From the NCBI RefSeq assembly GCF_013315695.1, contig NZ_CP054356.1: a DNA stretch of 64,000 nucleotides. The stretch is one strand, 5' to 3'. Below, piece by piece: positions 1 through 64,000 of the stretch (its first letter is position 1; each line of letters starts with the position of its first letter). A program made the translations under genes and the position numbers. The notes beneath the pieces are model-generated. The model made no database searches. It was not told the origin of the DNA and worked only from the letters and a program-made list of their open reading frames with translations. Source of the DNA: Escherichia coli. GTDB taxonomy: Bacteria > Pseudomonadota > Gammaproteobacteria > Enterobacterales > Enterobacteriaceae.

Positions 1-2
1 AT

Positions 3-389
3 TATATTGATGATGAAGATTACCGCCGGCGCATTCTGACCCAGCTTAATCGGGGAGAAAGTCGCCATGCCGTTGCCAGAGCCATCTGTCACGGTCAAAA
101 AGGTGAGATAAGAAAACGATATACCGACGGTCAGGAAGATCAACTGGGCACACTGGGGCTGGTCACTAACGCCGTCGTGTTATGGAACACTATTTATATG
201 CAGGCAGCCCTGGATCATCTCCGGGCGCAGGGTGAAACACTGAATGATGAAGATATCGCACGCCTCTCCCCGCTTTGCCACGGACATATCAATATGCTCG
301 GCCATTATTCCTTCACGCTGGCAGAACTGGTGACCAAAGGACATCTGAGACCATTAAAAGAGGCGTCAGAGGCAGAAAACGTTGCTTAA
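3..389 (+). CDS. tnpA: Tn3-family transposase TnpA, C-terminal fragment (5' part lies outside window)
   Basis: Open frame from window edge to stop at 387-389; C-terminal peptide (..LWNTIYMQAALDHLRAQGETLNDEDIARL..) matches recalled Tn3 TnpA C-terminus; followed directly by the Tn3 terminal IR. Confidence 0.8.
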   Translation, partial: YIDDEDYRRRILTQLNRGESRHAVARAICHGQKGEIRKRYTDGQEDQLGTLGLVTNAVVLWNTIYMQAALDHLRAQGETLNDEDIARLSPLCHGHINMLGHYSFTLAELVTKGHLRPLKEASEAENVA

Positions 390-422
390 CGTGAGTTTTC
401 GTTCCACTGAGCGTCAGACCCC
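385..422. mobile_element. Tn3-type 38-bp terminal inverted repeat (tnpA-proximal end of transposon)
   Basis: CTTAACGTGAGTTTTCGTTCCACTGAGCGTCAGACCCC is the reverse complement of the canonical Tn3 IR GGGGTCTGACGCTCAGTGGAACGAAAACTCACGTTAAG. Confidence 0.85.
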
Positions 423-956
423 GTTTTCATTCTAATGGTGTAGTAGTTTCACGTCACGCGCACGTGCATATTCTTCGAAAGCTTCGGCGTTAGCCGGTCA
501 ACCAGGGGTTTGAGGCCCAACCGTACGAGATCGTACGCTAAGTTCATTTTTTGAGCAGAAGAGGTGAGTAAAGAAAACGAGGGTTTTATTTACTCTTCCC
601 GTCAATGCCAGTAGCCATGCGGTTTCAGGGACTTTCAGTGTTAATAAACTCGGTAATCAAATCAACGTAAACCTGCCTAACAACGCCACGACTTTATTGA
701 CTTAAAATCATATAGTTAGCTTCTTAGCGTACGTTTCCGCTCCATTGGGCTTCAAACCCCACACCCAATGACATGAGAAAAGCTGGATCTGATTCTCAAA
801 ATGCTGGGATACCCATCGAGATGGAGAACTCAGTCAATGTTCCATTCTTTCTGAAATATGTGTGGGGACACTGATCTGTCGGGAGCCGGATGCGGTAGTT
901 CCGCAGGTCCGGTTCTGAGGAGGGGCCCGTCCGGGCAACCGGCGGGTCTACTCACC

Positions 957-1520
957 TCATCCCCCTACAACCACTCCCATTCGTTTAAGTATTTTTAAAC
1001 CTGCTTCCTGTGGTATCTTTATAGATAAGATCCTGTTTATCTCAGGATTTATATCGAGACCTTCTGTCATTGAAAAATCACAGTGAGACAAATCAGAATG
1101 TCTGAACTCTGTATTATTAAACTCCGAACCAGTAAAATCAGATTTACGAAGGTCTGTTTCCTCAAATAAACAATCACGGAAGCGACAGGATAAAAAAATA
1201 GATTTCTGTAACCGTAAACTAATAAAATCAACAAATCTCAAATCACAATTTACAAGAGAAAAAGTACAGGGAAACATAATGTCTGCTGCATTTACTCCTT
1301 GTAATAAACAATCTTTGAATTCACAGTCAATAAGTTTAAAAAAATTAAGTTTTAAATTCTTTATTGAGCAGTTTACGAAGCGACATTTTTCGAACTCACA
1401 ATCGCGAAAGTTAAAGTTGTCAAGCTGTATTCGTTCAAATATACAATTGTAATAATTTACACCTGATAATTCACTTTCACTGAGGTGTCGTTTTGTGATT
1501 CTTTTTTCTATTATATCCAT
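957..1520 (-). CDS. mcbG: Microcin B17 immunity protein McbG (pentapeptide-repeat protein)
   Basis: 187 aa, runs of pentapeptide repeats (..CEFEKCRFVNCSIKNLKLNFFKLIDCEFKDC..); last gene of mcbABCDEFG order. Confidence 0.9.
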   Translation of the reverse strand: MDIIEKRITKRHLSESELSGVNYYNCIFERIQLDNFNFRDCEFEKCRFVNCSIKNLKLNFFKLIDCEFKDCLLQGVNAADIMFPCTFSLVNCDLRFVDFISLRLQKSIFLSCRFRDCLFEETDLRKSDFTGSEFNNTEFRHSDLSHCDFSMTEGLDINPEINRILSIKIPQEAGLKILKRMGVVVGG

Positions 1521-1523
1521 GTG

Positions 1524-2255
1524 TCAGTCTCCTGTTCCCATAACTTCTTTAATAAATGCCTTTTCTGGAGTTGTTTCATTATTGGATTGAATAAAATCAC
1601 TCATATCAGAATAACGATTTATACTATTTTTTGAAAGCATATAGAAGGGGATTTTATCTCTTGTTAATTCATCAAAAATATGAGTTGAGAAAAATACCGT
1701 TTTCCCGTCAGCGGTGATCTTATTTATCAGTTCCCATAACATCATTCTGTACTGAATATCAATGCCTACAGTTGGTTCATCCAGTAAAAATAAACGGGCA
1801 TTTTTGCAAAGCGTTAGCATCAAAGATATGATAAGCCAACGCTTCTCTCCATAACTTACCGTGTAAGTCCTTTTACGTCTTATTTTATCATAGCGAATGA
1901 AAAAATTATCATTCCATTTATGATTAAGCTCTGTCCATGCCTGTTTTTTAGTTAACTTATTGAAGCAGCAAATCAAATCAAGAACCTCCTCATTCCTTAG
2001 TGTACCTGAAAGATTTATGACTTGAGGTAGACTTACTAATTCTCCACCAGAGAAATTTCGCTTGAGGGTCCCTTCATAATTACTGACTCCGCCCCTGATA
2101 AGGTTAAAAAGAGTGGTCTTCCCGGCTCCATTTTCTCCAAGCAGACCTATCAACTCTCCCTGCTCAATCTTAAGCGACAGATTATTGAAAACAGGGGGTA
2201 AATTTACTTTATATGAAAAGCTCAGAGAGTTGATTTCTAAAAGAGGTATGGTCAT
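1524..2255 (-). CDS. mcbF: Microcin B17 export/immunity ABC transporter ATP-binding protein McbF
   Basis: Walker A GENGAGKTT, ABC signature-like SGGE, Walker B LFLLDEP; position in operon. Confidence 0.9.
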   Translation of the reverse strand: MTIPLLEINSLSFSYKVNLPPVFNNLSLKIEQGELIGLLGENGAGKTTLFNLIRGGVSNYEGTLKRNFSGGELVSLPQVINLSGTLRNEEVLDLICCFNKLTKKQAWTELNHKWNDNFFIRYDKIRRKRTYTVSYGEKRWLIISLMLTLCKNARLFLLDEPTVGIDIQYRMMLWELINKITADGKTVFFSTHIFDELTRDKIPFYMLSKNSINRYSDMSDFIQSNNETTPEKAFIKEVMGTGD

Positions 2256-2977
2256 TGAGAACTCCAGACTGGCTCAGTTTTGAAGGTTAGTGCTGAAATA
2301 ATACTTATGATTAACATTATACTATAGAAAAATATCGTCATCAGAGACAACTCCTGGTCTGACTGGAGTATTGTAGAATAGATGGCGATAGGATTAACCT
2401 GATTTATCCAGTAAACGATCCCCTCATTATATTTTAATGATACAATTCCTGATACCATACAGACAGTTATTAATACAGAATAGATAGTGCTGGCTGTTTG
2501 GAATGTGACTCTGAACGATGCCATGAAAGTGAGTGAAACCATCATAAATGCATTTATGTATATCGATTTTAAAATAATCATTACTATTTGATAATCTGGA
2601 CTTGCCTGGAATCCTGTTAGTACGACTAAAATGAAAAAAAACACATACAAAATAGACATGATAAGTGAGGCTATTAATTGAGAACGAATAAATAATAGTC
2701 GACCATCCATATTATGCACGAAGGTAGCAATAAAACCACTTTCTCTTCTTCCGACCAGATACAGACAGTAATTAAACAGAACAACAGAAAAAGAAATGTA
2801 GCCTACAAACCATGATATTTGTTTTCCGAGCCATGCTGTATCACCATAATGAAGTTCAATTTCATTGAAATGAAGGAAAAAGAACAACACTGTAGGTGAC
2901 ATAATTGTCCATATTAAGCTGAAAGGGGTTCTGATTTGTTCCATCAGAAAAATTATCGCCATTTTTAATGTAACCAT
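2252..2977 (-). CDS. mcbE: Microcin B17 export/immunity ABC transporter permease McbE
   Basis: 241 aa highly hydrophobic multi-TM protein, translationally coupled to mcbF. Confidence 0.85.
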   Translation of the reverse strand: MVTLKMAIIFLMEQIRTPFSLIWTIMSPTVLFFFLHFNEIELHYGDTAWLGKQISWFVGYISFSVVLFNYCLYLVGRRESGFIATFVHNMDGRLLFIRSQLIASLIMSILYVFFFILVVLTGFQASPDYQIVMIILKSIYINAFMMVSLTFMASFRVTFQTASTIYSVLITVCMVSGIVSLKYNEGIVYWINQVNPIAIYSTILQSDQELSLMTIFFYSIMLIISIISALTFKTEPVWSSQ

Positions 2978-2986
2978 TTGTTATCC

Positions 2987-4177
2987 TTATGGGAATGGTA
3001 CCATCTTTGATTCTCTGACTTTAATACCGTCCCCGGTATGGTAAATTTTATTATTAATGTTTATTGCACCTGAGTTATTCATATGAAGGAAAAAATCAGG
3101 GCTTACTATTTTTGTGTACCAGACAAGGCTGTTACTTACTCTTTCCCTGGCATAGTAAACAAAAATATTATCAGAAATTTGTTGAAGATAGTTTAATAAA
3201 TTTGTGTCTGACGTAATATTTTCCTCAAGCGTTAACTTGACATCATCAGACAGTAGTACCGTATTTTCACACAAATCCGTAAACGACTCGTACTTGTTGC
3301 ATGACATAAAGTGACGCTGGTAACTATCAATAATGTCATCATCAGTATAACCGCCAATAAGAAAGTTGTGCAGGCATATATACGATTGCCACAATTCCAC
3401 TACGGATTTACAAAGTGCTTTTTTCAGACTATTAGCATAGGATAATCCGGTACTGTATTTTATTCGACTGATTTTGTTTTTTGTGCCATACAGGGTTAGT
3501 ACTGCGTGTCCAGGAGCTCCGGGCAGGGTGATATCGAAAATCCTGATATCTCCTTCTGACCTGAGAGCCAGTAAAATCTCATCTATATGATTTATGCCTG
3601 TTACTATTTCACTGGATATTTCAGTATTGGCTTTTCCCTGTAACCAGTAAAGAAGGAGGGACTGTCTCTCCATAAATTCACACAAGGAACCTTCTATGGC
3701 ATCGTTCAAACTACCATGAAAGCTACATCCGCATGTATCTCTGTCAGGATAAAATTTCAGATCATCTGCAGCGGTTATATTGTCGAGTGCAATTATGACT
3801 GCAGGTATTTCTTGTTGTTCAAGGCTAAACAGATTAAAGGCTCTGACCGTTTTAAATTTATGGGTTATGATTTCATCGCGGGTCAGTGATGAGATCTGAA
3901 AAAATGCTTCGGTAAAAGCCTTTGCAGCAGATGGAGGCATCATCTCATATAATGTTTTCTGACCACCGGTGACTATCTCATTAAAAAAATGACGGCGTTC
4001 AAAATATTCACCTATTGCCCCCTGAATTGACTTCAGAGTTTCACCGGCCGCGCTGGCTGGTGTAATACGCTCATAGTCCCATATCTGAGAAAACGTTGGC
4101 ATATTTCTGTTCAGTTTTGGACTCATGGCCATTGTGGCCGGCCATGCGGACATAAGGTTACTGTAGACATTTATCAT
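2987..4177 (-). CDS. mcbD: Microcin B17 synthetase subunit McbD (YcaO-type cyclodehydratase)
   Basis: 396 aa, operon position between mcbC and mcbE; size matches McbD. Confidence 0.85.
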   Translation of the reverse strand: MINVYSNLMSAWPATMAMSPKLNRNMPTFSQIWDYERITPASAAGETLKSIQGAIGEYFERRHFFNEIVTGGQKTLYEMMPPSAAKAFTEAFFQISSLTRDEIITHKFKTVRAFNLFSLEQQEIPAVIIALDNITAADDLKFYPDRDTCGCSFHGSLNDAIEGSLCEFMERQSLLLYWLQGKANTEISSEIVTGINHIDEILLALRSEGDIRIFDITLPGAPGHAVLTLYGTKNKISRIKYSTGLSYANSLKKALCKSVVELWQSYICLHNFLIGGYTDDDIIDSYQRHFMSCNKYESFTDLCENTVLLSDDVKLTLEENITSDTNLLNYLQQISDNIFVYYARERVSNSLVWYTKIVSPDFFLHMNNSGAININNKIYHTGDGIKVRESKMVPFP

Positions 4178-4976
4178 CGTTTACATCTCCAAAAAACTGA
4201 ACGATCAGTGGCGCTACAGTCCTCTGATCCAGATTCATTGTTTTTGCTACGTATGAATCGGTATATCCCGCCCATACCCGGTTTTTCAGTCCTATTTGAT
4301 CTGCAACCAATACTGCGTTCTGATACATCGAACCTGTTTCCATTAAGGCCATCCGGTATCCTCTGTAGCGATATTTGAACAAAGCTTTTTCAAAAATAAT
4401 GCAATAGACGAGAGCAAAATGGGGTTTACCAAGACGTTCCGAATCCCCACCGGACAGGCTTCGGTAGAGTGACTGAGTATTACATGTAGCAACAGGTTCC
4501 AGTGCCTGACTTAGCGGCAGGTAGTGATAAACATTAGTTCCTGCCTGCCAGTTTTCTGTATTTTCAGATAATCTGCATAAAAAAACTTCAATCGGGTACA
4601 ATGCCCCCCCAGAAGGATAAGGTCTTCTTACAGAGCCAGGATCAGGTGAGCTGAATGCATTGACTAATAACTTTTCAATAGTACGAATGGAAAGTTTATT
4701 TTTGTCGCAAAAGTTTATTCCTGATGGGAGCCTTTCACGACTAAAATTATGTGATGAGGATATGTTTATTACGGAGCTGAAACCTGGCCTGAAGAGAACT
4801 TCTTTATTTTCAAATTTCTCCAGATGGGCAAGAGGTACCGCGGACACGAAAGTTCGTTCAGCAAATTCGGGGAGGGAAGCAAAGTTACCTCTGACATGAA
4901 AATCTTTAACAATGGCCAGAACTTCAGGATCTGTGTAATGCGTTACTTCCACTAAAGAGAGTTCGTGTTTTGACAT
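4158..4976 (-). CDS. mcbC: Microcin B17 synthetase subunit McbC (FMN-dependent dehydrogenase)
   Basis: 272 aa, operon position; size matches McbC. Confidence 0.85.
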   Translation of the reverse strand: MSKHELSLVEVTHYTDPEVLAIVKDFHVRGNFASLPEFAERTFVSAVPLAHLEKFENKEVLFRPGFSSVINISSSHNFSRERLPSGINFCDKNKLSIRTIEKLLVNAFSSPDPGSVRRPYPSGGALYPIEVFLCRLSENTENWQAGTNVYHYLPLSQALEPVATCNTQSLYRSLSGGDSERLGKPHFALVYCIIFEKALFKYRYRGYRMALMETGSMYQNAVLVADQIGLKNRVWAGYTDSYVAKTMNLDQRTVAPLIVQFFGDVNDDKCLQ

Positions 4977-4977
4977 G

Positions 4978-5865
4978 TTATCTCTCCAGACAGCTGCAAG
5001 CCTGCCAGTGAATTACCGGCTCTTTACATAAAATACAGGTGATTAAATCAGCGCTAACAGATGACATAAAGTTATCGACATGACTTTTAACCAGTGAAGT
5101 ACCTGTCAACTCCTGAAGTCGCCGTTTTATTAAATGATAGCTGAATCCTCTTTCTGATTCGCCTAAAGCCAATGCTGGTAGTGTCATTTGGTATTTTTTC
5201 AGTAACTGAAGTAAGTTTGCCCAGGACATTTCGTTACGTCTGAAGCTTTTTTCTTCCCTGCTCAGCCATCTCTCTATATGACAAAAATGGCAGGGAGTAC
5301 CAAGATCAGGTGAATATACTCCATCTATCCTGAATGACTCCTTTAGGTAGTAGCTTTGGATGAAGGCAACACCAGGGTTACTTTCAAATTTTGAATAGAT
5401 TCTTTTTACAATGTCTGAATGATAGTTTTCGAGATGTAACCAGATTAGTGTTGAATCGCTCACATTAATATTATTATCTTTTATATCAATGATATGAGAA
5501 ACAAAAACACCATCAGATTTCCATTGTTCCCGGGCATTACTGAAAAGATGTGGAACATCGCTTATTATGACTGAGTTTACCCAGAGAGGTGATGTTTTCG
5601 TTTTATTTATCACGCCTGTGGTAATAAGAAACTCTTTGCCCTTGTCTTTATCAATAAGCGATTCGTCCAGTAGTTTATCAAGGAGGTATTCAGAAATAAT
5701 ACCCTGTTTGGATCGTAGGCTTTCGAGTACTTTTTTCATTCCCTCATGTGTAATGTCTACTGAAGAAATGTAGGTAATAAGCAGGGTCTTTGTATTTCTG
5801 GAAATTATCTCAAACGGCAGAATATTGATCATATCTTTTCCTTTTTTAATATCAGGGAGCACCAT
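4978..5865 (-). CDS. mcbB: Microcin B17 synthetase subunit McbB (zinc-binding scaffold)
   Basis: 295 aa, Cys-rich C-terminus (CHFCH..CILC..C.C), directly downstream of mcbA. Confidence 0.85.
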   Translation of the reverse strand: MVLPDIKKGKDMINILPFEIISRNTKTLLITYISSVDITHEGMKKVLESLRSKQGIISEYLLDKLLDESLIDKDKGKEFLITTGVINKTKTSPLWVNSVIISDVPHLFSNAREQWKSDGVFVSHIIDIKDNNINVSDSTLIWLHLENYHSDIVKRIYSKFESNPGVAFIQSYYLKESFRIDGVYSPDLGTPCHFCHIERWLSREEKSFRRNEMSWANLLQLLKKYQMTLPALALGESERGFSYHLIKRRLQELTGTSLVKSHVDNFMSSVSADLITCILCKEPVIHWQACSCLER

Positions 5866-5891
5866 GCTCCCTGAACGGTTAATTCAACGTA

Positions 5892-6101
5892 TCAGATATG
5901 TGAACCACTTCCGCCGCTGCCACCGTTTCCACCACTACAACCGTTGCTGCAACCACCACAACCGCCACCTTGACCACCGCAGCTACCGCCGCCGCCGCCG
6001 CCGCCACCACCACCAATGCCAACACCTAATGGAGACTGGCGTGATAATTTAAGAGCATCAACGGACAAAACTACACCAAATTCACTCGCTTTTAATTCCA
6101 T
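5892..6101 (-). CDS. mcbA: Microcin B17 precursor peptide McbA
   Basis: 69 aa MELKASEFGVVLSVDALKLSRQSPLGVGIGGGGGGGGGGSCGGQGGGCGGCSNGCSGGNGGSGGSGSHI; matches recalled McbA with leader plus Gly/Ser/Cys core. Confidence 0.97.
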   Translation of the reverse strand: MELKASEFGVVLSVDALKLSRQSPLGVGIGGGGGGGGGGSCGGQGGGCGGCSNGCSGGNGGSGGSGSHI

Positions 6102-6320
6102 AAGGACTCCTTTTTTAAGGGAAATTAATGCTTATGACATCTGAATAGTATGTTGGCCAACACTAGTTACTTGCCGTCATTAACTATATTTTGCAATGAT
6201 AATTTGAACTAAATTTGTACGCCTGTTAAATATTTAATAATAATATCAGTTGGTTATGTTTATGCTGTTATTGTTTTTTTACAAAAATTAATATTGTGTT
6301 TACATTTTGCTTTCAGTTGC
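6102..6320 (-). promoter_or_regulatory. mcbA upstream promoter region (AT-rich; expected site of the OmpR-dependent stationary-phase Pmcb promoter)
   Basis: AT-rich 200 bp directly 5' of mcbA on the minus strand; exact -35/-10 not assigned. Confidence 0.4.
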
Positions 6321-6630
6321 TGTCAGGATGTCACACTACCCCTTTAAGCCCCCACTGGTCTGGCAGGGCCGGGGGTGGGTAAGGTGAAACCTGTCAATCA
6401 GTACCGGCTTACGCCGGTATCATATGCAACAACTGAGTGCCGCCTTCCATATCATATCATTTGCCCGTTTCCCGCCGTGCAGATCCGGTTTCCGGCTGAA
6501 GTGGATCCAGACCTGATTTGTTGCTGAGTATCGGTAAAAGAGCGGCTTATAATCTATTCTGAAACATGGCAAGTGAATCTGGGCTGTATAATTCCGGCAA
6601 GTGTCATCTGTATTTAAAGGTCGTGTGAGT

Positions 6631-7083
6631 ATGAAATTTATGGAATGTGCTGTCCGGGATGTGATTTATGGGACCAATGTCCGTATTGTCAAACCGGTCA
6701 ACATTTATGAATGTGAACTCAGGGACAATGTGTTTGTCGGCCCCTTCGTTGAGATACAGAAAGGCTGTGTCATTGGTAGTGGAAGCCGGATACAGTCGCA
6801 CACGTTTATTTGTGAGAACGTAACACTGGGGGAGAACTGCTTCATTGGTCATAACGTGACGTTCGCCAACGATCTGTTTCGTTCAGGAGCACCAGATCCG
6901 TCACCGGATAACTGGATCAGCATTACCCTGGGGGATTCGGTTACTGTTGGCAGTGGAGCCATTATTCTGTCTCCGTATATATGCAGCGGAGCTGTTATTG
7001 GTGCGGGGGCAGTTGTAGTAAAACCGATTGAGAACAAAGGCATTTATGCAGGAAACCCGGCAAGACTGATCAGAATATTATGA
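6631..7083 (+). CDS. Hexapeptide-repeat (left-handed beta-helix) acyl/acetyltransferase
   Basis: Repeated [LIV]-G-x-x-x-x hexapeptides (IGHNVTF, LGDSVTVGSGAIILS, IGAGAVVV); ORF track starts at alternative GTG 6601, ATG at 6631 more likely. Confidence 0.75.
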   Translation: MKFMECAVRDVIYGTNVRIVKPVNIYECELRDNVFVGPFVEIQKGCVIGSGSRIQSHTFICENVTLGENCFIGHNVTFANDLFRSGAPDPSPDNWISITLGDSVTVGSGAIILSPYICSGAVIGAGAVVVKPIENKGIYAGNPARLIRIL

Positions 7084-7091
7084 AAAAGAAA

Positions 7092-7116
7092 AGGGCCGTT
7101 ACTGGCCCTTTTTATC
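7092..7116 (+). terminator. Rho-independent terminator after acyltransferase gene
   Basis: GGGCCGTTACTGGCCC hairpin followed by T-run just after stop codon. Confidence 0.55.
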
Positions 7117-7485
7117 AGAGGTAGGTCTGTGAATACGGCAGGTGTACAGAAATCGACTGCCGGGGATCGATTTCCAGGGCCGCCCGGTATTCTGCGTCAG
7201 TGATATCACCTTTTTTCAGTAAATAACCGAGAGCATCGTTTCCCAGCCCTGACAGTATGCGTATTCTGGCGATCCGGACTGGCAAATAACCCATCAAAAA
7301 CGTTATTGCCAGACATTGCGAACTCACCAATTTTGATTATTGGAGCCACTTTTTCATAAGTTCCGTGAAATTATTTCATAATAACGACCCTGTTTATTTT
7401 ATGTAATGACTGGCAATAAAATAACTTGATTAAGTTCCCTTTATCCAGCCTGATAGTGGATAAAGGAAACTCAATCATAATTTAA

Positions 7486-7839
7486 TTAGTTTATTAACTT
7501 CATCGCATTCTTTTTTGTCTCCTCATCACTTTTTTGCTCCGATTGTGAAGAGGACTGAATGATTGTTGAAGAATTTAAATCGGCCATCTCTTTTGGAAAT
7601 AGCGATCTCAATATATTCACGATATCTGAAAATGTGGTTTCTTTCGTCAGCAGTTCACATAAAAGGAAAGGGGCCCTGGGATCTTGTCTGTATAAGGCCA
7701 GACCTGCCGTCAGTGCAGCCCGGTTAAGGCGGCTGCGTTCCCCTTGCGGGATACTGTCCAGTGTATCACAAACAATTTTATCTGTTTGATTTACATCTGG
7801 ATTTAGCTTAAAGGCAATGGTTCTGCGCTTGTCCATCAT
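7486..7839 (-). CDS. parR: Plasmid partition adaptor ParR (StbB)
   Basis: 117 aa [47 protein letters not shown].. matches recalled R1/R100 ParR. Confidence 0.92.
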   Translation of the reverse strand: MMDKRRTIAFKLNPDVNQTDKIVCDTLDSIPQGERSRLNRAALTAGLALYRQDPRAPFLLCELLTKETTFSDIVNILRSLFPKEMADLNSSTIIQSSSQSEQKSDEETKKNAMKLIN

Positions 7840-8801
7840 TAATTACCTATGAGATACATACCGTTAACTAAATCATATTGAGAGTTATTGGTTTTAAAAA
7901 AACGTTCATCACGAATCTGTGTGTGTTTTTTTACTGCATCGCATATTAATTCTGCGCCACCACCTATAACCATAACATGAGTATAACCAGAAAATTCATT
8001 GAGTGTATTTAATACACGTTGCTCAAGTTTACGAAGTGCTTCATTCATTGCTTCGGTGACTATTGATATTTTATTCTCATCATTAATTCGTTGCTTCAGA
8101 TAGTTATTATCTTTTCTGTGAATAATTATATCGTCAGCAAGATAGCTACTTCCTTTTGTTCTCGCAAGAGAAAGGGCATCTTTTACTGCAGATGTGACCA
8201 GAGATACACCAAGAGATGAGTCTCCGTATATTTTACTGATTCCCGATAATTTCCCCATTACCTGAGAAATATCTAATGTGGTGCCCCCGAGATCTATAAT
8301 TAATAAAGAATCTAACTCATCCAGTTCTTGTAGAACTTCATAACCTGCCGGTATAGATTCAGGCATGACTTTTACATCTTTTATTGTGAATGTATCCCCA
8401 CCATTTAATGTAATTTTTTTCCGGAAGTTTGCTTTCTTACGCTCAATATTTTCCGTATTGGGTTGGTTATTCCTGTCGTAATACTCTGTCAGAGGAAGTG
8501 TGCAAACAATATCCACTTCGCTTACCGGCAGACCACTGGTCAGTAAGGCGTGGTGCACCGCAACGACATTAACGTCGCTGTATTGCCATGCGATATTGGT
8601 TGTGACTACAGCATCCGGGCTGATTGGATCAAATGAATACTGTTCGCCGTTCAGTGTGTAGTTAAAGACCTTTTTATCACCAAAAGAAACTGCCCACTCG
8701 CGTTTGAAGCTGTTCGGGCTAATGTGCTGTTTAATTGTTCCGTCGCTTTCCTGCCACTGTAGTTTGATGTTTGTTGAACCGTCATCAATGAATACCAACA
8801 T
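7839..8801 (-). CDS. parM: Plasmid partition actin-like ATPase ParM (StbA)
   Basis: 320 aa [25 protein letters not shown].. matches recalled R1 ParM. Confidence 0.95.
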
Positions 8802-8809
8802 TTATAAAA

Positions 8810-8975
8810 CTCCTTATGGTGTTTTTTTTGGTGTTTGTTTGGGTGTGTTTTGGGTTTTAAGTGGGTTTATTTGTCAAGTTTACCCCATTTTAACTATCAA
8901 TCAATGATTATTTGTCTTGTTTTGGTGTTTTATTGGGTTTGGAGTGGGTTGTTTTTGGGTTTTGTTTGGCGGATA
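8810..8975. promoter_or_regulatory. parC: parC centromere/promoter region (iterated ~11-bp repeats)
   Basis: Directly upstream of parM: multiple direct repeats of GGGTGTGTTTT / GGGTTTTAAGT / GGTGTTTTATT type flanking an AT-rich core. Confidence 0.7.
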
Positions 8976-8980
8976 ACAAA

Positions 8981-9290
8981 AGATGTCGCCGGGCTCCTCT
9001 TTTTACTGCGCCGGCTGACGCGGCGCGGCAGGAACGCTGCCTGTGGTCAGTGTCCCGCGTCCGGCCGGGCACGGGACGGGCGCTTTTACCGCTCCCGGCT
9101 GGCGTCGGTGACAGTGTACGCCAGCCCGTCGCCCTTTTCTGATGAGCGCCCTTCAAGCCGCTTTCGCGGCATAGCCTTGCCGTCAAAAAGACGACGGCTG
9201 CGGTATTCCACGGTCGGCCTGACCCGTTACCGGGCGCGGTGAACAGCCCACAGGCAGCGGGGAACGGGCGCCACAGGGGCGCCCTCCCGA
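8981..9290 (+). repeat. Leading-region structured repeat, family A copy 1 (Frpo/ssi-like candidate ssDNA promoter)
   Basis: About 310 bp nearly identical to 10288-10598; GC-rich with nested inverted repeats; sits directly upstream of an operon start. Confidence 0.6.
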
Positions 9291-9312
9291 TGCTCCTGTG
9301 AGGATAATTCCC

Positions 9313-10239
9313 ATGCCAAACTGGTGCTCGAATCGTATGTATTTTTCTGGTGAACCGGCACAGATCGCTGAGATTAAACGACTGGCCAGCGGTGCAGTCA
9401 CACCGTTTTATCGCCGCGCCACAAATGAAGGTATTCAGCTGTTTCTGGCCGGAAGTGCCGGACTTCTGCAGACCACTGAAGATGTGCGGTTTGAACCATG
9501 CCCCGGACTGACGGCTGCCGGACGTGGTGTTTTATCGCCGGAGAATATCACGTTCACCCGCTGGCTGAAGCACCTGCAGGACGGTGTACTGCTGGATGAG
9601 CAAAACTGCCTGATGCTGCATGAACTCTGGCTGCAGAGCGGTACTGGACAGCGTCGCTGGGAAGGGTTACCGGATGATGTCAGGGAAACTATCACTGTGC
9701 ATTTCACCGCAAAAAGAGGTGACTGGTGTGACATCTGGGGTAACGAGGATGTATCGGTGTGGTGGAACCGTCTGTGTGACAACGTACTGCCGGAAAAAAC
9801 CATGCCGTTTGACCTGCTGACGGTTTTGCCGACCCGCCTGGATATTGAAGTGAATGGCTTTAACGGCGGTGTTCTGAACGGTGTTCCTTCTGCATATCAC
9901 TGGTATACAGAACGGTATGGCGTGAAGTGGCCTTGTGGGTATGACCTGAATATCAGCAGTCAGGGGGAAAACTTCATTCAGGTAGATTTCGACACGCCGT
10001 GGTGTCAGCCGGAAAGCGACGTTGTTGCAGAATTAAGCCGCCGTTTCGGCTGCACGCTGGAGCACTGGTACGCCGAACAGGGCTGCAATTTCTGTGGCTG
10101 GCAGTTGTATGAGCGCGGAGAGCTTGTTGATGTGCTGTGGGGGGAACTGGAATGGTCTTCCCCGACAGATGACGATGAGCTGCCGGAAGTCACCGGACCT
10201 GCGTGGATAGTCGACAATGTGGCGCATTATGGCGGATGA
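9313..10239 (+). CDS. Hypothetical Trp/Cys-rich leading-region protein (about 308 aa)
   Basis: ORF with SD AGGA upstream of ATG 9313 (track gives alternative GTG 9298); motifs PNWCSNRMYF, WCDIWGNEDVSVWWNRLCDN, GCNFCGWQL; no family recognised with confidence. Confidence 0.6.
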   Translation: MPNWCSNRMYFSGEPAQIAEIKRLASGAVTPFYRRATNEGIQLFLAGSAGLLQTTEDVRFEPCPGLTAAGRGVLSPENITFTRWLKHLQDGVLLDEQNCLMLHELWLQSGTGQRRWEGLPDDVRETITVHFTAKRGDWCDIWGNEDVSVWWNRLCDNVLPEKTMPFDLLTVLPTRLDIEVNGFNGGVLNGVPSAYHWYTERYGVKWPCGYDLNISSQGENFIQVDFDTPWCQPESDVVAELSRRFGCTLEHWYAEQGCNFCGWQLYERGELVDVLWGELEWSSPTDDDELPEVTGPAWIVDNVAHYGG

Positions 10240-10287
10240 AGTATGACGGAGACGGGCGGGCAACCGCCCGTTTCTTTTCCGGTAAAG

Positions 10288-10598
10288 GATGTCGCCGTGC
10301 TCCTCTTTTTACTGCGCCGGCTGACGCGGCGCGGCATAAACGCTGCCTGTGGTCAGTGTCCCGCGTCCGGTGGGCACGGGACGGGCGCTTTTACCGCTCC
10401 CGGCTGGCGTCGGTGACAGTGTACGCCAGCCTGTCGCCCTTTTCTGATGAACGCCCTTCAAGCCGCTTTCGCGGCATAGCCTTGCCGTCAGAAAGACGAC
10501 GGCTGCGGTATTCCACGGTCGGCCTGACCCGTTACCGGACGCGGTGAACAGCCCACAGGCAGCGGGGAACGGGCACCACAGGGGTGCCCTCCCGGTGC
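10288..10598 (+). repeat. Leading-region structured repeat, family A copy 2 (Frpo/ssi-like)
   Basis: Near-identical to 8981-9290; ends just before RBS of methyltransferase gene. Confidence 0.6.
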
Positions 10599-10622
10599 CC
10601 TCTGTAAGAGAAGGAGTTTTGT

Positions 10623-11306
10623 ATGTCCCGTTTTGTCCTCGGTAACTGCATCGATGTTATGGCCCGTATTCCTGATAACGCCATTGATTTCATACTGACT
10701 GACCCGCCGTACCTCGTCGGTTTCCGTGACCGTTCCGGGCGCACCATTGCCGGTGATGTTAATGATGACTGGCTGCAACCTGCCAGCAATGAGATGTACC
10801 GCGTACTCAAAAAAGACGCGCTGATGGTCAGCTTCTACGGCTGGAACCGTGTCGATCGCTTTATGGCCGCCTGGAAACGCGCCGGATTCAGCGTGGCAGG
10901 GCACCTCGTGTTCACCAAAAACTACACATCCAAATCTGCGTATGTCGCGTACCGTCACGAATGCGCTTACATCCTGGCAAAGGGCAGTCCGGCCCGGCCC
11001 CGTAACCCTCTGCCGGATGTGCTGGGCTGGAAATATTCAGGCAATCGTCATCACCCGACGGAAAAGCCCGTTACCAGCCTGCAACCACTGATTGAGAGCT
11101 TCACACATCCGAACGCGATTGTGCTGGACCCGTTTGCAGGCAGCGGCTCAACCTGCGTCGCTGCCCTCCAGTCCGGACGCCGGTATATCGGTATCGAGCT
11201 GCTTGAACAGTATCACCGTGCCGGACAGCAACGACTGGCCGCCGTGCAACGGGCCATGCAGCAGGGGGCCGCGAATGATAACTGGTTTGAACCGGAGGCT
11301 GCGTAA
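10623..11306 (+). CDS. Orphan DNA methyltransferase (N6-adenine/N4-cytosine type, beta-class)
   Basis: Motif IV TDPPY precedes motif I DPFAGSGST; 227 aa; typical leading-region orphan MTase. Confidence 0.85.
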   Translation: MSRFVLGNCIDVMARIPDNAIDFILTDPPYLVGFRDRSGRTIAGDVNDDWLQPASNEMYRVLKKDALMVSFYGWNRVDRFMAAWKRAGFSVAGHLVFTKNYTSKSAYVAYRHECAYILAKGSPARPRNPLPDVLGWKYSGNRHHPTEKPVTSLQPLIESFTHPNAIVLDPFAGSGSTCVAALQSGRRYIGIELLEQYHRAGQQRLAAVQRAMQQGAANDNWFEPEAA

Positions 11307-11528
11307 ATGAACTATGCCGGACACGAAAAACTTCGCGCCGACGTGGCGGAGGTGGCCAACACCATGTGTGACCTTCGGGCCAGGCTGAACGATATGGAGC
11401 ATCGCTGTCGCTTTGATTCCGATGTGCTTGTTGAACGCCTGACACGCCAGACGCTGTATCGCGCCAATCGCCTGTTCATGGAGGCGTATACCGAAATTCT
11501 GGAACTGGATTCCTGCTTCAAAGATTGA
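11307..11528 (+). CDS. Hypothetical small protein (73 aa)
   Basis: ATG overlaps methyltransferase stop (TAAATG); operon context only. Confidence 0.5.
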   Translation: MNYAGHEKLRADVAEVANTMCDLRARLNDMEHRCRFDSDVLVERLTRQTLYRANRLFMEAYTEILELDSCFKD

Positions 11529-11541
11529 GAAGGAGACGAGA

Positions 11542-11976
11542 ATGTACGGAACATGCGAAACGCTATGCCGGGAGCTGGCAGCAAAGTATTCGGGAGACAC
11601 GCCACTGATGCTGGTTATCTGGTCCCCGGAAGAAATTCAGGCCCTCTCTGACGGAATGGATATTGCCCTGACCGATCATGAAATCAGGACTGTCCTGGCG
11701 CGCCTGGAGGACATCCCGGAAGACCAGCGGACTGAATCCGGTATTTCTTCCGGCGTGGCGATGGAGATCATCAATAACGTGAGCGAAAACCGCCAGGTGA
11801 CTGTCCCTGCTGAACTGCTGGCGTCCCTGATTCAGACCGCTGAACAGGCATTGTGGAAACGTGAATGGGCCGCCCGGGATCATGGCCTCGCCGTCCCGGA
11901 ATGCGTCACCCGCCGTCAGGCGGTGGTTAATCAGGTCCGCATCCTGCTGAAAAACAACACACACGAAAACGACTGA
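11542..11976 (+). CDS. Hypothetical leading-region protein, paralog of 13679-14098 (possibly DUF1380-type)
   Basis: Good RBS GAGAAGGAG; shares MY(G/C)T start and R-x-VTVPA-x-LL motif with ORF 13679. Confidence 0.6.
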   Translation: MYGTCETLCRELAAKYSGDTPLMLVIWSPEEIQALSDGMDIALTDHEIRTVLARLEDIPEDQRTESGISSGVAMEIINNVSENRQVTVPAELLASLIQTAEQALWKREWAARDHGLAVPECVTRRQAVVNQVRILLKNNTHEND

Positions 11977-12020
11977 TGTTATCGCCGCCTCCGGGCGGCG
12001 ATACAGGGAGTTCATGAATT

Positions 12021-12791
12021 ATGAATGAAATGCTGAATGCACTGATTTATCGCCACGCCAGCAACCTGTTGCTGGCGCAGGGCTGGCCGGAAGAGACGGA
12101 TGTTGACCAGCGTAACCCGAAGTATCCGGGCTGGATCAGCATTTACGTGCGGCTGGATGCGCCCCGGCTGGCGACGTTACTTATCAAGCGTCACGGCGGC
12201 GTACTGCCGCCGCTCCTGGCCTCTGCCATTCAGAAACTGACCGGAACCGGAGCGGAACTTGTTCTGTCCGGCAGTCAGTGGCAGTCGCTGCCGGTACTTC
12301 CGGCAGACGGAACGCAGGTGTCTTTCCCGTATGCCGGTGAGTGGCTGGCAGAGGACGAAATCAGGGCCGTTCTTGGTGCGGTACGCGATGCAGTATGCAG
12401 TGTCAGTTACCAGGTGGCAGAAGATGCGCGGCGTATCCGTGCGGCGCTGACCACCACCGGTCAGACGTTGCTGACCCGCCAGACGCGCCGCTTTCGCCTG
12501 GTGGTGAAGGAAAGCGATCACCCCTGCTGGCTCGATGAAGACGACGAAAACCTGCCCGTGGTGCTCGATGCCATCCTGAACCGGGGCGCTCGTTTTTCGT
12601 CGGTGGAAATGTATCTGGTCAGTGAGTGTGTGGAGCATATCCTGTCCAGTGGGCTGGCCTGCGATATGCTGCGTATACCGGATGAACCGCCCCGCCGCTG
12701 GTTTGACCGTGGTGTTCTGCGGGAGGTGGTCCGGGAAGCCCGGAACGAAATCCGCAGCATGGCGGATGCCCTGGCAAAAATCCGGAAATGA
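12021..12791 (+). CDS. Hypothetical protein (256 aa)
   Basis: RBS AGGGAG 10 nt upstream; codon usage consistent with neighbours; no family recognised. Confidence 0.55.
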
Positions 12792-12847
12792 TGACGCTGG
12801 CGGGGAAAAATCTCCGCCTTTTCCAGTCGGTCCCCGGAAAGAGCAAA

Positions 12848-13200
12848 AGGATGTCGCCGCAGGCTCCTCTTTACCCGGCCATGTGGGGCATGGCCTTGTG
12901 GGTTTTCAGTTATGTGGCCTCAGCGTCGTGTGCGGGCTGTGCCGTGCCTCCATCGTAGCCGGGCTTCTGCGGGCGGGTTGCAAGGTAAGGTGAACCGCTG
13001 CGGTCACCCGGTCCCTCCTTCCCGTCTGCCGTGATTTTCCGGTCGTTCACCCGCTCAGATTTCGCGGTCTCACCCTTCAACTCCCGTCAGCCGTGCGCGT
13101 CAGGCTGCGGCTTCCCTTGCGCCCTTGCAACCCTGCAGGCCCGGCAAAGATGGAGGCACGGCACCGCCCGGTGTCGCGGAATATGTGAACAACGGAGGAA
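12848..13200 (+). repeat. Divergent family-A-related structured element upstream of klcA
   Basis: Begins with the same AAGGATGTCGCCG..GCTCCTCTTT motif as family A copies, then diverges; GC-rich with inverted repeats. Confidence 0.45.
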
Positions 13201-13206
13201 AACATC

Positions 13207-13632
13207 ATGCAATATGCGAAACCTGTCACTCTGAACGTTGAAGAGTGTGACCGTCTCTCCTTTCTGCCTTACCTGTTTGGCAACGATTTTCTGTATGCCG
13301 AGGCGTATGTGTACGCGCTGGCGCAAAAAATGATGCCGGAATATCAGGGAGGCTTCTGGCATTTCATCCGCCTGCCGGACGGTGGCGGTTACATGATGCC
13401 GGATGGCGACCGTTTTCATCTGGTCAACGGTGAAAACTGGTTTGACCGCACTGTGAGTGCTGATGCCGCAGGTATCATCCTGACTTCCCTTGTGATTAAC
13501 CGCCAGTTGTGGCTGTACCACGACAGCGGGGATGCGGGACTGACACACCTTTACCGGATGCGCGATGCGCAGTTGTGGAGCCACATCGAATTTCACCCCG
13601 AATGCAATGCGATTTACGCGGCACTTGACTGA
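13207..13632 (+). CDS. klcA: Antirestriction protein KlcA/ArdB family
   Basis: 141 aa; size, leading-region position and motifs ([21 protein letters not shown]) consistent with recalled KlcA/ArdB. Confidence 0.65.
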
Positions 13633-13678
13633 TTAACGGACGGGGCGGCGATGCCGCCCCTGTAAAGGAGACGAGAAC

Positions 13679-14098
13679 ATGTACTGTACTGTTAAAGAAA
13701 TTATCCGCGAAGTGCTGGATACAGACGTGCCGGACAGTGAATGCGTTTTTGCCGTGGTGCTGACCCGTGGGGATGTGCGTCACATAGCCCAGGACTGGAG
13801 TCTGACAGACGATGAGCTGGAAACCGTCATGCAGCGGCTGGACGATGCCTTTGAGCATGGTGCTGATGTCAGCATTGTTCACGACGTTGTTCGTGAACTG
13901 ATGGAGGAAAAGCGCGTAAACCGTCTTGTAACAGTCCCTGCGGTGCTGCTGGAAAAAGTGATGGTGATGGCTGGTAGTGAAATTTATCGCCTCCATGCTG
14001 TAGGGAGCGAGAACGGGGGCGACGGTGACGCATTTGTCAGGGAAGAACGTGAGATTATGCGGGTGATGCGTCAGGCGCTGGACGGGGAGAATGGGTAA
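13679..14098 (+). CDS. Hypothetical leading-region protein, paralog of 11542-11976
   Basis: RBS AAAGGAGA; shared motifs with ORF 11542 (VTVPAVLLEKV). Confidence 0.6.
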   Translation: MYCTVKEIIREVLDTDVPDSECVFAVVLTRGDVRHIAQDWSLTDDELETVMQRLDDAFEHGADVSIVHDVVRELMEEKRVNRLVTVPAVLLEKVMVMAGSEIYRLHAVGSENGGDGDAFVREEREIMRVMRQALDGENG

Positions 14099-14289
14099 TG
14101 AATATCAGCAAGGAAACCCGCGAAATTCTGCGTAATTACAGGGCCGTGATTAATGCGCGGCGTCGTGAAATGGGGCAGAAACCGCTCACCACCGCGCAGA
14201 TTGTTGATGAAATATGTGATTTTGTGGTGAATCAGCAGGCTGTTTTCCTCGGTGGTCACTACATCCTTCAGGGCAGCAGGCACAGGTGA
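14098..14289 (+). CDS. Hypothetical small protein (63 aa)
   Basis: ATG overlaps previous stop (TAATG); operon context. Confidence 0.45.
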   Translation: MNISKETREILRNYRAVINARRREMGQKPLTTAQIVDEICDFVVNQQAVFLGGHYILQGSRHR

Positions 14290-14490
14290 TACAGGGCAGG
14301 CGGTGGAGGCCGCCTGTCAGCCCGCGCGAAAACCCCTGGCAGGCTGGCGCCTGCCGGAAGGGAAGCGGGCCACGCTGGCGCGTCGCCCGTTACCCTTCCC
14401 GTTTGTGATGTGTCCGGAATGTTTTTTCCTGATGTTATGTTTCTGTGGTTACTGTTCTTCTTCTTCCTCTTCTTTCCGTTCCTCTCCTGT

Positions 14491-15025
14491 TTATGCCTTT
14501 TCCGGGCGTCCCCCTGGCGGGGCGGGCTGTCGTGAACGGAGCCAGCGGAGCTGTCTCCGCCCTGGCGGGCTTCCATCCCTGACGCAAAACCCCGGGTTTG
14601 CAGCGACCGGAACGGTCGCGCCACCCCTGTCGCGCCGTGGCCTGCGCTCCCGGCATCCCGGCAAAAAGACGCCGGGATGTAAGGAGCAACGCCGTTTCGC
14701 AAACCGCGCTTCACGTCGTTGCAGCGGGTCCCTGCTCATTGCCTGCCGGGTGCCACACACCCGTATGAGTCCCTGTCGCCGGGGGCATAGACAGCCACAA
14801 CCTGCCGCACTGACTGTCCAGGGTAAATGAACAGCCCACAAAATTTTTTACCTAAAACCCGGTAAAAAATTTTGCGTTCTGCCCAGGACAGGTGCGTCAG
14901 GCCGTGGCAGTGATGCCCCTTGCGGCGAAGGTTCTCAAACGGGTGAAGTTCATACCACAGGGAATACAGCAGCAGGTTCCCGCGAAACGTCAAAACCGCG
15001 GCTCCCGAAACTCAACGGGTGATGT
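14491..15025 (+). repeat. Leading-region structured repeat, family B copy 1 (Frpo/ssi-like candidate ssDNA promoter)
   Basis: About 530 bp repeated at 17774-18300 and 23191-23740; contains perfect 14-bp inverted repeat CAAAATTTTTTACC/GGTAAAAAATTTTG (about 14839-14874). Confidence 0.6.
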
Positions 15026-15256
15026 TCTTTAAAAATCAGGATTTATTTCAGGCTCCGGCAATACGCATTTATGTGTTCTGTCAGTCATCCGGCTGGCAGG
15101 TAATGAAAACGCAGGAACAGAAGGAGGAAAACACCGGAAAGCGTCAGATGCAGATATGAAAAAAAGCAGGTCAGGGACCTGCTTAATCCACGCCGTAAGA
15201 ATTGTGCGACCAATTTTGACGGCATTGTTAACCAATTTGTCATAAGGAATCCATTT

Positions 15257-15487
15257 ATGACTGTAAGCATTGTTTCACCTTCCGCAGCGGCTGTAAAGCC
15301 CCGCCGTCATCCCCGTTTCAGACGCGAAGACATCCCCGCGCCGGAACTTGACCCCGTGCTGAAAGCCTTCGGGCGACACATTGCCCGGAGTTTTCGCCGG
15401 GGGCGTGGTGTACACATCCCCGCCATGAAAAACACGGCCTTCGGGCAGGTGCTCCGCACACTCGAACTGAAACGCGCTTTTAACTGA
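15257..15487 (+). CDS. Hypothetical small basic protein (76 aa, Arg-rich)
   Basis: RBS AAGGAA; first gene after family B copy 1; RRHPRFRRED..RSFRRGRG. Confidence 0.5.
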   Translation: MTVSIVSPSAAAVKPRRHPRFRREDIPAPELDPVLKAFGRHIARSFRRGRGVHIPAMKNTAFGQVLRTLELKRAFN

Positions 15488-15538
15488 TGAGGTGAGCCGC
15501 CCCGCGAGGGGCGGCAACAGACGGAAGGAGAACATTTT

Positions 15539-16900
15539 ATGACATTAGCAGCAATCACCATGACCGCCCCGGAAGCCGCCAGCCCTGTGCAGATGTACCG
15601 CGCGACCTACTCACCGGATGACAACAAACTGCGCCTGTATGCCGTGTCACGTCTTGACCCGGAGACGTATAAAAAAGTGCATGATGCCGGTTTTCGCTGG
15701 GCACCAGAACAGGCGCTGTTTGTGGCTCCAGCCTGGACACCGGGCCGGGAAGACGTGCTCCTCTCACTTGCCGGAGAGATTGAGGATGAAGACAGCACGC
15801 TCGCTGAACGTCAGGAAGCACGGGCGGAGCGGTTTACCGGATACAGCGGAAAGCGGGCCAGTGAATCCGCACAGGCACTTGATGAAGTGGAAAGACTGGC
15901 CGCGATGATCCCGCCCGGTCAGCCCATTCTTGTGGGGCATCACAGCGAACGCCGCGCCCGTCGTGATGCGCAGCGTATTGAAAACGGCATGAAACGTGCC
16001 GTGATGCTCTTTGAACGTGCGGAATACTGGGAAGAACGTGCGCGGTCGGCACTGCTTCACGCGAAGTATAAAGAACGTCCGGACGTTCGCTGGCGTCGTA
16101 TCAAAAAAATCGAAGCTGATTTGCGCAAGGCTGAAAAGACCATCGCACAGTCGCAGAAATATCTGACGATGTGGCGGGCTGAATCGCTGGATCTGAATAT
16201 GGCAAAACTCATCAGCAGTCATGACCATATCAGCGCCTGTTTCCCGCTGGATACGTATCCGCGCCCGGCAGAAAAAAGCCAGTATGAAGGAAGTCGATCG
16301 TTATGGTCGGCCCTGGATGATGACATCATCACCACGGAGCAGGCCCGCGAAATTGCGATCCGCTGTCATGAACGGCAGATTCAGCATCAGCAACGCTGGG
16401 TTAACCACTATCAGAACCGCCTGATCTATGAGCGTGCCATGCTGGACGAAAGCGGCGGCGTGGTTACCCGGACACAGGATTTTGAGCCGGGCGGACAGGT
16501 TTTCAGCCGGGGCGAGTGGCTGACCATCATCCGCGTGAACAAAAGCAACGGGGCGGTGAGTTCAGTCACAACGCCGAATTACAGTTTTCTCGGGTACAGC
16601 GGCACGATGAAAGTGACGCCCGATCGCATCACGGACTACAAAGCACCATCGGCAGAAGAGGCTGCCGTCGCCAGCCAGGCCGCGAAGCGTCCGCCGGTAG
16701 TCAACTATCCGGGGGAAGGTTTCCGGGAAATGACAAAGGCGCAGTGGGCCGCCCTGCCCCGGGACTGTAAGGCCGTGCGCAGTGTGGCAGAGACAGAAGA
16801 CCACGGGGCATACCGCTACCGCCGCACAATGGACAATAATTTCCGCCTGGTGAATGTGTATATCACCGACATGAAAATCACGGAAATCCCGCAGAAATAA
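15539..16900 (+). CDS. Hypothetical leading-region protein (453 aa)
   Basis: Strong RBS GAAGGAGA; long ORF with Arg/Glu-rich helical central region; no family assigned with confidence. Confidence 0.65.
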   Translation: MTLAAITMTAPEAASPVQMYRATYSPDDNKLRLYAVSRLDPETYKKVHDAGFRWAPEQALFVAPAWTPGREDVLLSLAGEIEDEDSTLAERQEARAERFTGYSGKRASESAQALDEVERLAAMIPPGQPILVGHHSERRARRDAQRIENGMKRAVMLFERAEYWEERARSALLHAKYKERPDVRWRRIKKIEADLRKAEKTIAQSQKYLTMWRAESLDLNMAKLISSHDHISACFPLDTYPRPAEKSQYEGSRSLWSALDDDIITTEQAREIAIRCHERQIQHQQRWVNHYQNRLIYERAMLDESGGVVTRTQDFEPGGQVFSRGEWLTIIRVNKSNGAVSSVTTPNYSFLGYSGTMKVTPDRITDYKAPSAEEAAVASQAAKRPPVVNYPGEGFREMTKAQWAALPRDCKAVRSVAETEDHGAYRYRRTMDNNFRLVNVYITDMKITEIPQK

Positions 16901-16946
16901 GGTATATCCCCCCGGGAAATCCCCGGGGGATGACGGAGATAATGAT

Positions 16947-17510
16947 ATGCACAGTCAGTTAAAAGAACGTATCCGGCTGATGCGCGCAAGGCTGGATAAC
17001 GCCGCGCCGGTTGCTGAAATCCGGGCTGAATCTCAGCTTTTTGTGACTCCTGCCCCGGTCTGTGATCGCCTGGTGACGCTGGCGGAGATCAGCAACCGTG
17101 ATCACATTCTGGAACCCTCTGCCGGCACCGGGGCCATACTGCGGGCGATTCGTCATGTCGCGCCGGGGGCCATGTGTGATGCGGTGGAGATTAACAGCGG
17201 GCTGGTCCGGTATCTGCGGGATAATTTTAACGGTGTCAGGGTTCAGTGTGGCGACTTCATGGAATGGCAGCCGGTGCAGTATTACAGCCGGATTATCATG
17301 AATCCGCCGTTCAGTCACGGGCAGGATATCCGGCATATCCTGCGGGCTTTTTCCCTGTTGCGTCCGGGTGGTGTGCTGGTTGCCGTCTGTCTGAACGGGC
17401 CGCGCCAGCAGGAGAAGCTGTTACCGTTTTCTGATGTCCGCGAGGTGCTGCCGTGCGGCACATTTGCTTATACCCGTGTTCCGACGATGATTATTCGTCT
17501 GCGTGCCTGA
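16947..17510 (+). CDS. Small orphan SAM-dependent DNA methyltransferase (N6-adenine type)
   Basis: Motif I EPSAGTGA and motif IV NPPF; 187 aa; RBS GGAG. Confidence 0.7.
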   Translation: MHSQLKERIRLMRARLDNAAPVAEIRAESQLFVTPAPVCDRLVTLAEISNRDHILEPSAGTGAILRAIRHVAPGAMCDAVEINSGLVRYLRDNFNGVRVQCGDFMEWQPVQYYSRIIMNPPFSHGQDIRHILRAFSLLRPGGVLVAVCLNGPRQQEKLLPFSDVREVLPCGTFAYTRVPTMIIRLRA

Positions 17511-17687
17511 TGACTCCGGGCAGGCGGGAGGATAAATGCCCGTCTGCCCGCGCCGGGAAAAGACCGCGCGCCGGTGGCGCTGAAAGGGGCCGCGCTTACG
17601 CGCCGCCCCTTTCATTACGCGGACGTTCTGCTGTGGGCTTCTGTCTTTTCAGACCTGTCATTTGCCTGTTACTGATGATGTTGTTGT

Positions 17688-17722
17688 TCCTGCTACTGCT
17701 ACTGCTACTGCTACTGCTACTG
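17688..17722. repeat. Tandem hexanucleotide repeat (TGCTAC)n, about 5 units
   Basis: CTGCTACTGCTACTGCTACTGCTACTGCTACTG in pyrimidine-rich tract preceding family B copy 2. Confidence 0.8.
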
Positions 17723-17773
17723 TTCTTCTTTTTTCTGCTGCTCTGATTACTGTCTGTTTTGTTGTTCTCCTGC

Positions 17774-18300
17774 TTATGCCTTTTCCGGGCGTCCCCCTGG
17801 CGGGGCGGGCTGTCGTGAACGGAGCCAGCGGAGCTGTCTCCGCCCTGGCGGGCTTCCATCCCTGACGCAAAAACCCGGGTTTGCAGCGACCGGAACGGTC
17901 GCGCCACCCTTGTCGCGCCGTGGCCTGCGCTCCCGGCATCCCGGCAAAAGACGCCGGGATGTAAGGAGCAACGCTGTTTCGCAAACCGCGCTTCACGTCG
18001 TTGCGGCGGGTCCCTGCCCGTTGTTCTGTCCGGTGCCATTCACCTGTTTAAGCCCCTGTCGCCGGGGGCTGATACAGCCACAACCTGCCGCACTGACTGT
18101 CCAGGGTAAATGAACAGCCCACAAAATTTTTTACCCAAAACCCGGTAAAAAATTTTGCGTTCTGCCCAGGACAGGTGCGTCAGGCCGTGGCAGTGATGCC
18201 CCATGCGGCGAAGGTTCTCAAACAGGTGATGGTGAATACCGGAGGGAACAAAAGGCAGGTCCCCGCAAAACGTCAAAACCGCGGCTCCCGAAACTCAACA
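17774..18300 (+). repeat. Leading-region structured repeat, family B copy 2 (Frpo/ssi-like), upstream of ssb
   Basis: Near-identical to 14491-15025 and 23191-23740. Confidence 0.6.
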
Positions 18301-18340
18301 GATGATGGGGGCTGAAAACATCAACAGAAGGAGACACATC

Positions 18341-18868
18341 ATGGCAGTTCGTGGCATTAACAAGGTCATTCTTGTCGGTCGTCTGGGAAAAGATCCGGAA
18401 GTCCGTTACATCCCCAACGGGGGCGCAGTGGCAAACCTGCAGGTGGCCACGTCAGAAACCTGGCGCGACAAACAGACGGGGGAAATGAAGGAGCAGACGG
18501 AATGGCACCGCGTGGTGCTGTTCGGCAAGCTCGCGGAAGTGGCAGGTGAATATCTGCGTAAGGGGGCGCAGGTCTACATTGAAGGCCAGCTTCGCACCCG
18601 TAGCTGGGAAGATAACGGTATTACCCGTTACGTCACCGAAATCCTTGTTAAAACCACGGGCACCATGCAGATGCTGGGGAGTGCACCACAGCAGAACGCT
18701 CAGGTGCAACCGCAGCCTCAGCAGAATGGTCAGTCACAGAGTGCTGACGCGACGAAAAAAGGGAGCGCGAAAACGAAAGGCCGTGGACGTAAGGCTGCGC
18801 AGCCGGAGCCTCAGCCGCAACCACCGGAGGGGGAGGATTACGGGTTTTCAGACGATATCCCGTTCTGA
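18341..18868 (+). CDS. ssb: Plasmid single-stranded DNA-binding protein SSB
   Basis: [23 protein letters not shown].. OB-fold N-terminus and acidic C-terminal tail DDIPF; track ORF extended to upstream ATG 18302. Confidence 0.95.
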
Positions 18869-18886
18869 CTGGCCTGACTGTGATAA

Positions 18887-19159
<273 letters not shown>

Positions 19160-19219
19160 GAGAGGTGCCGGACGGGGATCACGTCCGGCAGACATTAACT
19201 ACACAATAAGGGGATAGTC

Positions 19220-21184
19220 ATGTCAGTAACAAAGTCTGAACCAAAATCTACCCGTAAAGCAAGCCGTAAACCTGCAAAAACGCAGGAAACTGTCCTGTCT
19301 GCCCTGCTGGCGCAGACGGAGGAAGTGAGCGTGCCGCTGGCCTCGCTGATTAAGTCACCACTGAATGTGCGCACGGTGCCGTATTCTGCGGAGTCCGTCA
19401 GCGAACTGGCTGATTCCATTAAGGGGGTCGGCCTGCTGCAGAATCTGGTTGTTCATGCCCTGCCAGGTGACCGCCACGGTGTCGCCGCAGGTGGTCGCCG
19501 ACTGGCAGCACTCAACATGCTGGCAGAGCGTGGCATCATTCCGGCTGACTGGCCTGTCCGCGTGAAAATTATTCCGCAGGAACTGGCGACGGCCGCATCG
19601 ATGACCGAGAACGGTCATCGTCGGGATATGCACCCAGCCGAACAGATTGCCGGATTCTGTGCAATGGCGCAGGAAGGCAAAACACCTGCACAAATCGGTG
19701 ATTTGCTGGGCTATTCACCCCGCCACGTTCAGCGAATGCTGAAACTGGCTGACCTTGCGCCTGTCATCCTCGATGCGCTGGCAGAAGACCTCATCACCAC
19801 CGAGCACTGTCAGGCGCTGGCGCTGGAGAACGACACCGCGCGTCAGGTGCAGGTGTTTGAAGCCGCCTGTCAGTCGGGATGGGGCGGTAAACCGGAAGTA
19901 CAGACCATTCGTCGTCTGGTGACCGAAAGTGAAGTGGCGGTGGCAGGGAACAGTAAATTCCGCTTCGTGGGGGCTGATGCCTTCTCGCCAGATGAACTGC
20001 GCACTGACCTGTTCAGCGACGACGAGGGTGGCTATGTGGACTGCGTGGCGCTCGATGCCGCCCTGCTGGAAAAACTCCAGGCTGTTGCTGAACACCTTCG
20101 GGAAGCCGAAGGCTGGGGATGGTGCGCCGGACGCATGGAGCCTGTCGGTGAGTGCCGTGAGGATGCCGGAACATACCGCTGTCTGCCGGAGCCGGAAGCG
20201 GTGCTGACGGAGGCGGAAGAAGAACGTCTGAACGAACTGATGACGCGTTACGACGCGCTGGAAAACCAGTGTGAGGAATCTGACCTGCTGGAAGCAGAAA
20301 TGAAGCTGATGCGCTGCATGGCGAAGGTCAGGGCGTGGACGCCGGAGATGCGTGCCGGAAGCGGTGTGGTGGTGTCCTGGCGTTATGGCAACGTGTGTGT
20401 CCAGCGTGGTGTGCAGTTGCGCAGCGAGGATGATGCGGCTGACGACGCTGACCGCACGGAACAGGTGCAGGAGAAAGCGCCCGTGGAGGAAATCAGTCTG
20501 CCACTGCTGACGAAAATGTCTTCCGAACGCACGCTGGCAGTCCAGGCAGCACTGATGCAGCAACCGGACAAATCCCTGGCACTGCTGGCATGGACGCTCT
20601 GCCTGAATGTGTTTGGCAGCGGAGCGTACAGTAAACCAGCACAAATCAGCCTGGAATGTAAACATTATTCGCTGACCAGCGATGCGCCATCGGGGAAGGA
20701 CGGTGCCGCATTCCTGGCGCTGATGGCAGAAAAAGCCCGTCTTGCAGCCCTGTTACCGGAGGGATGGTCACGGGATATGACGACGTTCCTGTCACTCAGC
20801 CAGGAGGTACTGTTATCCCTGCTCAGTTTCTGCACCGCGTGCAGCATCCACGGCGTTCAGACCCGCGAGCATGGTCACACGTCACGCAGTCCGCTGGACT
20901 CGCTGGAGAGCGCTATCGGATTCCACATGCGCGACTGGTGGCAGCCGACGAAAGCAAACTTCTTCGGACACCTGCAAAAGCCGCAGATTATCGATGCCCT
21001 GAATGATGCCGGACTGTCCGGTGCTGCGCGGGACGCGGAGAAAATGAAGAAAGGCGATGCCGCTGAACATGCAGAGTTCCACATGAAAGACAACCGCTGG
21101 GTGCCTGGCTGGATGTGTACACCACGTCCACAGGCAGAGACGGAAACCACGGAGTACCGTGACGACCAGGCAGAAGCCGCCTGA
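19220..21184 (+). CDS. ParB-like nuclease domain protein (leading-region ParB/Srx homolog)
   Basis: 654 aa; N-terminal ParB-type region (..GLLQNLVVH.. GGRRLAALN..); conserved position between ssb and psiB. Confidence 0.7.
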
Positions 21185-21252
21185 CCGCCAGTCATAAACC
21201 ATTTATCACGCCGCCCTGCCGGAGACGGGGCGGCAGCAAGGGAGATACCGTG

Positions 21253-21687
21253 ATGAAAACTGAACTGACCCTGAATGTATTACAGACCATGAGCGCACAG
21301 GAATATGAAGATATCCGGGCTGCCGGAAGTGATGAACGTCGTGAACTCACACATGCCGTGATGCGGGAGCTGGATGCGCCGGATAACTGGACGATGAACG
21401 GCGAGTATGGCAGCGAGTTCGGCGGCTTTTTCCCCGTCCAGGTCCGTTTCACGCCTGCCCACGAACGTTTTCACCTGGCGTTATGTTCACCGGGCGATGT
21501 CTCTCAGGTCTGGGTGCTGGTTCTGGTGAATGCCGGTGGTGAGCCGTTTGCGGTGGTTCAGGTACAGCGGCGGTTTGCACCGGAAGCCGTCAGCCATTCA
21601 CTGGCACTGGCGGCGTCACTGGACGCGCAGGGGTACAGCGTCAGTGACATCATCCATATCCTGATGGCGGAAGGAGGTCAGGCATGA
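21253..21687 (+). CDS. psiB: Plasmid SOS inhibition protein PsiB
   Basis: [40 protein letters not shown].. matches recalled PsiB; ATG at 21253 (track starts at GTG 21250). Confidence 0.95.
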
Positions 21688-22403
21688 GCGCACGTTCACA
21701 GGCACTGGTTCCCCTCAGCGCAGAGCAACAGGCCGCATGGCGGGCGGTGGCGGAGACAGAAAAACGCCGCCACCAGGGAAACACGCTGGCGGAATATCCG
21801 TATGCGGGGGCGTTTTTCCGCTGTCTGAACGGAAGCCGCAGGATATCGCTGTCTGACCTGCGATTTTTCATGCCGTCCCTGACCGCAGAAGAACTGCGCG
21901 GCAACCGTTCTCAGTGGCTGTATGCCGTCGATGTGCTGATTGAAACTCAGGGCGAGGTCTGCCTTCTTCCCCTTCCCGGCGATGCAGCAGAGCGGCTGTT
22001 CCCGTCGGTGCGGTTCCGTGTCAGGGAGCGCAGTCGCCACAAATCCGCACTGGTCATGCAAAAGTACAGCCGCCAGCAGGCGAGGGAGGCAGAGCAGAAA
22101 GCCCGTGCGTACCAGGCGCTGGTCGCTCAGGCTGAAATCGAACTGGCATTCCATTCGCCGGAAACAGTCGGAAGCTGGCATGCCCGCTGGAGTGACCGGG
22201 TGGCAGAGCATGACCTGGAAACCCTGTTCTGGCAGTGGGGTGAGCGTTTTCCGTCACTGGCCGGAATGGAACGCTGGCAGTGGCAGGATATGCCGTTCTG
22301 GCAGGTTATTGCGGAAGCCAGTCTTGCAGCAAGAGAGGCCGGTCACGCTGTCCGTGAGATGGAGCGGTGGATGGTGCCGAACAAACTCCGGGAGGCGGCG
22401 TGA
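21684..22403 (+). CDS. psiA: Plasmid SOS inhibition protein PsiA
   Basis: 239 aa immediately downstream of and overlapping psiB stop. Confidence 0.85.
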
Positions 22404-22559
22404 TGCGGCAACAATCGCACAGATTACCCGTAAACAGCCTGAATGAGCGGGTTATTTTCAGGAAAAGTGAGTGTGGTCAGCGTGCAGGTATATGGGCTAT
22501 GATGTGCCCGGCGCTTGAGGCTTTCTGCCTCATGACGTGAAGGTGGTTTGTTACCGTGT

Positions 22560-22640
22560 TGTGTGGCAGAAAGAAGATAGCCCCGTAGTAAGTTAATTTT
22601 CATTAACCACCACGAGGCATCCCTATGTCTAGTCCACATC
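22560..22640 (-). ncRNA. Putative sok/flmB-type antisense RNA (approximate)
   Basis: Inferred from hok/mok architecture: antisense to mok leader; boundaries not determined. Confidence 0.3.
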
Positions 22641-22837
22641 AGGATAGCCTCTTACCGCGCTTTGCGCAAGGAGAAGAAGGCCATGAAACTACCACGAAGT
22701 TCCCTTGTCTGGTGTGTGTTGATCGTGTGTCTCACACTGTTGATATTCACTTATCTGACACGAAAATCGCTGTGCGAGATTCGTTACAGAGACGGACACA
22801 GGGAGGTGGCGGCTTTCATGGCTTACGAATCCGGTAA
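22625..22837 (+). CDS. mok: mok-like modulator-of-killing reading frame overlapping hok
   Basis: 70-aa ORF overlapping the hok frame, as in hok/sok and flm loci. Confidence 0.6.
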
Positions 22838-22841
22838 GTAG
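22683..22841 (+). CDS. hok: Hok/Gef-family membrane toxin (FlmA/Hok-like), 52 aa; below ORF-track size cut-off
   Basis: Translation [52 protein letters not shown] matches recalled Hok; TAG stop at 22839-22841. Confidence 0.92.
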
Positions 22842-22850
22842 CAACCTGGA

Positions 22851-22872
22851 GGCGGGCGCAGGCCCGCCTTTT
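22851..22872 (+). terminator. Rho-independent terminator of hok mRNA
   Basis: GGCGGGCGCAGGCCCGCC hairpin followed by TTTT. Confidence 0.7.
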
Positions 22873-23190
22873 CAGGGCTGATGCTGGTCTGACTGCACTG
22901 AAGCGCCTTTATAAAGGGGCTGCTGGTTCGCCGGTGGCCCCTTTCTCCTTGCTGGCATTGTACGGGCATGAACAACCAGACTGCCAGGAAGGCCGTTTCC
23001 CTCCGGGAACGGGGATGAACGTGCGCCTGCGGCGCCCGTTCTTTTCCCCCGCCTTCTCTGTTTATGACTTACCAGAAATCACATCACCTTCCCTTTGATT
23101 ATTCTCTTTTTCCTCCTGCTCTGACTCTGATTACTGCTCTGACTCTGATTACTGCTGCCCTGATTATTGTCTGTTTTGTTGTTCTCCTGC

Positions 23191-23740
23191 TTATGCCTTT
23201 TCCGGGCGTCCCCCTGGCGGGGCGGGCTGTCGTGAACGGAGCCAGCGAAGCTGTCTCCGCCCTGGCGGGCTTCCATCCCTGACGCAAAACCCCCGGCTTG
23301 CAGCGACTGTTCCGGTCGCGCCGCCTCTGTCGCGCCGTGGCCTGCGCTCCTGGCATCCCGGCAAAAGGCCGCCGGGATGTAAGGCGCAACGCCGTTTCGC
23401 AAACCGCGCTTCACGTCGTTGCGGCGGGTCCCTGCCCGTTGTTGTGTCCGGTGCCATTCACCTGTTTAAGCCCTGTCGCCGGGGCTGATAGTTGATACAA
23501 CCTGCCGCACTGACTGTCCGGTAAAATGAACAGCCCACAAAATTTTTTACCCAAAACCCGGTAAAAATTTTGCGTTCTGCTCCAGACAGGTGCGTCAGGC
23601 CGTGGCAGGTGATGCCCCTGCGGCGAAGGTTCTCAAACAGGTGATGGTGAATACCGGAGGAACAAAAGGCAGGTCCCCGCAAAACGTCAAAACCGCGGCT
23701 CCCGAAACTCAACAGATGATGGGGGCTGAAAACATCAGAT
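23191..23740 (+). repeat. Leading-region structured repeat, family B copy 3 (Frpo/ssi-like)
   Basis: Near-identical to copies 1 and 2; 3' end shares the ssb leader sequence up to about 10 nt before the RBS. Confidence 0.6.
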
Positions 23741-23752
23741 ACAGGAGGAATT

Positions 23753-24049
23753 ATGAGCGCATTTTCTTTTAACACCACTTATCAGCCAACAGGCGATCAG
23801 CAGAAAGACGCAATCGCACAAATCGGGATCATGCAGAATCGTGCTGTTCAGGCAAATCTTGCATATCAGAGCTGCCGGGATTCTGGTGCACTCTTTAAGG
23901 TGCTCCACCAGGTCAATAATGAGCTGCATGACTTACTGGATAGCCTGGAGAATCATACTCCTCTTGTCAGAAAAAACGCTGATGAGTTGATCGCGCTGTT
24001 ACTGCTTTTCACTCGGCAGGTTGGTCAGTCCCGAACTGACCTGATTTGA
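23753..24049 (+). CDS. Hypothetical protein (98 aa)
   Basis: RBS AGGAGG; first gene after family B copy 3. Confidence 0.5.
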   Translation: MSAFSFNTTYQPTGDQQKDAIAQIGIMQNRAVQANLAYQSCRDSGALFKVLHQVNNELHDLLDSLENHTPLVRKNADELIALLLLFTRQVGQSRTDLI

Positions 24050-24159
24050 TGGTCCTTCCCCTCGGAATTGTTGTCTTTTTGTTAACGATAACCGAGGGGG
24101 GATGATATTAAGCGAAAAAACTTTTATTAATTTTATGCCTTCATAAAGGAGTTACTGTT

Positions 24160-24981
24160 ATGCGATTAGCTTCCCGTTTTGGTCGATATAATTCTATTCG
24201 CCGTGAGCGCCCGTTAACGGATGACGAATTAATGCAGTTTGTTCCATCTGTCTTTTCTGGTGATAAACATGAATCCCGGAGTGAGCGTTATACATATATC
24301 CCAACCATCAATATCATCAATAAGTTACGTGATGAAGGTTTCCAGCCATTCTTTGCCTGTCAGAGTCGGGTTCGTGATTTGGGACGCCGCGAATACAGTA
24401 AACATATGTTACGTCTTCGCAGGGAAGGGCATATTAACGGGAAAGAAGTTCCTGAAATTATCCTGCTTAATTCACATGATGGTTCATCCAGTTATCAGAT
24501 GATCCCAGGAATTTTTCGTTTTGTCTGCACAAATGGCCTGGTGTGTGGGAATAATTTTGGCGAAATCCGCGTTCCACATAAAGGTGATATTGTCGGGCAG
24601 GTTATTGAGGGAGCGTATGAAGTGCTCGGTGTCTTTGATAAAGTCACTGAAAATATGGAGACAATGAAAGAGATACATCTTAACAGTGACGAACAACATT
24701 TATTTGGCAGAGCTGCATTGATGGCCAGGTACGAAGATGAAAATAAAACGCCAGTGACGCCAGAACAAATAATTACTCCCCGCCGTTGGGAGGATAAACA
24801 GAACGATCTCTGGACAACCTGGCAGCGGGTTCAGGAGAATATGATAAAAGGTGGATTATCGGGGCGAAGTGCCTCCGGTAAAAATACCAGAACAAGAGCC
24901 ATTACAGGCATTGACGGTGATATCCGAATCAACAAAGCATTATGGATGATTGCCGAACAGTTCAGGGAGTGGAAGTCATGA
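24160..24981 (+). CDS. Conserved leading-region protein (DUF932-like)
   Basis: 273 aa; conserved position next to orf169/oriT in F-like plasmids; family name from memory only. Confidence 0.5.
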   Translation: MRLASRFGRYNSIRRERPLTDDELMQFVPSVFSGDKHESRSERYTYIPTINIINKLRDEGFQPFFACQSRVRDLGRREYSKHMLRLRREGHINGKEVPEIILLNSHDGSSSYQMIPGIFRFVCTNGLVCGNNFGEIRVPHKGDIVGQVIEGAYEVLGVFDKVTENMETMKEIHLNSDEQHLFGRAALMARYEDENKTPVTPEQIITPRRWEDKQNDLWTTWQRVQENMIKGGLSGRSASGKNTRTRAITGIDGDIRINKALWMIAEQFREWKS

Positions 24982-25030
24982 TAATATAAGTAAAGCCCCG
25001 AAAAATTTTTCGGGGCTTTACTTATATTAT
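24981..25030. terminator. Perfect 50-bp palindrome (bidirectional terminator candidate) between convergent genes
   Basis: ATAATATAAGTAAAGCCCCGAAAAA / TTTTTCGGGGCTTTACTTATATTAT. Confidence 0.65.
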
Positions 25031-25277
25031 CATCCTGCGGCATTGCTGTGTCGTCTGATATGCCTCAATTTCATCAACTGGCTTTTCGGTAGTCTGTAAA
25101 TATTGTGCCCGCGAAAAATGGTCTGGCAGGAGGCTGCACAGTTACCGGATATATATAAGATGGGATCCCGCTTTGCGGGGCTTCGGCCAGTCAGCATTAT
25201 CACTCATATGATATTTTTGTGTGTGGCCTTCCATGCCGCTGTCGCGGCATAACCGGTATTTGACAATGTATACAATA

Positions 25278-25787
25278 TTAATTTTTCTGCACACTGTTAA
25301 TTTGGGAAAGTGATTTCTTCGTGGTCGGAACCCGGATGCCTTTACTGCTCTTTATCCAGGTATAAATCCGGTAAACCTCTGATGCGTAGGCAAGACGTCT
25401 CTGGTTCTGGCGTTCGGTCTTCCTGAATCCGGCATTGTATGCACCAACGGCCTCCCAGGAGACGCCCCATTTTTTAAAGGCTATTGCCAGATAATAAGCA
25501 CCGGTATAAATGTTCATGCAGGGATCTGTTGTCAGATGTTCCGGCTTAATTCCATAGCGGGCCAGTTCGTTAAAATGCTGGGAATCTACCTGCATCAGTC
25601 CGCTGCCATATCCCGTTACCGGATTAATACCGATGGCATTAACCCGGTAACGGGATTCTTTCCATGATATCGCTCTCAGTAAATCCGGGTCTATTTTGTA
25701 ATCCCGACCTGCAAGATCAAAGCAATCGGCGGCTTCGCAGATCCCATTTATAAACATCAGGCAGATTGCTAACATCCATTTTTTCAT
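25278..25787 (-). CDS. Lytic transglycosylase (F orf169/gene X-like)
   Basis: 169 aa with signal peptide and transglycosylase motifs (..ISWKESRY.. GLMQV.. AYNAG..); transcribed away from oriT. Confidence 0.85.
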
Positions 25788-25789
25788 TT

Positions 25790-26195
25790 TTCCACCTCTG
25801 GTGACTTTATCCGTAAATAATTTAACCTACTCCACAAAAAGGCTCAACAGGTTGGTGGTTCTCACCACCAAAAGCACCACACCCCACGCAAAAACAATTT
25901 TTTGCTGATTTTTCTTTATAAATAGAGTGTTATGAAAAATTAGTTTCTCTTACTCTCTTTATGATATTTAAAAAAGCGGTGTCGGCGCGGCTACAACAAC
26001 GCGCCGACACCGCTTTGTAGGGGTGGTACTGACTATTTTTATAAAAAACATCATTTTATATTAGGGGCGCTGCTAGCGGCGCGGTGTGTTTTTTTATAGG
26101 ATACCGCTAGGGGCGCTGCTAGCGGTGCGTCCCTGTTTGTATTATGAATTTTAGTGTTCCGAAATTAACTTTATTTTATGTTCAAAAAAGGTAAT
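25790..26195 (-). other. oriT: Origin of transfer oriT (F/R100-type); nic predicted on minus strand near 25878/25879
   Basis: Plus strand carries reverse complement of the F nic region (..CCAAAAGCACC|ACACCCCACGC..), adjacent inverted repeat GGTGGTTCTCACCACC, A/T-rich tracts, hairpin GCGGTGTCGGCGCG..CGCGCCGACACCGC, repeated AGGGGCGCTGCTAGCGG motifs (TraM-site candidates). Confidence 0.8.
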
Positions 26196-26200
26196 CTCTA

Positions 26201-26584
26201 ATGGCTAAGGTGAACCTGTATATCAGCAATGATGCCTATGAAAAAATAAATTCGATTATTGAGAAGCGTCGACAGGAAGGGGCAAGGGAAAAAGATGTCA
26301 GTTTTTCAGCAACAGCTTCAATGCTTCTTGAACTGGGGCTTCGTGTATATGAGGCTCAGATGGAGCGTAAAGAGTCTGCATTTAATCAGACTGAGTTTAA
26401 TAAATTGCTTCTTGAATGCGTTGTAAAAACACAATCATCAGTAGCGAAAATTTTGGGTATTGAGTCTCTCAGTCCTCATGTCTCCGGAAATCCAAAGTTT
26501 GAATATGCCAATATGGTTGAAGATATCAGGGAGAAGGTATCATCTGAGATGGAACGATTTTTTCCAAAAAATGATGATGAATAA
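26201..26584 (+). CDS. traM: Relaxosome protein TraM
   Basis: 127 aa MAKVNLYISNDAYEKINSIIEKRRQEGAREKDVSFSATASMLLELGL.. matches TraM. Confidence 0.95.
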   Translation: MAKVNLYISNDAYEKINSIIEKRRQEGAREKDVSFSATASMLLELGLRVYEAQMERKESAFNQTEFNKLLLECVVKTQSSVAKILGIESLSPHVSGNPKFEYANMVEDIREKVSSEMERFFPKNDDE

Positions 26585-26692
26585 AAGAAATTTGACTTCG
26601 TTCAAATATCAGAGTTTTTATGATTTAAAAAGGTGACAGTACGAAAGATAATTAGTATATTAATTACGTGGTTAATGCCACGTTAAAATTTG

Positions 26693-26775
26693 AATTTGAA
26701 AATCGCCGATGCAGGGAGTTCTCTCCTCCCCGCATCGACTGTCCATAGAATCCTTTGTGAGGAGGTTCCTATGTA
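26693..26775 (-). ncRNA. finP: FinP antisense RNA (approximate)
   Basis: Antisense to traJ leader/RBS; two stem-loops (e.g. CGATGCAGGGAG..CTCCCCGCATCG) and minus-strand U-tail (plus GAATTTGAAAATC). Confidence 0.6.
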
Positions 26776-27460
26776 TCCGATGGATCGTATTCAACAAAAA
26801 CATGCTCGTCAAATAGATCTGCTGGAAAATCTGACGGCAGTTATTCAGGATTATCCAAATCCAGCCTGTATCAGGGACGAAACTGGAAAATTTATTTTTT
26901 GCAATACGCTGTTTCATGAGTCATTTCTTACACAAGATCAAAGTGCTGAAAAATGGCTTCTGTCGCAGAGAGATTTTTATGAATTGATCTCTGTCACAGA
27001 GATGGAAGCATACAGGAATGAGCATACGCATCTTAATCTTGTAGAGGATGTTTTTATTCAGAACAGATTCTGGACAATATCTGTCCAGTCATTTCTTAAT
27101 GGACACAGAAATATTATTCTGTGGCAATTTTATGATGCTGCTCATGTTCGTCATAAAGACAGTTATAATCAAAAAACGATTGTCAGTGATGATATCAGAA
27201 ATATAATCAGAAGAATGAGTGATGATTCTTCTGTATCATCATATGTAAATGATGTATTTTACTTATATAGCACCGGAATCAGTCATAATGCTATAGCAAG
27301 AATATTAAACATATCCATCTCCACATCAAAGAAACACGCATCTCTGATATGCGACTACTTCTCTGTTTCTAATAAAGATGAGTTAATCATCTTACTCTAC
27401 AATAAAAAGTTTATTCATTATTTATACGAGAAGGCTATGTGTATCATAAATATGCGTTAA
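26771..27460 (+). CDS. traJ: Transfer operon activator TraJ
   Basis: ATG with RBS GAGGAGG; MYPMDRIQQKHARQIDLLENL..; track ORF extends upstream to 26690. Confidence 0.85.
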   Translation: MYPMDRIQQKHARQIDLLENLTAVIQDYPNPACIRDETGKFIFCNTLFHESFLTQDQSAEKWLLSQRDFYELISVTEMEAYRNEHTHLNLVEDVFIQNRFWTISVQSFLNGHRNIILWQFYDAAHVRHKDSYNQKTIVSDDIRNIIRRMSDDSSVSSYVNDVFYLYSTGISHNAIARILNISISTSKKHASLICDYFSVSNKDELIILLYNKKFIHYLYEKAMCIINMR

Positions 27461-27558
27461 TAAAGTGTTAATAAAATATAGACTTTCCGTCTATTTACCT
27501 TTTCTGATTATTCTGCAAACATAAGTGGTAACCAGAAGATAAACAGCGGGAGGTGTTA

Positions 27559-27954
27559 TTGAAAAGATTTGGTACACGTTCTGCAACAGGTAAGATGGTA
27601 AAACTAAAATTACCTGTAGATGTGGAAAGTCTATTAATTGAGGCAAGTAACAGAAGCGGAAGAAGTCGATCGTTTGAGGCAGTAATAAGACTTAAAGATC
27701 ATCTTCACCGCTATCCAAAGTTTAACAGGGCAGGAAATATCTATGGTAAGTCGCTGGTTAAGTATCTGACAATGCGTCTGGATGATGAAACTAACCAGCT
27801 ACTTATTGCAGCAAAAAATCGTAGTGGATGGTGTAAAACAGATGAGGCTGCAGACAGAGTTATTGATCATTTGATCAAGTTTCCTGATTTTTATAACTCG
27901 GAGATATTCAGGGAGGCAGATAAAGAGGAAGATATAACATTTAATACACTCTAG
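27559..27954 (+). CDS. traY: Relaxosome accessory protein TraY
   Basis: Ribbon-helix-helix protein (..FGTRSATGKMVKLKLPVDVESLL..); probable TTG start at 27559 after RBS GGGAGG (track: 27553). Confidence 0.85.
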   Translation: MKRFGTRSATGKMVKLKLPVDVESLLIEASNRSGRSRSFEAVIRLKDHLHRYPKFNRAGNIYGKSLVKYLTMRLDDETNQLLIAAKNRSGWCKTDEAADRVIDHLIKFPDFYNSEIFREADKEEDITFNTL

Positions 27955-27986
27955 TTTTATTCATTTATCCGAAATTGAGGTAACTT

Positions 27987-28346
27987 ATGAATACTGTTTT
28001 AAGTGTTCAGGGTGCTTCTGCGCCCGTCAAAAAGAAATCGTTTTTTTCTAAATTCACTCGTCTGAATATGCTTCGCCTGGTTCGTGCAGTGATCCCGGTT
28101 GCTGTTCTGATGATGTTGTTCCCTGAGTTAGCTATGGCTGCTGGTAAAGGCGACCTGATGGCTAAAGGTAACGATACGGTTAAGGCGACCTTCGGTAAGG
28201 ACTCCAGTATCGTTAAATGGGTTGTTCTGGCTGAGGTGCTGGTCGGTGCGGTCATGTACATGATGACCAAAAACGTCAAGTTCCTGGTCGGCTTTGCCAT
28301 CATCTCTGTATTTATTGCTGTGGGTATGAGCGTCGTTGGCCTCTGA
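27987..28346 (+). CDS. traA: F-pilin precursor TraA
   Basis: 119 aa propilin with long leader and hydrophobic mature pilin. Confidence 0.9.
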
Positions 28347-28360
28347 CAGGAAATAAAACG

Positions 28361-28672
28361 ATGTCGGGAGACGAGAATAAACTTAAGAAATATCGTTTCC
28401 CGGAAACACTGACCAACCAGAGCCGCTGGTTTGGCCTGCCACTGGATGAACTGATCCCCGCAGCAATCTGTGTTGGCTGGGGTATCACAACATCGAAATA
28501 TCTGTTCGGTATTGGTGCAGCGGTTCTGGTTTATTTCGGGATTAAAAAACTGAAAAAAGGGCGGGGCAGTTCCTGGTTACGTGACCTGATTTACTGGTAT
28601 ATGCCAACAGCCCTGCTGCGCGGTATTTTTCATAATGTTCCCGATTCGTGTTTCCGGCAGTGGATTAAATAG
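28361..28672 (+). CDS. traL: Pilus assembly protein TraL
   Basis: Size and order in tra operon. Confidence 0.85.
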
Positions 28673-28693
28673 AACTGATACCAGGATTGTTAT

Positions 28694-29260
28694 ATGGAAC
28701 ACGGTGCCCGTTTAAGTACCAGTCGTGTAATGGCCATCGCCTTTATATTTATGTCAGTGCTTATTGTTCTCAGCCTCTCTGTTAACGTCATTCAGGGGGT
28801 GAATAACTACCGCCTTCAGAATGAGCAACGCACTGCCGTGACGCCAATGGGATTTAATGTGCCCTTTGCCGTGTCACAGAACAGTGCCGATGCCTCTTAT
28901 TTGCAGCAGATGGCGCTGTCATTTATTGCCCTCCGTCTGAATGTCTCACCGGAAATCGTCGATGCCTCACATCAGGCGCTTCTGCAATATATCCGCCCGG
29001 GCGCACAGAACCAGATGAAAGTTATTCTGGCTGAAGAAGCGAAACTCATTAAAAAAGATAACGTGAATTCTGCTTTTTTCCAGACCAGTGTCCGTGTCTG
29101 GCCTCAGTATGGTCGTGTGGAAATCCGTGGAATTCGGAAAACATGGATTGGTAACTCCGAACCTTTTACTGATATCAAACATTACATCCTTATTCTGAAG
29201 CGGGAAAACGGGGTGACCTGGCTGGATAATTTCGGGGAAACAGACGATGAGAAAAAATAA
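28694..29260 (+). CDS. traE: Pilus assembly protein TraE
   Basis: Size and order. Confidence 0.85.
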
Positions 29261-29975
29261 TACGGCAATAATATTCGGCGGCCTGTTTTTTTCCTGCAGC
29301 GTGATGGCCGCAAACGGTACGCTGGCCCCCACTGTGGTGCCAATGGTGAACGGTGGTCAGGCCAGTATTGCCATCAGCAATACCAGCCCGAATCTGTTTA
29401 CCGTTCCCGGTGACCGGATTATCGCCGTGAACAGTCTGGATGGTGCCCTGACCAATAATGAGCAGACCGCCTCCGGCGGTGTGGTGGTGGCCACCGTCAA
29501 CAAAAAGCCCTTTACGTTCATTCTGGAAACAGAGCGTGGTCTGAACCTTTCCATTCAGGCTGTTCCCCGTGAAGGCGCGGGGCGTACCATTCAGCTGGTC
29601 AGTGACCTGCGCGGAACCGGAGAAGAAGCCGGAGCGTGGGAAACGTCCACGCCTTACGAATCCCTGCTTGTGACCATCAGCCAGGCTGTCCGTGGCGGAA
29701 AATTACCTGCAGGCTGGTATCAGGTTCCTGTGACAAAGGAAACCCTGCAGGCCCCGGCGGGGCTGTCTTCAGTGGCAGATTCCGTATGGACGGGGAATCA
29801 CCTGAAGATGGTCCGCTTTGCCGTGGAAAATAAAACGCTGTCTGCCCTGAATATCCGGGAAAGTGATTTCTGGCAGCCGGGAACCCGTGCCGTGATGTTC
29901 AGCCAGCCTGCCAGCCAGTTACTGGCAGGTGCGCGCATGGATGTGTATGTCATCCGTGACGGGGAGGGCAACTGA
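29247..29975 (+). CDS. traK: Type IV secretion secretin-like protein TraK
   Basis: Size and order; signal peptide. Confidence 0.85.
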
Positions 29976-31426
29976 TGGCCAGTATCAATACCATTGTGAA
30001 ACGCAAGCAGTACCTGTGGCTGGGGATTGTGGTTGTCGGTGCAGCCTCCGCGATTGGTGGGGTACTGTATCTGTCTGATGTGGACATGTCCGGTAACGGT
30101 GAGGCGGTGGCTGAACAGGAGCCTGTGCCGGATATGACAGGTGTGGTGGATACGACCTTTGATGACAAGGTGCGTCAGCATGCCACCACAGAGATGCAGG
30201 TGACGGCAGCGCAGATGCAGAAGCAGTATGAGGAAATCCGTCGTGAACTGGATGTCCTGAACAAACAGCGCGGTGATGACCAGCGTCGTATTGAAAAGCT
30301 GGGACAGGACAATGCCGCCCTGGCAGAGCAGGTAAAAGCCCTGGGTGCTAATCCCGTCACGGCGACCGGTGAGCCTGTACCTCAGATGCCTGCCTCACCG
30401 CCCGGGCCGGAAGGCGAACCACAGCCAGGAAACACCCCCGTATCCTTCCCGCCGCAGGGCAGCGTTGCTGTTCCACCGCCGACGGCGTTTTATCCCGGGA
30501 ATGGTGTCACGCCACCACCACAGGTGACGTACCAGTCTGTGCCGGTGCCTAACCGGATACAGCGTAAGGTGTTTACCCGTAATGAGGGAAAACAGGGACC
30601 ATCGCTGCCGTACATTCCGTCAGGAAGTTTTGCGAAAGCCATGCTGATTGAAGGGGCGGATGCCAATGCCTCAGTCACCGGTAATGAATCCACGGTGCCG
30701 ATGCAGTTGCGTATCACCGGCCTGGTGGAAATGCCGAACAGCAAGACGTATGACGCAACGGGATGTTTTGTGGGGCTGGAAGCCTGGGGGGATGTGTCCA
30801 GTGAACGTGCCATTGTACGCACCCGCAATATCAGTTGCCTGAAGGACGGCAAAACTATTGATATGCCGATTAAGGGGCATGTCAGCTTCCGGGGTAAAAA
30901 CGGTATCAAGGGCGAAGTGGTGATGCGTAACGGCAAAATCCTCGGCTGGGCATGGGGCGCGGGATTTGTTGACGGTATCGGTCAGGGAATGGAGCGCGCC
31001 TCCCAACCGGCTGTCGGGCTGGGTGCCACAGCCGCTTACGGGGCTGGTGATGTCCTGAAAATGGGTATCGGTGGCGGCGCATCGAAAGCCGCACAGACGC
31101 TCAGTGACTACTACATCAAACGTGCCGAACAGTATCACCCGGTGATACCGATTGGTGCGGGCAACGAAGTGACCGTGGTGTTCCAGGACGGCTTCCAGCT
31201 GAAAACCGTGGAGGAAATGGCGCTGGAGCAGTCACAGAGTACAGCGGAAGAGGGTAACCCGGAAAGCCCGGTGCCGAATCCTCCCTCGGCAGAAAGCCAC
31301 CTGAACGGTTTTAACACCGACCAGATGCTGAAACAGCTGGGCAATCTGAATCCGCAGCAGTTTATGTCCGGAGACAAGAACCCGCTGGGCGGGGATGCCG
31401 GCAAGGAGGGCGGAAATGGCGGGTGA
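29975..31426 (+). CDS. traB: Type IV secretion protein TraB (VirB10-like)
   Basis: 483 aa with Pro-rich region and VirB10-like C-terminus; order. Confidence 0.85.
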   Translation: MASINTIVKRKQYLWLGIVVVGAASAIGGVLYLSDVDMSGNGEAVAEQEPVPDMTGVVDTTFDDKVRQHATTEMQVTAAQMQKQYEEIRRELDVLNKQRGDDQRRIEKLGQDNAALAEQVKALGANPVTATGEPVPQMPASPPGPEGEPQPGNTPVSFPPQGSVAVPPPTAFYPGNGVTPPPQVTYQSVPVPNRIQRKVFTRNEGKQGPSLPYIPSGSFAKAMLIEGADANASVTGNESTVPMQLRITGLVEMPNSKTYDATGCFVGLEAWGDVSSERAIVRTRNISCLKDGKTIDMPIKGHVSFRGKNGIKGEVVMRNGKILGWAWGAGFVDGIGQGMERASQPAVGLGATAAYGAGDVLKMGIGGGASKAAQTLSDYYIKRAEQYHPVIPIGAGNEVTVVFQDGFQLKTVEEMALEQSQSTAEEGNPESPVPNPPSAESHLNGFNTDQMLKQLGNLNPQQFMSGDKNPLGGDAGKEGGNGG

Positions 31427-31982
31427 TGCACTGACATTCCGTGTGGCGTTTGTCGTTCGCTGGCTGCTGTGGGTCGTCAGGTTTGTGGTTATCTGGCCGC
31501 TGGCCACAATGGCCCTGATGGCTCTGTTTGTTTTATGGAAGGACAACACCACGCCGGGGAAATTACTGGTTAAGGAGATTAACTTCGTAAGACAAACAGC
31601 ACCTGCCGGACAGTTCCCGGTCAGTGAATGCTGGTTTTCTTCCTCTGATTCTTCAGGCAGATCAGAAATACAGGATATCTGCCATTACCGCGCGGCTGAT
31701 GCTGCAGATTATGTCAGGGAGACTGACCGGTCACTGATGCAACTGGTCACCGCATTCTGGGCAACGCTGGCACTGATGTATATGTCGTTTGCGGCAGGCA
31801 CCGGGAAATATCCGATGTGGCCCGGAAAAATGAAATGTGTCCGGGTGGGAACCGCAGATGAACATCTGAAGGAAGTTTATACGGAAGACGCTTCCCTGCC
31901 GGAAAAAATCAGGAAATGCCCTGTTTATTTCCATGATGACAGAACAAACAGAAGCAACGGAGATAAAAATGAACATGCGTAA
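31416..31982 (+). CDS. traP: Conjugal transfer protein TraP
   Basis: Order after traB; MAGDALTFRV.. start inferred (track 31395). Confidence 0.7.
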   Translation: MAGDALTFRVAFVVRWLLWVVRFVVIWPLATMALMALFVLWKDNTTPGKLLVKEINFVRQTAPAGQFPVSECWFSSSDSSGRSEIQDICHYRAADAADYVRETDRSLMQLVTAFWATLALMYMSFAAGTGKYPMWPGKMKCVRVGTADEHLKEVYTEDASLPEKIRKCPVYFHDDRTNRSNGDKNEHA

Positions 31983-32286
31983 TATTAATGTTATTACTGC
32001 CCGCGCTGTGCCGGATAAAAACGTATCAGATGATTTTATGCATGCTGTTCTCAGTAACTGCACCACAAGAATCGCACTTCCTGCGCCGAAGAAATTCAGT
32101 TCTGAATCATTGCCGCACAATTTTAATATGGCTGCTGTCGGAGTGATGAAGAAGGGTATGTCGATGAGTTTATTTTCTTCTCCGGGAAATACAGTAGTCT
32201 CCGGACAACCCTGTGCAGGAAAAACAAATCTGACAGTAGAGTTAATTTCTGCTGTTGTGGAGAGTAATAAAAAAGGAGAAGGGTAA
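31969..32286 (+). CDS. Small transfer-region protein in trbD/trbG position
   Basis: ORF between traP and traV; exact equivalence to F trbD/trbG not established. Confidence 0.5.
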   Translation: MNMRNINVITARAVPDKNVSDDFMHAVLSNCTTRIALPAPKKFSSESLPHNFNMAAVGVMKKGMSMSLFSSPGNTVVSGQPCAGKTNLTVELISAVVESNKKGEG

Positions 32287-32801
32287 TGAAACAGATTTCT
32301 TTATTTATTCCTCTGCTGGGAACCTTATTACTTTCCGGCTGTGCAGGAACGAACTCTGATTTTGAGTGTGATGCCACCACGTCAGATACCTGTATGACGA
32401 TGGAGCAGGCTAATGAGAAGGCCAAAAAACTGGAGCAGTCCTCAGAAGCAAAGCCGGTTGCGGCATCACTGCCGCGCCTGGCTGAAGGGAACTTCCGGAC
32501 CACGTCGGTGCAGGCCGTTGCGGCGACAACGCCGTCCCGCAGCAGGCCTGCGGTGACAGCACATCCGGAGCAGAAACTGCTGGCACCACGCCCGCTGTTT
32601 ACCGCTGCCCGGGAAGTGAAAACGGTTGTTCCGGTCAGTTCAGTTGCGCCGGTAACACCTCCCCGTCCGCTAAGAACGGGTGAGCAGACGGCTGCATTAT
32701 GGATAGCGCCTTATATTGATAATCAGGATGTTTATCATCAGCCATCCAGTGTGTTTTTTGTTATTAAACCGTCTGCGTGGGGAAAACCACGTATTAATTA
32801 A
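32286..32801 (+). CDS. traV: Outer-membrane lipoprotein TraV
   Basis: MKQISLFIPLLGTLLLSGCAGT.. lipobox and recalled TraV sequence. Confidence 0.92.
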   Translation: MKQISLFIPLLGTLLLSGCAGTNSDFECDATTSDTCMTMEQANEKAKKLEQSSEAKPVAASLPRLAEGNFRTTSVQAVAATTPSRSRPAVTAHPEQKLLAPRPLFTAAREVKTVVPVSSVAPVTPPRPLRTGEQTAALWIAPYIDNQDVYHQPSSVFFVIKPSAWGKPRIN

Positions 32802-32935
32802 CTGGCCCTGAAGTTGTATATCAGCCGGCAATGCCGGCGGGCTTTCTGTATTCAAAATCTGCCTGTAAAACGAGTGCCCTGTGCGTGAAAAGGGATGGGC
32901 GGTAGCGTGTCAGAACATGTCGGGAGGAATATTCC

Positions 32936-33157
32936 GTGAGTGATGAAGCCGATGAAGCATATTCAGTGACAGAACAACTGACCATGACAGGAATAAACCG
33001 GATACGCCAGAAAATAAATGTTCATGGTATTCCTGTTTATCTCTGTGAAGCATGCGGAAATCCTATTCCGGAAGCCCGGAGGAAAATATTTCCCGGTGTG
33101 ACGTTGTGCGTTGAATGTCAGGCGTATCAGGAAAGGCAGAGGAAACACTATGCATAA
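32936..33157 (+). CDS. traR: TraR (DksA-like zinc-finger protein)
   Basis: 73 aa with CEACGNPIPEARRK..CVEC four-Cys motif. Confidence 0.9.
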   Translation: MSDEADEAYSVTEQLTMTGINRIRQKINVHGIPVYLCEACGNPIPEARRKIFPGVTLCVECQAYQERQRKHYA

Positions 33158-33165
33158 ATCAGAAA

Positions 33166-33627
33166 ATGAAAAAAATAGATTTTATTCTGGATGAGCATGA
33201 GCAGATATTCAGAAAACAGGGTTCTTTGTGTATGGCACTGGGTAAGGGCTTTTTAGTTATAGCTATTCTTTGTGGTGTTGCCACATTCTGTGTTTCTGGC
33301 CTGTATCTGAAATCCCTGTGCCTGTCCGTTGCCTGCTGTTGTGGGGTATTCAGTCGTATTTTTAATTATTACAGCGTACCGGAGGAATCACGCATGGTAC
33401 TCAGTCGTCAGGAATTACTCCGGCTTATGCGTCTGACTGAAGACGTACCAGATGTGAGACAGGAACTGCTTAACCGTTTGTTGTCCGGTAAAAAACTGAC
33501 TGGTCGGGATGAACAGGATATCCGGCGTCTCTGGCAGGAGAAAGTGGATGCAATGCAGGAGTCTGCCACCCGTCAGCGTGAACAGGATACTATTCGGAAG
33601 TTTACTGAAGGGAATAAATCCGAATGA
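33166..33627 (+). CDS. Hypothetical membrane protein (accessory ORF between traR and traC)
   Basis: ATG 33166 (MKKIDFIL..), TM segment, charged C-terminus; AT-rich relative to flanking tra genes. Confidence 0.5.
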   Translation: MKKIDFILDEHEQIFRKQGSLCMALGKGFLVIAILCGVATFCVSGLYLKSLCLSVACCCGVFSRIFNYYSVPEESRMVLSRQELLRLMRLTEDVPDVRQELLNRLLSGKKLTGRDEQDIRRLWQEKVDAMQESATRQREQDTIRKFTEGNKSE

Positions 33628-33706
33628 GAATCTGCAGTGTTTTATGACCTCATAAGTTAACTGAAGGGATATTCAGTGATTAATATACAAGCGGAGATAA
33701 TAAAGA

Positions 33707-33925
33707 ATGCATACCTTTATTTTTCTTGTGCTGATAAAAAATATTAACGGTGGCGGAAGCTGGAATATTACACCCATGCCAAATACGGACGTATGCGTGC
33801 AGGTTCTTCGGACAATCGAAGCACATGGCGGCAGGGGCTTTGGAAATACAGGGGAGTGTATTGAAGTTAAAACAAATGAACCTTTGAACAGCGTGATGGA
33901 AACACTAAATGGTGGTGGGCAATGA
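33707..33925 (+). CDS. Hypothetical small protein (72 aa)
   Basis: ORF with N-terminal hydrophobic segment in traR-traC insert. Confidence 0.4.
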   Translation: MHTFIFLVLIKNINGGGSWNITPMPNTDVCVQVLRTIEAHGGRGFGNTGECIEVKTNEPLNSVMETLNGGGQ

Positions 33926-34300
33926 GTGCTTACTGCTTCGAAGGAAAATGAAATGAAGTCGATATATTTAAAATCTGTTCTGGCTTTTATATTTGTTGGC
34001 GTTATGGCTATGATTGTATGTATTCCTTTTTACATCGTTTACCTTGCGCAACAACCTGCAACACCAGAACAACTGACAGAGATTTTACAGGAAACTCCCT
34101 GTGCAGCAGAAGCATTTCAGGAGACACTTAATTATCAGTCTGAACCTTTAACACTTGGTAAGGCAAATAAAATCGCATCAGAATGCAGAAAAAGAAACGA
34201 AATGGCAGAGGTGAAACGTGTAAGAGAAAATGAGCGCAATAAGATTCGCGAAAAACAAATTCAGGCATTAAATGATGCTCATTCAGTAAAGGAACGTTAA
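33926..34300 (+). CDS. Hypothetical membrane protein (124 aa)
   Basis: ORF with TM segment and Lys/Arg/Glu-rich C-terminus in traR-traC insert. Confidence 0.45.
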   Translation: MLTASKENEMKSIYLKSVLAFIFVGVMAMIVCIPFYIVYLAQQPATPEQLTEILQETPCAAEAFQETLNYQSEPLTLGKANKIASECRKRNEMAEVKRVRENERNKIREKQIQALNDAHSVKER

Positions 34301-34425
34301 TCCTGGTTTCCTGTTAAAAGCCTCCATCTCTTATTTGTGCTGTGGTTTCAGGAATGGCACTGCGTGATATATCCACGGCCACAGACTGATATTTTCCTTT
34401 TTTAAACGCACTAAGGAATACTCAT

Positions 34426-37056
34426 ATGAGTAATAACCCACTTGAGGCCGTCACTCAGGCGGTTAACTCCCTCGTCACAGCACTGAAACTGCCTGACGAA
34501 TCCGCAAAGGCCAATGAAGTTCTGGGCGAAATGAGCTTCCCGCAGTTCAGCCGTCTGCTGCCGTACCGTGATTACAACCAGGAATCCGGTCTGTTCATGA
34601 ATGACACCACGATGGGCTTTATGCTGGAAGCCATTCCCATCAATGGGGCGAATAAGTCCATTGTGGAGGCACTCGATCACATGCTGCGCACCAAACTGCC
34701 GCGCGGTATTCCGTTGTGTATCCATCTGATGTCCAGTCAGCTGGTTGGTGACAGGATTGAATACGGGCTGCGTGAGTTCTCCTGGTCAGGTGAACAGGCT
34801 GAACGGTTTAACGCCATTACCCGTGCCTATTATATGAAAGCGGCAGCGACACAGTTCCCGCTGCCGGAGGGGATGAATCTGCCCCTGACCCTGCGCCATT
34901 ACCGGGTGTTTATCTCGTACTGTTCTCCCTCGAAGAAAAAAAGCCGGGCTGACATTCTGGAAATGGAAAATCTGGTGAAAATCATCCGTGCCTCTTTTCA
35001 CGGCGCAAAAATCACCACACAGACAGTGGATGCACAGGCTTTCATCGAGATTGTCGGGGAGATGATTAACCATAATCCGGACTCTCTGTACCCGAAAAGA
35101 CGTCAGCTGGACCCGTATTCTGATCTGAATTATCAGTGTGTGGAGGACAGTTTTGACCTGAATGTCCGGGCTGATTACCTGACGCTGGGCCTGCGTGAGA
35201 ACGGCAGGAACAGCACGGCCCGCATCCTGAATTTCCATCTGGCCCGTAACCCGGAAATCGCCTTCCTGTGGAACATGGCCGACAACTACAGCAATCTGCT
35301 GAACCCGGAAATGTCCATTTCCTGCCCGTTCATCCTGACGCTGACTCTGGTGGTGGAAGACCAGGTGAAAACCCACAGCGAAGCCAACCTGAAGTACATG
35401 GACCTGGAGAAGAAGTCGAAGACCTCCTATGCCAAATGGTTTCCGTCCGTGGAGAAAGAGGCGAAGGAGTGGGGGGAACTGCGCCAGCGGCTGGGCTCCG
35501 GCCAGTCTTCTGTCGTGTCCTACTTCCTCAACATCACAGCCTTCTGCAAGGACAATAATGAAACGGCACTGGAAGTGGAGCAGGACATCCTGAACAGCTT
35601 CCGTAAAAACGGTTTTGAGCTGATTTCACCGCGCTTTAACCACATGCGCAATTTCCTGACCTGCCTGCCCTTTATGGCCGGGAAAGGGCTGTTTAAACAG
35701 CTGAAAGAGGCCGGTGTGGTTCAGCGCGCAGAGAGCTTTAATGTGGCCAACCTGATGCCGTTAGTGGCGGATAACCCCCTGACACCGGCAGGTCTGCTGG
35801 CGCCCACCTACCGTAACCAGCTGGCGTTTATCGATATCTTCTTTAAGGGGATGAATAACACCAACTACAACATGGCGGTCTGTGGCACCTCCGGGGCCGG
35901 TAAAACCGGACTGATACAGCCACTTATCCGCAGCGTGCTGGACTCCGGGGGCTTTGCCGTGGTGTTCGACATGGGGGATGGCTACAAGTCCCTGTGTGAG
36001 AACATGGGGGGCGTATATCTGGACGGTGAAACCCTGCGTTTTAACCCGTTTGCGAACATCACCGATATCGACCAGTCAGCGGAGCGTGTCCGCGACCAGT
36101 TGTCGGTGATGGCCAGCCCCAACGGTAACCTGGATGAAGTGCATGAAGGTCTGCTGCTGCAGGCGGTCAAAGCCTCCTGGCTGGCCAAAAAGAATCAGGC
36201 GCGCATTGATGATGTGGTGAATTTCCTGAAAAACGCCAGTGACAGCGAGCAGTATGCCGGGTCACCGACCATCCGCAGCCGTCTGGATGAAATGATTGTG
36301 CTGCTTGACCAGTACACTGCCAACGGCACTTATGGCCGGTATTTTAACTCTGATGAGCCGTCCCTGCGGGATGATGCCAGAATGGTGGTGCTGGAGCTGG
36401 GTGGGCTGGAAGACCGTCCGTCCCTGCTTGTTGCGGTGATGTTCTCCCTTATTATCTACATCGAGAACAGGATGTACCGCACGCCGCGTACTCTCAAGAA
36501 ACTGAACGTCATTGATGAAGGCTGGCGTCTGCTGGACTTCAAAAATCGTAAAGTCGGTGAGTTTATTCAAAAAGGTTACCGCACCTGTCGCCGCCATACC
36601 GGTGCCTATATCACCATCACACAGAACATCGTCGACTTTGACTCTGACAAGGCCTCCAGTGCGGCCCGTGCGGCATGGGGTAACTCCTCCTACAAAATTA
36701 TCCTCAAACAGAGTGCGAAGGAGTTCGCGAAATATAACCAGTTATTCCCGGATCAGTTCCAGCCACTGCAGCGCGACATGATTGGCAAGTTTGGTGCGGC
36801 CAAAGACCAGTGGTTCAGTTCCTTCCTGCTGCAGGTGGAAAACCATTCCTCCTGGCACCGTCTGTTTGTGGACCCGTTAAGCCGCGCCATGTACAGCTCT
36901 GACGGCCCGGATTTTGAGTTTGTGCAGCAGAAACGCAGGGAGGGCCTGAGTATTCATGAGGCGGTGTGGCAGCTGGCGTGGAAGAAGTCAGGGCCGGAGA
37001 TGGCTTCGCTGGAAGCCTGGCTGGAAGAACATGAGAAATACAGGAGTGTTGCATGA
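34426..37056 (+). CDS. traC: Type IV secretion ATPase TraC (VirB4-like)
   Basis: 876 aa; Walker A GTSGAGKT; order. Confidence 0.95.
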   Translation: MSNNPLEAVTQAVNSLVTALKLPDESAKANEVLGEMSFPQFSRLLPYRDYNQESGLFMNDTTMGFMLEAIPINGANKSIVEALDHMLRTKLPRGIPLCIHLMSSQLVGDRIEYGLREFSWSGEQAERFNAITRAYYMKAAATQFPLPEGMNLPLTLRHYRVFISYCSPSKKKSRADILEMENLVKIIRASFHGAKITTQTVDAQAFIEIVGEMINHNPDSLYPKRRQLDPYSDLNYQCVEDSFDLNVRADYLTLGLRENGRNSTARILNFHLARNPEIAFLWNMADNYSNLLNPEMSISCPFILTLTLVVEDQVKTHSEANLKYMDLEKKSKTSYAKWFPSVEKEAKEWGELRQRLGSGQSSVVSYFLNITAFCKDNNETALEVEQDILNSFRKNGFELISPRFNHMRNFLTCLPFMAGKGLFKQLKEAGVVQRAESFNVANLMPLVADNPLTPAGLLAPTYRNQLAFIDIFFKGMNNTNYNMAVCGTSGAGKTGLIQPLIRSVLDSGGFAVVFDMGDGYKSLCENMGGVYLDGETLRFNPFANITDIDQSAERVRDQLSVMASPNGNLDEVHEGLLLQAVKASWLAKKNQARIDDVVNFLKNASDSEQYAGSPTIRSRLDEMIVLLDQYTANGTYGRYFNSDEPSLRDDARMVVLELGGLEDRPSLLVAVMFSLIIYIENRMYRTPRTLKKLNVIDEGWRLLDFKNRKVGEFIQKGYRTCRRHTGAYITITQNIVDFDSDKASSAARAAWGNSSYKIILKQSAKEFAKYNQLFPDQFQPLQRDMIGKFGAAKDQWFSSFLLQVENHSSWHRLFVDPLSRAMYSSDGPDFEFVQQKRREGLSIHEAVWQLAWKKSGPEMASLEAWLEEHEKYRSVA

Positions 37057-37439
37057 CCACAACGCAAAAAACGACTGATGTTACAGCCCCCCGACGCAGC
37101 CACTGGTGGTGGACGGTGCCGGGATGCCTGGCAATGGTGTTACTGAACGCAGCCGTCAGTTACGGCATTGTCAGACTGAACGCACCGGTGACTGCCGCCT
37201 TCAACATGAAACAGACTGTGGATGCATTTTTTGACAGCGCCAGTCAGAAACAACTGTCAGAAGCACAGTCAAAAGCCCTTTCAGCGCGTTTTAACACGGC
37301 ACTGGAAGCCAGCCTGCAGGCGTGGCAGCAGAAACACCACGCGGTCATTCTGGTGTCGCCTGCCGTGGTACAGGGGGCTCCGGATATCACCCGGGAAATC
37401 CAGCAGGATATTGCCCGGCGAATGAGAGCGGAACCATGA
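37053..37439 (+). CDS. trbI: Conjugal transfer protein TrbI
   Basis: Size and order. Confidence 0.8.
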   Translation: MTTTQKTTDVTAPRRSHWWWTVPGCLAMVLLNAAVSYGIVRLNAPVTAAFNMKQTVDAFFDSASQKQLSEAQSKALSARFNTALEASLQAWQQKHHAVILVSPAVVQGAPDITREIQQDIARRMRAEP

Positions 37440-38068
37440 GATGCCGGGGGCTGATTGCCCTGCTGATATGGGGGCAGAGTGTGGCCGCCGCCGATCTTGG
37501 CACCTGGGGCGATCTGTGGCCGGTAAAGGAGCCGGACATGCTGACGGTGATCATGCAGCGCCTGACGGCACTGGAGCAGTCCGGTGAGATGGGCCGGAAA
37601 ATGGATGCCTTTAAGGAGCGGGTGATCCGCAACAGTCTGCGGCCCCCTGCCGTGCCCGGTATCGGACGCACGGAGAAATACGGCAGCCGGTTGTTTGACC
37701 CGTCCGTCAGACTGGCTGCGGATATCCGGGATAACGAAGGGCGGGTGTTTGCCCGTCAGGGTGAAGTGATGAATCCGCTGCAGTATGTGCCTTTTAACCA
37801 GACGCTGTATTTCATCAATGGCGATGATCCGGCGCAGGTGGCCTGGATGAAACGCCAGACGCCGCCCACACTGGAGAGCAAAATTATCCTCGTGCAGGGC
37901 AGTATCCCGGAGATGCAGAAGTCTCTGGACAGCCGTGTTTACTTTGACCAGAACGGTGTGCTCTGCCAGCGCCTCGGCATTGATCAGGTCCCGGCACGGG
38001 TGAGCGCCGTTCCCGGCGATCGCTTCCTGAAGGTGGAATTTATTCCGGCAGAGGAGGGCAGAAAATGA
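37436..38068 (+). CDS. traW: Pilus assembly protein TraW
   Basis: ATG overlapping trbI stop (ATGA); signal peptide MRCRGLIALLIWGQSVAAA; track ORF starts upstream at 37322. Confidence 0.85.
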   Translation: MRCRGLIALLIWGQSVAAADLGTWGDLWPVKEPDMLTVIMQRLTALEQSGEMGRKMDAFKERVIRNSLRPPAVPGIGRTEKYGSRLFDPSVRLAADIRDNEGRVFARQGEVMNPLQYVPFNQTLYFINGDDPAQVAWMKRQTPPTLESKIILVQGSIPEMQKSLDSRVYFDQNGVLCQRLGIDQVPARVSAVPGDRFLKVEFIPAEEGRK

Positions 38069-39057
38069 AGCGAAGCCTGTGGCTGCTGATGTTATTCCTT
38101 CTCGCCGGTCATGTCCCTGCAGCGTCTGCGGATTCTGCCTGTGAGGGGCGTTTTGTAAACCCGATCACGGATATCTGCTGGAGCTGTATTTTCCCGCTCT
38201 CGCTGGGCAGTGTCAAAGTCAGTCAGGGTAAGGTCCCCGACACGGCGAACCCGTCGATGCCCATTCAGATTTGTCCGGCACCGCCGCCGCTGTTCAGGCG
38301 TATCGGGCTGGCCATTGGTTACTGGGAGCCGATGGCGCTGACGGACGTCACCCGGTCACCGGGATGCATGGTTAACCTGGGCTTCAGCCTGCCGGCTTTT
38401 GGTAAAACGGCACAGGGAACGGCGAAAAAGGATGAGAAGCAGGTGAACGGGGCGTTCTATCACGTTCACTGGTACAAATACCCGCTGACGTACTGGCTGA
38501 ACATCATCACATCGCTGGGCTGTCTGGAAGGTGGTGACCTGGATATCGCTTATCTTTCTGAAATTGACCCCACCTGGACGGACAGCAGCCTGACCACCAT
38601 TCTCAATCCGGAAGCTGTCATCTTTGCCAATCCGATAGCACAGGGGGCCTGTGCAGCAGATGCCATTGCCAGCGCCTTTAATATGCCTCTCGATGTTCTG
38701 TTCTGGTGTGCCGGTTCGCAGGGAAGTATGTACCCGTTCAATGGCTGGGTGAGTAATGAGTCCAGTCCGTTGCAGTCCTCCCTGCTGGTCAGTGAACGCA
38801 TGGCGTTCAAACTACACCGTCAGGGCATGATTATGGAAACCATCGGGAAAAATAACGCCGTCTGTAATGAATATCCGTCCCCAATCCTGCCCAAAGAACG
38901 CTGGCGTTATCAGATGGTGAATATGTATCCGGACAGCGGGCAGTGCCATCCGTTCGGGCGCAGTGTGATGCGCTGGGAGACGGGAAAAAATCCGCCCAAC
39001 ACAAAGAAAAACTTCGGCTACCTGATGTGGCGTAAACGTAACTGTGTATTCCTGTAA
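38065..39057 (+). CDS. traU: Pilus assembly protein TraU
   Basis: 330 aa with signal peptide; order. Confidence 0.9.
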   Translation: MKRSLWLLMLFLLAGHVPAASADSACEGRFVNPITDICWSCIFPLSLGSVKVSQGKVPDTANPSMPIQICPAPPPLFRRIGLAIGYWEPMALTDVTRSPGCMVNLGFSLPAFGKTAQGTAKKDEKQVNGAFYHVHWYKYPLTYWLNIITSLGCLEGGDLDIAYLSEIDPTWTDSSLTTILNPEAVIFANPIAQGACAADAIASAFNMPLDVLFWCAGSQGSMYPFNGWVSNESSPLQSSLLVSERMAFKLHRQGMIMETIGKNNAVCNEYPSPILPKERWRYQMVNMYPDSGQCHPFGRSVMRWETGKNPPNTKKNFGYLMWRKRNCVFL

Positions 39058-39080
39058 ATCATTTTAATGAATAAGAGGAA

Positions 39081-39392
39081 ATGAAAATGGCAACAATGGA
39101 CAGTAAATATATTCAGCACCTCAGGAAAATAAGTGCTGTGCTGCTCAGGCTGATAAGCAGAACATTAAAATTATTTCCTTTTGGTCTTGTAATGGTGCCC
39201 GTTATATTATTTTATTTTGCACCTGACAGTTTTCTCGCTGAAATTATTCATGAATGGAAGAAGGCAGATATATCAGAACAAGTGACACTTGTCAGATTAT
39301 ATCTGAAGGTGACATTTACATGTGCGTTTATGGCTGTTTTTCTCAATTATCTTTTTTCTGATGAGTTCATGCCTGTAAATAGCAGAAAGTGA
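39081..39392 (+). CDS. Hypothetical small membrane protein between traU and trbC
   Basis: 103 aa, RBS AGAGGAAATGAAA, two hydrophobic segments. Confidence 0.45.
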   Translation: MKMATMDSKYIQHLRKISAVLLRLISRTLKLFPFGLVMVPVILFYFAPDSFLAEIIHEWKKADISEQVTLVRLYLKVTFTCAFMAVFLNYLFSDEFMPVNSRK

Positions 39393-40039
39393 GAAATATC
39401 ATGAACCGGAAAATATTTGCACTTTTTGCTCTGACAGCAGGGATGCATCTTGCTGTTCATGCTTCAGAAAATGTGAACACACCTGAAAACCGCCAGTTCC
39501 TGAAGCAGCAGGAAAATTTAAGCAGACAACTGCGAGAGAAACCTGACCATCAGCTGAAAGCCTGGGCGGAGAAACAGGTGCTGGAAAACCCCCTTCAGCG
39601 TTCAGATAACCATTTTCTGGATGAGCTGGTTCGTAAACAGCAGGCTTCGCAGGACGGGAAACCCCGGCAGGGTGCCCTGTATTTTGTGTCGTTTTCCATT
39701 CCCGAAGAGGGGCTGAAACGGATGCTGGGCGAAACCCGGCACTACGGTATTCCGGCCACACTGCGGGGCATGGTGAACAATGACCTGAAGACCACCGCTG
39801 AAGCCGTGCTGTCCCTGGTGAAAGACGGCGCGACTGATGGTGTTCAGATCGACCCGACGCTGTTTTCACAGTACGGCATTCGCAGTGTACCGGCACTGGT
39901 GGTGTTCTGCAGTCAGGGATACGACATCATCCGGGGAAACCTGCGGGTCGGCCTGGCGCTGGAGAAAGTGGCCGCCACGGGTGACTGCCGGCAGGTGGCT
40001 CATGATTTACTGGCAGGGAAAGGAGATTCCGGGAAATGA
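39389..40039 (+). CDS. trbC: Pilus assembly protein TrbC
   Basis: Size, signal peptide, order. Confidence 0.85.
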   Translation: MRNIMNRKIFALFALTAGMHLAVHASENVNTPENRQFLKQQENLSRQLREKPDHQLKAWAEKQVLENPLQRSDNHFLDELVRKQQASQDGKPRQGALYFVSFSIPEEGLKRMLGETRHYGIPATLRGMVNNDLKTTAEAVLSLVKDGATDGVQIDPTLFSQYGIRSVPALVVFCSQGYDIIRGNLRVGLALEKVAATGDCRQVAHDLLAGKGDSGK

Positions 40040-41886
40040 AACGTATTTTACCTCTGATACTGGCTCTGGTTGCCGGCATGGCACAGGCTGACAGCAACAG
40101 TGATTACCGGGCCGGTTCTGATTTTGCCCGTCAGATTCAGGGGCAGGGTACAGGCAGTATTCAGGGCTTTAAGCCACAGGAGAGTATCCCCAGCTATAAC
40201 GCGAATCCGGACGAGACAAAATATTACGGTGGCGTGACTGCCGGCGGGGATGGCGGCCTGAAAAATGACGGCACCACGGAATGGGCGACCGGTGAAACCG
40301 GAAAAACCATCACAGAGTCCTTCATGAACAAGCCGAAAGACATTCTGTCACCGGATGCACCGTTCATTCAGACCGGCAGGGATGTGGTGAACCGGGCTGA
40401 CAGCATTGTGGGAAACACCGGGCAGCAGTGCAGTGCGCAGCAGATAAACCGCAGTGAGTTCACAAACTATACCTGTGAGCGGGACACGATGGTGGAGGAG
40501 TACTGCACACGGACTGCCAGTATCACCGGGGACTGGAAATACACGGATGAATATCGTGAAGTGACGATACCGCACTCACAGTTCCGGTTCAGTATGAACG
40601 GGCTGAAACTGGTGTTCAGTGTCACGGCTCCGGTAACCGGTACAGTGGAAAGTGCATCATTGTCTGTATACGCCGCTTTTTTCTTCCTGAACTCCCGTTA
40701 TACCTTCATGAATACAACCTTTAATGTCGGCCTGGCAAACGGGCAGTCGGATACTTACCCCCTGTCCGGGGCGACAGGTTTGCAGGTGACACAGGGGCAG
40801 GTTCTGACCGGTAGTGGCTGTACTGCTAACGGTAATTGCCTCCCGCACGGGAATGGTGACAGGAAAGTCTATGAATCGCTTGTCAGTGGTGCTTCCACCT
40901 TTACGCTGAAACTCAGGATGAAGGTCCGTGATAAAGAATGGGTTCCCCGGGTGGAGTGGGTGGAGAGTTGTCCGTTTAATAAAGCGGATGGCGTGCTGAC
41001 AGGCACTGAGTGTTCAGAGCCGGGTGGTACGAAAACCGGAGTGATGGAAGGTAAACCCTGGAACATCACACAGGCATGCTGGGCATACCGGGATAAATAT
41101 GTCACTCAGTCCGCAGATAACGGCACCTGTCAGAAATATGTCGATAATCCGGCCTGTACGCTGGCCTCACGTCAGTGCGCGTTTTATTCCGATGAGGGAA
41201 CCTGTCTGCATGAGTACGCCACGTACTCCTGCGAGTCCAGAACATCAGGAAAAGTGATGGTCTGTGGTGGTGATGTCTTCTGCCTTGACGGTGAATGCGA
41301 TAAGGCACAGAGCGGAAAAAACAGTGATTTTGGTGAAGCAGTATCACAGCTGGCTGCGCTTGCCGCCGCAGGTAAGGATGTTGCCGCCCTGAATGGTGTG
41401 GATGTCAGGGCTTTCACGGGTGAGGCGAAATTCTGCCGTAAGGCCGCAGCCGGCTTCAGTAACTGCTGTAAGGATGGCGGCTGGGGTCAGGATGTGGGGC
41501 TGGCGAAGTGCAACAGTGAAGAAAAGGCGCTGGGAAAGGCAAAGGACAACAAACTGACGGTGAGTGTGGGCGAGTTCTGCTCCCGGAAAGTGCTGGGTGT
41601 CTGTCTGCAGAAAAAGCGCAGCTACTGCCAGTTTGATTCGAAGCTGGCGCAGATAGTCCAGCAGCAGGGGCGTAACGGGCAGTTGCGTATCAGTTTTGGC
41701 AGTGCGAAGCATCCTGACTGTCGGGGGATTACGGTTGATGAGCTGCAGAAAATTCAGTTCGACAGACTGGATTTCACTAACTTCTACGAAGACCTGATGA
41801 ATAACCAGAAAATCCCGGACAGTGGCGTTCTGACGCAGAAAGTGAAAGAGCAGATTGCTGACCAGCTGAAACAGGCAGGACAGTAA
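40036..41886 (+). CDS. traN: Mating-pair stabilisation protein TraN
   Basis: 616 aa Cys-rich outer-membrane protein; order. Confidence 0.9.
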   Translation: MKRILPLILALVAGMAQADSNSDYRAGSDFARQIQGQGTGSIQGFKPQESIPSYNANPDETKYYGGVTAGGDGGLKNDGTTEWATGETGKTITESFMNKPKDILSPDAPFIQTGRDVVNRADSIVGNTGQQCSAQQINRSEFTNYTCERDTMVEEYCTRTASITGDWKYTDEYREVTIPHSQFRFSMNGLKLVFSVTAPVTGTVESASLSVYAAFFFLNSRYTFMNTTFNVGLANGQSDTYPLSGATGLQVTQGQVLTGSGCTANGNCLPHGNGDRKVYESLVSGASTFTLKLRMKVRDKEWVPRVEWVESCPFNKADGVLTGTECSEPGGTKTGVMEGKPWNITQACWAYRDKYVTQSADNGTCQKYVDNPACTLASRQCAFYSDEGTCLHEYATYSCESRTSGKVMVCGGDVFCLDGECDKAQSGKNSDFGEAVSQLAALAAAGKDVAALNGVDVRAFTGEAKFCRKAAAGFSNCCKDGGWGQDVGLAKCNSEEKALGKAKDNKLTVSVGEFCSRKVLGVCLQKKRSYCQFDSKLAQIVQQQGRNGQLRISFGSAKHPDCRGITVDELQKIQFDRLDFTNFYEDLMNNQKIPDSGVLTQKVKEQIADQLKQAGQ

Positions 41887-41909
41887 GGTATGGAAAATAA
41901 CCGGGGGAA

Positions 41910-42170
41910 ATGATGAAAGTCATATTCACGTCGAACCGTTTTATTGATTTTCTTATCCGGCTTTTGATTACAGCGATTGTCATTTCCCCGGTAATTATCT
42001 GGTCGTGGGATACGGTAAAAGAAACCACTGCAGGTGAGATGCTTGCTGCTTGTTTTGTTATTTTTTACTCCGGTGTGCTCCTGTTTATTCTGTATTTTTG
42101 TTTTTCTGCCCTGACTGGCCTGCAGAAAGATGATGAAAGAAAAAATGATGAAAGGAATGAAGATGAATAA
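41910..42170 (+). CDS. trbE: Conjugal transfer protein TrbE
   Basis: 86 aa membrane protein; order. Confidence 0.8.
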   Translation: MMKVIFTSNRFIDFLIRLLITAIVISPVIIWSWDTVKETTAGEMLAACFVIFYSGVLLFILYFCFSALTGLQKDDERKNDERNEDE

Positions 42171-42906
42171 AGCATTACTGCCACTGTTACTCTGCTGCTT
42201 TATTTTTCCGGCGTCAGGGAAAGATGCAGGCTGGCAGTGGTATAACGAGAAAATAAATCCGAAGGAAAAAGAAAATAAACCTGTACCTGCAGCCCCCCGT
42301 CAGGAGCCGGATATTATGCAGAAACTGGCCGCGCTGCAGACGGCAACAAAGCGGGCGCTGTACGAAGCCATTCTGTATCCCGGCGTGGATAATTTTGTGA
42401 AATATTTCCGGCTGCAGAATTACTGGACTCAGCAGGCCGGGCTTTTCACCATGAGTGCTAAAAAGGCCATGCTGGCACATCCCGAACTGGACTATAACCT
42501 GCAGTACAGCCATTACAACGGCACGGTACGGAACCAGCTGGCGGCAGACCAGGCGCAGCAGCGACAGGCCATTGCGAAACTGGCTGAACACTACGGCATC
42601 ATGTTTTTTTACCGGGGGCAGGACCCCATCGACGGGCAACTGGCGCAGGTCATTAATGGCTTCCGGGATACGTATGGTCTGAGTGTTATTCCCGTTTCCG
42701 TGGATGGCGTGATTAATCCGCTGTTGCCGGATTCCCGGACTGACCAGGGGCAGGCGCAGCGCCTCGGCGTGAAATATTTCCCGGCCATGATGCTGGTTGA
42801 CCCGAAACAGGGCAGTGTTCGCCCGTTATCATACGGCTTTATTTCGCAGGACGACCTGGCAAAACAATTCCTGAACGTTTCTGAAGATTTTAAACCGAAT
42901 TTTTAA
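42163..42906 (+). CDS. traF: Pilus assembly protein TraF (thioredoxin-like fold)
   Basis: MNKALLPLLLCCFIFPASG signal peptide; track ORF starts upstream at 42130. Confidence 0.85.
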   Translation: MNKALLPLLLCCFIFPASGKDAGWQWYNEKINPKEKENKPVPAAPRQEPDIMQKLAALQTATKRALYEAILYPGVDNFVKYFRLQNYWTQQAGLFTMSAKKAMLAHPELDYNLQYSHYNGTVRNQLAADQAQQRQAIAKLAEHYGIMFFYRGQDPIDGQLAQVINGFRDTYGLSVIPVSVDGVINPLLPDSRTDQGQAQRLGVKYFPAMMLVDPKQGSVRPLSYGFISQDDLAKQFLNVSEDFKPNF

Positions 42907-42919
42907 CCAAAGGTTATAT

Positions 42920-43264
42920 ATGCATACAGGGGATTTGTGTTTTTTTACAGGTGCCAGCCTGTTTATCGTGGGGGTTGTTGGTTATTTCTTTACAGGACCA
43001 AATAATAAAGGAGTTTATCTGCTGAGCTCGTTTGTCTTCTTTGTAGTAAATGTCATAAGTGTATGTATGCTGCCAGATAATTTCTTGTTTCTTTGTGGTG
43101 CGGTTATGAATCAGTGTGCCGTACCGGTTGTTTCAATGGCAGTCAGTACCATACCGGTTATCACGAAGTTTGACAGTTTCAGAAGGATGTTTGTTTGTAT
43201 TATGTTGTCATCAGCATGGTCCGGAGTGATGTGGTTTTTTATAAGGGGGCTTATGACAGGCTAA
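42920..43264 (+). CDS. trbA: Conjugal transfer protein TrbA
   Basis: 114 aa membrane protein in trbA position. Confidence 0.7.
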   Translation: MHTGDLCFFTGASLFIVGVVGYFFTGPNNKGVYLLSSFVFFVVNVISVCMLPDNFLFLCGAVMNQCAVPVVSMAVSTIPVITKFDSFRRMFVCIMLSSAWSGVMWFFIRGLMTG

Positions 43265-43382
43265 GTCATATAAAACGGTAATAAAAACCATACAAAATAA
43301 TGAGGTTGATCTGATTAATATCACACAAACGCGAATATTACAGACATGAATACTCTCATGTAAATAATAACCGGAGTTTAAC

Positions 43383-43667
43383 ATGATAAGTAAACGCAGA
43401 TTCTCTTTACCACGGCTTGATATTACGGGAATGTGGGTATTTTCCCTGGGTGTCTGGTTTCATATCGTCGCCCGTCTTGTTTACAGCAAACCCTGGATGG
43501 CTTTTTTTCTGGCGGAGTTGATTGCGGCCATCCTTGTGCTGTTCGGCGCATACCAGGTGCTGGATGCATGGATTGCACGTGTCAGCCTGGAAGAGCGTGA
43601 GGCACTGGAAGCCAGGCAACAGGCCATGATGGAAGGGCAGCAGGAGGGCGGACATGTCTCTCACTAA
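43383..43667 (+). CDS. traQ: Pilin chaperone TraQ
   Basis: 94 aa membrane protein; size and order. Confidence 0.8.
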   Translation: MISKRRFSLPRLDITGMWVFSLGVWFHIVARLVYSKPWMAFFLAELIAAILVLFGAYQVLDAWIARVSLEEREALEARQQAMMEGQQEGGHVSH

Positions 43668-44199
43668 ATTACTGCCGGTCATTTTGTTGATGATGGCCAC
43701 AGGTGTGCAGGCCTCCACCCGGGATGAAATTGAACGACTCTGGAATCCGCAGGGTATGGCCGTGCAGCCTGCACAACCGGCAGCAGACACATCAGCCAGA
43801 ACAGAAAAGCCGGCTCCCCGCTGGTTCCGCCTCAGCAACGGCAGGCAGGTTAACCTGGCCGACTGGAAGGTGGTGCTGTTTATGCAGGGGCATTGCCCTT
43901 ACTGTCACCAGTTTGACCCGGTACTGAAACAGCTGGCACAGCAGTACGGCTTTTCCGTTTTTCCCTACACCCTGGATGGTCAGGGGGATACCGCCTTTCC
44001 GGAAGCATTACCGGTGCCACCGGACGTGATGCAGACCTTCTTCCCGAATATCCCGGTGGCCACACCGACCACCTTCCTGGTCAACGTCAACACACTTGAG
44101 GCATTACCGCTTTTGCAGGGGGCAACGGATGCCGCCAGTTTTATGGCGCGGATGGATACCGTTCTGCAGATGTACGGAGAGGAAAAAGGTACGAAATAA
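43654..44199 (+). CDS. trbB: Periplasmic disulfide isomerase-like TrbB
   Basis: Thioredoxin motif CPYC; signal peptide. Confidence 0.85.
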   Translation: MSLTKLLPVILLMMATGVQASTRDEIERLWNPQGMAVQPAQPAADTSARTEKPAPRWFRLSNGRQVNLADWKVVLFMQGHCPYCHQFDPVLKQLAQQYGFSVFPYTLDGQGDTAFPEALPVPPDVMQTFFPNIPVATPTTFLVNVNTLEALPLLQGATDAASFMARMDTVLQMYGEEKGTK

Positions 44200-44203
44200 G
44201 CAG

Positions 44204-44476
44204 GTGGTGTTACTCATTGCCGGAATATCCGGCATCGCGACGGGAATAATCGTCAGCCTGAATATCCCCTTTATCCGTCAGGGGCTTTTTTATCCCGCCA
44301 GCCCTGTGGAAATTGTCGTTTCGCTGTGTCTTACCTTTTCTGTTTCTGTTGTGTTTTTTGTGGGGGCAATTGTGGGATGGATTTCGGTGTCTGAAATATA
44401 TTACAGCCGCATGAACGGCCTGAATGAATCATCGGAAATATCAGAGGAAACTTATAATGAAAGAAAAAAGAAATGA
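44204..44476 (+). CDS. trbJ: Conjugal transfer protein TrbJ
   Basis: Probable GTG start just after trbB stop; about 90 aa membrane protein; track ORF 44096 is in the same frame. Confidence 0.6.
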   Translation: MVLLIAGISGIATGIIVSLNIPFIRQGLFYPASPVEIVVSLCLTFSVSVVFFVGAIVGWISVSEIYYSRMNGLNESSEISEETYNERKKK

Positions 44477-44849
44477 TGCGGAACTAAAAAACAGAAAAAC
44501 TAAACGGGATTATGATTATGAACGCAGGGTTTCTGATATATATTTTGATCTGTTTTTTGTGTTCGTTGCTGCCGGAACTTTTTTATGGGTGATTATGCAT
44601 AGTATTTTTGATGCCTGTATTGATTCGTGGAAAGCTGACCCGGAATTAAATAATTTTCGTTATATGTGGAACATCCTGATGTATGTCATTCCGTATACGT
44701 TATGGGCGTTTGCAGGTGGATTTCTTATCGTATACGTCAGGAACCCTTTAAATGAATTAATAAACGGGGGGATCAGAATATTCCGGCTGAAACGCCGTAT
44801 GCGCCGGGAGAACAAATTAAGGGAGGGTGGCAATAATGCTTCGCATTAA
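44457..44849 (+). CDS. trbF: Conjugal transfer protein TrbF
   Basis: ATG 44457 (MKEKRNDAEL..), membrane protein; order. Confidence 0.65.
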   Translation: MKEKRNDAELKNRKTKRDYDYERRVSDIYFDLFFVFVAAGTFLWVIMHSIFDACIDSWKADPELNNFRYMWNILMYVIPYTLWAFAGGFLIVYVRNPLNELINGGIRIFRLKRRMRRENKLREGGNNASH

Positions 44850-46209
44850 ACCTCTTCTGGTTCTTTGTGCCGCTTTACTGACGGTCACACCCGCAGCGTC
44901 AGCGGATGTGAACAGCGACATGAATCAGTTCTTTAATAAGCTGGGATTTGCTTCCAATACCACACAACCGGGCGTCTGGCAGGGGCAGGCCGCCGGGTAT
45001 GCCTATGGTGGCTCCCTGTATGCCCGCACCCAGGTCAAAAATATCCAGCTGATTTCCATGACGCTGCCGGATATCAATGCCGGATGTGGCGGCATCGACG
45101 CCTATCTCGGCTCGTTCAGTTTTATTAATGGCGATCAGTTGCAGCGTTTTGTTAAGCAGATTATGAGCAACGCTGCCGGTTACTTTTTTGACCTTGCCCT
45201 GCAGGCAACGGTGCCGGAAATCAAAACCGCAAAAGACTTCCTGCAGAAAATGGCAAGCGACATTAACAGTATGAACCTCAGCTCCTGTCAGGTGGCGCAG
45301 GGGATTGTCGGAGGATTATTTCCTCAGACTCAGGTGTCACAGCAGAAGGTCTGTCAGGACATTGCCGGTGAGAGCAATATTTTTGCTGACTGGGCCGCGT
45401 CCCGTCAGGGCTGCACGGTCGGAGGACAGTCATCGTCTGTTCGTGACAAGGCCAGTGACAAAGATAAGGAACGGGTGCTGAAGAACATCAATATCATCTG
45501 GGACTCGCTGTCCAAAAACAGGATGCTTGATGGTAACAAAGAACTGAAAGAATTTATTATGACGCTCACCGGTACGCTGATTTTTGGGGAAGACAGCGAG
45601 ATTACCCCCCTGCCGGCGCGTACCACTGACCGCGATATCCTCCGGGCGATTATGGAGGGGGGAACGGCAAAAGTTTATCACTGCAACGATTCGGACAAGT
45701 GTCTGAAGGTGGTGGCGGATGCAAATGTGACCATCGCCCGGGATAAAGCCCTGAAATCACAGATTACAAAACTGCTCACCAGTATTCAGAATAAAGCGGT
45801 GAGTGATACTCCACTGGATGACAGGGAAAAAGGCTTCATTTCCAGCACCACCGTCCCCGTCTTTAAATATCTTATTGACCCGCAGATGCTCGGTGTGTCC
45901 AGCAGCGTGGTTTACCAGCTGACGGACTATATCGGCTACGACATCATGCTCCAGTACATTCAGGAACTGCTTCAGCAGGCCCGGGCCATGATTGCCACCG
46001 GGAACTATCCACAGACCGTGCTGGACAGTGTGCTGGAGAATCTGAATCAGGCACAGCAACAGATTGCGGTTTTCCAGGGGCAGGTAAAGGTCCAGCAGGA
46101 TGCATTGCTGGTTGTTGACCGTCAGATGAGCTACATGCGCCAGCAGCTTTCCGCCCGCATGCTCAGCCGTTACCAGAACAACTATCACTTCGGAGGGAGC
46201 ACGCTGTGA
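44836..46209 (+). CDS. traH: Pilus assembly protein TraH
   Basis: MLRIKPLLVLCAALLTVTPAASA signal peptide; 457 aa. Confidence 0.9.
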   Translation: MLRIKPLLVLCAALLTVTPAASADVNSDMNQFFNKLGFASNTTQPGVWQGQAAGYAYGGSLYARTQVKNIQLISMTLPDINAGCGGIDAYLGSFSFINGDQLQRFVKQIMSNAAGYFFDLALQATVPEIKTAKDFLQKMASDINSMNLSSCQVAQGIVGGLFPQTQVSQQKVCQDIAGESNIFADWAASRQGCTVGGQSSSVRDKASDKDKERVLKNINIIWDSLSKNRMLDGNKELKEFIMTLTGTLIFGEDSEITPLPARTTDRDILRAIMEGGTAKVYHCNDSDKCLKVVADANVTIARDKALKSQITKLLTSIQNKAVSDTPLDDREKGFISSTTVPVFKYLIDPQMLGVSSSVVYQLTDYIGYDIMLQYIQELLQQARAMIATGNYPQTVLDSVLENLNQAQQQIAVFQGQVKVQQDALLVVDRQMSYMRQQLSARMLSRYQNNYHFGGSTL

Positions 46210-49028
46210 ATGAAGTCTATGTGATTGCCGGTGGTGAGTGGTTAAGCAATAACCTGAACGCCATTGCCGCCTTTATGGGGACCCGGACGTGGGATTCCAT
46301 CGAAAAAATTGCGCTCACATTGTCTGTTCTCGCGGTGGCCGTGATGTGGGTACAGCGGCACAACGTGATGGATTTGCTGGGCTGGGTGGCCGTGTTTGTG
46401 CTTATCAGCCTGCTGGTTAATGTCCGTACATCGGTGCAGATTATTGATAACAGTGACCTGGTCAAAGTTCACCGGGTGGATAATGTGCCGGTCGGACTGG
46501 CGATGCCACTTTCACTGACGACCCGTATCGGGCATGCAATGGTGGCCAGTTACGAGATGATATTCACCCAGCCGGACAGTGTCACCTACAGCAAAACGGG
46601 GATGCTGTTCGGCGCAGAACTGGTATCAAAAAGCACCGACTTTTTGTCCCGCAATCCGGAAATCGCCAATCTTTTTCAGGATTATGTGCAGAACTGTGTG
46701 ATGGGGGATATTTACCTGAACCACAAATACACGCTGGAGGAGCTGATGGCCTCCGCTGATCCCTACACGCTGATTTTTTCCCGCCCCAGTCCGCTGCGGG
46801 GCGTTTACGACAGCAATAATAATTTCGTGACCTGTAAGGACGCGTCGGTTTCGCTGAAAGACAAGCTGAATCTGGACACACAGAGTGGCGGAAAAACCTG
46901 GCATTATTATGCCCAGCAGTTATTTGGTGGTCGCCCTGATCCGAACCTGTTGTTCAGTACGCTGATTGGCGACAGTTACAGTTACTTCTATGGCTCAAGT
47001 AAATCAGCCAGCCAGATCATCCGCCAGAATGTCACCATCAATGCGCTGAAGGAGGGGATCACCAGTTATGCCGCACGTAATGGTGATTCGGCCAGCCTGG
47101 TGAATCTGGCCACCACATCATCGATGGAGAAGCAACGTCTGGCACATGTCTCCATCGGTCATGTGGCGATGCGGACACTGCCCATGACGCAGACCATCCT
47201 GACGGGGATCGCCATCGGTATTTTCCCGCTCCTGGTACTGGCGGCTGTCTTCAACAAACTGACGCTGTCCGTCCTGAAAGGCTATGTGTTTGCCCTGATG
47301 TGGTTGCAGTCATGGCCAATGTTGTACGCCATTCTGAACAGTGCCATGACATTTTATGCGAAGCAGAACGGTGCACCGGTGGTGCTCTCAGAAATTTCAC
47401 AGATACAGCTGAAATACTCCGATCTGGCTTCCACTGCCGGGTATCTTTCCATGATGATCCCGCCATTATCCTGGATGATGGTCAGGGGACTCGGGGCCGG
47501 ATTTTCCAGTGTGTACAGCCATTTCGCTTCCTCTGCTATCAGCCCGACCGCCAGTGCGGCAGGCAGTGTGGTTGACGGTAATTACTCCTACGGCAACATG
47601 CAGACGGAAAACGTGAACGGCTTCAGCTGGAGCACCAACAGCACCACGTCGTTTGGTCAGATGATGTACCAGACCGGCAGTGGCGCAACTGCCACACAGA
47701 CCCGTGACGGTAATATGGTGATGGATGCGAGCGGGGCGATGTCCCGGTTACCGGTTGGTATCAATGCAACGCGTCAGATTGCAGCGGCACAACAGGAAAT
47801 GGCCCGGGAGGCGTCGAACAGAGCAGAAAGCGCCCTGCATGGGTTCAGCAGCAGTATTGCCAGTGCCTGGAACTCGCTCAGCCAGTTTGGTTCTAACCGG
47901 GGGAGCAGTGATTCTGTCACAGGTGGTGCTGACAGCACGATGAGCGCACAGGACTCCATGATGGCCAGCCGTATGCGCAGTGCAGTGGAAAGCTATGCGA
48001 AGGCGCATAATATCAGTAATGAGCAGGCGACTCAGGAACTGGCATCCAGAAGTACGAGAACTTCTGCCGGGATGTATGGAGATGCTCATGCTGAATGGGG
48101 GGTTAAACCTAAAATTCTTGGTGTTGGTGGAGGATTAGGCGTTAGAGGTGGTGGTCGGGCTGGTATTGATTGGGAAGATAATGATGCGCATACGGCAAGT
48201 AGTAATACTCAGTCGAGCCATAATGCTCGTCATGATATCGATGCCAGAGCTACACAAGACTTTAAAGAGGCCAGCGATTACTTTACCAGTCGCAAGGTCA
48301 GTGAGTCCGGCAGCCATACTGACAATAATGCTGATTCCCGTGTGGATCAGTTGTCTGCAGCCCTGAATTCAGCGAAGCAGAGTTACGACCAGTACACGAC
48401 GAATATGACCCGCAGCCATGAATATGCTGAAATGGCATCCCGTACTGAAAGCATGAGTGGGCAGATGAGTGAAGACCTGTCGCAACAGTTTGCACAGTAT
48501 GTAATGAAACACGCGCCACAGGATGCAGAAGCTATTCTGACAAACACCAGTTCACCGGAGATTGCAGAACGTCGTCGGGCGATGGCCTGGTCTTTTGTGC
48601 AGGAACAGGTACAGCCTGGTGTTGATAATGCCTGGCGGGAATCCCGTGGTGATATTGGTAAAGGAATGGAGAGCGTACCTTCGGGTGGTGGCAGTCAGGA
48701 TATTATTGCTGACCATCAGGGACATCAGGCCATTATTGAGCAAAGAACGCAGGACAGTAATATCCGTAATGATGTAAAACATCAGGTTGATAATATGGTC
48801 ACAGAATATAAAGGGAATATAGGTGATACTCAGAACAGCGTACGTGGCGAGGAAAATATTGTAAGAGGACAGTATTCTGAACTGCAGAATCACCATAAAA
48901 CAGAGGCATTATCTCAGAATAATAAATATAATGAAGAAAAGTCGGCTCAGGAAAGAATGCCCGGGGCTGACAGTCCACAGGAACTTATGAAAAGGGCAAA
49001 GGAATATCAGGATAAGTATAAGCAATAA
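46206..49028 (+). CDS. traG: Mating-pair stabilisation / entry-exclusion protein TraG
   Basis: 940 aa, N-terminal multi-TM domain and large periplasmic domain. Confidence 0.92.
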   Translation: MNEVYVIAGGEWLSNNLNAIAAFMGTRTWDSIEKIALTLSVLAVAVMWVQRHNVMDLLGWVAVFVLISLLVNVRTSVQIIDNSDLVKVHRVDNVPVGLAMPLSLTTRIGHAMVASYEMIFTQPDSVTYSKTGMLFGAELVSKSTDFLSRNPEIANLFQDYVQNCVMGDIYLNHKYTLEELMASADPYTLIFSRPSPLRGVYDSNNNFVTCKDASVSLKDKLNLDTQSGGKTWHYYAQQLFGGRPDPNLLFSTLIGDSYSYFYGSSKSASQIIRQNVTINALKEGITSYAARNGDSASLVNLATTSSMEKQRLAHVSIGHVAMRTLPMTQTILTGIAIGIFPLLVLAAVFNKLTLSVLKGYVFALMWLQSWPMLYAILNSAMTFYAKQNGAPVVLSEISQIQLKYSDLASTAGYLSMMIPPLSWMMVRGLGAGFSSVYSHFASSAISPTASAAGSVVDGNYSYGNMQTENVNGFSWSTNSTTSFGQMMYQTGSGATATQTRDGNMVMDASGAMSRLPVGINATRQIAAAQQEMAREASNRAESALHGFSSSIASAWNSLSQFGSNRGSSDSVTGGADSTMSAQDSMMASRMRSAVESYAKAHNISNEQATQELASRSTRTSAGMYGDAHAEWGVKPKILGVGGGLGVRGGGRAGIDWEDNDAHTASSNTQSSHNARHDIDARATQDFKEASDYFTSRKVSESGSHTDNNADSRVDQLSAALNSAKQSYDQYTTNMTRSHEYAEMASRTESMSGQMSEDLSQQFAQYVMKHAPQDAEAILTNTSSPEIAERRRAMAWSFVQEQVQPGVDNAWRESRGDIGKGMESVPSGGGSQDIIADHQGHQAIIEQRTQDSNIRNDVKHQVDNMVTEYKGNIGDTQNSVRGEENIVRGQYSELQNHHKTEALSQNNKYNEEKSAQERMPGADSPQELMKRAKEYQDKYKQ

Positions 49029-49043
49029 TGCTGTTTTTGGGAG

Positions 49044-49529
49044 ATGATAATGAGATGTTTAACCCATATTACTCTGGTAACGGTGATACAGTTTATCGCC
49101 TGTTATCTGGCTGGTTGGGGGAATGCCGAAACAATTTTTATGCTGTTCTTCATAGTACTATGGCAGGGACTGTTTATATGGTTGTTCTCTCAAATACGAA
49201 AAAAACGGAATGTGTCGGATGAGTTTAAGTTTAGTAAAGGCGTTTGGTATATAACGATGCCAGTATCTTCCTTACTCTCTCCATTATTAAGCCTGATGGT
49301 TTTTATCATTGGTACACTATACGAATTAAGGCGAGTTAGTGGTTGTGTAAGCGTAAGAGAATGGATGCAATCTCAGGTAAATGAACAAACTAATGAAGAT
49401 TTGCATCTGGATTTTGATAATATGGATTTTCATCGTACTAATCCTGCAACAGGGTTACCTATGTCAGGTATTGGTGTGGATATCGGTGGTAATTCATATG
49501 GTTATAGTTCAAAACGATATGATGAGTGA
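49044..49529 (+). CDS. traS: Entry exclusion protein TraS
   Basis: Hydrophobic inner-membrane protein directly after traG. Confidence 0.75.
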   Translation: MIMRCLTHITLVTVIQFIACYLAGWGNAETIFMLFFIVLWQGLFIWLFSQIRKKRNVSDEFKFSKGVWYITMPVSSLLSPLLSLMVFIIGTLYELRRVSGCVSVREWMQSQVNEQTNEDLHLDFDNMDFHRTNPATGLPMSGIGVDIGGNSYGYSSKRYDE

Positions 49530-49574
49530 ATCTTAATTTGTATATTATGACGTTTTATTCAATATGAAGGAACA

Positions 49575-50309
49575 TTGATGAAAATGAAAAAATTGATGAT
49601 GGTTGCACTGGTCAGTTCCACTCTGGCCCTTTCAGGGTGTGGTGCGATGAGCACAGCAATCAAGAAGCGTAACCTTGAGGTGAAGACTCAGATGAGTGAG
49701 ACCATCTGGCTTGAACCCGCCAGCGAACGCACGGTATTTCTGCAGATCAAAAACACGTCTGATAAAGACATGAGTGGGCTGCAGGGCAAAATTGCTGATG
49801 CTGTGAAAGCAAAAGGATATCAGGTGGTGACTTCTCCGGATAAAGCCTACTACTGGATTCAGGCGAATGTGCTGAAGGCTGATAAGATGGATCTGCGGGA
49901 GTCTCAGGGATGGCTGAACCGTGGTTATGAAGGCGCAGCTGTTGGTGCAGCGTTAGGTGCCGGTATTACCGGCTATAACTCAAATTCTGCCGGTGCCACA
50001 CTCGGTGTAGGCCTTGCTGCTGGTCTGGTGGGTATGGCTGCAGATGCGATGGTGGAAGATGTGAACTATACCATGATCACGGATGTACAGATTGCAGAGC
50101 GTACTAAGGCAACGGTGACAACGGATAATGTTGCCGCCCTGCGTCAGGGCACATCAGGTGCGAAAATTCAGACCAGTACTGAAACAGGTAACCAGCATAA
50201 ATACCAGACCCGTGTGGTTTCAAATGCGAACAAGGTTAACCTGAAATTTGAAGAGGCGAAGCCTGTTCTCGAAGACCAACTGGCCAAATCAATCGCAAAT
50301 ATTCTCTGA
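49575..50309 (+). CDS. traT: Surface exclusion / serum-resistance lipoprotein TraT
   Basis: [21 protein letters not shown] lipobox; matches TraT. Confidence 0.95.
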
Positions 50310-50511
50310 ACCTCGTCAGGAGGCTGATCTGACCGGCCTCCTTGCTGACGCCTCGCGTTGCTCGTTGTCCAACCCCGGGATGTAACAAAATAAATTTTGT
50401 CACCTCCCGGCGTTTCCGAAATAAATATGAAAACACTGAGCGGTTGTGCAAATTCTTTGTGCGACCGTGAAGTGTTGCCGGCGAAGCCGGGATCTTCCGG
50501 AGAAAGTCATT

Positions 50512-51249
50512 ATGACATCAGACAATATCGCTGAATATGTTGGTGAGAATAATCAATTTACTGAGAAGCCTGTAACTGAATACCCCCCGGTGATACAGGA
50601 TAATACAGTGACCACTAAAGACTATCTGTACAGCAATAATATTGATACTGACCTTTTAGTGGTTATCGGAGGGCTTATTGTTATATTGTTTCTCATGATG
50701 CTTATCATGTACTTTATTAATTCTCTCAGGCATAAGGAATTAACTGAAATACTGGAAAAAATATCTTTTCCTGAAAAATCCGGGAGCAATTTGCTTAAAC
50801 CGGAGGCGGTCAGCTGTAATTTGTTGTCCCTGTGTGTGCTGGCACCGGTACTCTGTACACCCAGAAAGCTGGCAGAAGTCTCCAGGGAGATCATCGTGGC
50901 GAGTGCGCAGGAAATTGCATGGACGCCGGGGAGCAGTCGTATTGATGGTCATCAGGGCGAAAATATTACCTGGTCTCTGTCATCGCAGTCTCCTGCCGAT
51001 AAGTATGATCTCATCAATAAAACCTCCCGTGTTTCTCCTGACAGTGGCCGTTTTTATGAACCGGACACAGTTCTGGATCACCGTGAACGGGTACGCCTTT
51101 TTATTCAGATCCAGTTTCCGCACGGGAGTGACTGGTCTGAAGTATTGCGACTGACTGACATTGTTACAGAGAAGGTCTCTTCCGGCAGGGCTGCAGGCGG
51201 GTATCACCACCGGCATACAGGGTACACCTGGTCTGTTTCTGTGAATTAA
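50512..51249 (+). CDS. Hypothetical membrane-anchored protein inserted between traT and traD
   Basis: RBS GGAG before ATG 50512; one TM helix ([22 protein letters not shown]); AT-rich. Confidence 0.5.
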
Positions 51250-51299
51250 CCCCACATCATCCTTTTCTGCCCTGTTCCAGATTTTCCCGGAGTTTCATC

Positions 51300-53525
51300 A
51301 TGAGTTTTAACGCAAAGGATATGACCCAGGGCGGTCAGATTGCGTCCATGCGTATCCGCATGTTCAGCCAGATCGCCAATATCATGCTTTACTGCCTGTT
51401 TATTTTTTTCTGGATACTCGTTGGTCTGATTTTATGGGTAAAAATAAGCTGGCAGACGTTTGTGAACGGCTGTATTTACTGGTGGTGTACCACGCTGGAA
51501 GGCATGCGGGATTTAATCAAGTCCCAGCCAGTATATGAGATCCAGTATTACGGCAAAACCTTCCGGATGAACGCTGCCCAGGTACTGCATGATAAATATA
51601 TGATCTGGTGCGGAGAGCAGCTATGGTCCGCATTCGTTCTGGCCACAGTTGTGGCACTGGTTATTTGCCTGATCACCTTCTTTGTTGTCTCCTGGATTCT
51701 GGGGCGTCAGGGTAAACAACAGAGCGAAAATGAAGTCACAGGTGGTCGTCAGCTGACAGACAATCCGAAAGACGTTGCCCGGATGCTGAAAAAAGACGGC
51801 AAGGACTCCGATATCCGGATTGGCGACCTGCCGATTATCCGGGATTCCGAAATCCAGAACTTCTGTCTGCACGGCACGGTCGGGGCCGGTAAGTCGGAGG
51901 TTATCCGTCGTCTGGCCAACTATGCCCGTCAGCGCGGTGATATGGTGGTGATTTATGACCGTTCAGGGGAATTTGTTAAAAGTTACTATGATCCCTCCAT
52001 CGATAAAATCCTGAATCCGCTGGATGCCCGCTGTGCCGCATGGGATTTGTGGAAGGAGTGCCTGACACAGCCGGATTTTGATAATACCGCAAATACTCTG
52101 ATCCCTATGGGTACAAAAGAGGACCCGTTCTGGCAGGGTTCAGGACGTACCATTTTTGCGGAAGCGGCGTACCTGATGCGTAATGACCCCAACCGCAGCT
52201 ACAGCAAACTGGTGGACACACTGCTTTCCATCAAAATTGAAAAACTGCGTACCTTCCTGCGTAATTCACCGGCAGCCAACCTGGTGGAAGAGAAAATTGA
52301 GAAAACGGCGATTTCCATCCGTGCTGTGCTGACCAACTACGTGAAAGCCATCCGTTACCTGCAGGGGATTGAGCATAACGGTGATCCCTTCACCATCCGT
52401 GACTGGATGCGTGGTGTCCGGGAAGATCAGAAAAACGGCTGGCTGTTTATTTCGTCGAACGCCGACACCCATGCCTCCCTGAAGCCTGTGATCTCCATGT
52501 GGCTGTCCATTGCCATTCGTGGTCTGCTGGCAATGGGAGAAAACCGTAACCGTCGTGTGTGGTTTTTCTGTGATGAGTTACCCACGTTACACAAACTGCC
52601 GGATCTGGTGGAGATCCTGCCGGAAGCCCGTAAGTTCGGTGGCTGTTATGTGTTTGGTATCCAGTCCTATGCCCAGCTGGAAGATATCTACGGTGAGAAA
52701 GCGGCGGCCACGCTGTTTGACGTCATGAACACCCGTGCTTTTTTCCGTTCCCCGAGCCATAAGATTGCAGAGTTCGCTGCCGGTGAGATTGGTGAGAAAG
52801 AGCACCTGAAAGCCAGCGAGCAGTATTCCTACGGTGCTGACCCGGTACGTGACGGGGTATCGACCGGTAAGGATATGGAGCGTCAGACGCTGGTCAGTTA
52901 TTCCGACATTCAGTCTCTGCCGGATCTGACCTGCTATGTCACTCTGCCCGGACCGTATCCGGCAGTCAAACTCTCTCTGAAATATCAGGCACGACCGAAG
53001 GTCGCTCCGGAGTTTATTCCGCGTGACATCAACCCGGAAATGGAGAACCGTCTGAGTGCCGTACTTGCCGCAAGGGAAGCAGAAGGTCGTCAGATGGCCA
53101 GCCTCTTTGAACCGGAGGTTGCCTCCGGAGAAGATGTGACTCAGGCTGAACAGCCACAACAGCCACAACAGCCACAACAGCCACAACAGCCACAACAGCC
53201 ACAACAGCCACAACAGCCACAACAGCCACAACAGCCACAACAGCCAGTGTCTTCTGTCATCAATGATAAGAAGTCAGATGCAGGTGTGAGTGTTCCGGCA
53301 GGGGGGATCGAGCAGGAGCTGAAAATGAAACCGGAAGAAGAGATGGAACAGCAACTGCCACCCGGGATCAGTGAATCCGGTGAAGTGGTGGATATGGCCG
53401 CTTATGAGGCATGGCAACAGGAAAATCATCCGGACATCCAGCAGCATATGCAGCGTCGTGAAGAGGTGAACATTAATGTGCACCGGGAGCGCGGGGAGGA
53501 TGTTGAGCCGGGAGATGATTTCTGA
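51300..53525 (+). CDS. traD: Type IV coupling protein TraD
   Basis: 741 aa; Walker A GTVGAGKS; C-terminal QPQ repeats. Confidence 0.95.
53151..53246 (+). repeat. Tandem 9-bp repeat (CAGCCACAA)x10 encoding (QPQ)n in TraD C-terminal tail
   Basis: Ten perfect tandem units visible at 53151-53240. Confidence 0.9.
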
Positions 53526-56500
53526 TGTTGAGTTTCAGCGTTGTTAAATCGGCAGGCAGTGCCGGAAACTATTACACCGACAAGGATAATTACTATGTGC
53601 TGGGCAGCATGGGAGAACGCTGGGCTGGTCAGGGGGCTGAACAGCTTGGGCTGCAGGGCAGCGTCGATAAGGATGTTTTTACCCGTCTTCTGGAGGGCAG
53701 GCTGCCGGACGGGGCGGATTTAAGCCGCATGCAGGATGGCAGTAATAAGCATCGTCCCGGCTACGACCTGACCTTCTCCGCCCCCAAAAGTGTCTCCATG
53801 ATGGCCATGCTCGGGGGGGATAAACGTCTTATTGATGCACATAACCAGGCCGTGGATTTTGCTGTCCGTCAGGTGGAGGCGCTGGCTTCCACACGGGTGA
53901 TGACGGACGGACAGTCAGAAACGGTGCTGACCGGTAATCTGGTGATGGCACTGTTTAACCATGACACCAGTCGCGATCAGGACCCACAGTTACACACGCA
54001 TGTAGTGGTGGCTAATGTCACGCAGCATAACGGCGAGTGGAAGACACTGAGCAGTGACAAAGTGGGGAAAACCGGATTTTCCGAGAACGTGCTAGCGAAC
54101 CGGATTGCGTTCGGGAAAATATATCAGAGTGAGTTACGTCAGCGCGTTGAGGCGCTGGGTTATGAAACCGAAGTGGTCGGTAAGCACGGTATGTGGGAGA
54201 TGCCGGGCGTACCGGTGGAGGCCTTTTCCAGTCGTTCACAGGCTATCAGGGAGGCCGTCGGTGAAGACGCCTCGCTGAAATCCCGGGATGTGGCGGCACT
54301 GGATACGCGAAAATCCAAACAGCACGTCGATCCGGAAATCAGAATGGCTGAATGGATGCAGACGCTGAAGGAAACCGGGTTCGACATCCGGGCATATCGT
54401 GACGCGGCGGATCAGCGTGCGGAGATCCGCACGCAGGCGCCCGGGCCTGCTTCACAGGACGGGCCGGATGTGCAGCAGGCGGTGACACAGGCGATTGCCG
54501 GATTAAGTGAACGAAAAGTGCAGTTCACGTATACGGACGTGCTGGCCAGGACGGTCGGCATACTGCCGCCGGAAAATGGTGTGATTGAACGGGCACGCGC
54601 CGGTATCGATGAGGCCATCAGCCGTGAGCAGCTTATCCCCCTCGACCGTGAGAAGGGGCTGTTCACATCAGGAATTCATGTGCTCGATGAGCTGTCCGTC
54701 CGGGCACTCAGTCGTGACATCATGAAACAGAACCGGGTGACCGTACATCCGGAGAAAAGTGTCCCCCGGACGGCTGGTTACAGCGATGCGGTCAGTGTTC
54801 TGGCACAGGACCGTCCGTCGCTGGCCATTGTGTCCGGGCAGGGCGGTGCAGCCGGGCAGCGTGAGCGGGTGGCTGAACTGGTCATGATGGCCCGGGAGCA
54901 GGGGCGGGAGGTGCAGATTATCGCTGCTGACCGTCGCTCGCAGATGAACCTGAAGCAGGATGAACGGCTGTCCGGTGAGCTGATAACCGGACGTCGTCAG
55001 CTGCAGGAGGGCATGGTCTTCACGCCGGGCAGTACTGTTATCGTCGACCAGGGCGAAAAACTCTCCCTGAAAGAGACGTTAACCCTGCTGGACGGTGCCG
55101 CACGTCATAACGTACAGGTCCTGATAACCGACAGCGGGCAGCGAACCGGTACAGGCAGTGCGCTGATGGCCATGAAGGATACCGGGGTGAACACGTATCG
55201 CTGGCAGGGCGGAGAACAGCGACCGGCAACCATCATCAGTGAACCGGACCGGAATGTCCGCTATGACCGGCTGGCCGGAGATTTTGCGGCCAGCGTGAAA
55301 GCCGGAGAAGAGAGCGTGGCACAGGTCAGCGGGGTACGGGAACAGGCCATACTGACACAGGCCATTCGCAGTGAGCTGAAAACACAGGGCGTGCTCGGAC
55401 ACCCGGAGGTGACCATGACCGCCCTGTCACCGGTCTGGCTGGACAGCCGGAGCCGTTATCTGCGGGATATGTACCGACCGGGGATGGTGATGGAGCAGTG
55501 GAACCCGGAGACACGCAGTCATGACCGCTATGTTATCGACCGGGTGACGGCGCAGAGTCACAGCCTGACCCTGCGGGATGCGCAGGGCGAAACGCAGGTG
55601 GTGCGTATTTCCTCCCTGGACAGCAGCTGGTCGCTGTTCCGGCCGGAAAAAATGCCGGTGGCAGACGGCGAGCGACTGAGGGTGACAGGGAAAATTCCCG
55701 GACTCCGCGTCTCCGGCGGTGACCGCCTGCAGGTGGCATCCGTCAGTGAAGATGCGATGACGGTTGTTGTGCCGGGGCGGGCTGAACCGGCCACCCTGCC
55801 TGTGGCTGATTCACCGTTCACGGCACTGAAGCTGGAGAACGGCTGGGTGGAAACGCCCGGGCATTCCGTCAGTGACAGTGCGACGGTGTTTGCCTCCGTC
55901 ACACAGATGGCAATGGACAACGCCACCCTGAACGGTCTGGCCCGCAGCGGTCGTGATGTCCGGCTGTATTCCTCACTGGATGAAACCCGTACTGCGGAAA
56001 AACTTGCCCGCCATCCCTCCTTTACGGTGGTTTCTGAGCAGATAAAGGCGCGGGCCGGTGAGACATCGCTGGAAACCGCTATCAGTCTGCAGAAAACCGG
56101 GCTGCACACGCCGGCACAGCAGGCCATTCATCTGGCCCTTCCTGTGCTGGAAAGTAAAAACCTGGCCTTCAGCATGGTGGACCTGCTGACAGAGGCGAAG
56201 TCGTTTGCTGCAGAAGGAACCGGTTTTACTGAACTGGGAGGGGAAATCAATGCGCAGATAAAACGCGGTGACTTACTGTATGTGGATGTGGCAAAAGGCT
56301 ATGGCACAGGCCTGCTGGTTTCCCGTGCGTCGTATGAGGCAGAAAAAAGTATTCTTCGCCATATTCTCGAAGGTAAGGAGGCGGTCACGCCGCTGATGGA
56401 GAGAGTACCCGGCGAACTCATGGAGACGTTAACGTCGGGACAGCGTGCCGCCACCCGTATGATACTGGAAACGTCCGACCGTTTCACGGTGGTACAGGGT

Positions 56501-58795
56501 TATGCCGGTGTGGGTAAGACCACACAGTTCCGGGCGGTGATGTCAGCCGTGAACATGCTGCCGGCGAGTGAGCGTCCCCGAGTTGTGGGGCTGGGGCCCA
56601 CGCACCGTGCGGTCGGTGAGATGCGCAGCGCCGGCGTGGATGCACAGACGCTGGCGTCCTTTCTGCATGACACGCAGCTGCAGCAGCGCAGCGGAGAAAC
56701 GCCGGATTTCAGCAACACGCTGTTCCTGCTCGATGAGAGCTCAATGGTGGGCAATACCGACATGGCACGGGCATACGCCCTGATTGCGGCCGGTGGCGGT
56801 CGTGCCGTGGCCAGTGGTGACACGGACCAGCTGCAGGCCATCGCGCCCGGTCAGCCTTTCCGTCTCCAGCAGACGCGCAGTGCTGCCGATGTGGTCATCA
56901 TGAAGGAGATTGTGCGTCAGACGCCGGAACTGCGGGAGGCGGTATACAGCCTGATTAACCGGGATGTGGAAAGGGCACTGTCCGGGCTTGAGAGTGTGAA
57001 ACCGTCTCAGGTTCCCCGTCAGGAGGGCGCATGGGCACCGGAGCACTCCGTGACGGAGTTCAGTCACAGCCAGGAAGCGAAACTGGCAGAAGCGCAGCAG
57101 AAGGCGATGCTGAAAGGTGAGACTTTTCCGGATGTCCCCATGACACTGTATGAAGCCATTGTCCGCGACTATACCGGCAGGACACCGGAAGCACGGGAGC
57201 AGACGCTGATTGTCACGCACCTGAATGAGGACCGGCGCGTACTGAACAGCATGATTCATGATGCACGGGAAAAGGCCGGTGAGCTGGGGAAAGAGCAGGT
57301 CATGGTGCCTGTCCTGAACACAGCGAATATACGTGACGGGGAGCTGCGTCGTCTCTCCACCTGGGAGAATAACCCGGATGCCCTTGCCCTGGTGGATAGT
57401 GTGTATCACCGGATTGCCGGTATCAGCAAGGATGACGGGCTGATAACCCTGGAGGATGCGGAAGGTAACACGCGGCTGATTTCGCCCCGGGAGGCGGTGG
57501 CTGAAGGTGTCACACTGTACACCCCGGACAAAATCCGGGTGGGGACCGGCGACCGGATGCGCTTCACGAAGAGTGACCGGGAGCGCGGTTATGTGGCCAA
57601 CAGCGTCTGGACGGTGACAGCGGTTTCCGGTGACAGTGTCACGCTGTCAGACGGACAGCAGACCCGGGTGATTCGCCCCGGCCAGGAGCGGGCAGAGCAA
57701 CATATTGACCTGGCTTATGCCATCACCGCCCACGGTGCGCAGGGGGCGAGTGAAACCTTTGCCATCGCGCTTGAAGGCACGGAAGGTAACCGGAAACTGA
57801 TGGCCGGCTTTGAGTCAGCCTACGTGGCCCTGTCGCGTATGAAGCAGCATGTGCAGGTGTACACCGATAACCGTCAGGGCTGGACGGATGCCATTAACAA
57901 TGCCGTACAGAAAGGAACTGCCCACGATGTGCTGGAGCCGAAACCGGACCGGGAGGTCATGAATGCGCAGCGGCTGTTCAGTACGGCACGGGAACTGCGG
58001 GACGTGGCGGCAGGCCGTGCCGTTCTCCGTCAGGCAGGGCTGGCCGGGGGAGACAGCCCTGCACGGTTTATTGCACCGGGACGTAAATATCCGCAGCCGT
58101 ATGTGGCACTGCCGGCGTTTGACCGTAACGGCAAGTCAGCTGGTATCTGGCTGAACCCACTGACCACGGATGACGGAAACGGGCTGCGGGGATTCAGTGG
58201 TGAAGGACGGGTGAAAGGCAGCGGGGATGCGCAGTTCGTGGCCCTGCAGGGCAGCCGTAACGGAGAGAGCCTGCTGGCTGATAATATGCAGGATGGCGTC
58301 CGGATTGCCCGTGATAATCCTGACAGCGGTGTGGTGGTGAGAATTGCCGGTGAAGGTCGTCCGTGGAATCCCGGTGCCATCACCGGTGGCCGCGTGTGGG
58401 GGGATATCCCGGATAACAGCGTCCAGCCGGGGGCCGGAAATGGCGAACCGGTCACGGCAGAGGTACTGGCACAGCGGCAGGCTGAAGAGGCCATCCGCCG
58501 TGAAACGGAACGCCGCGCAGATGAAATTGTCAGGAAAATGGCAGAGAACAAACCTGACCTGCCGGATGGCAAAACAGAGCTGGCTGTCAGGGATATTGCC
58601 GGACAGGAGCGTGACCGGTCTGCCATATCTGAACGGGAAACCGCACTGCCGGAGAGTGTGCTGCGTGAATCACAACGGGAGCGGGAAGCGGTCCGGGAGG
58701 TTGCCCGGGAAAATCTGCTGCAGGAGCGTCTGCAGCAGATGGAGCGGGATATGGTTCGTGACCTGCAGAAAGAGAAAACCCTGGGCGGAGACTGA
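53525..58795 (+). CDS. traI: Relaxase/helicase TraI
   Basis: 1756 aa; N-terminal relaxase (..SAGSAGNYYTDKDNYYVLGS.. HTHVVVANV), helicase Walker A GYAGVGKT; matches recalled F TraI. Confidence 0.97.
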   Translation: MLSFSVVKSAGSAGNYYTDKDNYYVLGSMGERWAGQGAEQLGLQGSVDKDVFTRLLEGRLPDGADLSRMQDGSNKHRPGYDLTFSAPKSVSMMAMLGGDKRLIDAHNQAVDFAVRQVEALASTRVMTDGQSETVLTGNLVMALFNHDTSRDQDPQLHTHVVVANVTQHNGEWKTLSSDKVGKTGFSENVLANRIAFGKIYQSELRQRVEALGYETEVVGKHGMWEMPGVPVEAFSSRSQAIREAVGEDASLKSRDVAALDTRKSKQHVDPEIRMAEWMQTLKETGFDIRAYRDAADQRAEIRTQAPGPASQDGPDVQQAVTQAIAGLSERKVQFTYTDVLARTVGILPPENGVIERARAGIDEAISREQLIPLDREKGLFTSGIHVLDELSVRALSRDIMKQNRVTVHPEKSVPRTAGYSDAVSVLAQDRPSLAIVSGQGGAAGQRERVAELVMMAREQGREVQIIAADRRSQMNLKQDERLSGELITGRRQLQEGMVFTPGSTVIVDQGEKLSLKETLTLLDGAARHNVQVLITDSGQRTGTGSALMAMKDTGVNTYRWQGGEQRPATIISEPDRNVRYDRLAGDFAASVKAGEESVAQVSGVREQAILTQAIRSELKTQGVLGHPEVTMTALSPVWLDSRSRYLRDMYRPGMVMEQWNPETRSHDRYVIDRVTAQSHSLTLRDAQGETQVVRISSLDSSWSLFRPEKMPVADGERLRVTGKIPGLRVSGGDRLQVASVSEDAMTVVVPGRAEPATLPVADSPFTALKLENGWVETPGHSVSDSATVFASVTQMAMDNATLNGLARSGRDVRLYSSLDETRTAEKLARHPSFTVVSEQIKARAGETSLETAISLQKTGLHTPAQQAIHLALPVLESKNLAFSMVDLLTEAKSFAAEGTGFTELGGEINAQIKRGDLLYVDVAKGYGTGLLVSRASYEAEKSILRHILEGKEAVTPLMERVPGELMETLTSGQRAATRMILETSDRFTVVQGYAGVGKTTQFRAVMSAVNMLPASERPRVVGLGPTHRAVGEMRSAGVDAQTLASFLHDTQLQQRSGETPDFSNTLFLLDESSMVGNTDMARAYALIAAGGGRAVASGDTDQLQAIAPGQPFRLQQTRSAADVVIMKEIVRQTPELREAVYSLINRDVERALSGLESVKPSQVPRQEGAWAPEHSVTEFSHSQEAKLAEAQQKAMLKGETFPDVPMTLYEAIVRDYTGRTPEAREQTLIVTHLNEDRRVLNSMIHDAREKAGELGKEQVMVPVLNTANIRDGELRRLSTWENNPDALALVDSVYHRIAGISKDDGLITLEDAEGNTRLISPREAVAEGVTLYTPDKIRVGTGDRMRFTKSDRERGYVANSVWTVTAVSGDSVTLSDGQQTRVIRPGQERAEQHIDLAYAITAHGAQGASETFAIALEGTEGNRKLMAGFESAYVALSRMKQHVQVYTDNRQGWTDAINNAVQKGTAHDVLEPKPDREVMNAQRLFSTARELRDVAAGRAVLRQAGLAGGDSPARFIAPGRKYPQPYVALPAFDRNGKSAGIWLNPLTTDDGNGLRGFSGEGRVKGSGDAQFVALQGSRNGESLLADNMQDGVRIARDNPDSGVVVRIAGEGRPWNPGAITGGRVWGDIPDNSVQPGAGNGEPVTAEVLAQRQAEEAIRRETERRADEIVRKMAENKPDLPDGKTELAVRDIAGQERDRSAISERETALPESVLRESQREREAVREVARENLLQERLQQMERDMVRDLQKEKTLGGD

Positions 58796-58814
58796 TACAG
58801 GAAGACAAACACTG

Positions 58815-59561
58815 ATGACAACGGATAACACGAACACGACACGTAACGATTCACTGGCTGCACGGACCGATACCTGGTTGCAGTCGTTTCTGGTCTGGTC
58901 ACCCGGACAGCGGGATATCATCAAAACGGTGGCGCTGGTGCTGATGGTACTGGACCACATCAATCTGATATTCCAGCTGAAGCAGGAATGGATGTTTCTG
59001 GCCGGGCGAGGAGCCTTTCCGCTGTTTGCCCTGGTGTGGGGGCTGAATCTGTCCCGTCATGCGCATATCCGGCAACCGGCCATTAACCGGCTGTGGGGAT
59101 GGGGAATTATTGCCCAGTTCGCATATTATCTGGCCGGCTTTCCCTGGTATGAGGGGAATATCCTGTTTGCCTTTGCAGTGGCGGCACAGGTGCTGACGTG
59201 GTGTGAAACGCGCAGTGGGTGGCGTACAGCAGCGGCCATTCTTCTGATGGCCCTGTGGGGGCCTTTGTCCGGCACCAGTTACGGCATTGCCGGGCTGCTG
59301 ATGCTGGCGGTCAGTTACCGACTGTACCGGGCGGAAGACAGAGCGGAACGTCTGGCGCTGGTCGCCTGCCTGCTGGCTGTTATTCCGGCGCTTAACCTTG
59401 CCACCAGTGATGCAGCGGCGGTGGCTGGTCTTGTGATGACGGTGCTGACCGTTGGTCTGGTGTCCTGTGCAGGAAAATCATTACCCCGTTTCTGGCCCGG
59501 GGATTTTTTCCCGGTATTCTACGCCTGTCATCTGGCTGTGCTGGGCGTTCTGGCGCTGTGA
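58815..59561 (+). CDS. traX: Pilin N-acetylase TraX
   Basis: ATG 58815 (MTTDNTNTTRNDSL..), multi-TM protein; track ORF begins upstream inside traI. Confidence 0.85.
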   Translation: MTTDNTNTTRNDSLAARTDTWLQSFLVWSPGQRDIIKTVALVLMVLDHINLIFQLKQEWMFLAGRGAFPLFALVWGLNLSRHAHIRQPAINRLWGWGIIAQFAYYLAGFPWYEGNILFAFAVAAQVLTWCETRSGWRTAAAILLMALWGPLSGTSYGIAGLLMLAVSYRLYRAEDRAERLALVACLLAVIPALNLATSDAAAVAGLVMTVLTVGLVSCAGKSLPRFWPGDFFPVFYACHLAVLGVLAL

Positions 59562-59615
59562 CGGGTGTGGTATCTTTGACCGTAACAGGATGATTCGTCA
59601 GAGGCAGAACACAGC

Positions 59616-60173
59616 ATGACAGAGCAGAAGCGACCGGTACTGACACTGAAGCGGAAAACGGAAGGGGAGACGCCTGTCCGCAGGCGGAAAACCATCATCA
59701 ATGTCACCACGCCACCAAAGTGGAAGGTGAAAAAGCAGAAGCTGGCCGAGAAAGCAGCCCGGGAAGCGGAGCTGGCGGCAAAAAAAGCGCAGGCCAGACA
59801 GGCGCTGTCCATTTATCTGACGCTGCCCTCGCTGGATGAGGCGGTGAACACTCTGAAACCCTGGTGGCCGGGATTGTTTGACGGTAACACGCCCAGGCTT
59901 CTTGCCTGTGGTATCCGGGAGGTTTTACTGGATGAGGTGTTTCAGCGGAATATCCCGCTCTCTCATAAAAAACTCAGCCGGGCGCTGAAAGCTATCACCC
60001 GTTCGGAAAGTTATCTGTGTGCAATGAAAGCCGGCGCCTGCCGCTATGATACGGAAGGCTATGTGACAGAACATATCACACAGGAAGAAGAACAGTATGC
60101 GCAGGCGCGCCTGGAAAAGGTGCGCAGACAGAACCGGATCAAGGATGAGCTGCGGGCGATCCTGGCGGAATAA
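59616..60173 (+). CDS. finO: Fertility inhibition RNA chaperone FinO (apparently intact)
   Basis: 185 aa basic protein [59 protein letters not shown].. Confidence 0.92.
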
Positions 60174-60324
60174 AAGAGCCCTCTGTATGACAGAGGGCAA
60201 CAGCGAGAAAAAATCGGGAAAACAGAAATCCAGAGTTTTGATGGAGAAAACACCCAACCGTTCAGGGATGTTTCAGAATGTTTCTGACATAATCCGGGAG
60301 CCGGGTCAAGAGGGGGGATAAAAA

Positions 60325-60528
60325 ATGGCTGTATCCAGTGGATTATCTGAGCACAGCGGTATTTATCGCTATCAGCGCGTGGGGCGTCATGCCGTCCGTC
60401 AGGAGATTCGTGGTTTTTTCAGGGAAGCCGCTGAGGCCTGGCAGAATGCGGCCCGGCTGGCACCCTGTGAAGCATGGCGGGATTTTGCCCTGAAGAGGGC
60501 ATCTGCATGCCGGTGTAAGTGCCGATAA
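60325..60528 (+). CDS. Hypothetical small protein (67 aa)
   Basis: ORF with RBS AGAGGGGGGA; no family assigned. Confidence 0.35.
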   Translation: MAVSSGLSEHSGIYRYQRVGRHAVRQEIRGFFREAAEAWQNAARLAPCEAWRDFALKRASACRCKCR

Positions 60529-61269
60529 AAATAACCCCCGTCGCGGAGCTCCGGGGGATCAGGCTTATATGGCAGATCGTTATTATTATAGTGGTGTAAG
60601 AAGGAGTTGCCCTGTCTTTCAAACGGACATCACAGAGTTAACATATTTCACATCCCGGGTAAGCCAGCAGGGATAAAAAATGTGATGAATTTCAAGAAGC
60701 AGAAGGTGACAGTAGCATGCATAACAGTACGGTTATGTCCGGTGAATCTGACAGACAGCCGGGCTGTATTCGCGGCAGGATAAAGAAAAACCGGGAGATG
60801 ACTCTCCCGGTCCGTCTTATCGCTAATCCCCTGAGCAGGGCATGTATGACTTATCTATGACCGTTATATTCAGCGCCACATCCGGTAGCCTGCGATATAA
60901 CACAGTTATCCTATCAGTAAGAGCAGGTATGATGAATACACGGAGATTAAAAATATAATCTCCGTCACATGTTACCCCCGGAAACCGGTAACGCCGTCAC
61001 GGGAAATACGTGACAGAAAAAGCAGCCTCCGTTACTCCAGGTATCAGAAGGCTGAATAATGCATGAGACTTTGTTTCTTATGTGTCTGGTCAGGCTGGCT
61101 GACCAGCGTTTTTAGTAACACATAGCCATATGTGTATTAAGCCACCTCATCTTATTTTGTCGAATTGATCACAATTCAACGGTTTATTTTTGGCGTGATA
61201 CGTGAGCCGTTATTCATCCCGGCATGGAATTCATGCAATCACGAAAAGTAATCAGTGACGGAGAGTAAA

Positions 61270-61731
61270 ATGAAGAAATATATACCAGTGGTATTATTTG
61301 TTTTTTCATGTCAGGTATTTTCTGCTGATATTCATGGACGGGTTGTGCGTGTTCTGGATGGTGATACCATTGACGTCATGTTATCTCAGCATCCGGTGCG
61401 TGTCCGTCTTGTTAATATTGATGCACCTGAAAAGAAACAGGACTATGGCCGGTGGTCTGAAAAAATAATGAAATCTCTGATTGCGGGAAAAACGGTTACT
61501 GTCACATATTTTCAGCGAGATCGTTATGGTCGTATTCTCGGGCAGGTTTATGCACCAGACGGAATGAATGTTAATCATTTTATGGTCCGTGCAGGCGCTG
61601 CATGGGTTTATGAGCAGTACAACACCGATCCTGTTCTTCCCGTCCTGCAGGGAGAAGCACGACAGCAGAAACGTGGTCTGTGGGCAGACAGCGCTCCTGT
61701 TCCGCCCTGGGTATGGCGCTCACGGAAATAA
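61270..61731 (+). CDS. nuc: Secreted thermonuclease-family (SNase-like) endonuclease
   Basis: Signal peptide MKKYIPVVLFVFSCQVFSA; motifs VRVLDGDTIDV, VRLVNIDAPE, RYGRILGQV, GLW typical of SNase fold. Confidence 0.85.
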   Translation: MKKYIPVVLFVFSCQVFSADIHGRVVRVLDGDTIDVMLSQHPVRVRLVNIDAPEKKQDYGRWSEKIMKSLIAGKTVTVTYFQRDRYGRILGQVYAPDGMNVNHFMVRAGAAWVYEQYNTDPVLPVLQGEARQQKRGLWADSAPVPPWVWRSRK

Positions 61732-61818
61732 TGATATTTCTGTGGCTATTGAGTTCTCATTGAAATGCGATATTTAAAAGCATGAAGCATATTACATTAT
61801 TAACTTATTTCTCTGTTA

Positions 61819-62218
61819 ATGAAAGGTGAACAAATGAACTATCAGGCAGTATCAGAATTAATCACATCGTCTAATCATAATGTTCTTATAGTGTGGGACT
61901 CAGCTTCTGAAGTTGATGGTTTTTTAAATAAACTGAATATCACTGATTATAAGTATTATGATTTCAGCCAGATTTACAGTTGTTCTGACAGAACATTAAA
62001 TGATTATGCGGTTATTTTTTATCAGGGATGCACTGAACGCCAGTGAGCATATTATTATTTTAAATTGTACAGGATGGCCTGATTTGAATAATGAATCTGC
62101 CGTCATGCAGTTTGCCAGAGTGGCACGAAAATCAGGAAAACAACTGATAGTCGCAGTAAGAGAACAGGATATGAAAAAAATGGAAGCAGAGTCTGGAAGG
62201 ATCATAAAAATCCACTGA
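61819..62218 (+). pseudogene. Frameshifted paralog of ORF 62371-62808 (two overlapping ORF fragments 61819-62046 and 62000-62218)
   Basis: Fragment 1 aligns to N-terminal half and fragment 2 to C-terminal half of the intact paralog (..SEHIIILNCTGWPDLNNESAVMQFARVARKSGKQLIVAV..); frame change near T-run around 62020. Confidence 0.6.
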
Positions 62219-62370
62219 CGCCTTCGCGTTGCTCAGTTGTCCAACCCCGGGGACGGGAAAAAGCAAGTTTTCCCCGTCCCCGGCGTTTCTGAATAAAAAC
62301 CGGGAAATGGTGGCACAGGGGGAAAGCCGGAACCACCTGTATCCAGATTTTATCTCATAATGGTGAATAT

Positions 62371-62808
62371 ATGAAATATGATGATGTGTCAGAATTGATG
62401 ATTAAATGTGAACACAACATTCTTATTGTTGGTAATACTTACTCCCGAGTTGATAATTTTTTTAAGGGGTATTCTGTACCAGATTCTAAATATTATGATT
62501 TCACTCAGATTAACAGTGATTCAGATGCAGAGAGAAATGATCATGCCGTCTCCTTTATCAGGGATGCAATGAATAGTGAAGAGCATATAATTATTTTTAA
62601 TTGTGTTGGGTGGCCTGATTTAGGTGGTGGATCAGCAGTATCGCAGTTTGCAATGATGGCCAGAAAATTTGGTAAACAACTTATTGTCGCTGTAAGTGAA
62701 AAGGATGCCATAAAATTAAAAGACAACTTTAATATTATTGGAACGTTGTCATATGGTAAAGAAAATTTTATTGCCATGAGCCATACGAAAAGCGAGTTCT
62801 GTAGTTAA
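62371..62808 (+). CDS. Hypothetical protein (145 aa), intact paralog of the upstream frameshifted gene
   Basis: ORF with conserved ..IIIFNCVGWPDLGGGSAVSQFAMMARKFGKQLIVAV.. core; AT-rich. Confidence 0.6.
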   Translation: MKYDDVSELMIKCEHNILIVGNTYSRVDNFFKGYSVPDSKYYDFTQINSDSDAERNDHAVSFIRDAMNSEEHIIIFNCVGWPDLGGGSAVSQFAMMARKFGKQLIVAVSEKDAIKLKDNFNIIGTLSYGKENFIAMSHTKSEFCS

Positions 62809-62950
62809 AAGCGGGAAATGGAGGTAATGGTCAGCAACAGGGAATGTGGTATTATCGCGGCGGGTGTCTGAGCCTTTCTGGTTCAGGCAAGACGCAGGTA
62901 CCAGAAATGCGAAGACCCCACTTGTTAATCCATTAACTCGTGAGGCCTGC

Positions 62951-63010
62951 ATGAAGTACGTAGCACTACTGATTGTAGCCTCTTCCTTGCAGAGAGGTCA
63001 AAGTTTATGA
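62951..63010 (+). CDS. pndC/mok-like leader reading frame (19 aa) translationally coupled to toxin gene
   Basis: ATG 62951; stop TGA overlaps toxin ATG (ATGA); architecture as in pnd/srnB loci. Confidence 0.5.
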   Translation: MKYVALLIVASSLQRGQSL

Positions 63011-63156
63011 CGAAATATACCCTTATCGGGTTGCTCGCCGTGTGCGCCACGGTGTTGTGTTTTTCACTGATATTCAGGGAACGGTTATGTGAGCTGAATA
63101 TTCACAGGGGAAATACAGTGGTGCAGGTAACTCTGGCCTACGAAGCACGGAAGTAA
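63007..63156 (+). CDS. pndA: Hok-family toxin PndA/SrnB-like, 49 aa; below ORF-track size cut-off
   Basis: Translation MTKYTLIGLLAVCATVLCFSLIFRERLCELNIHRGNTVVQVTLAYEARK; matches recalled PndA/SrnB core. Confidence 0.88.
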   Translation: MTKYTLIGLLAVCATVLCFSLIFRERLCELNIHRGNTVVQVTLAYEARK

Positions 63157-63440
63157 GCTGCCGGGCGGGGGCGGAAGTCCCCGCTTTCCGGAAGTGTGGG
63201 GTATTTCAGGGGCAGACACCCGACATGCCAGAAACCGCCGGTCCCGCCCGGGGCCGGCACACAGGTTAAGGCATTTCCTGTTTTTTCAGCCATTTCGCAA
63301 CAAAAATCACATTAAACAACAGTAATCAGACATGATTTGTGCGCCAACACAGATCTTCGTCACAATTCTCAAGTCGCTGATTTCAAAAAACTGTAGTATC
63401 CTCTGCGAAACGATCCCTGTCTGAGAAGAGAGGAGGCGAG

Positions 63441-63698
63441 ATGTCGCAGACAGTAAATGCAGAGACTTCCTCATCGGGAAAAAAACGACCTTACAGAAGG
63501 GGTAATCCTGTTCCTGCGAGAGAACGACAAAAAGCGTCTCTTGCAAGAAGGAGTGCCACTCATAAAGCGTTTCATGCCGTCATTCAGCTTCGACTGAAAG
63601 AAAAGTTAAGTGAGCTTGCTGATGAAGACGGGATCACTCAGGCACAGATGCTTGAGTGGCTGATAGAGTCAGAGGTTAAGCGCAGAAAATCTTTGTGA
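63441..63698 (+). CDS. copB: RepFII copy-number repressor CopB (RepA2)
   Basis: 85 aa [37 protein letters not shown].. resembles recalled CopB/RepA2. Confidence 0.85.
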
Positions 63699-63792
63699 AT
63701 ATTTGCGTTTCTTGCTGTTTCAGTGATGAGATGTTAGATTGCTGATCGTTTTAAGGAATTTTGTGGCTGGCCACGCCGTAAGGTGGCAGGGA

Positions 63793-63885
63793 ACTGGTTC
63801 TGATGTGGATTTACAGGAGCCAGAAAAGCAAAAACCCCGATAATCTTCTTCAACTTTGGCGAGTACGAAAAGATTACCGGGGCCC
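63793..63885 (-). ncRNA. copA: CopA antisense RNA of RepFII replicon (approximate)
   Basis: Target stem-loop on plus strand CCCCGATAATCTTCTTCAACTTTGGCGAGTACGAAAAGATTACCGGGG in repA leader; boundaries approximate. Confidence 0.5.
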
Positions 63886-63933
63886 ACTTAAACCGTATAG
63901 CCAACAATTCAGCTATGCGGGGAGTATAGTTAT

Positions 63934-64000
63934 ATGCCCGGAAAAGTTCAAGACTTCTTTCTGTGCTCGCTCCTTCTGCGCATTGTAAGTGCAGGATGGT
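63934..64000 (+). CDS. tap: RepA leader peptide Tap, 5' part (continues beyond window)
   Basis: ATG 63934; [22 protein letters not shown].. matches recalled R1/R100 tap. Confidence 0.7.

Follow-up and report, generated by a model that had tools for sequence, protein, structure and literature searches.

The 534-bp spacer next to mcbG (positions 423 to 956) in a 64,000-nucleotide stretch of E. coli contig NZ_CP054356.1, hereafter the window, is very probably the ancestral, canonical mcbG-downstream DNA of pMccB17-type plasmids, and a pile of mobile-element scars rather than a functional module. Four layers lie at and beyond the end of mcbG: a relaxase relic, a 256-bp TIME, a group II intron tail and the 9-bp tip of an inverted repeat (IR). 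The original prediction had offered two readings, either the mcb operon's own 3' region, next to which Tn3 had inserted, or a remnant of another element. Both turned out to be partly right. The spacer is invariant in about 100 plasmids, empty sites exist and GTTTT flanks both ends of Tn3 in a sister plasmid, while the remnants are those of several elements (relaxase stub, TIME, intron 3' fragment and IR tip).

The microcin B17 operon occupies 957-6101 on the minus strand. mcbA (5892-6101) encodes the 69-aa microcin B17 precursor. The microcin synthetase (McbBCD) is encoded by mcbB (4978-5865, 295 aa), mcbC (4158-4976, 272 aa) and mcbD (2987-4177, 396 aa), and export and immunity by mcbE (2252-2977, 241 aa) together with mcbF (1524-2255, 243 aa). 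mcbG (957-1520) encodes a 187-aa pentapeptide-repeat immunity protein of canonical sequence, identical to the UniRef cluster sequence named MCBG_ECOLX. The genes run in the order A to G, every ORF is intact, and all seven lengths equal those in the 2024 resequencing of pMccB17 (ON989342). GC content is 0.30-0.43 over mcb compared to approximately 0.45-0.50 in the flanks, with a jump at 966, so the operon is both intact and AT-rich, as had been claimed. McbA has the canonical 69-aa sequence and scored 132 bits with NCBIfam NF041037 (cutoff 70). McbB matched its NCBIfam family at 289 bits, above the cutoff, and McbC matched a SagB-type dehydrogenase domain at 95.7 bits (NCBIfam cutoff 78.4). The SagD/YcaO match of McbD fell under its NCBIfam cutoff (50 bits vs 219), as did the best NCBIfam models among the ABC ATPase matches of McbF and the Qnr-like pentapeptide match of McbG. 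None of the NCBIfam models searched matched McbE.

The spacer was 100% identical in about 100 plasmids (98 records contain it in full). In Tn3-free plasmids, the gap between gene_14 (DUF6710) and mcbG is 569 bp, which is exactly the value for pMccB17 in ON989342; identity of the spacer to that of the prototype rests on this gap length and on the roughly 100 identical relatives. The mcb locus of pMccB17 (ON989342; X07875/M24253) shares its gene order, protein lengths and 569-bp gap with the window, but the window carries Tn3 within the gap. The largest ORF of the spacer is 46 aa, in agreement with the earlier statement that none reaches 60 aa. If the spacer were merely the native untranslated or terminator region of mcb, with no mobile-element ancestry, its invariance in mcb plasmids and the matching gap length would be expected, and the pMccB17 paper describes the plasmid as being without IS or other mobile elements. 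This explanation is exceedingly improbable and is refuted by the composition of the spacer. BLAST revealed a mosaic in which query segments 82-339 and 336-534 each occur separately in other, unrelated plasmids. Within the spacer are two 38-bp Tn3-family IRs, 196 nt homologous to a group II intron and a relaxase stub. In addition, GC content shifts abruptly at 966, and the minus strand after mcbG has no intrinsic terminator. Of the suggestion that the spacer might be canonical sequence free of mobile-element signatures, the first half holds, and the second does not since such signatures are abundant.

The window begins within a Tn3-type tnpA gene, whose 3' end fills 1-389 on the plus strand (stop TAA at 387-389). 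Segment 330-422 has matches of 95-100% in over 5000 plasmid records, where the annotation is Tn3-like transposase. The tnpA-proximal end is an intact 38-bp Tn3 IR (GGGGTCTGACGCTCAGTGGAACGAAAACTCACGTTAAG; 385-422, minus strand) with 0 mismatches, which confirms the Tn3 end noted near the operon. It occurs once in the window, and 0 occurrences are expected in shuffles. GTTTT at 423-427 represents one side of the 5-bp duplication that Tn3 made at its target. The distal Tn3 end lies off the window, and both ends were checked in a sister record, NZ_CP024888.1 (L001). There, GTTTT stands before the other IR (630-634) and after the same-end IR (8001-8005), which is the outcome that the proposed check of the second end was looking for. 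The empty site, containing GATGATGGTTTTCATTC, was found in the Tn3-free records L005 and L121. The Tn3/spacer junction is found in just 16 PLSDB records, whereas 98 records contain the complete spacer. Tn3 went in as a simple insertion that duplicated GTTTT at its target.

Adjoining Tn3, positions 423-504 are the 3'-end relic of a MobF-family relaxase gene on the minus strand, recognized by nucleotide similarity to mobF of p271A. Over 52 nt, the relic is 84.6% identical to the mobF 3' end of this IncN2 plasmid and of about 80 similar plasmids. It translates as a segment ending in EEYARARDVKLLHH, a stop, NENHHPDHDKEGYRQ and a second stop, whereas the p271A product ends in EEYERARDVELPQHEHENHQHDHDKEGYGL and a stop. 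The relic extends 40 bp beyond Tn3, and its stop overlaps the ATG of the DUF6710 gene.

A complete, non-coding TIME/MITE of 256 bp follows at 505-760 on the plus strand, bounded by IRL (505-542) and IRR (723-760). Its IRs are 38 nt long and have the Tn3-family signature GGGG...ACGNTAAG (GGGG...TAAG). The palindrome CGTACGAGATCGTACG at 523-538, one of those noted previously in the spacer, is part of the IRL and is not a chance occurrence. The IRs are 34/38 and 32/38 identical to those of L056, L032 and L093. L032 and L093 are autonomous, encoding a PF01526 Tn3 DDE transposase (TnpA) and a resolvase, and L056 has a perfect 5-bp duplication. IRL is also identical to the right IR of IS101 at 34/38 positions. 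The interior includes a conserved hairpin with a 13-bp stem (566-595), and the unit has no coding capacity: no ORF of 60 aa or more overlaps it, only two small ones of 32 and 35 aa. Full-length copies were found in 209 plasmid records at 79-100% identity, in unrelated contexts and in at least 15 species, and the mean column identity over 15 aligned copies of different genera was 88%. The unit has several of the features by which a TIME is recognized: a size of 50-500 bp with no transposase gene, related IRs of about 38 bp and presence in many contexts. From the IRs and the distribution, we infer that the family has transposed actively.

Flanking 5-bp direct repeats, a further feature of TIMEs, are absent around the copy in the window (AACCA vs ACACC), and among 16 copies examined only one, in Pantoea stewartii, has a perfect target duplication (TAAAC). 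Loss of the repeats through recombination or deletion is plausible; TIME copies lacking flanking direct repeats are also on record for MITESen1 (PMC13367494). Like the named TIMEs, the unit is small, non-coding, bounded by 38-bp Tn3-family IRs and plasmid-borne in Enterobacterales. Its interior, however, is unrelated to theirs. Global alignment to IS101, MITESen1 and TIME244 (sequences of Table S2 in PMC13367494) gave just 50-57% identity, and it was not assigned to any of the three. IMU was rejected as well, set apart by its Tn21-type IRs and not by alignment. The unit is thus none of the four TIMEs that PMC13367494 lists for Enterobacteriaceae, and it appears to be unnamed.

It is very unlikely that 505-760 is instead a functional plasmid site, such as an Frpo/ssi-type single-stranded promoter or initiation hairpin or a dimer-resolution site. 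The single strand folds as a long, end-closed hairpin on both strands (z about -3.8), but this hairpin is simply the pairing of two 38-bp IRs that match those of autonomous transposons. The unit is mostly plasmid-borne and has a well-conserved interior, hairpin included, as a plasmid site would; against this, copies sit at many unrelated loci and in many genera, including beside yacAB, beside stbA and on chromosomal contigs. The 15 copies with no target duplication would also suit such a site, whereas the one perfect duplication argues for transposition. Finally, the unit has no match in Rfam, and the IR-specific intron described below targets the TIME IRR as it does real Tn3 IRs.

The next layer, at 761-956 on the plus strand, consists of the final 196 nt of a group II intron, corresponding to about nt 1716-1911 of a 1911-nt element. 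Across 197 nt it shared 94.4% identity with the 3' end of the full intron of L002 (1911 nt, GTGCG start, ltrA). The ORF of that intron encodes a group II RT/maturase, with RVT_1 and a TIGR04416 score of 316 bits (cutoff 300), and no endonuclease domain was detectable in the protein. In the window, about 31 final codons of the RT/maturase ORF remain. They end at the natural stop (852-854) and are interrupted by a TGG to TGA nonsense mutation (774-776). Domain V (about 883-916) and domain VI (about 918-954) follow. The Rfam model RF00029 (Intron_gpII) matched 881-956 over its full length at 34.4 bits (E 7e-4), below its gathering score of 40, and this match stops exactly at 956. The GC-rich hairpins that had been noticed in the spacer are no chance feature either: at 881-956 they are domains V and VI. 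A complete ribozyme (domains I-VI) is absent from the window, and by its sequence the intron is a dead remnant.

Full-length copies of this intron elsewhere lie 9 bp inside a Tn1000-like IR (L002), 9 bp inside a genuine Tn2/Tn3 IR beside blaTEM (pJJ1887-5, L122) and 9 bp inside the IRR of the same TIME family (Serratia, L076). Where copies are truncated, the IR tip is still there. All eight other contexts have a tip at the 3' side of the intron, reading TCAAACCCC, TCAGACCCC or TCAACCCCC, with a 10-nt variant (TCGGAACCCC) and a degenerate form (CCAACCCAT) as exceptions. Tn3-family IRs are the usual target of this lineage, and recognition appears to involve a 5' exon, TTCCAYTG. The Tn3 IR of the window (385-422) has the sequence of the homing site used in pJJ1887-5, and it is unoccupied. 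RmInt1 (in ISRm2011-2), E.c.I4 (in IS3-family transposase genes) and the IIC-attC introns (in integron attC sites) also have an RT/maturase ORF and domains V and VI, insert site-specifically into mobile DNA and often occur as 5'-truncated fragments. What sets the present lineage apart is its target, a point 9 bp from the tip of the terminal IRs that bound Tn3-family transposons and TIMEs, and no description of a Tn3-family IR as an intron target was found in the searchable literature. IS4321 and IS5075 (IS1111 family) are reported to target the 38-bp IRs of Tn21-family transposons (Partridge and Hall 2003). Those elements similarly parasitize one fixed position in a Tn3-family terminal IR and presumably inactivate the end concerned, but they are DNA insertion sequences and not retrohoming group II introns, and they use Tn21 IRs instead of Tn3, Tn1000-like and TIME IRs.

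The 3' exon of the intron in the window is TCATCCCCC (957-965, plus strand), which forms the outermost 9 bp, or tip, of a Tn3-family IR. Its minus-strand reading, GGG GGA TGA, supplies mcbG with its two final Gly codons and its stop. The tip matches the consensus at 7/9 positions and that of L002 at 8/9; a match of 7/9 or better has a chance probability of 0.0013. Homology of mcbG to its Salmonella and metagenome homologues breaks exactly at 965/966. The aligned proteins (186-187 aa) end in ...GV[VI][IV][S/V/L/T], compared to ...GVVVGG in the pMccB17 type, and the DNA of the mcbG end is GTGGTTGTA followed by GGGGGATGA in the window vs GTGGTTGTTGTATAG and GTGATTATTTCATAA in the homologues. The intron/mcbG joint was present in 121 of the 123 PLSDB records with E. 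coli-type mcbG, and the other two have a shorter intron fragment.

Where the intron-encoded protein has no endonuclease domain, retrotransposition to ectopic sites does take place. This intron could have entered the native end of mcbG in that way, at a site with a fortuitous likeness to its target, with TCATCCCCC being native mcbG sequence and no Tn3-family element ever adjoining the gene. The two mismatches of the tip to the consensus and the absence of any inner IR part agree with such an event. We consider it unlikely, since the point at which the homologues diverge is precisely the edge of the tip, and they end in S/V/L/T and a stop instead of GG and a stop. Moreover, a match of 7-8/9 at a fixed position has a chance probability of about 1e-3, and the 5' exon TTCCAYTG would need to have occurred by chance too.

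The 6-mer CAACCA is found directly beside the TIME (499-504) and again at 968-973, 2 nt past the tip. The model presented below leaves this repeat unaccounted for. With AACCA as a 5-bp duplication, all of 505-968 (TIME, intron tail, tip and TAC) could be a single insertion between GGTCAACCA and CTCCCATTCG. This is also highly improbable: the repeat is 3 nt off the IR tip, and the GTA (Val) codon in between corresponds to a Val/Ile codon in every mcbG homologue. Furthermore, the ancestral McbG would need a 17-aa tail seen in no homologue, the left flank is relaxase relic and not mcb DNA, and the predicted empty site is absent from PLSDB.

The preferred reading of the mcbG end, a tip left by a Tn3-family element, leads to the following history. 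A Tn3-family element would first have inserted at the extreme end of mcbG, its 9-bp IR tip (GGGGGATGA in mcbG sense) replacing the last one or two codons with Gly-Gly-stop. That IR, at a point 9 bp in from its tip, would then have received the group II intron by retrohoming. One end of the TIME meets the intron at nt ~1716 and the other end meets the final ~120 bp of mobF, so the TIME sits at a recombination joint. Most likely, a TIME copy within the intron recombined with another within a mobF gene; alternatively, the joint could be an unresolved product of replicative transposition or a deletion. By either route, the 5' part of the intron, its host transposon and most of mobF would have been lost. 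Much later, Tn3 (blaTEM) would have entered the mobF relic at a distance of 82 bp from the TIME, duplicating GTTTT, in a minority of plasmids that includes that of the window. The identities and boundaries of the parts, the Tn3 duplication with its empty site, the IR target of the intron elsewhere and the break in mcbG homology are direct observations. From them we reconstruct in what order the events occurred and by which recombination route the joints arose; no intermediate was found, for instance mcb genes in which mcbG adjoins a complete intron or an intact IR.

The locus is a case of ordinary plasmid mosaicism. Its novelty is modest and consists of an unnamed TIME, an intron that targets IRs and an amended description of pMccB17. 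The account of that plasmid as having no mobile elements needs correcting, since the gap next to mcbG is made of mobile-element relics.

The window starts inside a Tn3-type tnpA gene that ends at 389. A perfect Tn3 inverted repeat (IR) of 38 bp lies at 385-422, the only one of its kind across the 64 kb. Between this IR and the end of mcbG (957) lies a spacer at 423-956. Its longest ORF is at most 46 aa, in agreement with the original prediction that it holds none of 60 aa or more. The other end of Tn3 was found in a sister record with the identical junction, NZ_CP024888.1, where GTTTT precedes the distal Tn3 IR and GTTTT follows the proximal one. The uninterrupted site, ...GATGATGGTTTTCATTC..., was seen in two Tn3-free plasmids (L005 and L121). 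With GTTTT at both ends and an empty site, Tn3 is therefore a simple insertion with a 5-bp duplication, as the original prediction had suggested checking. The insertion is clean, recent, and outside mcb. The sister plasmids AP026457.1 (L005 3526-5930) and NZ_CP024888.1 (L001 3600-5851) carry more insertions at this locus: an element of the IS66 family immediately upstream of where DUF6710 begins, and ISEc10 (IS21 family) within the Tn3 tnpA.

The Tn3/spacer junction was present in only 16 PLSDB records. Dozens of E. coli plasmids carry the spacer with 100% identity, and 98 PLSDB records cover at least 80% of it. At least 80% of 423-1110 is present in 103 of 5,426 complete E. coli genomes. In L121, a 69,183-bp relative, the Tn3-free gap between the DUF6710 gene and mcbG is 569 bp. 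This is exactly the gap between gene_14, the DUF6710 gene, and mcbG in the prototype microcin B17 plasmid pMccB17; the comparison used the published ON989342 coordinates together with L121, so the agreement with pMccB17 is one of length. The identity among dozens of plasmids, the empty sites, and the 569-bp gap bear out the idea that the spacer is the native mcb 3' region with Tn3 inserted beside it.

The microcin B17 operon is intact and untouched by Tn3. Seven minus-strand ORFs of 187, 243, 241, 396, 272, 295, and 69 aa lie within 957-6101, and these lengths agree exactly with the 2024 pMccB17 resequencing. The McbA sequence is canonical, and McbG is the sequence bearing the UniRef name MCBG_ECOLX. 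NCBIfam matches were above cutoff for McbA, McbB, and the SagB-type dehydrogenase domain of McbC, and significant but below cutoff for SagD/YcaO (McbD), an ABC ATPase (McbF), and a Qnr-like pentapeptide protein (McbG); no NCBIfam model matched McbE. The GC content is 0.30-0.43 in mcb, compared to ~0.45-0.50 in both flanks, which confirms the operon as AT-rich. A GC rise at ~6330 marks the other edge of this block, and a hexapeptide-repeat acetyltransferase ORF of 160 aa (6601-7083) lies just past the mcb promoter region. We also considered mcb as part of a composite element, which would have another Tn3-family IR beyond mcbA. No IR was found there, and the 64-kb window holds three Tn3-family IR signatures. 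No intrinsic terminator 3' of mcbG was found on the minus strand within the spacer. Rfam detected IncF backbone RNAs at the gathering threshold within 15161-63916: the traJ 5' UTR/FinP (26666-26777), two sok antitoxin RNAs (22509-22685 and 62862-63017), CopA (63826-63916), and antisense RNAs to traI and traG. These RNAs mark the window as a conjugative IncF plasmid, the type to which pMccB17 also belongs.

The native spacer also proved to be a remnant of other elements, the second possibility that had been raised, since a mobF stub, a miniature element, a group II intron tail, and an IR tip were identified in it. BLAST found the parts of the spacer independently of each other elsewhere. The part next to Tn3 is a minus-strand, 3'-terminal relic of a MobF relaxase gene, which occupies 423-504 and another 40 bp beyond Tn3. 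Over 52 nt it is 84.6% identical to mobF genes of the IncN2 type, and its translated tail reads ...EEYARARDVKLLHH-stop-NENHHPDHDKEGYRQ-stop, compared to ...EEYERARDVELPQHEHENHQHDHDKEGYGL-stop in mobF. The stop of the relic overlaps the DUF6710 start.

The next part, 505-760, is a 256-bp unit whose ends are 38-nt imperfect inverted repeats, GGGGTTTGAGGCCCAACCGTACGAGATCGTACGCTAAG and its partner (IRL 505-542, IRR 723-760). Both carry the Tn3-family signature GGGG...ACGNTAAG, which occurs three times in the window with 0.11 expected. The palindrome reported earlier at 523-538 is real, and consists of two self-complementary CGTACG hexamers within the left IR. When one genome per species was scanned, 106 stretches contained IRs of this type. 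They bound autonomous transposons: one of 9.5 kb in Salmonella arizonae, with a perfect GTTAA duplication, and two of 3.9 kb in Photorhabdus and 5.7 kb in Erwinia, which encode a Tn3 DDE transposase and a resolvase. Full-length 256-bp copies are present in 209 PLSDB records and in at least 15 Enterobacterales species, including the comparison records L018, L020, L022, L023, L028, L066, L074, L077, L078, L088, L101, and L104. Mean column identity among the copies is 88%, and an internal hairpin is conserved. With Tn3-type IRs, autonomous relatives, and dispersed copies, 505-760 is therefore a Tn3-derived inverted-repeat miniature element (TIME).

TIMEs are an established class (PMC4133298; PMC13367494), with which 505-760 agrees in size, IRs, autonomous relatives, and dispersal, but most copies lack the direct repeats of the class. 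Matching 5-bp flanks are absent in the window and in 15 other copies; only one of the 16 copies examined has a perfect 5-bp duplication. Since nearly all are missing, target duplications cannot serve as proof of TIME transposition. Their absence may be due to frequent recombination between copies or to unresolved cointegrates of an element without a recognizable res site. The right-hand flanks are mostly AT-rich and begin with TA, whereas the left-hand flanks do not. Other identities for 505-760 were rejected. MITESen1 is equal in length (256 bp) but unrelated in sequence (Table S2, PMC13367494), as are IS101 and TIME244. The three are 50-57% identical to the unit, and the likeness to IS101 is confined to the IRs, where the TIME IRL matches the IS101 right IR at 34 of 38 positions. 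A Frpo/ssi-like single-strand promoter or a cer-like site does not fit either: the "hairpin" is Tn3-family IRs pairing with each other, and copies of the unit are dispersed. The element is outside the set catalogued for Enterobacteriaceae and seems to have no existing name. Back-to-back pairs of these IRs, 50-68 bp long, were also seen in Erwinia sp. ErVv1 (L063 10820-10869), L062 (2534-2583), and a Desulforhopalus MAG (L027 2080-2147), one pair forming a perfect palindrome of 50 bp, GGGGTCTGAAGCCCAACCGTACGAGATCGTACGGTTGGGCTTCAGACCCC. Such pairs may represent minimal IR-IR elements, or else by-products of transposition in this IR family.

The rest of the spacer, 761-956, is the 3' end of a group II intron. 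The search of intron databases that had been proposed returned Rfam Intron_gpII at 881-956 over the full model length, with 34.4 bits against a gathering threshold of 40 (E 7e-4). We regard as decisive for an intron origin that 761-956 is 94% identical to the final 196 nt of an intron of 1,911 nt carried by an ETEC plasmid. The full-length intron starts with GTGCG and encodes a 443-aa protein that scores 316 bits on a group II RT/maturase model; RVT_1 is present, and no endonuclease (HNH) domain was detected. The fragment in the window is dead, and what remains of its ORF tail has TGG changed to TGA at 774-776.

Directly after the intron tail, 957-965 reads TCATCCCCC, which matches the Tn3-family IR tip consensus at seven of nine positions and the tip in L002 at eight; the chance of at least 7/9 is 0.0013. 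On the mcbG strand this is GGG GGA TGA, coding for the final two glycines and the stop codon. Aligned McbG homologues, with identity down to 25%, are 186-187 aa long and end in ...GV[VI][IV][S/V/L/T], not GG. DNA homology with two homologous clusters ends exactly at the tip, where the window reads GTGGTTGTA/GGGGGATGA and the homologues read GTGGTTGTTGTATAG and GTGATTATTTCATAA. The 3' end of mcbG, including its stop codon, is, judged from sequence, transposon-derived, and supplying this stop is the sole role we propose for the spacer. The intron/mcbG joint is present in 121 of 123 PLSDB records with E. coli-type mcbG, the other two having a shorter intron fragment, and the GG end is already found in the canonical 1988 McbG protein. 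The scar therefore goes back to the ancestor of the pMccB17 lineage. A divergent mcb cluster in Salmonella enterica GCA_015282185.1 (L010 4632-8561) encodes a 186-aa McbG, 89% identical, that ends in VVVV-stop, and a Tn3-family transposase gene lies within ~1.7 kb after the cluster. The association of mcb clusters with Tn3-family elements may be a repeated one.

Nine contexts of the intron lineage were compared, including the window. In all nine, the outer 9-10 nt of a Tn3-family IR lie directly 3' of the intron (TCAAACCCC, TCAGACCCC, TCAACCCCC, TCGGAACCCC, the degenerate CCAACCCAT, and TCATCCCCC in the window). Four copies are full-length, and the inner 29 nt of such an IR form their 5' exon. 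They occupy a Tn1000-like IR after a tnpA remnant (L002 2285-4195), the bla-proximal Tn2/Tn3 IR of the ST131 plasmid pJJ1887-5 (L122 1785-3696; ...GTTCCACTGAGCG/intron/TCAGACCCC), the right IR of a member of the 505-760 TIME family in Serratia sp. M24T3 (L076 2076-166, minus strand), and a degenerate IR-like sequence (L009 1275-3191). The Serratia copy starts with TTGCG, not GTGCG, and ltrA of pJJ1887-5 is annotated as frameshifted. The occupied target in pJJ1887-5 and the Tn3 IR of the window (385-422) are identical in sequence, but the latter is unoccupied. The nine tips and the four IR-derived 5' exons place insertion 9 bp inside Tn3-family IRs, and this consistency suggests target specificity. 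One clean EBS/IBS candidate would pair intron nt 169-175 (AAUGGAA) with exon UUCCAUU at -12 to -6; the search gave no convincing EBS1, and exon positions -1 to -4 vary between targets.

We consider the chances even that the lineage retrohomes specifically into IRs, 9 bp from the tip (Tn3/Tn2, Tn1000-like, and TIME), and that the mcbG end is the fossil of an invaded transposon end. Such an insertion would split the IR and probably inactivate that end. The closest analogy is IS4321/IS5075 in Tn21-family IRs, of which the intron lineage would be the retroelement counterpart. Targeting of other mobile elements by group II introns is itself well known. Searches of the accessible literature gave no description of an intron that targets Tn3-family IRs or adjoins mcb.

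The TIME lies between a truncated relaxase gene and a truncated intron and has unrelated 5-bp flanks; its position therefore marks a recombination joint rather than a simple insertion. From these parts and boundaries, which are observed, we infer an order of events and a recombination route. A Tn3-family element would have inserted at the last codons of mcbG, and the intron would then have homed into its IR. One TIME copy would have entered the intron and a second copy a mobF gene. Recombination between the two TIMEs, or an unresolved replicative event or adjacent deletion, could then have fused the mobF stub to the intron tail, and Tn3 would have entered the stub much later. No intermediates of this history were found. 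Alternatively, 505-968 could be a single insertion: CAACCA at 499-504 abuts the TIME left IR and recurs at 968-973, 2 nt past the IR tip and inside mcbG, as a perfect duplication for such an element. However, this conflicts with the conservation of mcbG codons, and the empty site that it predicts is absent from PLSDB. In the stepwise history that we propose, the recurrence of CAACCA is a coincidence that remains unexplained.

The locus is ordinary plasmid mosaicism, real and explained; the unnamed TIME, the IR-targeting intron lineage, and the transposon-derived mcbG terminus are modestly new. The 2024 pMccB17 paper described the plasmid as without an identifiable IS or other mobile element. 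Relics of at least three are present in the 569-bp gap, and that annotation is thus incomplete. One edge of the AT-rich mcb block, which was acquired horizontally, is marked by the transposon-derived end of mcbG. TIMEs attract current interest, since a pair can mobilize resistance genes. If the intron's specificity is real, it would have consequences for how blaTEM transposons move, for instance on the ST131 plasmid pJJ1887-5. If it is also undescribed, the intron could be used both as a natural "transposon-end killer" and, as a marker, to date Tn3-family insertions.

Follow-up and report, generated by a model that had tools for sequence, protein, structure and literature searches.

An acyltransferase gene beside mcbA on a microcin B17 plasmid as a probable passenger from an amino-sugar gene cluster

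The open reading frame (ORF) lying next to mcbA in the analysed window (64,000 nucleotides of Escherichia coli contig NZ_CP054356.1, assembly GCF_013315695.1) encodes, with a probability of roughly 80%, an intact acetyl-CoA-dependent beta-helix N-acetyltransferase that came as a passenger from an amino-sugar cluster and has no role in the biosynthesis, export or immunity of microcin B17 (MccB17). Its native setting would be a six-gene accessory cluster, composed of a five-gene operon and the acyltransferase, which is encoded on the other strand and converges on the last gene of that operon. In an ancestor resembling the plasmid pSCU-111-2, the mcb module would have been located about 2.9 kb from the amino-sugar cluster. 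A deletion on one side would then have removed yacAB and three small genes, and another on the other side nearly the whole operon, leaving over an 828-bp fragment with the acyltransferase. We infer the order and the mechanism of both deletions from present-day plasmids.

The acyltransferase coding sequence occupies positions 6631-7083 on the plus strand (453 nt, 150 amino acids plus stop) and presents the hexapeptide repeats of a left-handed beta-helix. The open frame spans 6601-7083 from a GTG codon that the homologues do not use, and the ATG at 6631 is the start common to all of them and to the RefSeq annotation, in which an identical CDS of 453 nt is recorded (WP_000670962, 'acyltransferase'). 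The length of 150 aa was kept in 26 orthologues, and the Pfam model Hexapep (PF00132) matched the protein over three stretches (E-value of 1.5e-15, 56.5 bits vs. a cutoff of 27). Moreover, the dN/dS values against the orthologues ranged from 0.04 to 0.15, indicating purifying selection and therefore a conserved gene, no chance ORF, while the substitutions within E. coli (2-7 synonymous vs. 2-4 nonsynonymous) were too few to show selection. Overall, the ORF is real and intact and, judging by its sequence, a sugar-type acetyltransferase. The initial annotation of a left-handed beta-helix acyltransferase placed back-to-back with mcbA was borne out, the two start codons being separated by 529 bp on opposite strands, and the end given there (7116) takes in a terminator hairpin downstream of the gene. 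The neighbour mcbA (5892-6101, minus strand), which translates into the canonical microcin B17 precursor of 69 aa and which identical plasmids annotate as 'microcin B17 family TOMM', is outside the acyltransferase fragment.

The spacer between both genes is made up of three pieces unrelated to one another and is not a single shared promoter region. The piece next to mcbA (6102-6355, minus strand, 31% GC) contains the gearbox promoter mcbAp, whose elements TTGCAA (6196-6191) and CGGCAAGTA (6176-6168) are found on the minus strand, 435-463 bp away from the acyltransferase ATG; the gearbox consensus and the membership of mcbAp in this group have been described (PMC5650638). Upstream of mcbA, the diverged mcb loci (L005-L007) share DNA with the window only to about position 6200 (limit 6198-6205). 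The central piece (6356-6450, 57% GC), with 75-93% identity to more than 5,000 IncF plasmid records, is what remains of a backbone segment common in IncF plasmids, which in other plasmids appears just upstream of yacAB or pemIK and downstream of the replicon, and which is homologous to positions 2466-2581 and 14597-14640 of locus L001, upstream of yacA. The third piece (6451-6630, plus strand, 46% GC) is the acyltransferase's own upstream region, accompanying the gene in other E. coli contexts, and its homology with four of these loci (L001, L002, L003 and L095) starts at 6450/6451 or about 25 bp earlier. The spacer had been described with the right length (about 500 bp), while its AT-rich character holds only for the mcbA-proximal piece.

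A consensus promoter scan of the 180 bp upstream of the acyltransferase gave no full sigma-70 promoter. Two perfect TATAAT hexamers were present (6548-6553 and 6587-6592), with no good -35 element, and the ribosome-binding site was weak. On plasmids of the pMccB17 type the gene is probably still expressed from a weak promoter of its own, without its cognate pathway. In the plasmid pS88, the transcript of the copy pS88110 was quantifiable, and serum, urine and iron limitation had no effect on it (PMC3438092); this copy is 97.8% identical to the gene in the window and has the same upstream DNA. Furthermore, no known RNA element was found in the spacer with an Rfam scan of positions 5800-7900 at permissive E-values, and two hits (a plant miRNA and a ctRNA) were rejected as chance matches, both being far below the gathering scores. 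No upstream element common to all was found when the upstream regions from nine genera were aligned, and one motif was common only to a subset formed by Brenneria, Erwinia amylovora and Edwardsiella ictaluri.

The 828-bp fragment (6451-7278) comprises the acyltransferase, its upstream region of 180 bp, the terminator and 164 bp of a flavin-containing monooxygenase (FMO) gene, with a deletion joint at each end. The terminator (7089-7112), found by a terminator scan and by reading the sequence directly, is a GC-rich hairpin with a 9-pair stem (5 G-C pairs) flanked by an A-run and a T-run, and it likely terminates transcription in both directions, the acyltransferase and monooxygenase genes converging on it. 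The FMO stub (7115-7278, minus strand), identified by BLASTP and blastn, retains the last 53 codons plus stop, all 53 residues matching exactly those at 458-510 in the FMO of L002 (510 aa). In particular, positions 6450-7278 of the window were 98.3% identical to positions 3981-4810 of L002, which span the acyltransferase/FMO junction of a complete cluster (98.2% against L095; blastn), and the 164 bp of the FMO stub were 100% identical in the mcb plasmids. An ORF at 7115-7330, with a weak SHOCT match (E-value of 0.019), was rejected as a gene, being the FMO stub running into backbone DNA. Hence, of the six-gene cluster the window retains only the acyltransferase and this stub, and the whole system is not present.

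Both junction sequences are clean breakpoints. At the left joint (6450-6451), which reads ...gccttccat|atcatatcatttgcc, the IncF backbone segment is fused to the upstream region of the acyltransferase. The left side is shared with pSCU-111-2 and pbAPEC5202, which then diverge, and the right side is shared with the island of pSCU-111-2. Position 6450 was also considered as the end of a mobile element, which was rejected, as a chromosomal copy reaches 25 bp further left and terminal repeats are not evident. At the right joint (7278-7279), which reads ...gcgatccgga|ctggcaaataaccc, the interior of the FMO gene is fused to the DNA downstream of stbB (parR). The FMO gene of L095 continues differently from this point, and the backbone of pEG356 (L096), whose homology begins at about 7269, reads gcgctccggg|ctggaaaacaaccc, so that the parental sequences have a short microhomology in common (tccgg).

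Two readings of the gene had been offered by the initial annotation, namely an unrelated passenger, or a role in tailoring or self-protection that ties it to the microcin island. An enzyme that tailors MccB17/McbA or protects its producer, co-regulated with mcbA through the shared intergenic region, would be consistent with the divergent position of the gene adjoining mcbA and with its presence in most E. coli-type mcb plasmids, the same junction appearing in 79 PLSDB records out of about 105 with an mcb locus at least 99% identical. However, when the other mcb plasmids were checked, the gene was absent beside the mcb operons with about 80% divergence of Klebsiella pKPN-3967, Edwardsiella pEtSC002-2 and E. 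coli pSA31IncF, which share with the window only positions 973 to about 6200, as well as from pbAPEC5202, whose mcb locus is 99.6% identical and where the 99% homology ends exactly at 6450 and is followed by CPBP-pemIK. Moreover, most copies of the acyltransferase occur without mcb: its DNA was found in 423 out of 5,426 complete E. coli genomes, including 90 chromosomal places, while mcb was found in 109, and McbB, McbC and McbD appeared in none of the 80 species-level loci of the acyltransferase family. The presence in most pMccB17-type plasmids is best read from the sequences as descent from one plasmid lineage with the same two joints, with no functional link.

The functional boundaries of the mcb module argue in the same direction. 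In positions 1-12000 of the window there is only one EcoRI site (1317) and one BamHI site (6503), 5,186 bp apart, so that the classical 5.1-kb BamHI-EcoRI fragment, reported to be sufficient for MccB17 production and immunity (PMC6722960), maps to 1317-6503 and stops 123 bp before the acyltransferase ATG. Judging by the literature and the restriction-site mapping, the acyltransferase is therefore not required for microcin production or immunity. Furthermore, synthesis, export and immunity are accounted for by mcbABCDEFG, an acetyl modification goes unmentioned in the review of MccB17 ('acetyl' appearing 0 times, PMC6722960), mcbAp is more than 430 bp away and beyond two recombination joints, and both fold and sequence resemble sugar N-acetyltransferases, unlike peptide-modifying enzymes. 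A literature search for 'microcin B17' together with 'acyltransferase' found nothing relevant. The proposed link to the microcin island is consequently unsupported; already largely refuted, it is scarcely credible. The derivation of the fragment from an amino-sugar cluster and its absence from the diverged mcb loci and pbAPEC5202 strongly support the passenger reading. Absence from other mcb loci together with membership of a housekeeping family, which the initial annotation had named as the pattern that would speak against a link, is essentially what was found, the diverged loci having no such gene and the 150-aa family being widespread in chromosomes of Enterobacterales and Vibrionaceae.

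The undeleted state is observed in pSCU-111-2, in the order mcbA, backbone, yacAB, DUF6404, two hypothetical genes, acyltransferase and the full convergent operon. This operon encodes an NtdA/KabA-like aminotransferase, a HAD-IIB phosphatase, a Gfo/Idh/MocA dehydrogenase, a SemiSWEET and the flavin monooxygenase, a gene content that identifies it as a putative kanosamine-type pathway. The best PDB matches of the aminotransferase were 7kz3 (1.6e-90) and NtdA (4e-88), the next family being at 6e-50; 7kz3, listed in the PDB table under a generic aminotransferase name only, is taken here to be KabA of B. cereus. The dehydrogenase resembles C3-specific sugar dehydrogenases, and the SemiSWEET is the crystallised EcSemiSWEET. 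The cluster occurs on ColIa, ColV and ColBM plasmids and in some genomes of Erwinia, Pantoea and Pectobacterium, and the operon was complete in 66 and present as a remnant in about 546 out of 5,426 complete E. coli genomes. The acyltransferase is convergent with the FMO end of the operon in E. coli plasmids, Pantoea ananatis, Pectobacterium brasiliense, Cedecea and Erwinia amylovora, an arrangement kept across five genera with protein identities of 72-94%. A literature search for 'kanosamine' with SemiSWEET found no papers, and searches for kanosamine with Pantoea, monooxygenase or acetyltransferase found nothing relevant.

By sequence and predicted fold, the acyltransferase is closest to the 3-amino-sugar N-acetyltransferases WlbB, FdtD and QdtC. 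A first structure model from a shallow alignment (26 sequences) was discarded (pLDDT of 67.5) and replaced after a deeper search by an AlphaFold (AF2) model based on 90 sequences (pLDDT of 96.6, pTM of 0.90), in which the short-strand pattern of a left-handed beta-helix is predicted. The top Foldseek matches of this model were all beta-helix proteins with a probability of 1.00, the best being WlbB (TM-score of 0.86, rmsd of 1.7 A), while FdtD had TM-scores of 0.80-0.82. The best domain-wide PDB sequence matches were FdtD (4mzu), QdtC (3fs8), the 3-amino-sugar N-acetyltransferase of H. pullorum (7s43) and WlbB (3mqg), with identities of 23-29% to characterised enzymes (23-27% to FdtD and QdtC). 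In the profile search one LpxD chain scored nominally higher, over a stretch of only 49 residues; LpxD, GlmU, DapH and gamma-carbonic-anhydrase-like proteins otherwise matched partially or less specifically. No NCBIfam model reached its cutoff with the protein or its 90 homologues, the best being NeuD/PglB/VioB (59.8 bits vs. 160.8), and the names LpxD, DapH, GlmU, NeuD, CysE, WbbJ, Vat (27.4 bits vs. a cutoff of 300) and CatB (26.4 vs. 350) were rejected for scores far below the cutoffs. A gamma-carbonic-anhydrase or YrdA-like reading, present among the fold matches, was rejected for its weaker sequence matches compared to the acetyltransferases. Residues H74, N80 and D81 of the FxND region showed no or almost no variation in 90 diverse homologues, and the invariant set H57, H74, N80 and D81 is presumably unlike the three-histidine metal site of gamma-carbonic anhydrases, which also spoke against that reading.

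The enzyme would form a trimer and use acetyl-CoA to acetylate kanosamine (3-amino-3-deoxy-glucose), or a derivative made by the operon, on its C3 amino group, a kanosamine-type amino sugar being, from the genomic context alone, the most likely substrate. Against this assignment, the characterised relatives use nucleotide-linked sugars, whereas sugar phosphates and free kanosamine are what the NtdABC/KabABC route acts on. Moreover, the substrate of the family may be more general or different, because about 70 of the 80 species-level loci carry the acyltransferase without the operon.

Three functions beyond the microcin system were weighed for the enzyme. The published pMccB17 sequence already annotates the gene as 'fdtC' (PMC10912980), which would make it a dTDP-3-amino-3,6-dideoxy-galactose 3-N-acetyltransferase for O-antigen or glycan synthesis. 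This name was automatically derived with Prokka. Among the closest solved relatives are FdtD and QdtC, whose substrates are dTDP-3-amino-3,6-dideoxy sugars. At the identities given above and with no equivalog model reached, 'fdtC' is best taken as a family-level resemblance and not as an orthology call. In addition, neither a glucose-1-phosphate thymidylyltransferase nor a 4,6-dehydratase, an FdtA-type isomerase or a glycosyltransferase was identifiable adjoining the gene in the contexts examined, and the conserved partner is a sugar-phosphate pathway of the NtdA/KabA type, which leaves the annotated function very improbable. Unlikely too is a general detoxifying or housekeeping acetyltransferase that acts on a common metabolite or xenobiotic, like the maltose and galactoside acetyltransferases, with the operon link being secondary. 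The many solo loci, in varied chromosomal settings, argue for such a role, as does a group with a fixed position near malFG, psiE and yjbH-like genes in about 12 genera. Nevertheless, the identity of this group is only 58-61%, and its members may represent a different orthologue, while the plasmid gene is 98% identical to the copies in intact clusters and the convergent arrangement is conserved between genera.

Tentatively, the acyltransferase might instead confer self-protection within an enterobacterial cluster that makes an amino-sugar antibiotic and includes the operon to which the crystallised E. coli SemiSWEET natively belongs, and it would persist as an orphan on pMccB17-type plasmids and in many chromosomes. 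It would inactivate the amino-sugar product through N-acetylation and be kept as a protection against the compound released by competitors with ColV, ColBM or ColIa plasmids; kanosamine is a known antibiotic. Consistent with this, the gene is convergent with the biosynthetic operon and transcribed separately from it in every intact cluster, it was found in far more E. coli genomes than the complete operon (423 vs. 66), and it has remained intact in places where the operon is degraded or lost, namely in pS88-type plasmids, a chromosomal tRNA-Phe island, the mcb plasmids and Edwardsiella ictaluri, which has its own FMO stub. Solo copies of Brenneria, Photobacterium and Cedecea were 84-93% identical to the plasmid gene, vs. 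72% for the clustered copy of Pantoea, with dN/dS values of 0.08-0.10. Furthermore, the gene came through both deletions in the window together with its upstream DNA and its terminator. On the other hand, the monooxygenase implies a product other than plain kanosamine, the last step of the biosynthesis could just as well be catalysed by this enzyme, and the retention could be due to chance in a young lineage, because the substitutions within E. coli are so few. A resistance role is accordingly possible but rather doubtful.

In the window, the acyltransferase is an ordinary passenger. For work on microcins, this places 'fdtC', the neighbour of mcbA in the prototype plasmid, outside the MccB17 system, so that it can be ignored or removed when the operon is engineered, the functional mcb module ending about 100 bp upstream of mcbA. 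Moreover, the origin of the gene points to a putative kanosamine-like operon, frequent on virulence and colicin plasmids of E. coli, that appears in plant pathogens such as Erwinia amylovora and that would give a physiological context for EcSemiSWEET. If the gene confers resistance, its many solo copies would represent orphan resistance to a small-molecule bacterial weapon, and pMccB17 would carry a weapon (MccB17) together with a shield against a different one.

Among known systems, the best fold match is WlbB of Bordetella petrii (3MQG/3MQH; sequence E-value of 1e-10), a UDP-2-acetamido-3-amino-2,3-dideoxy-glucuronate 3-N-acetyltransferase. Both enzymes are small, single-domain left-handed beta-helices, and the acetylation of a sugar C3 amino group with acetyl-CoA, as carried out by WlbB, is predicted for the acyltransferase. 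However, WlbB is longer (about 190 vs. 150 aa), acts on a UDP-linked sugar and is encoded alongside WlbA and WlbC in an LPS locus, while NDP-sugar genes (nucleotidyltransferase, dehydratase or isomerase) were not identifiable beside the acyltransferase in any inspected context. The best full-length match is the N-terminal domain of FdtD (4MZU), where the profile aligned residues 9-146 with residues 9-146 (E-value of 1e-12), and a FIG-x-NVTF-x-ND stretch is common to FdtD, QdtC and the acyltransferase; FdtD, QdtC and FdtC (4MZU, 3FS8 and 7S43) nevertheless act on dTDP-sugars in O-antigen or S-layer glycan clusters, and no rml or fdt genes are near the acyltransferase. With Vat, CatB and other xenobiotic acetyltransferases it shares the superfamily, without being a member of those families (about 26-29 bits vs. 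cutoffs of 300-450). The parent operon has the same three enzyme types as NtdABC and KabABC of Bacillus (aminotransferase, Gfo/Idh/MocA dehydrogenase and HAD phosphatase). To our knowledge, those operons include no SemiSWEET, flavin monooxygenase or beta-helix acetyltransferase, whereas the enterobacterial cluster has all of them, and its end product is therefore probably a modified kanosamine. Finally, the proposed orphan resistance role of the acyltransferase would have its parallel in the orphan immunity genes of colicins and other bacteriocins, which are likewise small, separately transcribed genes that outlast the genes of the producer.

The open reading frame at 6601-7083 (plus strand) was read from the ATG at 6631, the start common to all homologues and to RefSeq, giving a protein of 150 amino acids. 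It was considered a real gene because its product matched Pfam Hexapep well over the gathering score (E = 1.5e−15), its family kept a constant length of 150 amino acids (mean column identity of 80% over 26 orthologues), and dN/dS values of 0.04-0.15 indicated purifying selection. As the initial annotation had proposed, it stands back to back with mcbA (5892-6101), with the start codons 529 bp apart, while mcbB (4978-5865), mcbC (4158-4976) and mcbD (2987-4177) appear in the ORF list on the same minus strand. The spacer, described there as AT-rich, was so only in the 250 bp proximal to mcbA (31% GC), the remainder having 46-57% GC. The window comes from an IncF plasmid of the pMccB17 type. Positions 5880-7500 matched at 99.9% identity in dozens of E. 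coli plasmids, among them the prototype pMccB17 (ON989342), in whose sequence paper the gene was listed by automatic annotation, without discussion, as 'fdtC (encoding an acetyltransferase)' (PMC10912980). The gene is already annotated in a published plasmid; its product is an uncharacterised enzyme of a known kind. Transcript of the 97.8% identical copy in pS88 (pS88110, 'putative acetyltransferase') could be quantified by qRT-PCR, and its level was unchanged by serum, urine or iron limitation (PMC3438092). On the window plasmid the gene is probably still expressed from its own promoter. Separately, two GC-rich stretches of the leading region (8835-9242 and 10203-10547) constitute a direct DNA repeat, since their ORF peptides are nearly the same (…RRAPLFTAPADAAR…CLWSVSRV…); the pMccB17 paper mentions direct repeats of 149 bp, to which these may correspond.

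Three boundaries were found by blastn of the window against related loci. Positions 6356-6450 were a diverged copy of a segment present in >5,000 IncF plasmids, where it lies downstream of the replicon and immediately precedes yacAB or pemIK. The following stretch (6450-7278) showed 98.3% identity to part of NZ_JBUXMJ010000002, which carries a complete six-gene cluster, and contained the acyltransferase with ~180 bp of preceding DNA, together with the 3′ terminus of a flavin-containing monooxygenase (FMO) gene convergent with it. In particular, the mechanical ORF at 7115-7330 (minus) included the last 53 codons of the FMO gene (53/53 identical), forming a stub at 7115-7278, and from ~7269 on the sequence was the common backbone downstream of stbB/parR. 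Both joints were clean breakpoints, the left one (6450/6451) reading ...gccttccat/atcatatcatttgcc and the right one (7278/7279) ...gcgatccgga/ctggcaaataaccc, with a tccgg microhomology between both parental sequences.

An undeleted relative was found in pSCU-111-2 (NZ_CP051729.1), whose mcb operon was 97.6% identical to that of the window. There, mcbA was followed by the same backbone piece, yacAB, a DUF6404 gene, two small hypothetical genes, the acyltransferase and the complete convergent operon (FMO, SemiSWEET, Gfo/Idh/MocA, HAD-IIB and DegT-family aminotransferase genes), and then by genes for an integrase and for colicins M and B. Two deletions in a plasmid of this kind would yield the window arrangement. 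The gene for the beta-helix acyltransferase is thus shown to be intact and to sit on what deletions have left of another accessory cluster; we set the probability of this remnant origin at about 0.9. Furthermore, pbAPEC5202, with an mcb operon 99.6% identical, kept its 99% match to the window as far as position 6450 exactly; beyond it came CPBP-pemIK, with no acyltransferase. As an observation on the joint itself, 6450/6451 is a recurrent recombination point in IncF plasmids, the backbone segment leading into yacAB in pSCU-111-2 and pS88, into CPBP-pemIK in pbAPEC5202 and, in the window, into the acyltransferase fragment.

The initial annotation suggested a comparison with other mcb plasmids. 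The window-type junction was found in 79 of the ~105 PLSDB records with mcb at ≥99% identity, while the acyltransferase was absent from pbAPEC5202 and from three diverged mcb loci (~80% DNA identity) in large Klebsiella pneumoniae plasmids (pKPN-3967), Edwardsiella tarda pEtSC002-2 and E. coli pSA31IncF. Given those 79 records and the other arrangements in pSCU-111-2 and pbAPEC5202, the regular co-occurrence of mcb and the acyltransferase can be put down to the success of a single plasmid lineage. By blastn, alignment of the diverged operons with the window was confined to positions 973 to ~6200, a limit 100 bp 5′ of the mcbA start codon, and the DNA beyond it differed in each of them. The limit falls just beyond the gearbox promoter mcbAp (minus strand; TTGCAA at 6196-6191 and CGGCAAGTA at 6176-6168), for which the consensus and the membership of the gearbox class are published (PMC5650638). 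The portable mcb module thus delimited against these three loci measures ~5.2 kb and ends ~100 bp upstream of mcbA. Window positions 1-319 showed ~77% identity to a Tn3-family transposase pseudogene adjoining the mcb operon of pSA31IncF (13697-14015 of that locus), possibly a vestige of the module's movement. Outside the DNA common to the diverged loci, ~200 bp upstream of mcbA, the sequence TTTACATTTTG was found at 6299-6309 (plus), which may resemble half of an OmpR-binding box of the kind in the ompC and ompF promoters.

On the functional side, a 5.1-kb BamHI-EcoRI fragment is reported to hold MccB17 production and immunity, with precursor, synthetase, export and immunity all accounted for by mcbABCDEFG (PMC6722960). 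Within window positions 1-12000, EcoRI and BamHI each cut only once, at 1317 and 6503 respectively, and from the spacing of these sites (5,186 bp) we infer that this is the classical fragment; it stops 123 bp before the acyltransferase ATG. The EcoRI site lies inside mcbG (about 957-1520, minus), so that the 1317-6503 fragment would carry a truncated mcbG. The literature and the site mapping together show that the DNA which suffices for making MccB17, and for immunity to it, does not include the acyltransferase, and outside one lineage it is not co-inherited with mcb. The gene is almost certainly unrelated to MccB17. Of the two readings in the initial annotation, that of an unrelated passenger was borne out, as a fragment from a different cluster, and that of microcin tailoring or self-protection was refuted by the criterion set there, which joins absence from other mcb loci with membership of a housekeeping family.

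The distribution across genomes was analysed in 5,426 complete E. coli genomes, 423 of which had acyltransferase DNA (360 plasmid and 90 chromosomal places), while 109 had mcb. The complete parent operon was present in 66, including pAPEC-O1-ColBM, with remnants in ~546. In pS88-type ColV plasmids the acyltransferase adjoins colicin Ia and the operon is decayed, and a tRNA-Phe island on the chromosome is another setting of the gene. When one genome per species was scanned, 373 stretches encoded relatives; among the best 80 of these, none had McbB, McbC or McbD, four had the parent operon and ~70 had the acyltransferase alone. The six-gene arrangement with convergent acyltransferase was conserved in Cedecea and, among plant-associated Enterobacterales, in Pantoea ananatis (L009, 8001-13348), Pectobacterium brasiliense (L016) and the Erwinia amylovora chromosome (L097, 4664-10014); in E. 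amylovora it lies in a core chromosomal neighbourhood, with rpiA/LysR on one side and fbaA-pgk-epd-tkt genes on the other. Edwardsiella ictaluri ATCC 33202 (L018, 1374-2158) had a solo acyltransferase (86% protein identity) followed by its own FMO-gene stub, an independent case of operon lost and acyltransferase kept. In addition, a branch with 58-61% identity held a fixed chromosomal position in ~12 genera (L060, L064, L067, L076, L078 and related loci), which, judged by the translated neighbours, is beside yjbH-like genes and 3′ of both a PsiE-like gene and a transporter pair of malF/malG type; it is possibly a distinct housekeeping orthologue.

The most interesting remaining reading is that of a putative orphan resistance function, which we regard as unlikely, substitutions within E. 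coli being too few for a selection test. It draws on several observations: in all intact clusters the acyltransferase has a transcription unit of its own, it outlives independent operon decay in pS88-type plasmids, the chromosomal island, mcb plasmids and E. ictaluri, and solo copies of other genera, which evolve under purifying selection, resemble the plasmid gene more closely than do some of the copies within clusters.

Regarding the enzyme class, the best full-length matches to solved structures were all N-acetyltransferases for the C3 amino group of sugars, namely FdtD (4MZU; profile E = 1e−12, aligned at 9-146 in both proteins), QdtC (3FS8), the Helicobacter pullorum dTDP-3-amino-sugar N-acetyltransferase (7S43) and WlbB (3MQG). 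An LpxD chain (4e75) had a nominally lower E-value (2.6e−13), but over profile positions 30-78 only. An initial AlphaFold model, built on a shallow alignment, had low confidence (pLDDT 67.5); with relatives gathered by exhaustive profile search and 90 sequences realigned, the second reached 96.6, and Foldseek against the PDB placed this predicted model nearest to WlbB (TM 0.86, rmsd 1.7 Å), followed by FdtD (TM 0.80-0.82). The FIGHNVTFANDLF stretch, whose H74, N80 and D81 were invariant or nearly so in 90 homologues, aligns with FIGPNVTFTND of FdtD and 7S43. No NCBIfam model scored at its cutoff; the subfamily is unnamed, and 'FdtC' is unjustified as an orthology call. There is about an even chance that the protein is a trimer carrying out acetyl-CoA-dependent N-acetylation of a kanosamine-type amino sugar.

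The five-gene parent operon was found on E. coli ColIa, ColV and ColBM plasmids (4647-9503 in NZ_JBUXMJ010000002; 4084-8940 in pSCU-111-2), and no paper describing it was found in the literature. This kanosamine-type operon, and the EcSemiSWEET trail with it, lies beyond the window except for the 164-bp stub. Its SemiSWEET (6176-6445 in NZ_JBUXMJ010000002, minus) is the crystallised EcSemiSWEET (4X5M/4X5N; E = 3e−52), for which its authors considered sucrose probably not the physiological substrate (PMC4309421). Judged by the surrounding operon, a kanosamine-type amino sugar is the candidate substrate instead. The aminotransferase matched 7KZ3 (1.6e−90) and B. subtilis NtdA (4K2B; 4e−88), with the next family at 6e−50; 7KZ3, named in the PDB table only as a generic PLP-dependent aminotransferase, is B. 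cereus KabA. The dehydrogenase resembles C3-specific sugar dehydrogenases and the phosphatase is HAD-IIB. By sequence, an N-acetyltransferase akin to those of 3-amino sugars would fit a pathway making 3-amino-3-deoxy-glucose, where it may serve either product finishing or producer protection. The NtdABC/KabABC route to kanosamine is made up of the same three types of enzyme (aminotransferase, dehydrogenase and HAD phosphatase), and the five-gene operon looks like a putative kanosamine pathway with an extra oxygenation step.

Follow-up and report, generated by a model that had tools for sequence, protein, structure and literature searches.

Six structured repeats in the leading region of an F-like plasmid as probable single-stranded DNA promoters of three known classes

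The 64-kb stretch of DNA analysed here (the window) is from an F-like (MOBF/MPF_F) plasmid, the leading region of which (8.9-25 kb) shows > 98% identity to hundreds of sequenced plasmids. Six long repeats in this region are very probably (probability about 0.88) single-stranded DNA (ssDNA) promoters of three classes known from F and the IncI plasmid pESBL. Observed in this analysis were the repeats with their strand geometry, folding and homology, covariation in both class 1 and class 2 and, in the latter, a -10 that is mismatched and conserved. The idea of six operons with ssDNA promoters is already known and the finding confirms known biology. In pESBL, six operons are headed by such promoters, with starts mapped by 5' RACE, and classes 1 to 3 are conserved in F (Wen et al. 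2025, PMC12672017). Four such promoters have been shown experimentally in F, and the function of these classes has been demonstrated by experiment in both plasmids (PMC9849209; PMC12672017; bioRxiv 10.64898/2026.01.09.698686).

The F nic sequence GTGGGGTGTGGTGCTTTT is matched exactly on the minus strand at 25870-25887 (0.08 matches expected by chance); a preliminary description of this DNA had also assigned nic to the minus strand. By comparison with the F oriT, the nick itself would fall between GTGGGGTGT and GGTGCTTTT. On this sequence match, the minus strand is the nicked, transferred strand (T-strand), and it would thus be the template for all plus-strand genes. Between parC and oriT, roughly 20 protein genes are supported, all of them on the plus strand. 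The earlier claim that this holds for every one of more than 20 genes needs two exceptions: an annotated 59-aa 'hypothetical' inside hok/sok and an antisense sRNA (AS-pc01) are on the minus strand. Gene annotation was taken from the RefSeq record of a 99.8%-identical plasmid. The features are as follows.

8978-9293, minus: A1, class 3 (ssp3-type), extra copy (repeat D3/D7; fold -98.7 kcal/mol, z -6.6)
9313-10239, plus: module 1, DUF1281 protein, 308 aa (RefSeq annotation; phrog_37043 'unknown function'; no NCBIfam match)
10255-10279, plus: intrinsic-terminator-like hairpin GGCGGGCAACCGCCCG then TTTCTTTT, end of module 1 (sequence inspection)
10284-10598, minus: A2, class 3 (ssp3-type) (fold -96.4 kcal/mol, z -5.8)
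10623-12791, plus: module 2, DNA methyltransferase (M.EcoGIX homologue; 10623-11306), orf73 (11307-11528), DUF1380 (11542-11976), orf256 (12021-12791)
12800-12825, plus: terminator-like hairpin GGCGGGGAAAAATCTCCGCC then TTTTCC, end of module 2 (sequence inspection)
12846-13206, minus: A3, class 2 (ssp2-type), upstream of klcA/ardB (fold -102.7 kcal/mol, z -4.6; 88% to F ssp2 and the pESBL klcA promoter)
13207-14289, plus: module 3, KlcA/ArdB-type antirestriction (13207-13632), DUF1380 (13679-14098), orf63 (14098-14289) (RefSeq annotation)
14443-15040, minus: B1, class 1 (Frpo/ssi), third copy, without counterpart in F (repeat D1/D2/D4/D5; fold z -12.0; 80% to F ssiD)
15161-15262, minus: AS-pc01 antisense sRNA, overlapping the orf76 start (Rfam RF02875, 79.4 bits, at the gathering score)
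15257-17510, plus: module 4, orf76 (15257-15487), DUF3560 protein (15539-16900), class I SAM methyltransferase (16947-17510) (RefSeq annotation)
17726-18323, minus: B2, class 1, equivalent of F Frpo2/ssp1b (fold z -10.3; 87% to F ssiD; colinear with F upstream of ssb)
18341-22403, plus: module 5, ssb (18341-18868), DUF905 (18920-19159), ParB-like YfjB-type (19220-21184), psiB (21250-21687), psiA (21684-22403)
22509-22837, plus: hok/sok (flm-type) toxin-antitoxin locus (Rfam sok RF01794, 88.9 bits; Hok CDS in RefSeq annotation)
23143-23737, minus: B3, class 1, equivalent of F Frpo1/ssp1a (fold z -7.4; 84% to F ssiD; colinear with F upstream of ygeA)
23753-24981, plus: module 6, ygeA-type orf98 (23753-24049), ygeB-type DUF932 protein (24160-24981) (RefSeq annotation)
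24978-25033, no strand: perfect 28+28-nt palindrome, terminator-like, end of module 6 (inverted repeat I3, 100% complementary)
25870-25887, minus: oriT nic region (exact match to the F nic sequence)

Folding of the T-strand in sliding 300-nt segments over all 64 kb gave exactly six clusters below -75 kcal/mol, namely A1, A2, A3, B1, B2 and B3; the same screen (< -75 kcal/mol per 300 nt) was used by Wen et al. (PMC12672017). When the minus strand was folded, as the preliminary description had proposed, all six elements formed long imperfect hairpins (z -4.6 to -12.0), and no shuffled sequence was as stable. Among the A elements, dG ranged from -96 to -103 kcal/mol, with z between -4.6 and -6.6; the B intergenic regions, folded whole, gave -192 to -239 kcal/mol, with z between -7.4 and -12.0. 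The B hairpins are more stable on the T-strand than on the plus strand by 7-13 kcal/mol and contain 9-11 G.T wobbles on the former versus 2-6 on the latter. The A elements fold almost equally well on the plus strand, so for classes 2 and 3 strand specificity does not follow from energy alone. A consensus-like sigma-70 promoter was found on the plus strand of none of the six elements, and a linear scan of the expected arms gave no hexamer pair with ≥ 8/12 matches.

The six repeats lie essentially where they had been described, the family B coordinates having been set 48 nt inside the units with the same spacing (3283 and ~5415 nt). The repeats are real, but they do not fall into two families as had been described; by homology the elements are assigned to three published ssDNA promoter classes: B1, B2 and B3 to class 1, A3 to class 2, and A1 and A2 to class 3. 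The element at 12846, which had been regarded as a diverged copy of the other A repeats, is of class 2 and shares with family A only a 29-nt edge motif (AAAGGATGTCGCC..GCTCCTCTTT); the remainder is a different element. Promoter boxes expected in the stems were recognizable as TTGCAA and TACGAT in class 2, while the class 1 -10 is weak and class 3 has a candidate -10 only.

The family B units are ~600 nt long, with a piecewise identity of 74-100%, and are flanked in every copy by simple tandem repeats. When compared with F Frpo, as had been suggested earlier, they are 80-87% identical to F ssiD/Frpo (ColIb ssi2/ssi3 were also matched), and the T-strand of B2 and B3 folds into the same imperfect hairpin of ~320 nt as that of F Frpo. 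B3, upstream of ygeA/ygeB, and B2, upstream of ssb-psiA, have the same positions as F Frpo1 and Frpo2 (ssp1a/ssp1b; originally ssiD; Masai & Arai 1997; Couturier et al. 2023, PMC9849209) and are colinear with them over ~600 nt. The Frpo hairpin of B1 (14694-15011) has a -35-like TGGACA (14820-14815), followed by TGn and CTGTCT in an internal loop; that of B2 (17976-18294) has TGGACA (18103-18098), followed by TGn and CTGTAT, also in an internal loop. In B3 (hairpin 23395-23707) the -35-like hexamer is CGGACA rather than TGGACA. The class 1 -10 is only a weak hexamer after TGn, within the internal loop. Compensatory changes occur in 9/84 pairs (23 cells vs 9.9 expected), giving the class 1 hairpin moderate backing from covariation, and one G.T pair is invariant across seven diverse class 1 sequences.

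Class 2 is known from ssp2 of F, upstream of yfgB/ardB, and from the klcA and ardA promoters of pESBL (PMC12672017; bioRxiv 10.64898/2026.01.09.698686), and had previously been listed as candidate Frpo'4 (Samuel et al. 2024, PMC11541004, supplementary file 4). Like these, A3 lies upstream of a KlcA/ArdB gene and has the same branched hairpin with an invariant GCCGTG...CACGGC basal stem (12933-12985 with 13123-13170), which includes a 32-nt inverted repeat of its own (12933-12964/13139-13170). The class 2 layout is TTG.AT, a helix of ~15 bp with a 4- to 6-nt bulge, then TAnnnT, the T, A and T of which are invariant in 11 sequences with the mismatched positions within. On the non-template arm of A3 (T-strand) are a -35 TTGCAA (12983-12978) and a -10 TACGAT (12957-12952), two positions of which are mismatched. 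The double-stranded equivalent on the plus strand is TTGCAA (13125-13130), 15 nt and AAAGAT (13146-13151); across class 2, the duplex form has AAAGAT or TTTTAT instead at the -10 position. Unlike in the F and pESBL elements, the helix between -35 and -10 in A3 has been exchanged for a different, still paired sequence, and the bulge is on the non-template arm, with a spacer of 20 nt, rather than on the template arm as in other class 2 members, where (as in F and pESBL) the spacer is 15 nt. Covariation strongly backs the class 2 hairpin: compensatory changes affect 23/66 pairs, slid controls gave 2-6, and 0/500 shuffles matched on all five measures.

Class 3 is known from ssp3 of F and from the promoter of M.EcoGIX in pESBL (Wen et al. 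2025); ssp3 is of equivalent promoter strength (bioRxiv 10.64898/2026.01.09.698686). A2 lies upstream of the orthologous DNA methyltransferase gene. It is identical at 380/383 positions (99.2%) to the pESBL region upstream of M.EcoGIX, where 5' RACE has located the start site (Wen et al. 2025, PMC12672017), and 95.8% identical to F ssp3. The second copy, A1, shows 89-90% identity to A2 and equally to the M.EcoGIX promoter of pESBL and to ssp3 of F; as repeats, the two family A units (8978-9293 and 10284-10598) show 95-97% mutual identity. A1 adjoins parC, carries the shared 29-nt motif at its left edge (8978-9006) and heads the DUF1281 gene, which in pESBL is preceded by a different, class-2-like hairpin. 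The main hairpins are at 9035-9259 (A1) and 10341-10564 (A2). A candidate -10, GACACT, lies within 9056-9045 in A1, where it is mismatched, and within 10362-10351 in A2; no -35 was found in either element. All class 3 copies compared are 89-99% identical and so are unsuited to conservation or covariation analysis.

Known early functions had been claimed for several of these modules, and SSB, PsiB and PsiA (NCBIfam PRK13732, PRK13701 and PRK13704) and the module 2 methyltransferase (PRK13699, 2e-147) were recovered by NCBIfam, as was KlcA/ArdB by annotation. The inclusion of hok did not stand: the hok/sok locus has its own promoter-like sites (22474, 22740) and an antisense RNA, and is thus not evidence of an early single-strand-driven function; no hairpin element is found at its head. 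The F homologue of the module 3 antirestriction gene, yfgB, is under ssp2 control (bioRxiv 10.64898/2026.01.09.698686), and early expression of the F homologues of the module 6 genes depends on Frpo1 (PMC9849209). Compared with F, the plasmid has two additional modules, A1-DUF1281 and B1-orf76-DUF3560-methyltransferase. The DUF1281 gene is missing at this position in both F and NR1, whereas module 4 is present in NR1 but not in F. The module 4 methyltransferase gave weak Erm/KsgA-like NCBIfam matches; DUF3560 and the module 2 genes other than the methyltransferase matched only PHROGs of unknown function. In all, ten leading-region ORFs other than those for SSB, PsiB, PsiA, the module 2 methyltransferase, KlcA/ArdB and Hok had no NCBIfam match and only 'unknown function' PHROGs; the earlier count was at least nine unassignable ORFs. 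AS-pc01 has a promoter-like site (15297-15269) and a terminator (15184-15164) on the minus strand.

The Frpo/ssi-type single-strand promoter reading of the preliminary description is supported by strand geometry, folding and homology to validated elements. The minus strand would enter the recipient 5' end first, from nic at ~25878, so that the leading region would be the first to be single-stranded. Each element may then fold as a long imperfect hairpin on the entering strand, the arm nearer the T-strand 3' end supplying the non-template -35 and -10 and the opposite arm the template. RNA polymerase would exit via the hairpin base, transcribing into the plus-strand genes. Mismatches and G.T wobbles would give better promoter bases in the hairpin than in the duplex, and hence conversion to double-stranded DNA would turn the promoters off. 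Transcription from ssDNA, start sites, shut-off on conversion, priming and roadblock activity are all to be expected from published near-identical elements. A1 (driving DUF1281) and B1 (driving orf76-DUF3560-methyltransferase), which have no directly characterized counterpart in F, may be active by analogy.

It is unlikely that the main action of the elements is on the DNA itself, as priming (single-strand initiation) signals or replication roadblocks, with downstream transcription secondary. Frpo, isolated originally under the name ssiD, yields an RNA that primes DNA synthesis in vitro (PMC7690428), and in vivo ssp1/Frpo transcripts prime conversion; ssp2 is a roadblock that stalls complementary-strand synthesis in F, halting the replisome at the stem base (bioRxiv 10.64898/2026.01.09.698686). 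A homologue of F ssiE, a further ssi, is present at 25095-25283, and the left ~260 nt of every B unit, to which no role is assigned, are as conserved as the hairpin. However, all six pESBL elements have mapped start sites, and each element here immediately precedes an operon and is correctly oriented for it, with the invariant -10-like TAnnnT in class 2. Both roles are compatible, and a DNA-level role as sole function is improbable.

The repeats are most unlikely to be passive products of duplication or recombination, or ordinary double-stranded promoter/terminator regions, without any single-strand-specific function. Since A1 and A2 flank the DUF1281 gene that is missing here in NR1 and F, recombination has given rise to one or both copies; A2 and A3 are each closely preceded by an intrinsic terminator, and the tandem repeats beside the B copies also fit such an origin. 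Nevertheless, stems have been kept by compensatory changes across Escherichia, Citrobacter, Edwardsiella, Enterobacter, Yersinia and an insect-gut element, conserved G.T wobbles are specific to the transferred strand, the elements have no consensus duplex promoter, and folding this strong occurs at only these six sites in 64 kb. Least probable of all is that the ~100-aa 'hypothetical proteins' annotated by RefSeq (about 8949-9242 and 10236-10547) are genuine products of the A elements. These ORFs are annotated in many records, and for most of the element A1 and A2 have their frame in common, but their starts are not equivalent (the first lies within the parC repeats and the second overlaps the DUF1281 stop codon), long ORFs easily arise at the 67-69% G+C of the A elements, and what lies there is an almost perfect hairpin with the sequence of a mapped promoter.

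The ssDNA promoter arrangement closely parallels zygotic induction in IncI1 pESBL/ColIb-P9 (ssi1-3; Bates et al. 1999; Wen et al. 2025), where there are likewise six hairpin-headed modules with the transferred strand as template. The gene sets overlap in the methyltransferase, klcA, ssb, psiB and psiA. The plasmid described here has an IncF/MOBF rather than an IncI/MOBP backbone, lacks the ardA module and has a make-up of 3+1+2 elements of classes 1, 2 and 3, versus 3+2+1 in pESBL. Hairpin promoters or origins active on single-stranded DNA also include the early promoters of phage N4 and the sso of rolling-circle plasmids. These are analogous only: they share the dependence on the fold of one strand, but have unrelated sequences and work with a different polymerase or in a different context.

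The stretch from 8.9 to 25.1 kb is a widespread one. It matched at least 5000 plasmid records, and in at least 804 a single place covered at least 80% of the query; among the matches listed, the best were ~72-kb E. coli plasmids with 99.8 to 99.9% identity, typed MOBF/MPF_F. Since Rfam also detected the traJ 5' UTR/FinP, CopA, two sok loci and pHK01-type antisense RNAs in the window, the DNA can be assigned to an F-like plasmid, and it is useful as a map of an IncF leading-region type that is very common (known from at least 800 plasmid sequences). Gene order was taken from the annotation of a 99.8%-identical record and from NCBIfam.

Gene order and transfer origin of the leading region
Minus strand: parM-parR, followed by parC
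Plus strand, first part: DUF1281, DNA methyltransferase, orf73, DUF1380, orf256, KlcA/ArdB-type antirestriction protein, DUF1380
Plus strand, middle: orf63, orf76, DUF3560, class I SAM methyltransferase, SSB, DUF905
Plus strand, end: 654-aa ParB-like protein, PsiB, PsiA, hok/sok, orf98 (ygeA-type), DUF932 (ygeB-type)
Minus strand, after DUF932: lytic transglycosylase gene, followed by oriT and traM
25870-25887, minus strand: exact match to the F nic-region sequence GTGGGGTGTGGTGCTTTT

The position of the cut inside GTGGGGTGTGGTGCTTTT is taken to be that of F. Because this sequence lies on the minus strand, that strand is the one to enter the recipient, led by its 5' end and running from ~25.9 kb to 9 kb, and this transferred strand (T-strand) is the template for every plus-strand gene of the leading region. 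The geometry proposed in the preliminary description, with nic on the minus strand and the T-strand as template, is thus borne out by the exact match and by the gene strands.

The same description placed a long structured repeat at the head of each of six modules, and this was checked by a repeat search, by folding and by a screen of the T-strand. The repeat search returned both sets, the A units (8978-9293 and 10284-10598) being 95 to 97% identical in that search and the B units lying at 14443-15040, 17726-18323 and 23143-23737; the supposed divergent A copy at 12846 has only a 29-nt motif in common with A and carries its own 32-nt inverted repeat. Folding of the minus strand with DNA parameters, as had been suggested, gave a long hairpin in all six elements (z -4.6 to -12.0), and no shuffle was as stable. 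A homology-independent screen of the T-strand over the whole 64-kb window, run as in Wen et al. (PMC12672017; 300-nt windows, DNA energy model, threshold -75 kcal/mol), passed exactly six clusters, which are the six elements, at energies 20 to 44 kcal/mol below the G+C-based expectation. It is clear that the six repeats are real and far beyond chance. Reference sequences were those in supplementary file 4 of Samuel et al. (PMC11541004), with F and pESBL retrieved by accession.

The six elements, the genes behind them and their characterized relatives (percent identity)
8978-9293, minus strand: A1, class 3, before DUF1281; ~89-90% to A2 and to the pESBL (89.5%) and F (88.7%) class 3 copies
10284-10598, minus strand: A2, class 3, before the methyltransferase gene; 380/383 (99.2%) to the pESBL region upstream of M.EcoGIX, 95.8% to F ssp3
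12846-13206, minus strand: A3, class 2, before klcA/ardB; F ssp2 88.6%, pESBL klcA promoter 88.1%, pESBL ardA promoter 83.7%, Frpo'4 (candidate of Samuel et al.) 74-78%
14443-15040, minus strand: B1, class 1, before orf76-DUF3560-methyltransferase; closest to F ssiD, 80%
17726-18323, minus strand: B2, class 1, before ssb-psiA; closest to F ssiD (Frpo2 position), 87%
23143-23737, minus strand: B3, class 1, before ygeA/ygeB; closest to F ssiD (Frpo1 position), 84%

Frpo, originally ssiD of F, is a ~328-nt stem-loop; it re-forms -35 and -10 boxes and attracts RNA polymerase to ssDNA (PMC9849209, PMC7690428). In vivo, early expression in transconjugants needs Frpo1, which precedes ygeA/ygeB, and Frpo2, which precedes ssb-psiA (PMC9849209). 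IncI1 plasmid pESBL has six induced operons, each with a hairpin promoter whose start was mapped by 5' RACE; these promoters fall into class 1 (Frpo/ssi1-3), class 2 (the klcA and ardA promoters) and class 3 (the M.EcoGIX promoter), and F has conserved members of classes 2 and 3 (Wen et al., PMC12672017). Transcription by sigma-70 polymerase from ssDNA only, early and transient in recipients, has been shown for the F and pESBL homologues (PMC9849209, PMC12672017). The F elements have been named ssp1a, ssp1b, ssp2 and ssp3, and ssp2 stalls complementary-strand synthesis until it is melted by UvrD, a roadblock shown for F ssp2 only (bioRxiv 10.64898/2026.01.09.698686). With such promoters a conjugative plasmid can express anti-restriction, anti-SOS and methylation functions ahead of complementary-strand synthesis, and early expression from ssDNA helps resistance plasmids establish in new hosts.

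Against this background the reading of the leading-region elements as Frpo/ssi-type single-strand promoters is supported, with a corrected class assignment. The repeats described as two families are there, but the identities to F and pESBL elements, together with the colinearity of B2 and B3 with Frpo2 and Frpo1 of F over ~600 nt, divide them into the three known classes (class 1 three times, class 2 once and class 3 twice). Because the mechanism, the three classes and the layout of six operons with six hairpin promoters were all published between 1997 and 2026, for F and pESBL, the window adds no new principle. Several of its elements are near-identical to characterized ones, and by this comparison A1 and B1 would at most be additional members.

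Both strands of each element were scanned linearly for TTGACA-N15-19-TATAAT with no useful result, and no consensus-like duplex promoter was found on the plus strand of the six elements. Candidate boxes were identified instead on stem ladders and by sequence conservation among homologues. The expectation that the stems recreate -35 and -10 boxes held for class 2, where boxes (TTGCAA/TACGAT in the window copy) lie in the basal stem; in classes 1 and 3 the candidates are weak or partial.

The class 2 element lies directly upstream of the KlcA/ArdB gene (13207). It was aligned with F, three pESBL regions, an insect-gut element and five elements from a genome scan (Citrobacter werkmanii, C. braakii, Edwardsiella hoshinae, Enterobacter sp. 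Ag1 and Yersinia pestis), giving 11 sequences from six genera and a metagenome, and a consensus fold was computed by RNAalifold. In the resulting branched T-strand hairpin 95% of cells are paired, and compensatory double changes occur in 23 of 66 pairs; none of 500 shuffles reached the observed value on any of five measures, and slid controls gave 2 to 6 pairs. The non-template (3') arm reads TTG.AT, then a helix of ~15 bp with a 4- to 6-nt bulge, then TAnnnT, whose T, A and T are invariant in all 11 sequences. TAnnnT lies in a mismatched stretch just above an invariant CACGGC/GCCGTG basal helix, and two -10 positions are mismatched in the window copy.

Boxes of the class 2 element
12983-12978, minus strand: -35 box, TTGCAA
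12957-12952, minus strand: -10 box, TACGAT

In duplex form the same DNA reads TTGCAA-15-AAAGAT in the window and GTGCAT-19-TTTTAT in F, which argues that a good class 2 -10 box exists only in the folded single strand. The box placement makes the 3' arm the non-template strand, with transcription leaving the base of the hairpin toward the gene; a start near 13158 is predicted. Transcription in the opposite direction, running from the base toward the loop with a non-template 5' arm, was rejected for class 2 on account of the invariant TAnnnT on the 3' arm near the base. In the window copy the helix between the boxes has been exchanged for another paired sequence, with the bulge now on the non-template arm, and the spacer is 20 nt compared with 15 nt in the other members.

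Higher up, where class 2 elements branch, GAAGCCGCAGC and GACCGGGTGA are invariant in all 11 sequences (in the window, for example, at 13103-13113 and 13000-13009, minus strand). Several of their bases pair with each other in the consensus fold. As their conservation exceeds what pairing needs, they may form a putative contact for a protein or for the polymerase.

The comparison with F Frpo that the preliminary description had suggested gives 80 to 87% identity to ssiD for the class 1 copies (alignments of 340 to 356 nt, E 1e-79 to 1e-119); their apical ~90 nt are 74 to 80% identical to ssi2/ssi3 of ColIb. The T-strand hairpins found by folding lie at 14694-15011 (B1), 17976-18294 (B2) and 23395-23707 (B3), with dG of -116 to -138 kcal/mol for segments of ~455 nt and z of -7.4 to -12.0. 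Across seven diverse sequences 94% of cells pair. Compensatory changes occur in nine pairs, a number reached by 29 of 500 shuffles, and there are 23 compensated cells compared with 9.9 expected, reached by none of 500. One G.T pair is invariant among the seven. The B hairpins contain 9 to 11 G.T wobbles on the T-strand and 2 to 6 on the plus strand, and fold 7 to 13 kcal/mol more stably on the T-strand. A TGGACA-like hexamer, its first base mismatched or wobble-paired, is conserved, and ~17 template nt further on TGn and a weak hexamer lie inside an internal loop. The linear scan found no hexamer pair with at least 8 of 12 consensus matches in class 1, and because the match to consensus is weak these boxes are candidates only.

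Within the ~600-nt B units the Frpo hairpin occupies only the right ~320 nt, and the left ~250 nt (14443-14690, 17726-17975 and 23143-23390) are equally conserved, parts being invariant even in pESBL. The left part holds small hairpins such as GCGACCG-loop-CGGTCGC, with loop GAA in B1 and B2 and TTC in F, pESBL and B3, the last with one stem base changed. Each copy is directly bordered on its low-coordinate side by a simple tandem repeat of its own; the corresponding place at F Frpo2 holds a CTT/CCT-rich tract.

Tandem repeats at the class 1 copies
14455-14474: (TTC)x6.7, at B1
17690-17722: (CTGCTA)x5.5, at B2
23116-23166: 18-nt unit, x2.3-3, at B3

In the 300-nt T-strand scan A1 and A2 reached -94.9 and -92.7 kcal/mol (z -6.6 and -5.8). 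In the class 3 stem ladder the non-template arm has a mismatched GACACT close to its base, and no -35 box was found there. Conservation and covariation are inapplicable to class 3, as all copies obtained are 89 to 99% identical. The search for diverged homologues yielded only one near-identical fragment in the phage collection, only copies of at least 90% identity among the plasmid matches listed, and only 97% copies in the genome scan; the class 3 structure accordingly rests on folding and on near-identity to a published element.

Apart from a motif of ~29 nt, AAAGGAnGTCGCC-N-GCTCCnCTTT(TT)AC, classes 2 and 3 are unrelated in sequence. All class 2 and class 3 elements examined have the motif on their upstream (low-coordinate) side, at the very edge: in the window, in F, in pESBL klcA, ardA and M.EcoGIX, and in two insect-metagenome candidates. 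The five further class 2 examples are not independent support, since they were found by searching for the motif itself. A motif scan of IMG/VR gave 120 matches, none homologous to the elements and most of them due to chance in high-GC contigs.

Copies of the 29-nt motif in the window
8978-9006: at A1
10284-10312: at A2
12846-12874: at the class 2 element

The motif may be an undescribed functional part of the class 2/3 cassette. A role as the start of an ORF (ATG TCG CCG...) was rejected, because the class 2 copies of F and pESBL do not keep the ATG. When read-through RNA is folded to minimum energy, GCUCCUC of the motif base-pairs with the downstream gene's Shine-Dalgarno sequence in each of the four class 3 copies; in class 2 the pairing is inconsistent. 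Our hypothesis is that the motif masks this sequence. On double-stranded DNA, in RNA reading through from the preceding operon, the long hairpin would bring GCUCCUC beside the Shine-Dalgarno sequence and hide the translation start, and on single-stranded DNA transcripts begun inside the hairpin would lack the motif and be translated. Such masking would add translational insulation to the transcriptional switch.

Compared with F, the plasmid has two extra modules, A1 with DUF1281 and B1 with orf76-DUF3560-methyltransferase. NR1/R100 has the B1 module, and in it parC directly adjoins one lone class 3 copy, behind which comes the methyltransferase gene, an arrangement that makes the DUF1281 gene between A1 and A2 look like a recombinational insertion. 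The hairpin ahead of DUF1281 in pESBL is a different one, truncated and class-2-like. Intrinsic-terminator-like hairpins precede A2 (10255-10279) and the class 2 element (12800-12825), and a perfect 56-nt palindrome ends the last module.

The count of at least nine unassignable ORFs is upheld by ten that have no NCBIfam match and for which PHROGs gives "unknown function" or nothing. Genes of unknown function directly behind the promoters encode DUF1281, DUF1380 (two copies), DUF3560, DUF905, DUF932 and orf73/256/63/76/98, and are plausible candidates for a role in early establishment or anti-defence. The joint reading, in which the motif is functional and masks the Shine-Dalgarno sequence and, separately, the genes of the A1 and B1 modules act early in new establishment or anti-defence roles, is one we consider unlikely, at roughly one in five.

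The pESBL hairpin upstream of DUF1281 (L004:3200-3470 of the pESBL sequence; T-strand z -5.8) can be aligned with class 2 as a shortened member that has the CACGGC basal helix and TTGCAT-15-TAACGT. The six promoters described for pESBL (PMC12672017) do not include it. The adjoining LexA-box-like CTGTATGTTTATACAG probably belongs to the divergent dinI-umuDC operon.

An AS-pc01 antisense sRNA (Rfam; 15161-15262, minus strand) overlaps the start of orf76, with which module 4 begins, and has on the minus strand a promoter-like site with TG (15297-15269) and a terminator (15184-15164). Module 4 may therefore also be under antisense control.

A homologue of F ssiE (91%) lies at 25095-25283 in minus-strand orientation, flanked by the terminator of module 6 and the transglycosylase gene, and this position excludes ssiE from all six elements. 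A 29-nt sub-hairpin of class 3 (9148-9176 and 10453-10481) is 83% identical to 25226-25254 within it.

Class 2 and class 3 elements 88 to 100% identical to those of the window also occur in several records assigned to non-enterobacterial genomes or MAGs (Streptomyces morookaense, Oscillospiraceae, Oscillibacter, Collinsella, Lachnospiraceae MAG contigs and Acinetobacter idrijaensis), most likely as contaminating or mis-binned fragments of enterobacterial plasmids. One S. morookaense contig (L128) carries instead a 97.6% copy of an Enterobacter-type class 2 element.

Follow-up and report, generated by a model that had tools for sequence, protein, structure and literature searches.

Three probable single-stranded DNA promoter modules, of two described classes, in the leading region of an Escherichia coli IncF plasmid

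Three classes of single-stranded DNA (ssDNA) promoter have been described on pESBL (Wen et al., NAR 2025, PMC12672017): class 1 (Frpo/ssi), class 2 (klcA, ardA) and class 3 (M.EcoGIX). The authors used 5′ RACE to locate start sites on pESBL, that of the M.EcoGIX promoter included, and F has conserved counterparts of classes 2 and 3. For both the pESBL and the F elements, expression is reported to be induced early and transiently in recipients, and the dsDNA form to be inactive. In F, the class 2 element ssp2 controls yfgB (ArdB), the homologue of klcA, and is a roadblock to complementary-strand synthesis that is resolved by UvrD, whilst ssp3, used as a promoter of equal strength, lacks roadblock activity (bioRxiv 10.64898/2026.01.09.698686). 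Class 1 comprises Frpo / ssiD of F and ssi1-3 of ColIb-P9 (Masai & Arai 1997; Bates 1999; Couturier 2023, PMC9849209). Class 2 also has a relative in 'Frpo' 4 of Samuel et al. (Nature 2024).

Gene context and transferred strand

The window, by which we mean the whole 64-kb stretch of DNA analysed, is from an E. coli IncF plasmid and matches IncF plasmid NZ_CP024888 at 100% identity. Annotation gives the leading-region gene order parM - DUF1281 - methylase - klcA - ssb - psiB - oriT - traM. The F-type nick sequence is on the minus strand, with traM, the traJ 5′ UTR and FinP directly downstream; this makes minus the strand that is transferred and that templates the plus-strand genes. Three elements, c1, c2 and c3, precede the genes for DUF1281, the methylase and KlcA. 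The features are as follows.

8978-9297, minus strand: c1, an additional, putative class 3 (ssp3 / M.EcoGIX-type) ssDNA promoter module 5′ of DUF1281, 96% identical to c2
9313-10239, plus strand: DUF1281 gene (RefSeq annotation of the identical plasmid), presumably driven by c1
10252-10279, plus strand: terminator-like hairpin and T-run closing the DUF1281 unit, right before the c2 motif
10284-10602, minus strand: c2, probable class 3 module 5′ of the M.EcoGIX-type methylase, ~99% identical to pESBL
10623-11306, plus strand: M.EcoGIX-family DNA methylase gene (NCBIfam NF010253, E = 2e-147; annotation; PMC7736820), probably driven by c2
12789-12812, plus strand: terminator-like hairpin and T-run closing the methylase operon, before the c3 motif (read by eye)
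12846-13200, minus strand: c3, probable class 2 (ssp2-type) module 5′ of klcA/ardB (~89-90% homology, fold, covariation)
13207-13632, plus strand: klcA/ardB-type gene (annotated 'antirestriction protein' / 'KlcA'), probably driven by c3
Starts at 14629, 17912 and 23329: three class 1 copies
25870-25882, minus strand: F-type oriT nick-region sequence GTGTGGTGCTTTT (sequence match)

Both c1 and c2 lie in the leading region, directly 5′ of an operon templated by the transferred strand; the gap between element end and start codon is 13-21 nt. The first terminator-like sequence reads ACGGGCGG-GCAA-CCGCCCGT-TTCTTTT by eye and is kept in F and IncI, and the F counterpart of the second is cleaner (GCGGGG-AAAAT-CCCCGC-TTTTTTT).

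We consider it highly probable, at about 90%, that c1, c2 and c3 are ssDNA promoters of the conjugative plasmid leading region. They fit two of the classes described in 2025, and the finding is real and mostly known. The evidence here consists of sequence membership, strand assignment, folding, class 2 covariation, gene context and missing sigma-70-like matches; from near-identity to published elements we infer ssDNA-specific promoter activity, start sites and roadblock activity.

The mechanism proposed in the cited papers would operate as follows. Conjugation would bring the minus strand into the recipient, 5′ end first, from a nick near 25876. Before complementary-strand synthesis each element, ~320-360 nt in length, would form a long imperfect hairpin on the transferred strand, mimicking double-stranded promoter DNA and bound by host sigma-70 RNA polymerase, which would read away from the hairpin loop into the adjoining gene. 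Conversion to dsDNA would abolish the hairpin and turn expression off. On this scheme c2 (class 3/ssp3) would serve the methylase operon, c1 (class 3) DUF1281 and c3 (class 2/ssp2) klcA. Anti-restriction genes would thereby be expressed immediately after conjugation, before the plasmid becomes double-stranded.

Do the elements act instead in double-stranded DNA, as conventional promoters and operators or as REP-like intergenic repeats? They are intergenic, directly 5′ of genes and palindrome-rich, as such a role would have it. However, consensus sigma-70-like promoters number zero on both strands of 8700-13700, where 2.0 are expected, and no Rfam family overlaps the elements. The hairpins, spanning 200-250 nt with conserved mismatches, are unlike operators or REP elements. 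In addition, published reports describe M.EcoGIX as silent in the hosts it came from and leading-region genes as induced early in recipients (PMC12672017, PMC7736820). We regard ordinary dsDNA regulation as highly improbable. The first-pass annotation had taken the elements for regulatory modules directly 5′ of genes, and that reading is upheld at the level of sequence.

A role mainly in replication, as single-strand initiation (priming) sites or programmed roadblocks with transcription secondary, deserves more consideration. Frpo was originally identified as an ssi signal for priming, and DNA synthesis can start from its RNA; in the case of ssp2, to which c3 is homologous, conversion stalls and UvrD is needed; and c1-c3 are all very stable hairpins. 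Priming and roadblock roles, however, add to promoter function rather than replace it. Deletion of F ssp2 lowers transfer into restriction-proficient recipients and, with the type II system EcoGIII, ssp3 in place of ssp2 restores transfer, which points to lost downstream gene expression. The roadblock-free ssp3 is also the class of c1 and c2. Every element stops at a ribosome-binding site (RBS), and the entire motif-to-RBS module has been duplicated before another gene, which fits a promoter cassette. We judge a mainly replicative role unlikely.

A near-identical pair

That two of the elements are near-identical, as first proposed from inspection, is borne out by BLAST (95.9% identity between c1 and c2 over 316 nt). 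A repeat search matches 8978-9064 to 10284-10370 at 95% and 9067-9293 to 10372-10598 at 97%; relative to c2, c1 carries 13 substitutions and one 1-nt indel. Both copies end, as had been noted, just before an RBS: c1 is followed by GAGGA (9300-9304) and an ATG at 9313, c2 by AAGGAG (10611-10616) and an ATG at 10623. BLAST detects no more copies of the c1, c2 or c3 element elsewhere in the 64-kb window.

The pair aligns with methylase upstream regions in F, pESBL and IncI plasmids at ~96-99%. Homology to the pESBL M.EcoGIX hairpin extends over the full ~320 nt, at ~99% for c2 and ~96% for c1; for c2 and the region 5′ of M.EcoGIX in pESBL (NC_018659) the ~99% comes from an alignment inspected by eye, and the value against F is ~96%. 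Like c2, the class 3 elements of pESBL (M.EcoGIX) and F (ssp3) have a methylase downstream, a terminator upstream and a predicted multi-branched hairpin on the transferred strand. In place of the methylase, c1 has DUF1281 downstream of it and lies beside parC. Most IncF/IncI plasmids carry another, class-2-like element 5′ of DUF1281, and the c1-DUF1281 junction occurs in 340 of 4566 matching PLSDB records (~7%). Judged by sequence, the usual DUF1281 upstream region has probably given way to c1 as a second copy of class 3. The c1 element would fold on the minus (transferred) strand and direct transcription toward higher coordinates; promoter activity of c1 would be an extrapolation, and one of its substitutions gives an A.C mismatch in the transferred-strand main stem, which is destabilising.

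The stems of the pair are listed below.

9035-9064: c1 main stem, promoter-distal arm, pairing with 9230-9259 (inverted-repeat search; minimum free energy fold, MFE)
9230-9259: c1 main stem, gene-proximal arm, pairing with 9035-9064 (inverted-repeat search; MFE)
9266-9284: c1 counterpart of hairpin B (GGGCGCC..GGCGCCC)
10341-10371: c2 main stem, distal arm with an internal mismatch cluster, pairing with 10534-10564 (84% complementary; MFE)
10534-10564: c2 main stem, gene-proximal arm, pairing with 10341-10371 (inverted-repeat search; MFE)
10571-10589: class 3 small hairpin B (GGGCACC ACAG GGGTGCCC) in c2, with compensatory exchange

In an alignment of 12 sequences hairpin B shows a compensatory A-T / G-C exchange among variants (AU in seven, GC in four). 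Class 3 has two compensatory pairs among few variable sites, and at a mean column identity of 96% covariation is almost uninformative. A box scan for -35/-10 elements in class 3 yields no pair scoring at least 8/12 at a spacing of 14-21 nt; the best -10-like hexamers are TACACT (loop) and GACACT (main-stem mismatch cluster).

Are the repeats protein-coding? RefSeq ORFs WP_002430945 and WP_001310011 ('hypothetical protein') overlap c1 and c2, and similar ORFs are called on either strand in other plasmids, named 'arginase' in some records. The two ORF starts, however, sit in unrelated flanking DNA, and the 1-nt indel shifts the frame so that the ORFs share one only over the last ~58 codons. There is no NCBIfam match, the calls fall on opposite strands in different records, and chance alone gives long ORFs in GC-rich DNA. 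The substitutions form compensatory stem pairs rather than following codons. We give the coding explanation almost no weight.

Folding and the element 5′ of klcA

The elements are GC-rich, as had been noted for the one before klcA, and have strong minus-strand DNA folds: c1 gives -98.7 kcal/mol (z = -4.9), with z = -6.0 for c2 and -5.0 for c3. Both c1 and c2 are thus predicted to form a large stable stem-loop on the transferred strand. The minus strand is more stable than the plus strand in 8/8 elements tested; for c2 the difference is small (-1.1 kcal/mol).

Like its class 2 relatives (pESBL klcA/ardA; F ssp2), c3 adjoins a klcA/ardB/yfgB gene and has the distal motif, a small hairpin and a long hairpin with the invariant core GCCCGGCTA(-10)...GGCACGGC. 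Identity to F ssp2 and to the pESBL klcA/ardA upstream regions is ~89-90% over ~360 nt (alignments inspected by eye). The parts of the c3 hairpin are these.

12933-12985: main stem, distal arm (minus-strand non-template arm; 91% complementary; BLAST self-match)
12952-12957: candidate -10, TACGAT, non-template arm of the minus strand (box scan)
12978-12983: candidate -35, TTGCAA, non-template arm of the minus strand (box scan)
13123-13170: main stem, gene-proximal (template) arm (inverted-repeat search; BLAST self-match; fold)

The class 2 hairpin has 20 compensatory pairs, compared with 6.5 +/- 2.1 in shuffles (0/500 reach 20) and 1-6 in slid controls, and 93% of cells in the alignment are paired, as expected of a conserved hairpin. 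The tally of G.T against A.C pairs is skewed by the way in which the structure was predicted. Class 2 boxes consist of a TTG-type -35 and a TAnnnT -10, the latter mispaired (T.T and C.T). In c3 both boxes (TTGCAA ... TACGAT) lie in the stem, and the invariant GCCCGGCTA is located in the distal arm. The TTG, GCCCGGCTA and the T six positions past TA are kept in seven class 2 sequences. The -35 stem is TTGCAA/TTGCAA in c3 as opposed to TTGCAT/ATGCA in F and pESBL, the changes being compensatory. A 5-nt bulge in the -35/-10 spacer is on the non-template arm in c3 but on the template arm in F and pESBL (spacer 15 nt); with a spacer of 20 nt rather than the 15 nt of F, c3 may differ in strength. 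From the position of the -10 we predict that transcription of klcA would start at ~13157-13160.

The element before klcA opens, as the first-pass annotation stated, with the motif found in c1 and c2 and diverges after ~28 nt, this motif alone linking it to the pair. Smith-Waterman comparison of c2 and c3, with 300 dinucleotide shuffles as reference, gives z = 7.8 with the ~28-nt motif and -0.38 without it, when 202 of 300 shuffles score at least as high as the real alignment. The suggestion that c3 might be an older, decayed copy, retained at the 5′ end only, does not survive well: alignment past the motif, named beforehand as the check that could refute it, is not significant. The suggestion has in its favour the shared motif, which borders c1-c3 on the same side and points the same way in each, and their common layout (motif, small GC hairpin, long hairpin, RBS). 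Against this, c3 matches at least 5000 PLSDB records, across IncF and IncI, with conservation of ~89-100%, its hairpin is kept by compensatory substitutions, and in IncI plasmids it has its own paralogue, 5′ of ardA. Such conservation, compensatory selection and a separate paralogue indicate a maintained functional class, not decay, which we therefore consider very unlikely. Published work also separates class 2, to which c3 belongs, from the class 3 of c1 and c2 (PMC12672017).

A border motif common to the probable promoter modules

Across the 64 kb, exactly three sites carry the pattern GATGTCGCCG-N(1-6)-CTCCTCTTT (8982, 10288 and 12850), all of them on the plus strand, where 0.00 are expected. 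This pattern defines the distal borders of the three elements.

8980-9006, plus strand: c1 border motif AAGATGTCGCCGGGCTCCTCTTTTTAC
10286-10312, plus strand: c2 border motif AGGATGTCGCCGTGCTCCTCTTTTTAC
12848-12875, plus strand: c3 border motif AGGATGTCGCCGCAGGCTCCTCTTTACC

The c2 motif varies among 12 class 3 elements at just two positions, one in the spacer and one in the tail (A/C in GTAAA[A/C]AGAGG), and the c3 motif is kept in class 2 relatives from F, pESBL and insect metagenomes.

Class 1 elements resemble c1-c3 in proposed mechanism, leading-region location, orientation and approximate size, and have a related border sequence, GTCGCGCCG-N8-GCGCTCC, then a small hairpin. They differ in forming a single unbranched hairpin of ~300 nt, A/T-rich at its apex, that folds much more strongly (z = -11.4). 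Membership of class 1 was considered and rejected: against the Frpo copy in the window, Smith-Waterman comparison gives z = 0.14 for c3, and the z = 2.66 for c2 is equalled in 5/300 shuffles and involves a 13-nt, chance-level word. On sequence grounds c1-c3 would work like Frpo yet fall outside its class.

A related border motif, GTCGC(G)CCG-N(1-8)-GCTCC, marks the promoter-distal edge of 6/6 ssDNA promoters in the window and 6/6 in pESBL. On the transferred strand the edge corresponds to the 3′ end; a small GC hairpin follows the motif. A tentative idea, which we think somewhat doubtful, is that the shared motif is a class-independent working part of ssDNA promoter cassettes and not a relic. 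If so, it might be an insulator or stop against incoming complementary-strand synthesis or read-through transcription, a site at which RNA polymerase or SSB is positioned, or the limit of a unit shuffled among leading-region genes, as in the exchange of c1 for the class-2-like element at DUF1281. Two points may be new, namely a border motif common to the ssDNA promoters of the window and of pESBL, and the exchange of entire promoter modules between genes. Duplicated cassettes begin exactly at the border motif, both in c1/c2 here and in klcA/ardA of IncI plasmids.

The repeats and their place among published promoter classes

Three elements of the window each lie directly ahead of a gene:

8978-9297: c1, before the DUF1281 gene; Shine-Dalgarno GAGGA at 9300-9304 and ATG at 9313, plus strand
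10284-10602: c2, before the M.EcoGIX-type methylase gene; Shine-Dalgarno AAGGAG at 10611-10616 and ATG at 10623, plus strand
12846-13200: c3, before the klcA/ardB-type antirestriction gene

c1 and c2 are direct repeats composed of two gap-free blocks, 95-97% identical, with a 1-nt indel between them (95.9% identity over 316 nt by BLAST), and each ends right before a ribosome-binding site (RBS), as the first-pass annotation had noted. BLAST revealed no further copies elsewhere in the window. That c3 opens with the same motif and then diverges was also correctly observed. The 64 kb hold three occurrences of the pattern GATGTCGCCG-N(1-6)-CTCCTCTTT, each of them on the plus strand and with none expected, and one of the three is the start of c3. 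After the first ~28 nt c3 bears no relation to either c1 or c2; Smith-Waterman comparison of c2 and c3 gives z = 7.8 with the motif included as opposed to z = -0.38, no significant alignment, with it removed.

Six strongly induced operons, with a large hairpin before each, were found on plasmid pESBL-EA11 (NC_018659, hereafter pESBL) when donors were removed, and the start site of each was located by 5' RACE (Wen et al., NAR 2025, PMC12672017). In that scheme class 1 comprises ssi1-3/Frpo, class 2 the promoters of klcA and ardA, and class 3 that of M.EcoGIX; the last two classes are conserved also in F. A 2026 preprint (10.64898/2026.01.09.698686) renames the classes ssp1-3 and places yfgB (ArdB) under ssp2 control; ssp2 halts complementary-strand synthesis until unwound by UvrD, and ssp3 is used there as a promoter of equal strength without roadblock activity. 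A class 2 relative had earlier been given as candidate 'Frpo' 4' (Samuel et al., Nature 2024). An ssi was assumed upstream of ecoGIXM by Fomenkov et al. (NAR 2020, PMC7736820), who presented evidence that its product, a single-strand-specific methylase silent in the original host, shields the plasmid from restriction in transfer.

The elements were aligned with F (NC_002483), pESBL and a further IncI plasmid (NC_019104). In each of the three plasmids the region directly ahead of the methylase matches c1 and c2 at ~96-99%, preceding terminator and motif included. c3 matches the klcA upstream region of F and of pESBL at ~89-90%, and aligns at the same level with the paralogue of the klcA element that lies upstream of ardA in IncI plasmids. 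Given these matches to elements classed in PMC12672017, c2 belongs to class 3, being essentially the very sequence characterised in pESBL, c1 is another copy of that class, and c3 falls into class 2. The elements are already known as members of published classes and their novelty is therefore low. The view that they are regulatory modules for which ssDNA promoter activity is the relevant test is upheld, and we infer such activity on this plasmid, for c1 in particular.

Is c3 then an older, decayed copy of c1 and c2, as was suggested? It retains no similarity to c2 outside the motif and we reject this explanation. c3 is strongly conserved across incompatibility groups, has its own paralogue and keeps its stems by compensation; it is therefore not decayed and represents a maintained, distinct class. 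The variant is common, with 614 of the 5000 records listed showing at least 99% identity. Classes 2 and 3 have in common an architecture of border motif, small GC hairpin, long hairpin and RBS, and a remote common origin of the two is possible.

The window also carries three canonical class 1 (Frpo/ssi) hairpins, each starting with GTCGCGCCGTGGCCTGCGCTCC followed by a small hairpin, CATCCCGGC..GCCGGGATG:

14629-15130: first class 1 copy
17912-18320: second class 1 copy, before ssb
23329-23730: third class 1 copy

A 13-nt word, TGAACAGCCCACA, common to classes 1 and 3 is attributed to chance (BLAST E about 0.7, opposite hairpin arms).

The leading region and the transferred strand

Positions 8800-13700 are 100% identical to E. 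coli IncF plasmids, for example NZ_CP024888, and at least 5000 PLSDB records match this interval. Genes are annotated in the order parR-parM (minus strand), DUF1281, DNA methylase, DUF1380, klcA-type antirestriction, ssb, ParB-like, psiB, hok/sok, an SLT gene and traM-traJ-traY, which identifies a conjugative leading region. Two transfer-related features are:

25870-25882, minus strand: F-type nick-region sequence GTGTGGTGCTTTT, inside a ...GCGTGGGGTGTGGTGCTTTTGGTGGTGAGAACCACC... context
26666-26777: traJ 5' UTR and FinP (Rfam)

This ...GCGTGGGGTGTGGTGCTTTTGGTGGTGAGAACCACC... context is the familiar one of the F-type nick region. The nick sequence lies on the minus strand, which, by what is established for F-type oriT, makes this the transferred (T) strand, its 5' end presumably entering first and transfer proceeding to lower coordinates. 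The same strand is the template of all plus-strand genes from 9313 to about 25000. Other Rfam matches are a sok antitoxin RNA (22509-22685, plus strand) and an AS-pc01 antisense RNA (15161-15262, minus strand), the latter barely at the gathering score. T/G-rich direct repeats with 11-12 nt spacing (8811-8973) occupy the stretch directly left of c1, which is also upstream of parM (7839-8801, minus strand). They resemble the iterons of parC, the centromere of an R1-type par locus; by this resemblance the leading region adjoins the partition locus here.

Folded as DNA and compared with shuffled controls, the T strand gives z values of -4.9 (c1), -6.0 (c2) and -5.0 (c3), with -11.4 for the class 1 copy before ssb for comparison. 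The T strand is more stable than its complement in all eight elements considered (six from the window, two from F) by 1.1 to 10.4 kcal/mol, which agrees with selection on the T strand, the margin being small for c2. Counts of G.T against A.C pairs were dropped as a test of the folding strand, since they are biased by prediction of the structure on the minus strand, and the energy comparison alone was retained. Promoters of this type allow the single-strand-specific methylase, KlcA/ArdB and other factors to be provided within minutes of entry, ahead of restriction, and help account for resistance plasmids crossing strain barriers.

Promoter anatomy and covariation

In a hairpin promoter the gene-proximal arm is the template, and the distal arm is the non-template, read from loop to base. 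The class 2 distal arm carries TTGCAT or TTGCAA at -35 and TAAGAT or TACGAT at -10, the latter with an invariant GCCCGGC before it, GGAGGCACGGC after it and two or three mismatches opposite. These mismatches match the description of Frpo, according to which mispairing at the -10 matters. The candidate boxes of c3 are:

12978-12983: -35 box
12952-12957: -10 box

The c3 transcription start would fall near 13157-13160, about 48 nt ahead of the klcA ATG. In class 2 of F and pESBL a 5-nt spacer bulge is on the template arm and the spacer is 15 nt, whereas in c3 the bulge is on the non-template arm and the spacer is 20 nt (20/15 nt in 12933-13170, set against L002:8343-8760, as opposed to 15/20 nt in F and pESBL). 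The window variant also displays compensatory changes in the -35 stem (GGGTTGCAAGG/CCTTGCAACCC).

Covariation in class 2 was assessed with seven sequences, three of them diverged insect-metagenome relatives. The hairpin is paired in 93% of cells, and two-sided changes occur at 20 pairs compared to 6.5 +/- 2.1 in column shuffles, none of 500 reaching 20; sliding the partners by 1-3 columns leaves 1-6 such pairs. Class 3 is almost invariant, with a mean column identity of 96% over 12 IncF, IncI and Klebsiella elements, and has two clean compensatory exchanges, one in hairpin B (A-T to G-C) and one at columns 121/149. A tblastn search with the methylase gave no diverged class 3 upstream regions among the at least 5000 plasmid matches listed, homologues being mostly at least 90% identical, and distant-mode DNA searches gave the same outcome among the matches listed.

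Neither a box search nor inspection by eye revealed convincing sigma-70 boxes in class 3, and no consensus sigma-70-like promoter is present on either strand of 8700-13700, where 2.0 are expected by chance. Terminator-like hairpins with T-runs stand ahead of the c2 and c3 motifs. The absent sigma-70-like matches and the preceding terminators are consistent with distinct transcription units that fall silent when the DNA becomes duplex.

Annotated 'hypothetical protein' ORFs run across the class 3 elements (8949-9242 and 10236-10547 here, and loci L128, L131 and L133), and some public records place an 'arginase' on the opposite strand. The class 3 ORFs have no protein family match and their frames disagree between copies, so they are probably false ORF calls in DNA that is GC-rich and non-coding. 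Correct annotation of elements labelled in these ways is the main value for this window.

The border motif and exchange of cassettes

The residual interest lies in the border motif, an edge sequence at the promoter-distal end that is common to all classes, and in cassette swapping; both are modest additions. GTCGCCG-N(1-6)-CTCC is present at c1, c2 and c3 and at no other site in the window. In F it marks the elements of the methylase and of klcA, and in an IncI plasmid those of DUF1281, the methylase, klcA and ardA. Class 1 has a related version, GTCGCGCCG-N8-GCGCTCC, at the same edge of each of the three copies in the window and of each of the three ssi copies in pESBL (none expected). The class 3 motif is invariant across 12 plasmids except for one spacer base and one tail base. 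Duplicated cassettes start at the motif, both c1/c2 in the window and klcA/ardA in IncI plasmids.

In a metagenome scan with the extended motif all 125 informative matches listed belong to class 2 or class 3, either as elements or as derivatives of these by deletion or chimera formation; another class with the exact extended motif is not among them. A genome-contig scan with AGGAWGTCGCYG-N(1-8)-GCTCC was too loose, giving at least 120 chance matches in GC-rich Actinobacteria and other genomes. We found no discussion of the border motif in the accessible literature on these promoters. Samuel et al. (2024) list the classical ssiD fragment of 328 nt, which stops short of the motif, so class 1 activity in vitro may not need it.

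In the minimum-energy fold of c2 (10274-10630, minus strand) the tail of the motif, GTAAAAAGAGGAG, is paired with CTCCTTCTCTTAC, which is complementary to the RBS region of the methylase, and this helix closes the whole element; this pairing is not seen in the c1 or c3 folds. A role of the tail (CTCCTC) as anti-Shine-Dalgarno or closing helix is not supported, being confined to c2 and with the changes in the IncI variant not compensatory. Nor is a flanking direct-repeat role, as TGTCGC on both sides of class 2 is not conserved in diverged relatives.

The junction of c1 with DUF1281 is at least 80% covered in 340 of 4566 matching plasmids. The cassette is thus modular, about 7% of these plasmids having recruited a class 3 copy to DUF1281; in sampled matches similarity typically begins at the DUF1281 RBS. 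Most IncF and IncI plasmids, pESBL included, have a different element upstream of DUF1281 that is absent from the window:

L126:1215-1520: usual DUF1281 upstream element
L003:10180-10480: the same element
L005:3077-3470: the same element

It contains two inverted DnaA-box-like sequences (TTATCCACA / TGTGGACAA), a variant of the motif and a class-2-like core, CTTGCAT-N15-TAACGT..GGCACGGC (Smith-Waterman z = 8.9 against F ssp2; T-strand fold z = -4.3). It is not among the six ssDNA promoters listed for pESBL, and may act as an additional ssDNA promoter or as a priming hairpin that depends on DnaA. In this lineage, therefore, a complete class 3 cassette, from motif to RBS, has replaced the usual element beside parC.

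The K. pneumoniae IncF plasmid p3_L382 (L134, NZ_CP033962) carries just one class 3 element together with parM and the methylase; DUF1281 is missing, and the element combines the left flank of c1 with the right flank of c2. This arrangement is expected if c1 and c2 recombined with deletion of DUF1281 or, alternatively, if the pre-duplication state persists. Rearranged promoter cassettes also occur in metagenome loci (L253, L173, L249 and L182), among them the left half of a class 3 element linked to class 1 through a shared GCTCCCGGC, the motif running straight into what looks like the coding sequence of ssb or klcA, and a class 2 element interrupted after the -35 stem.
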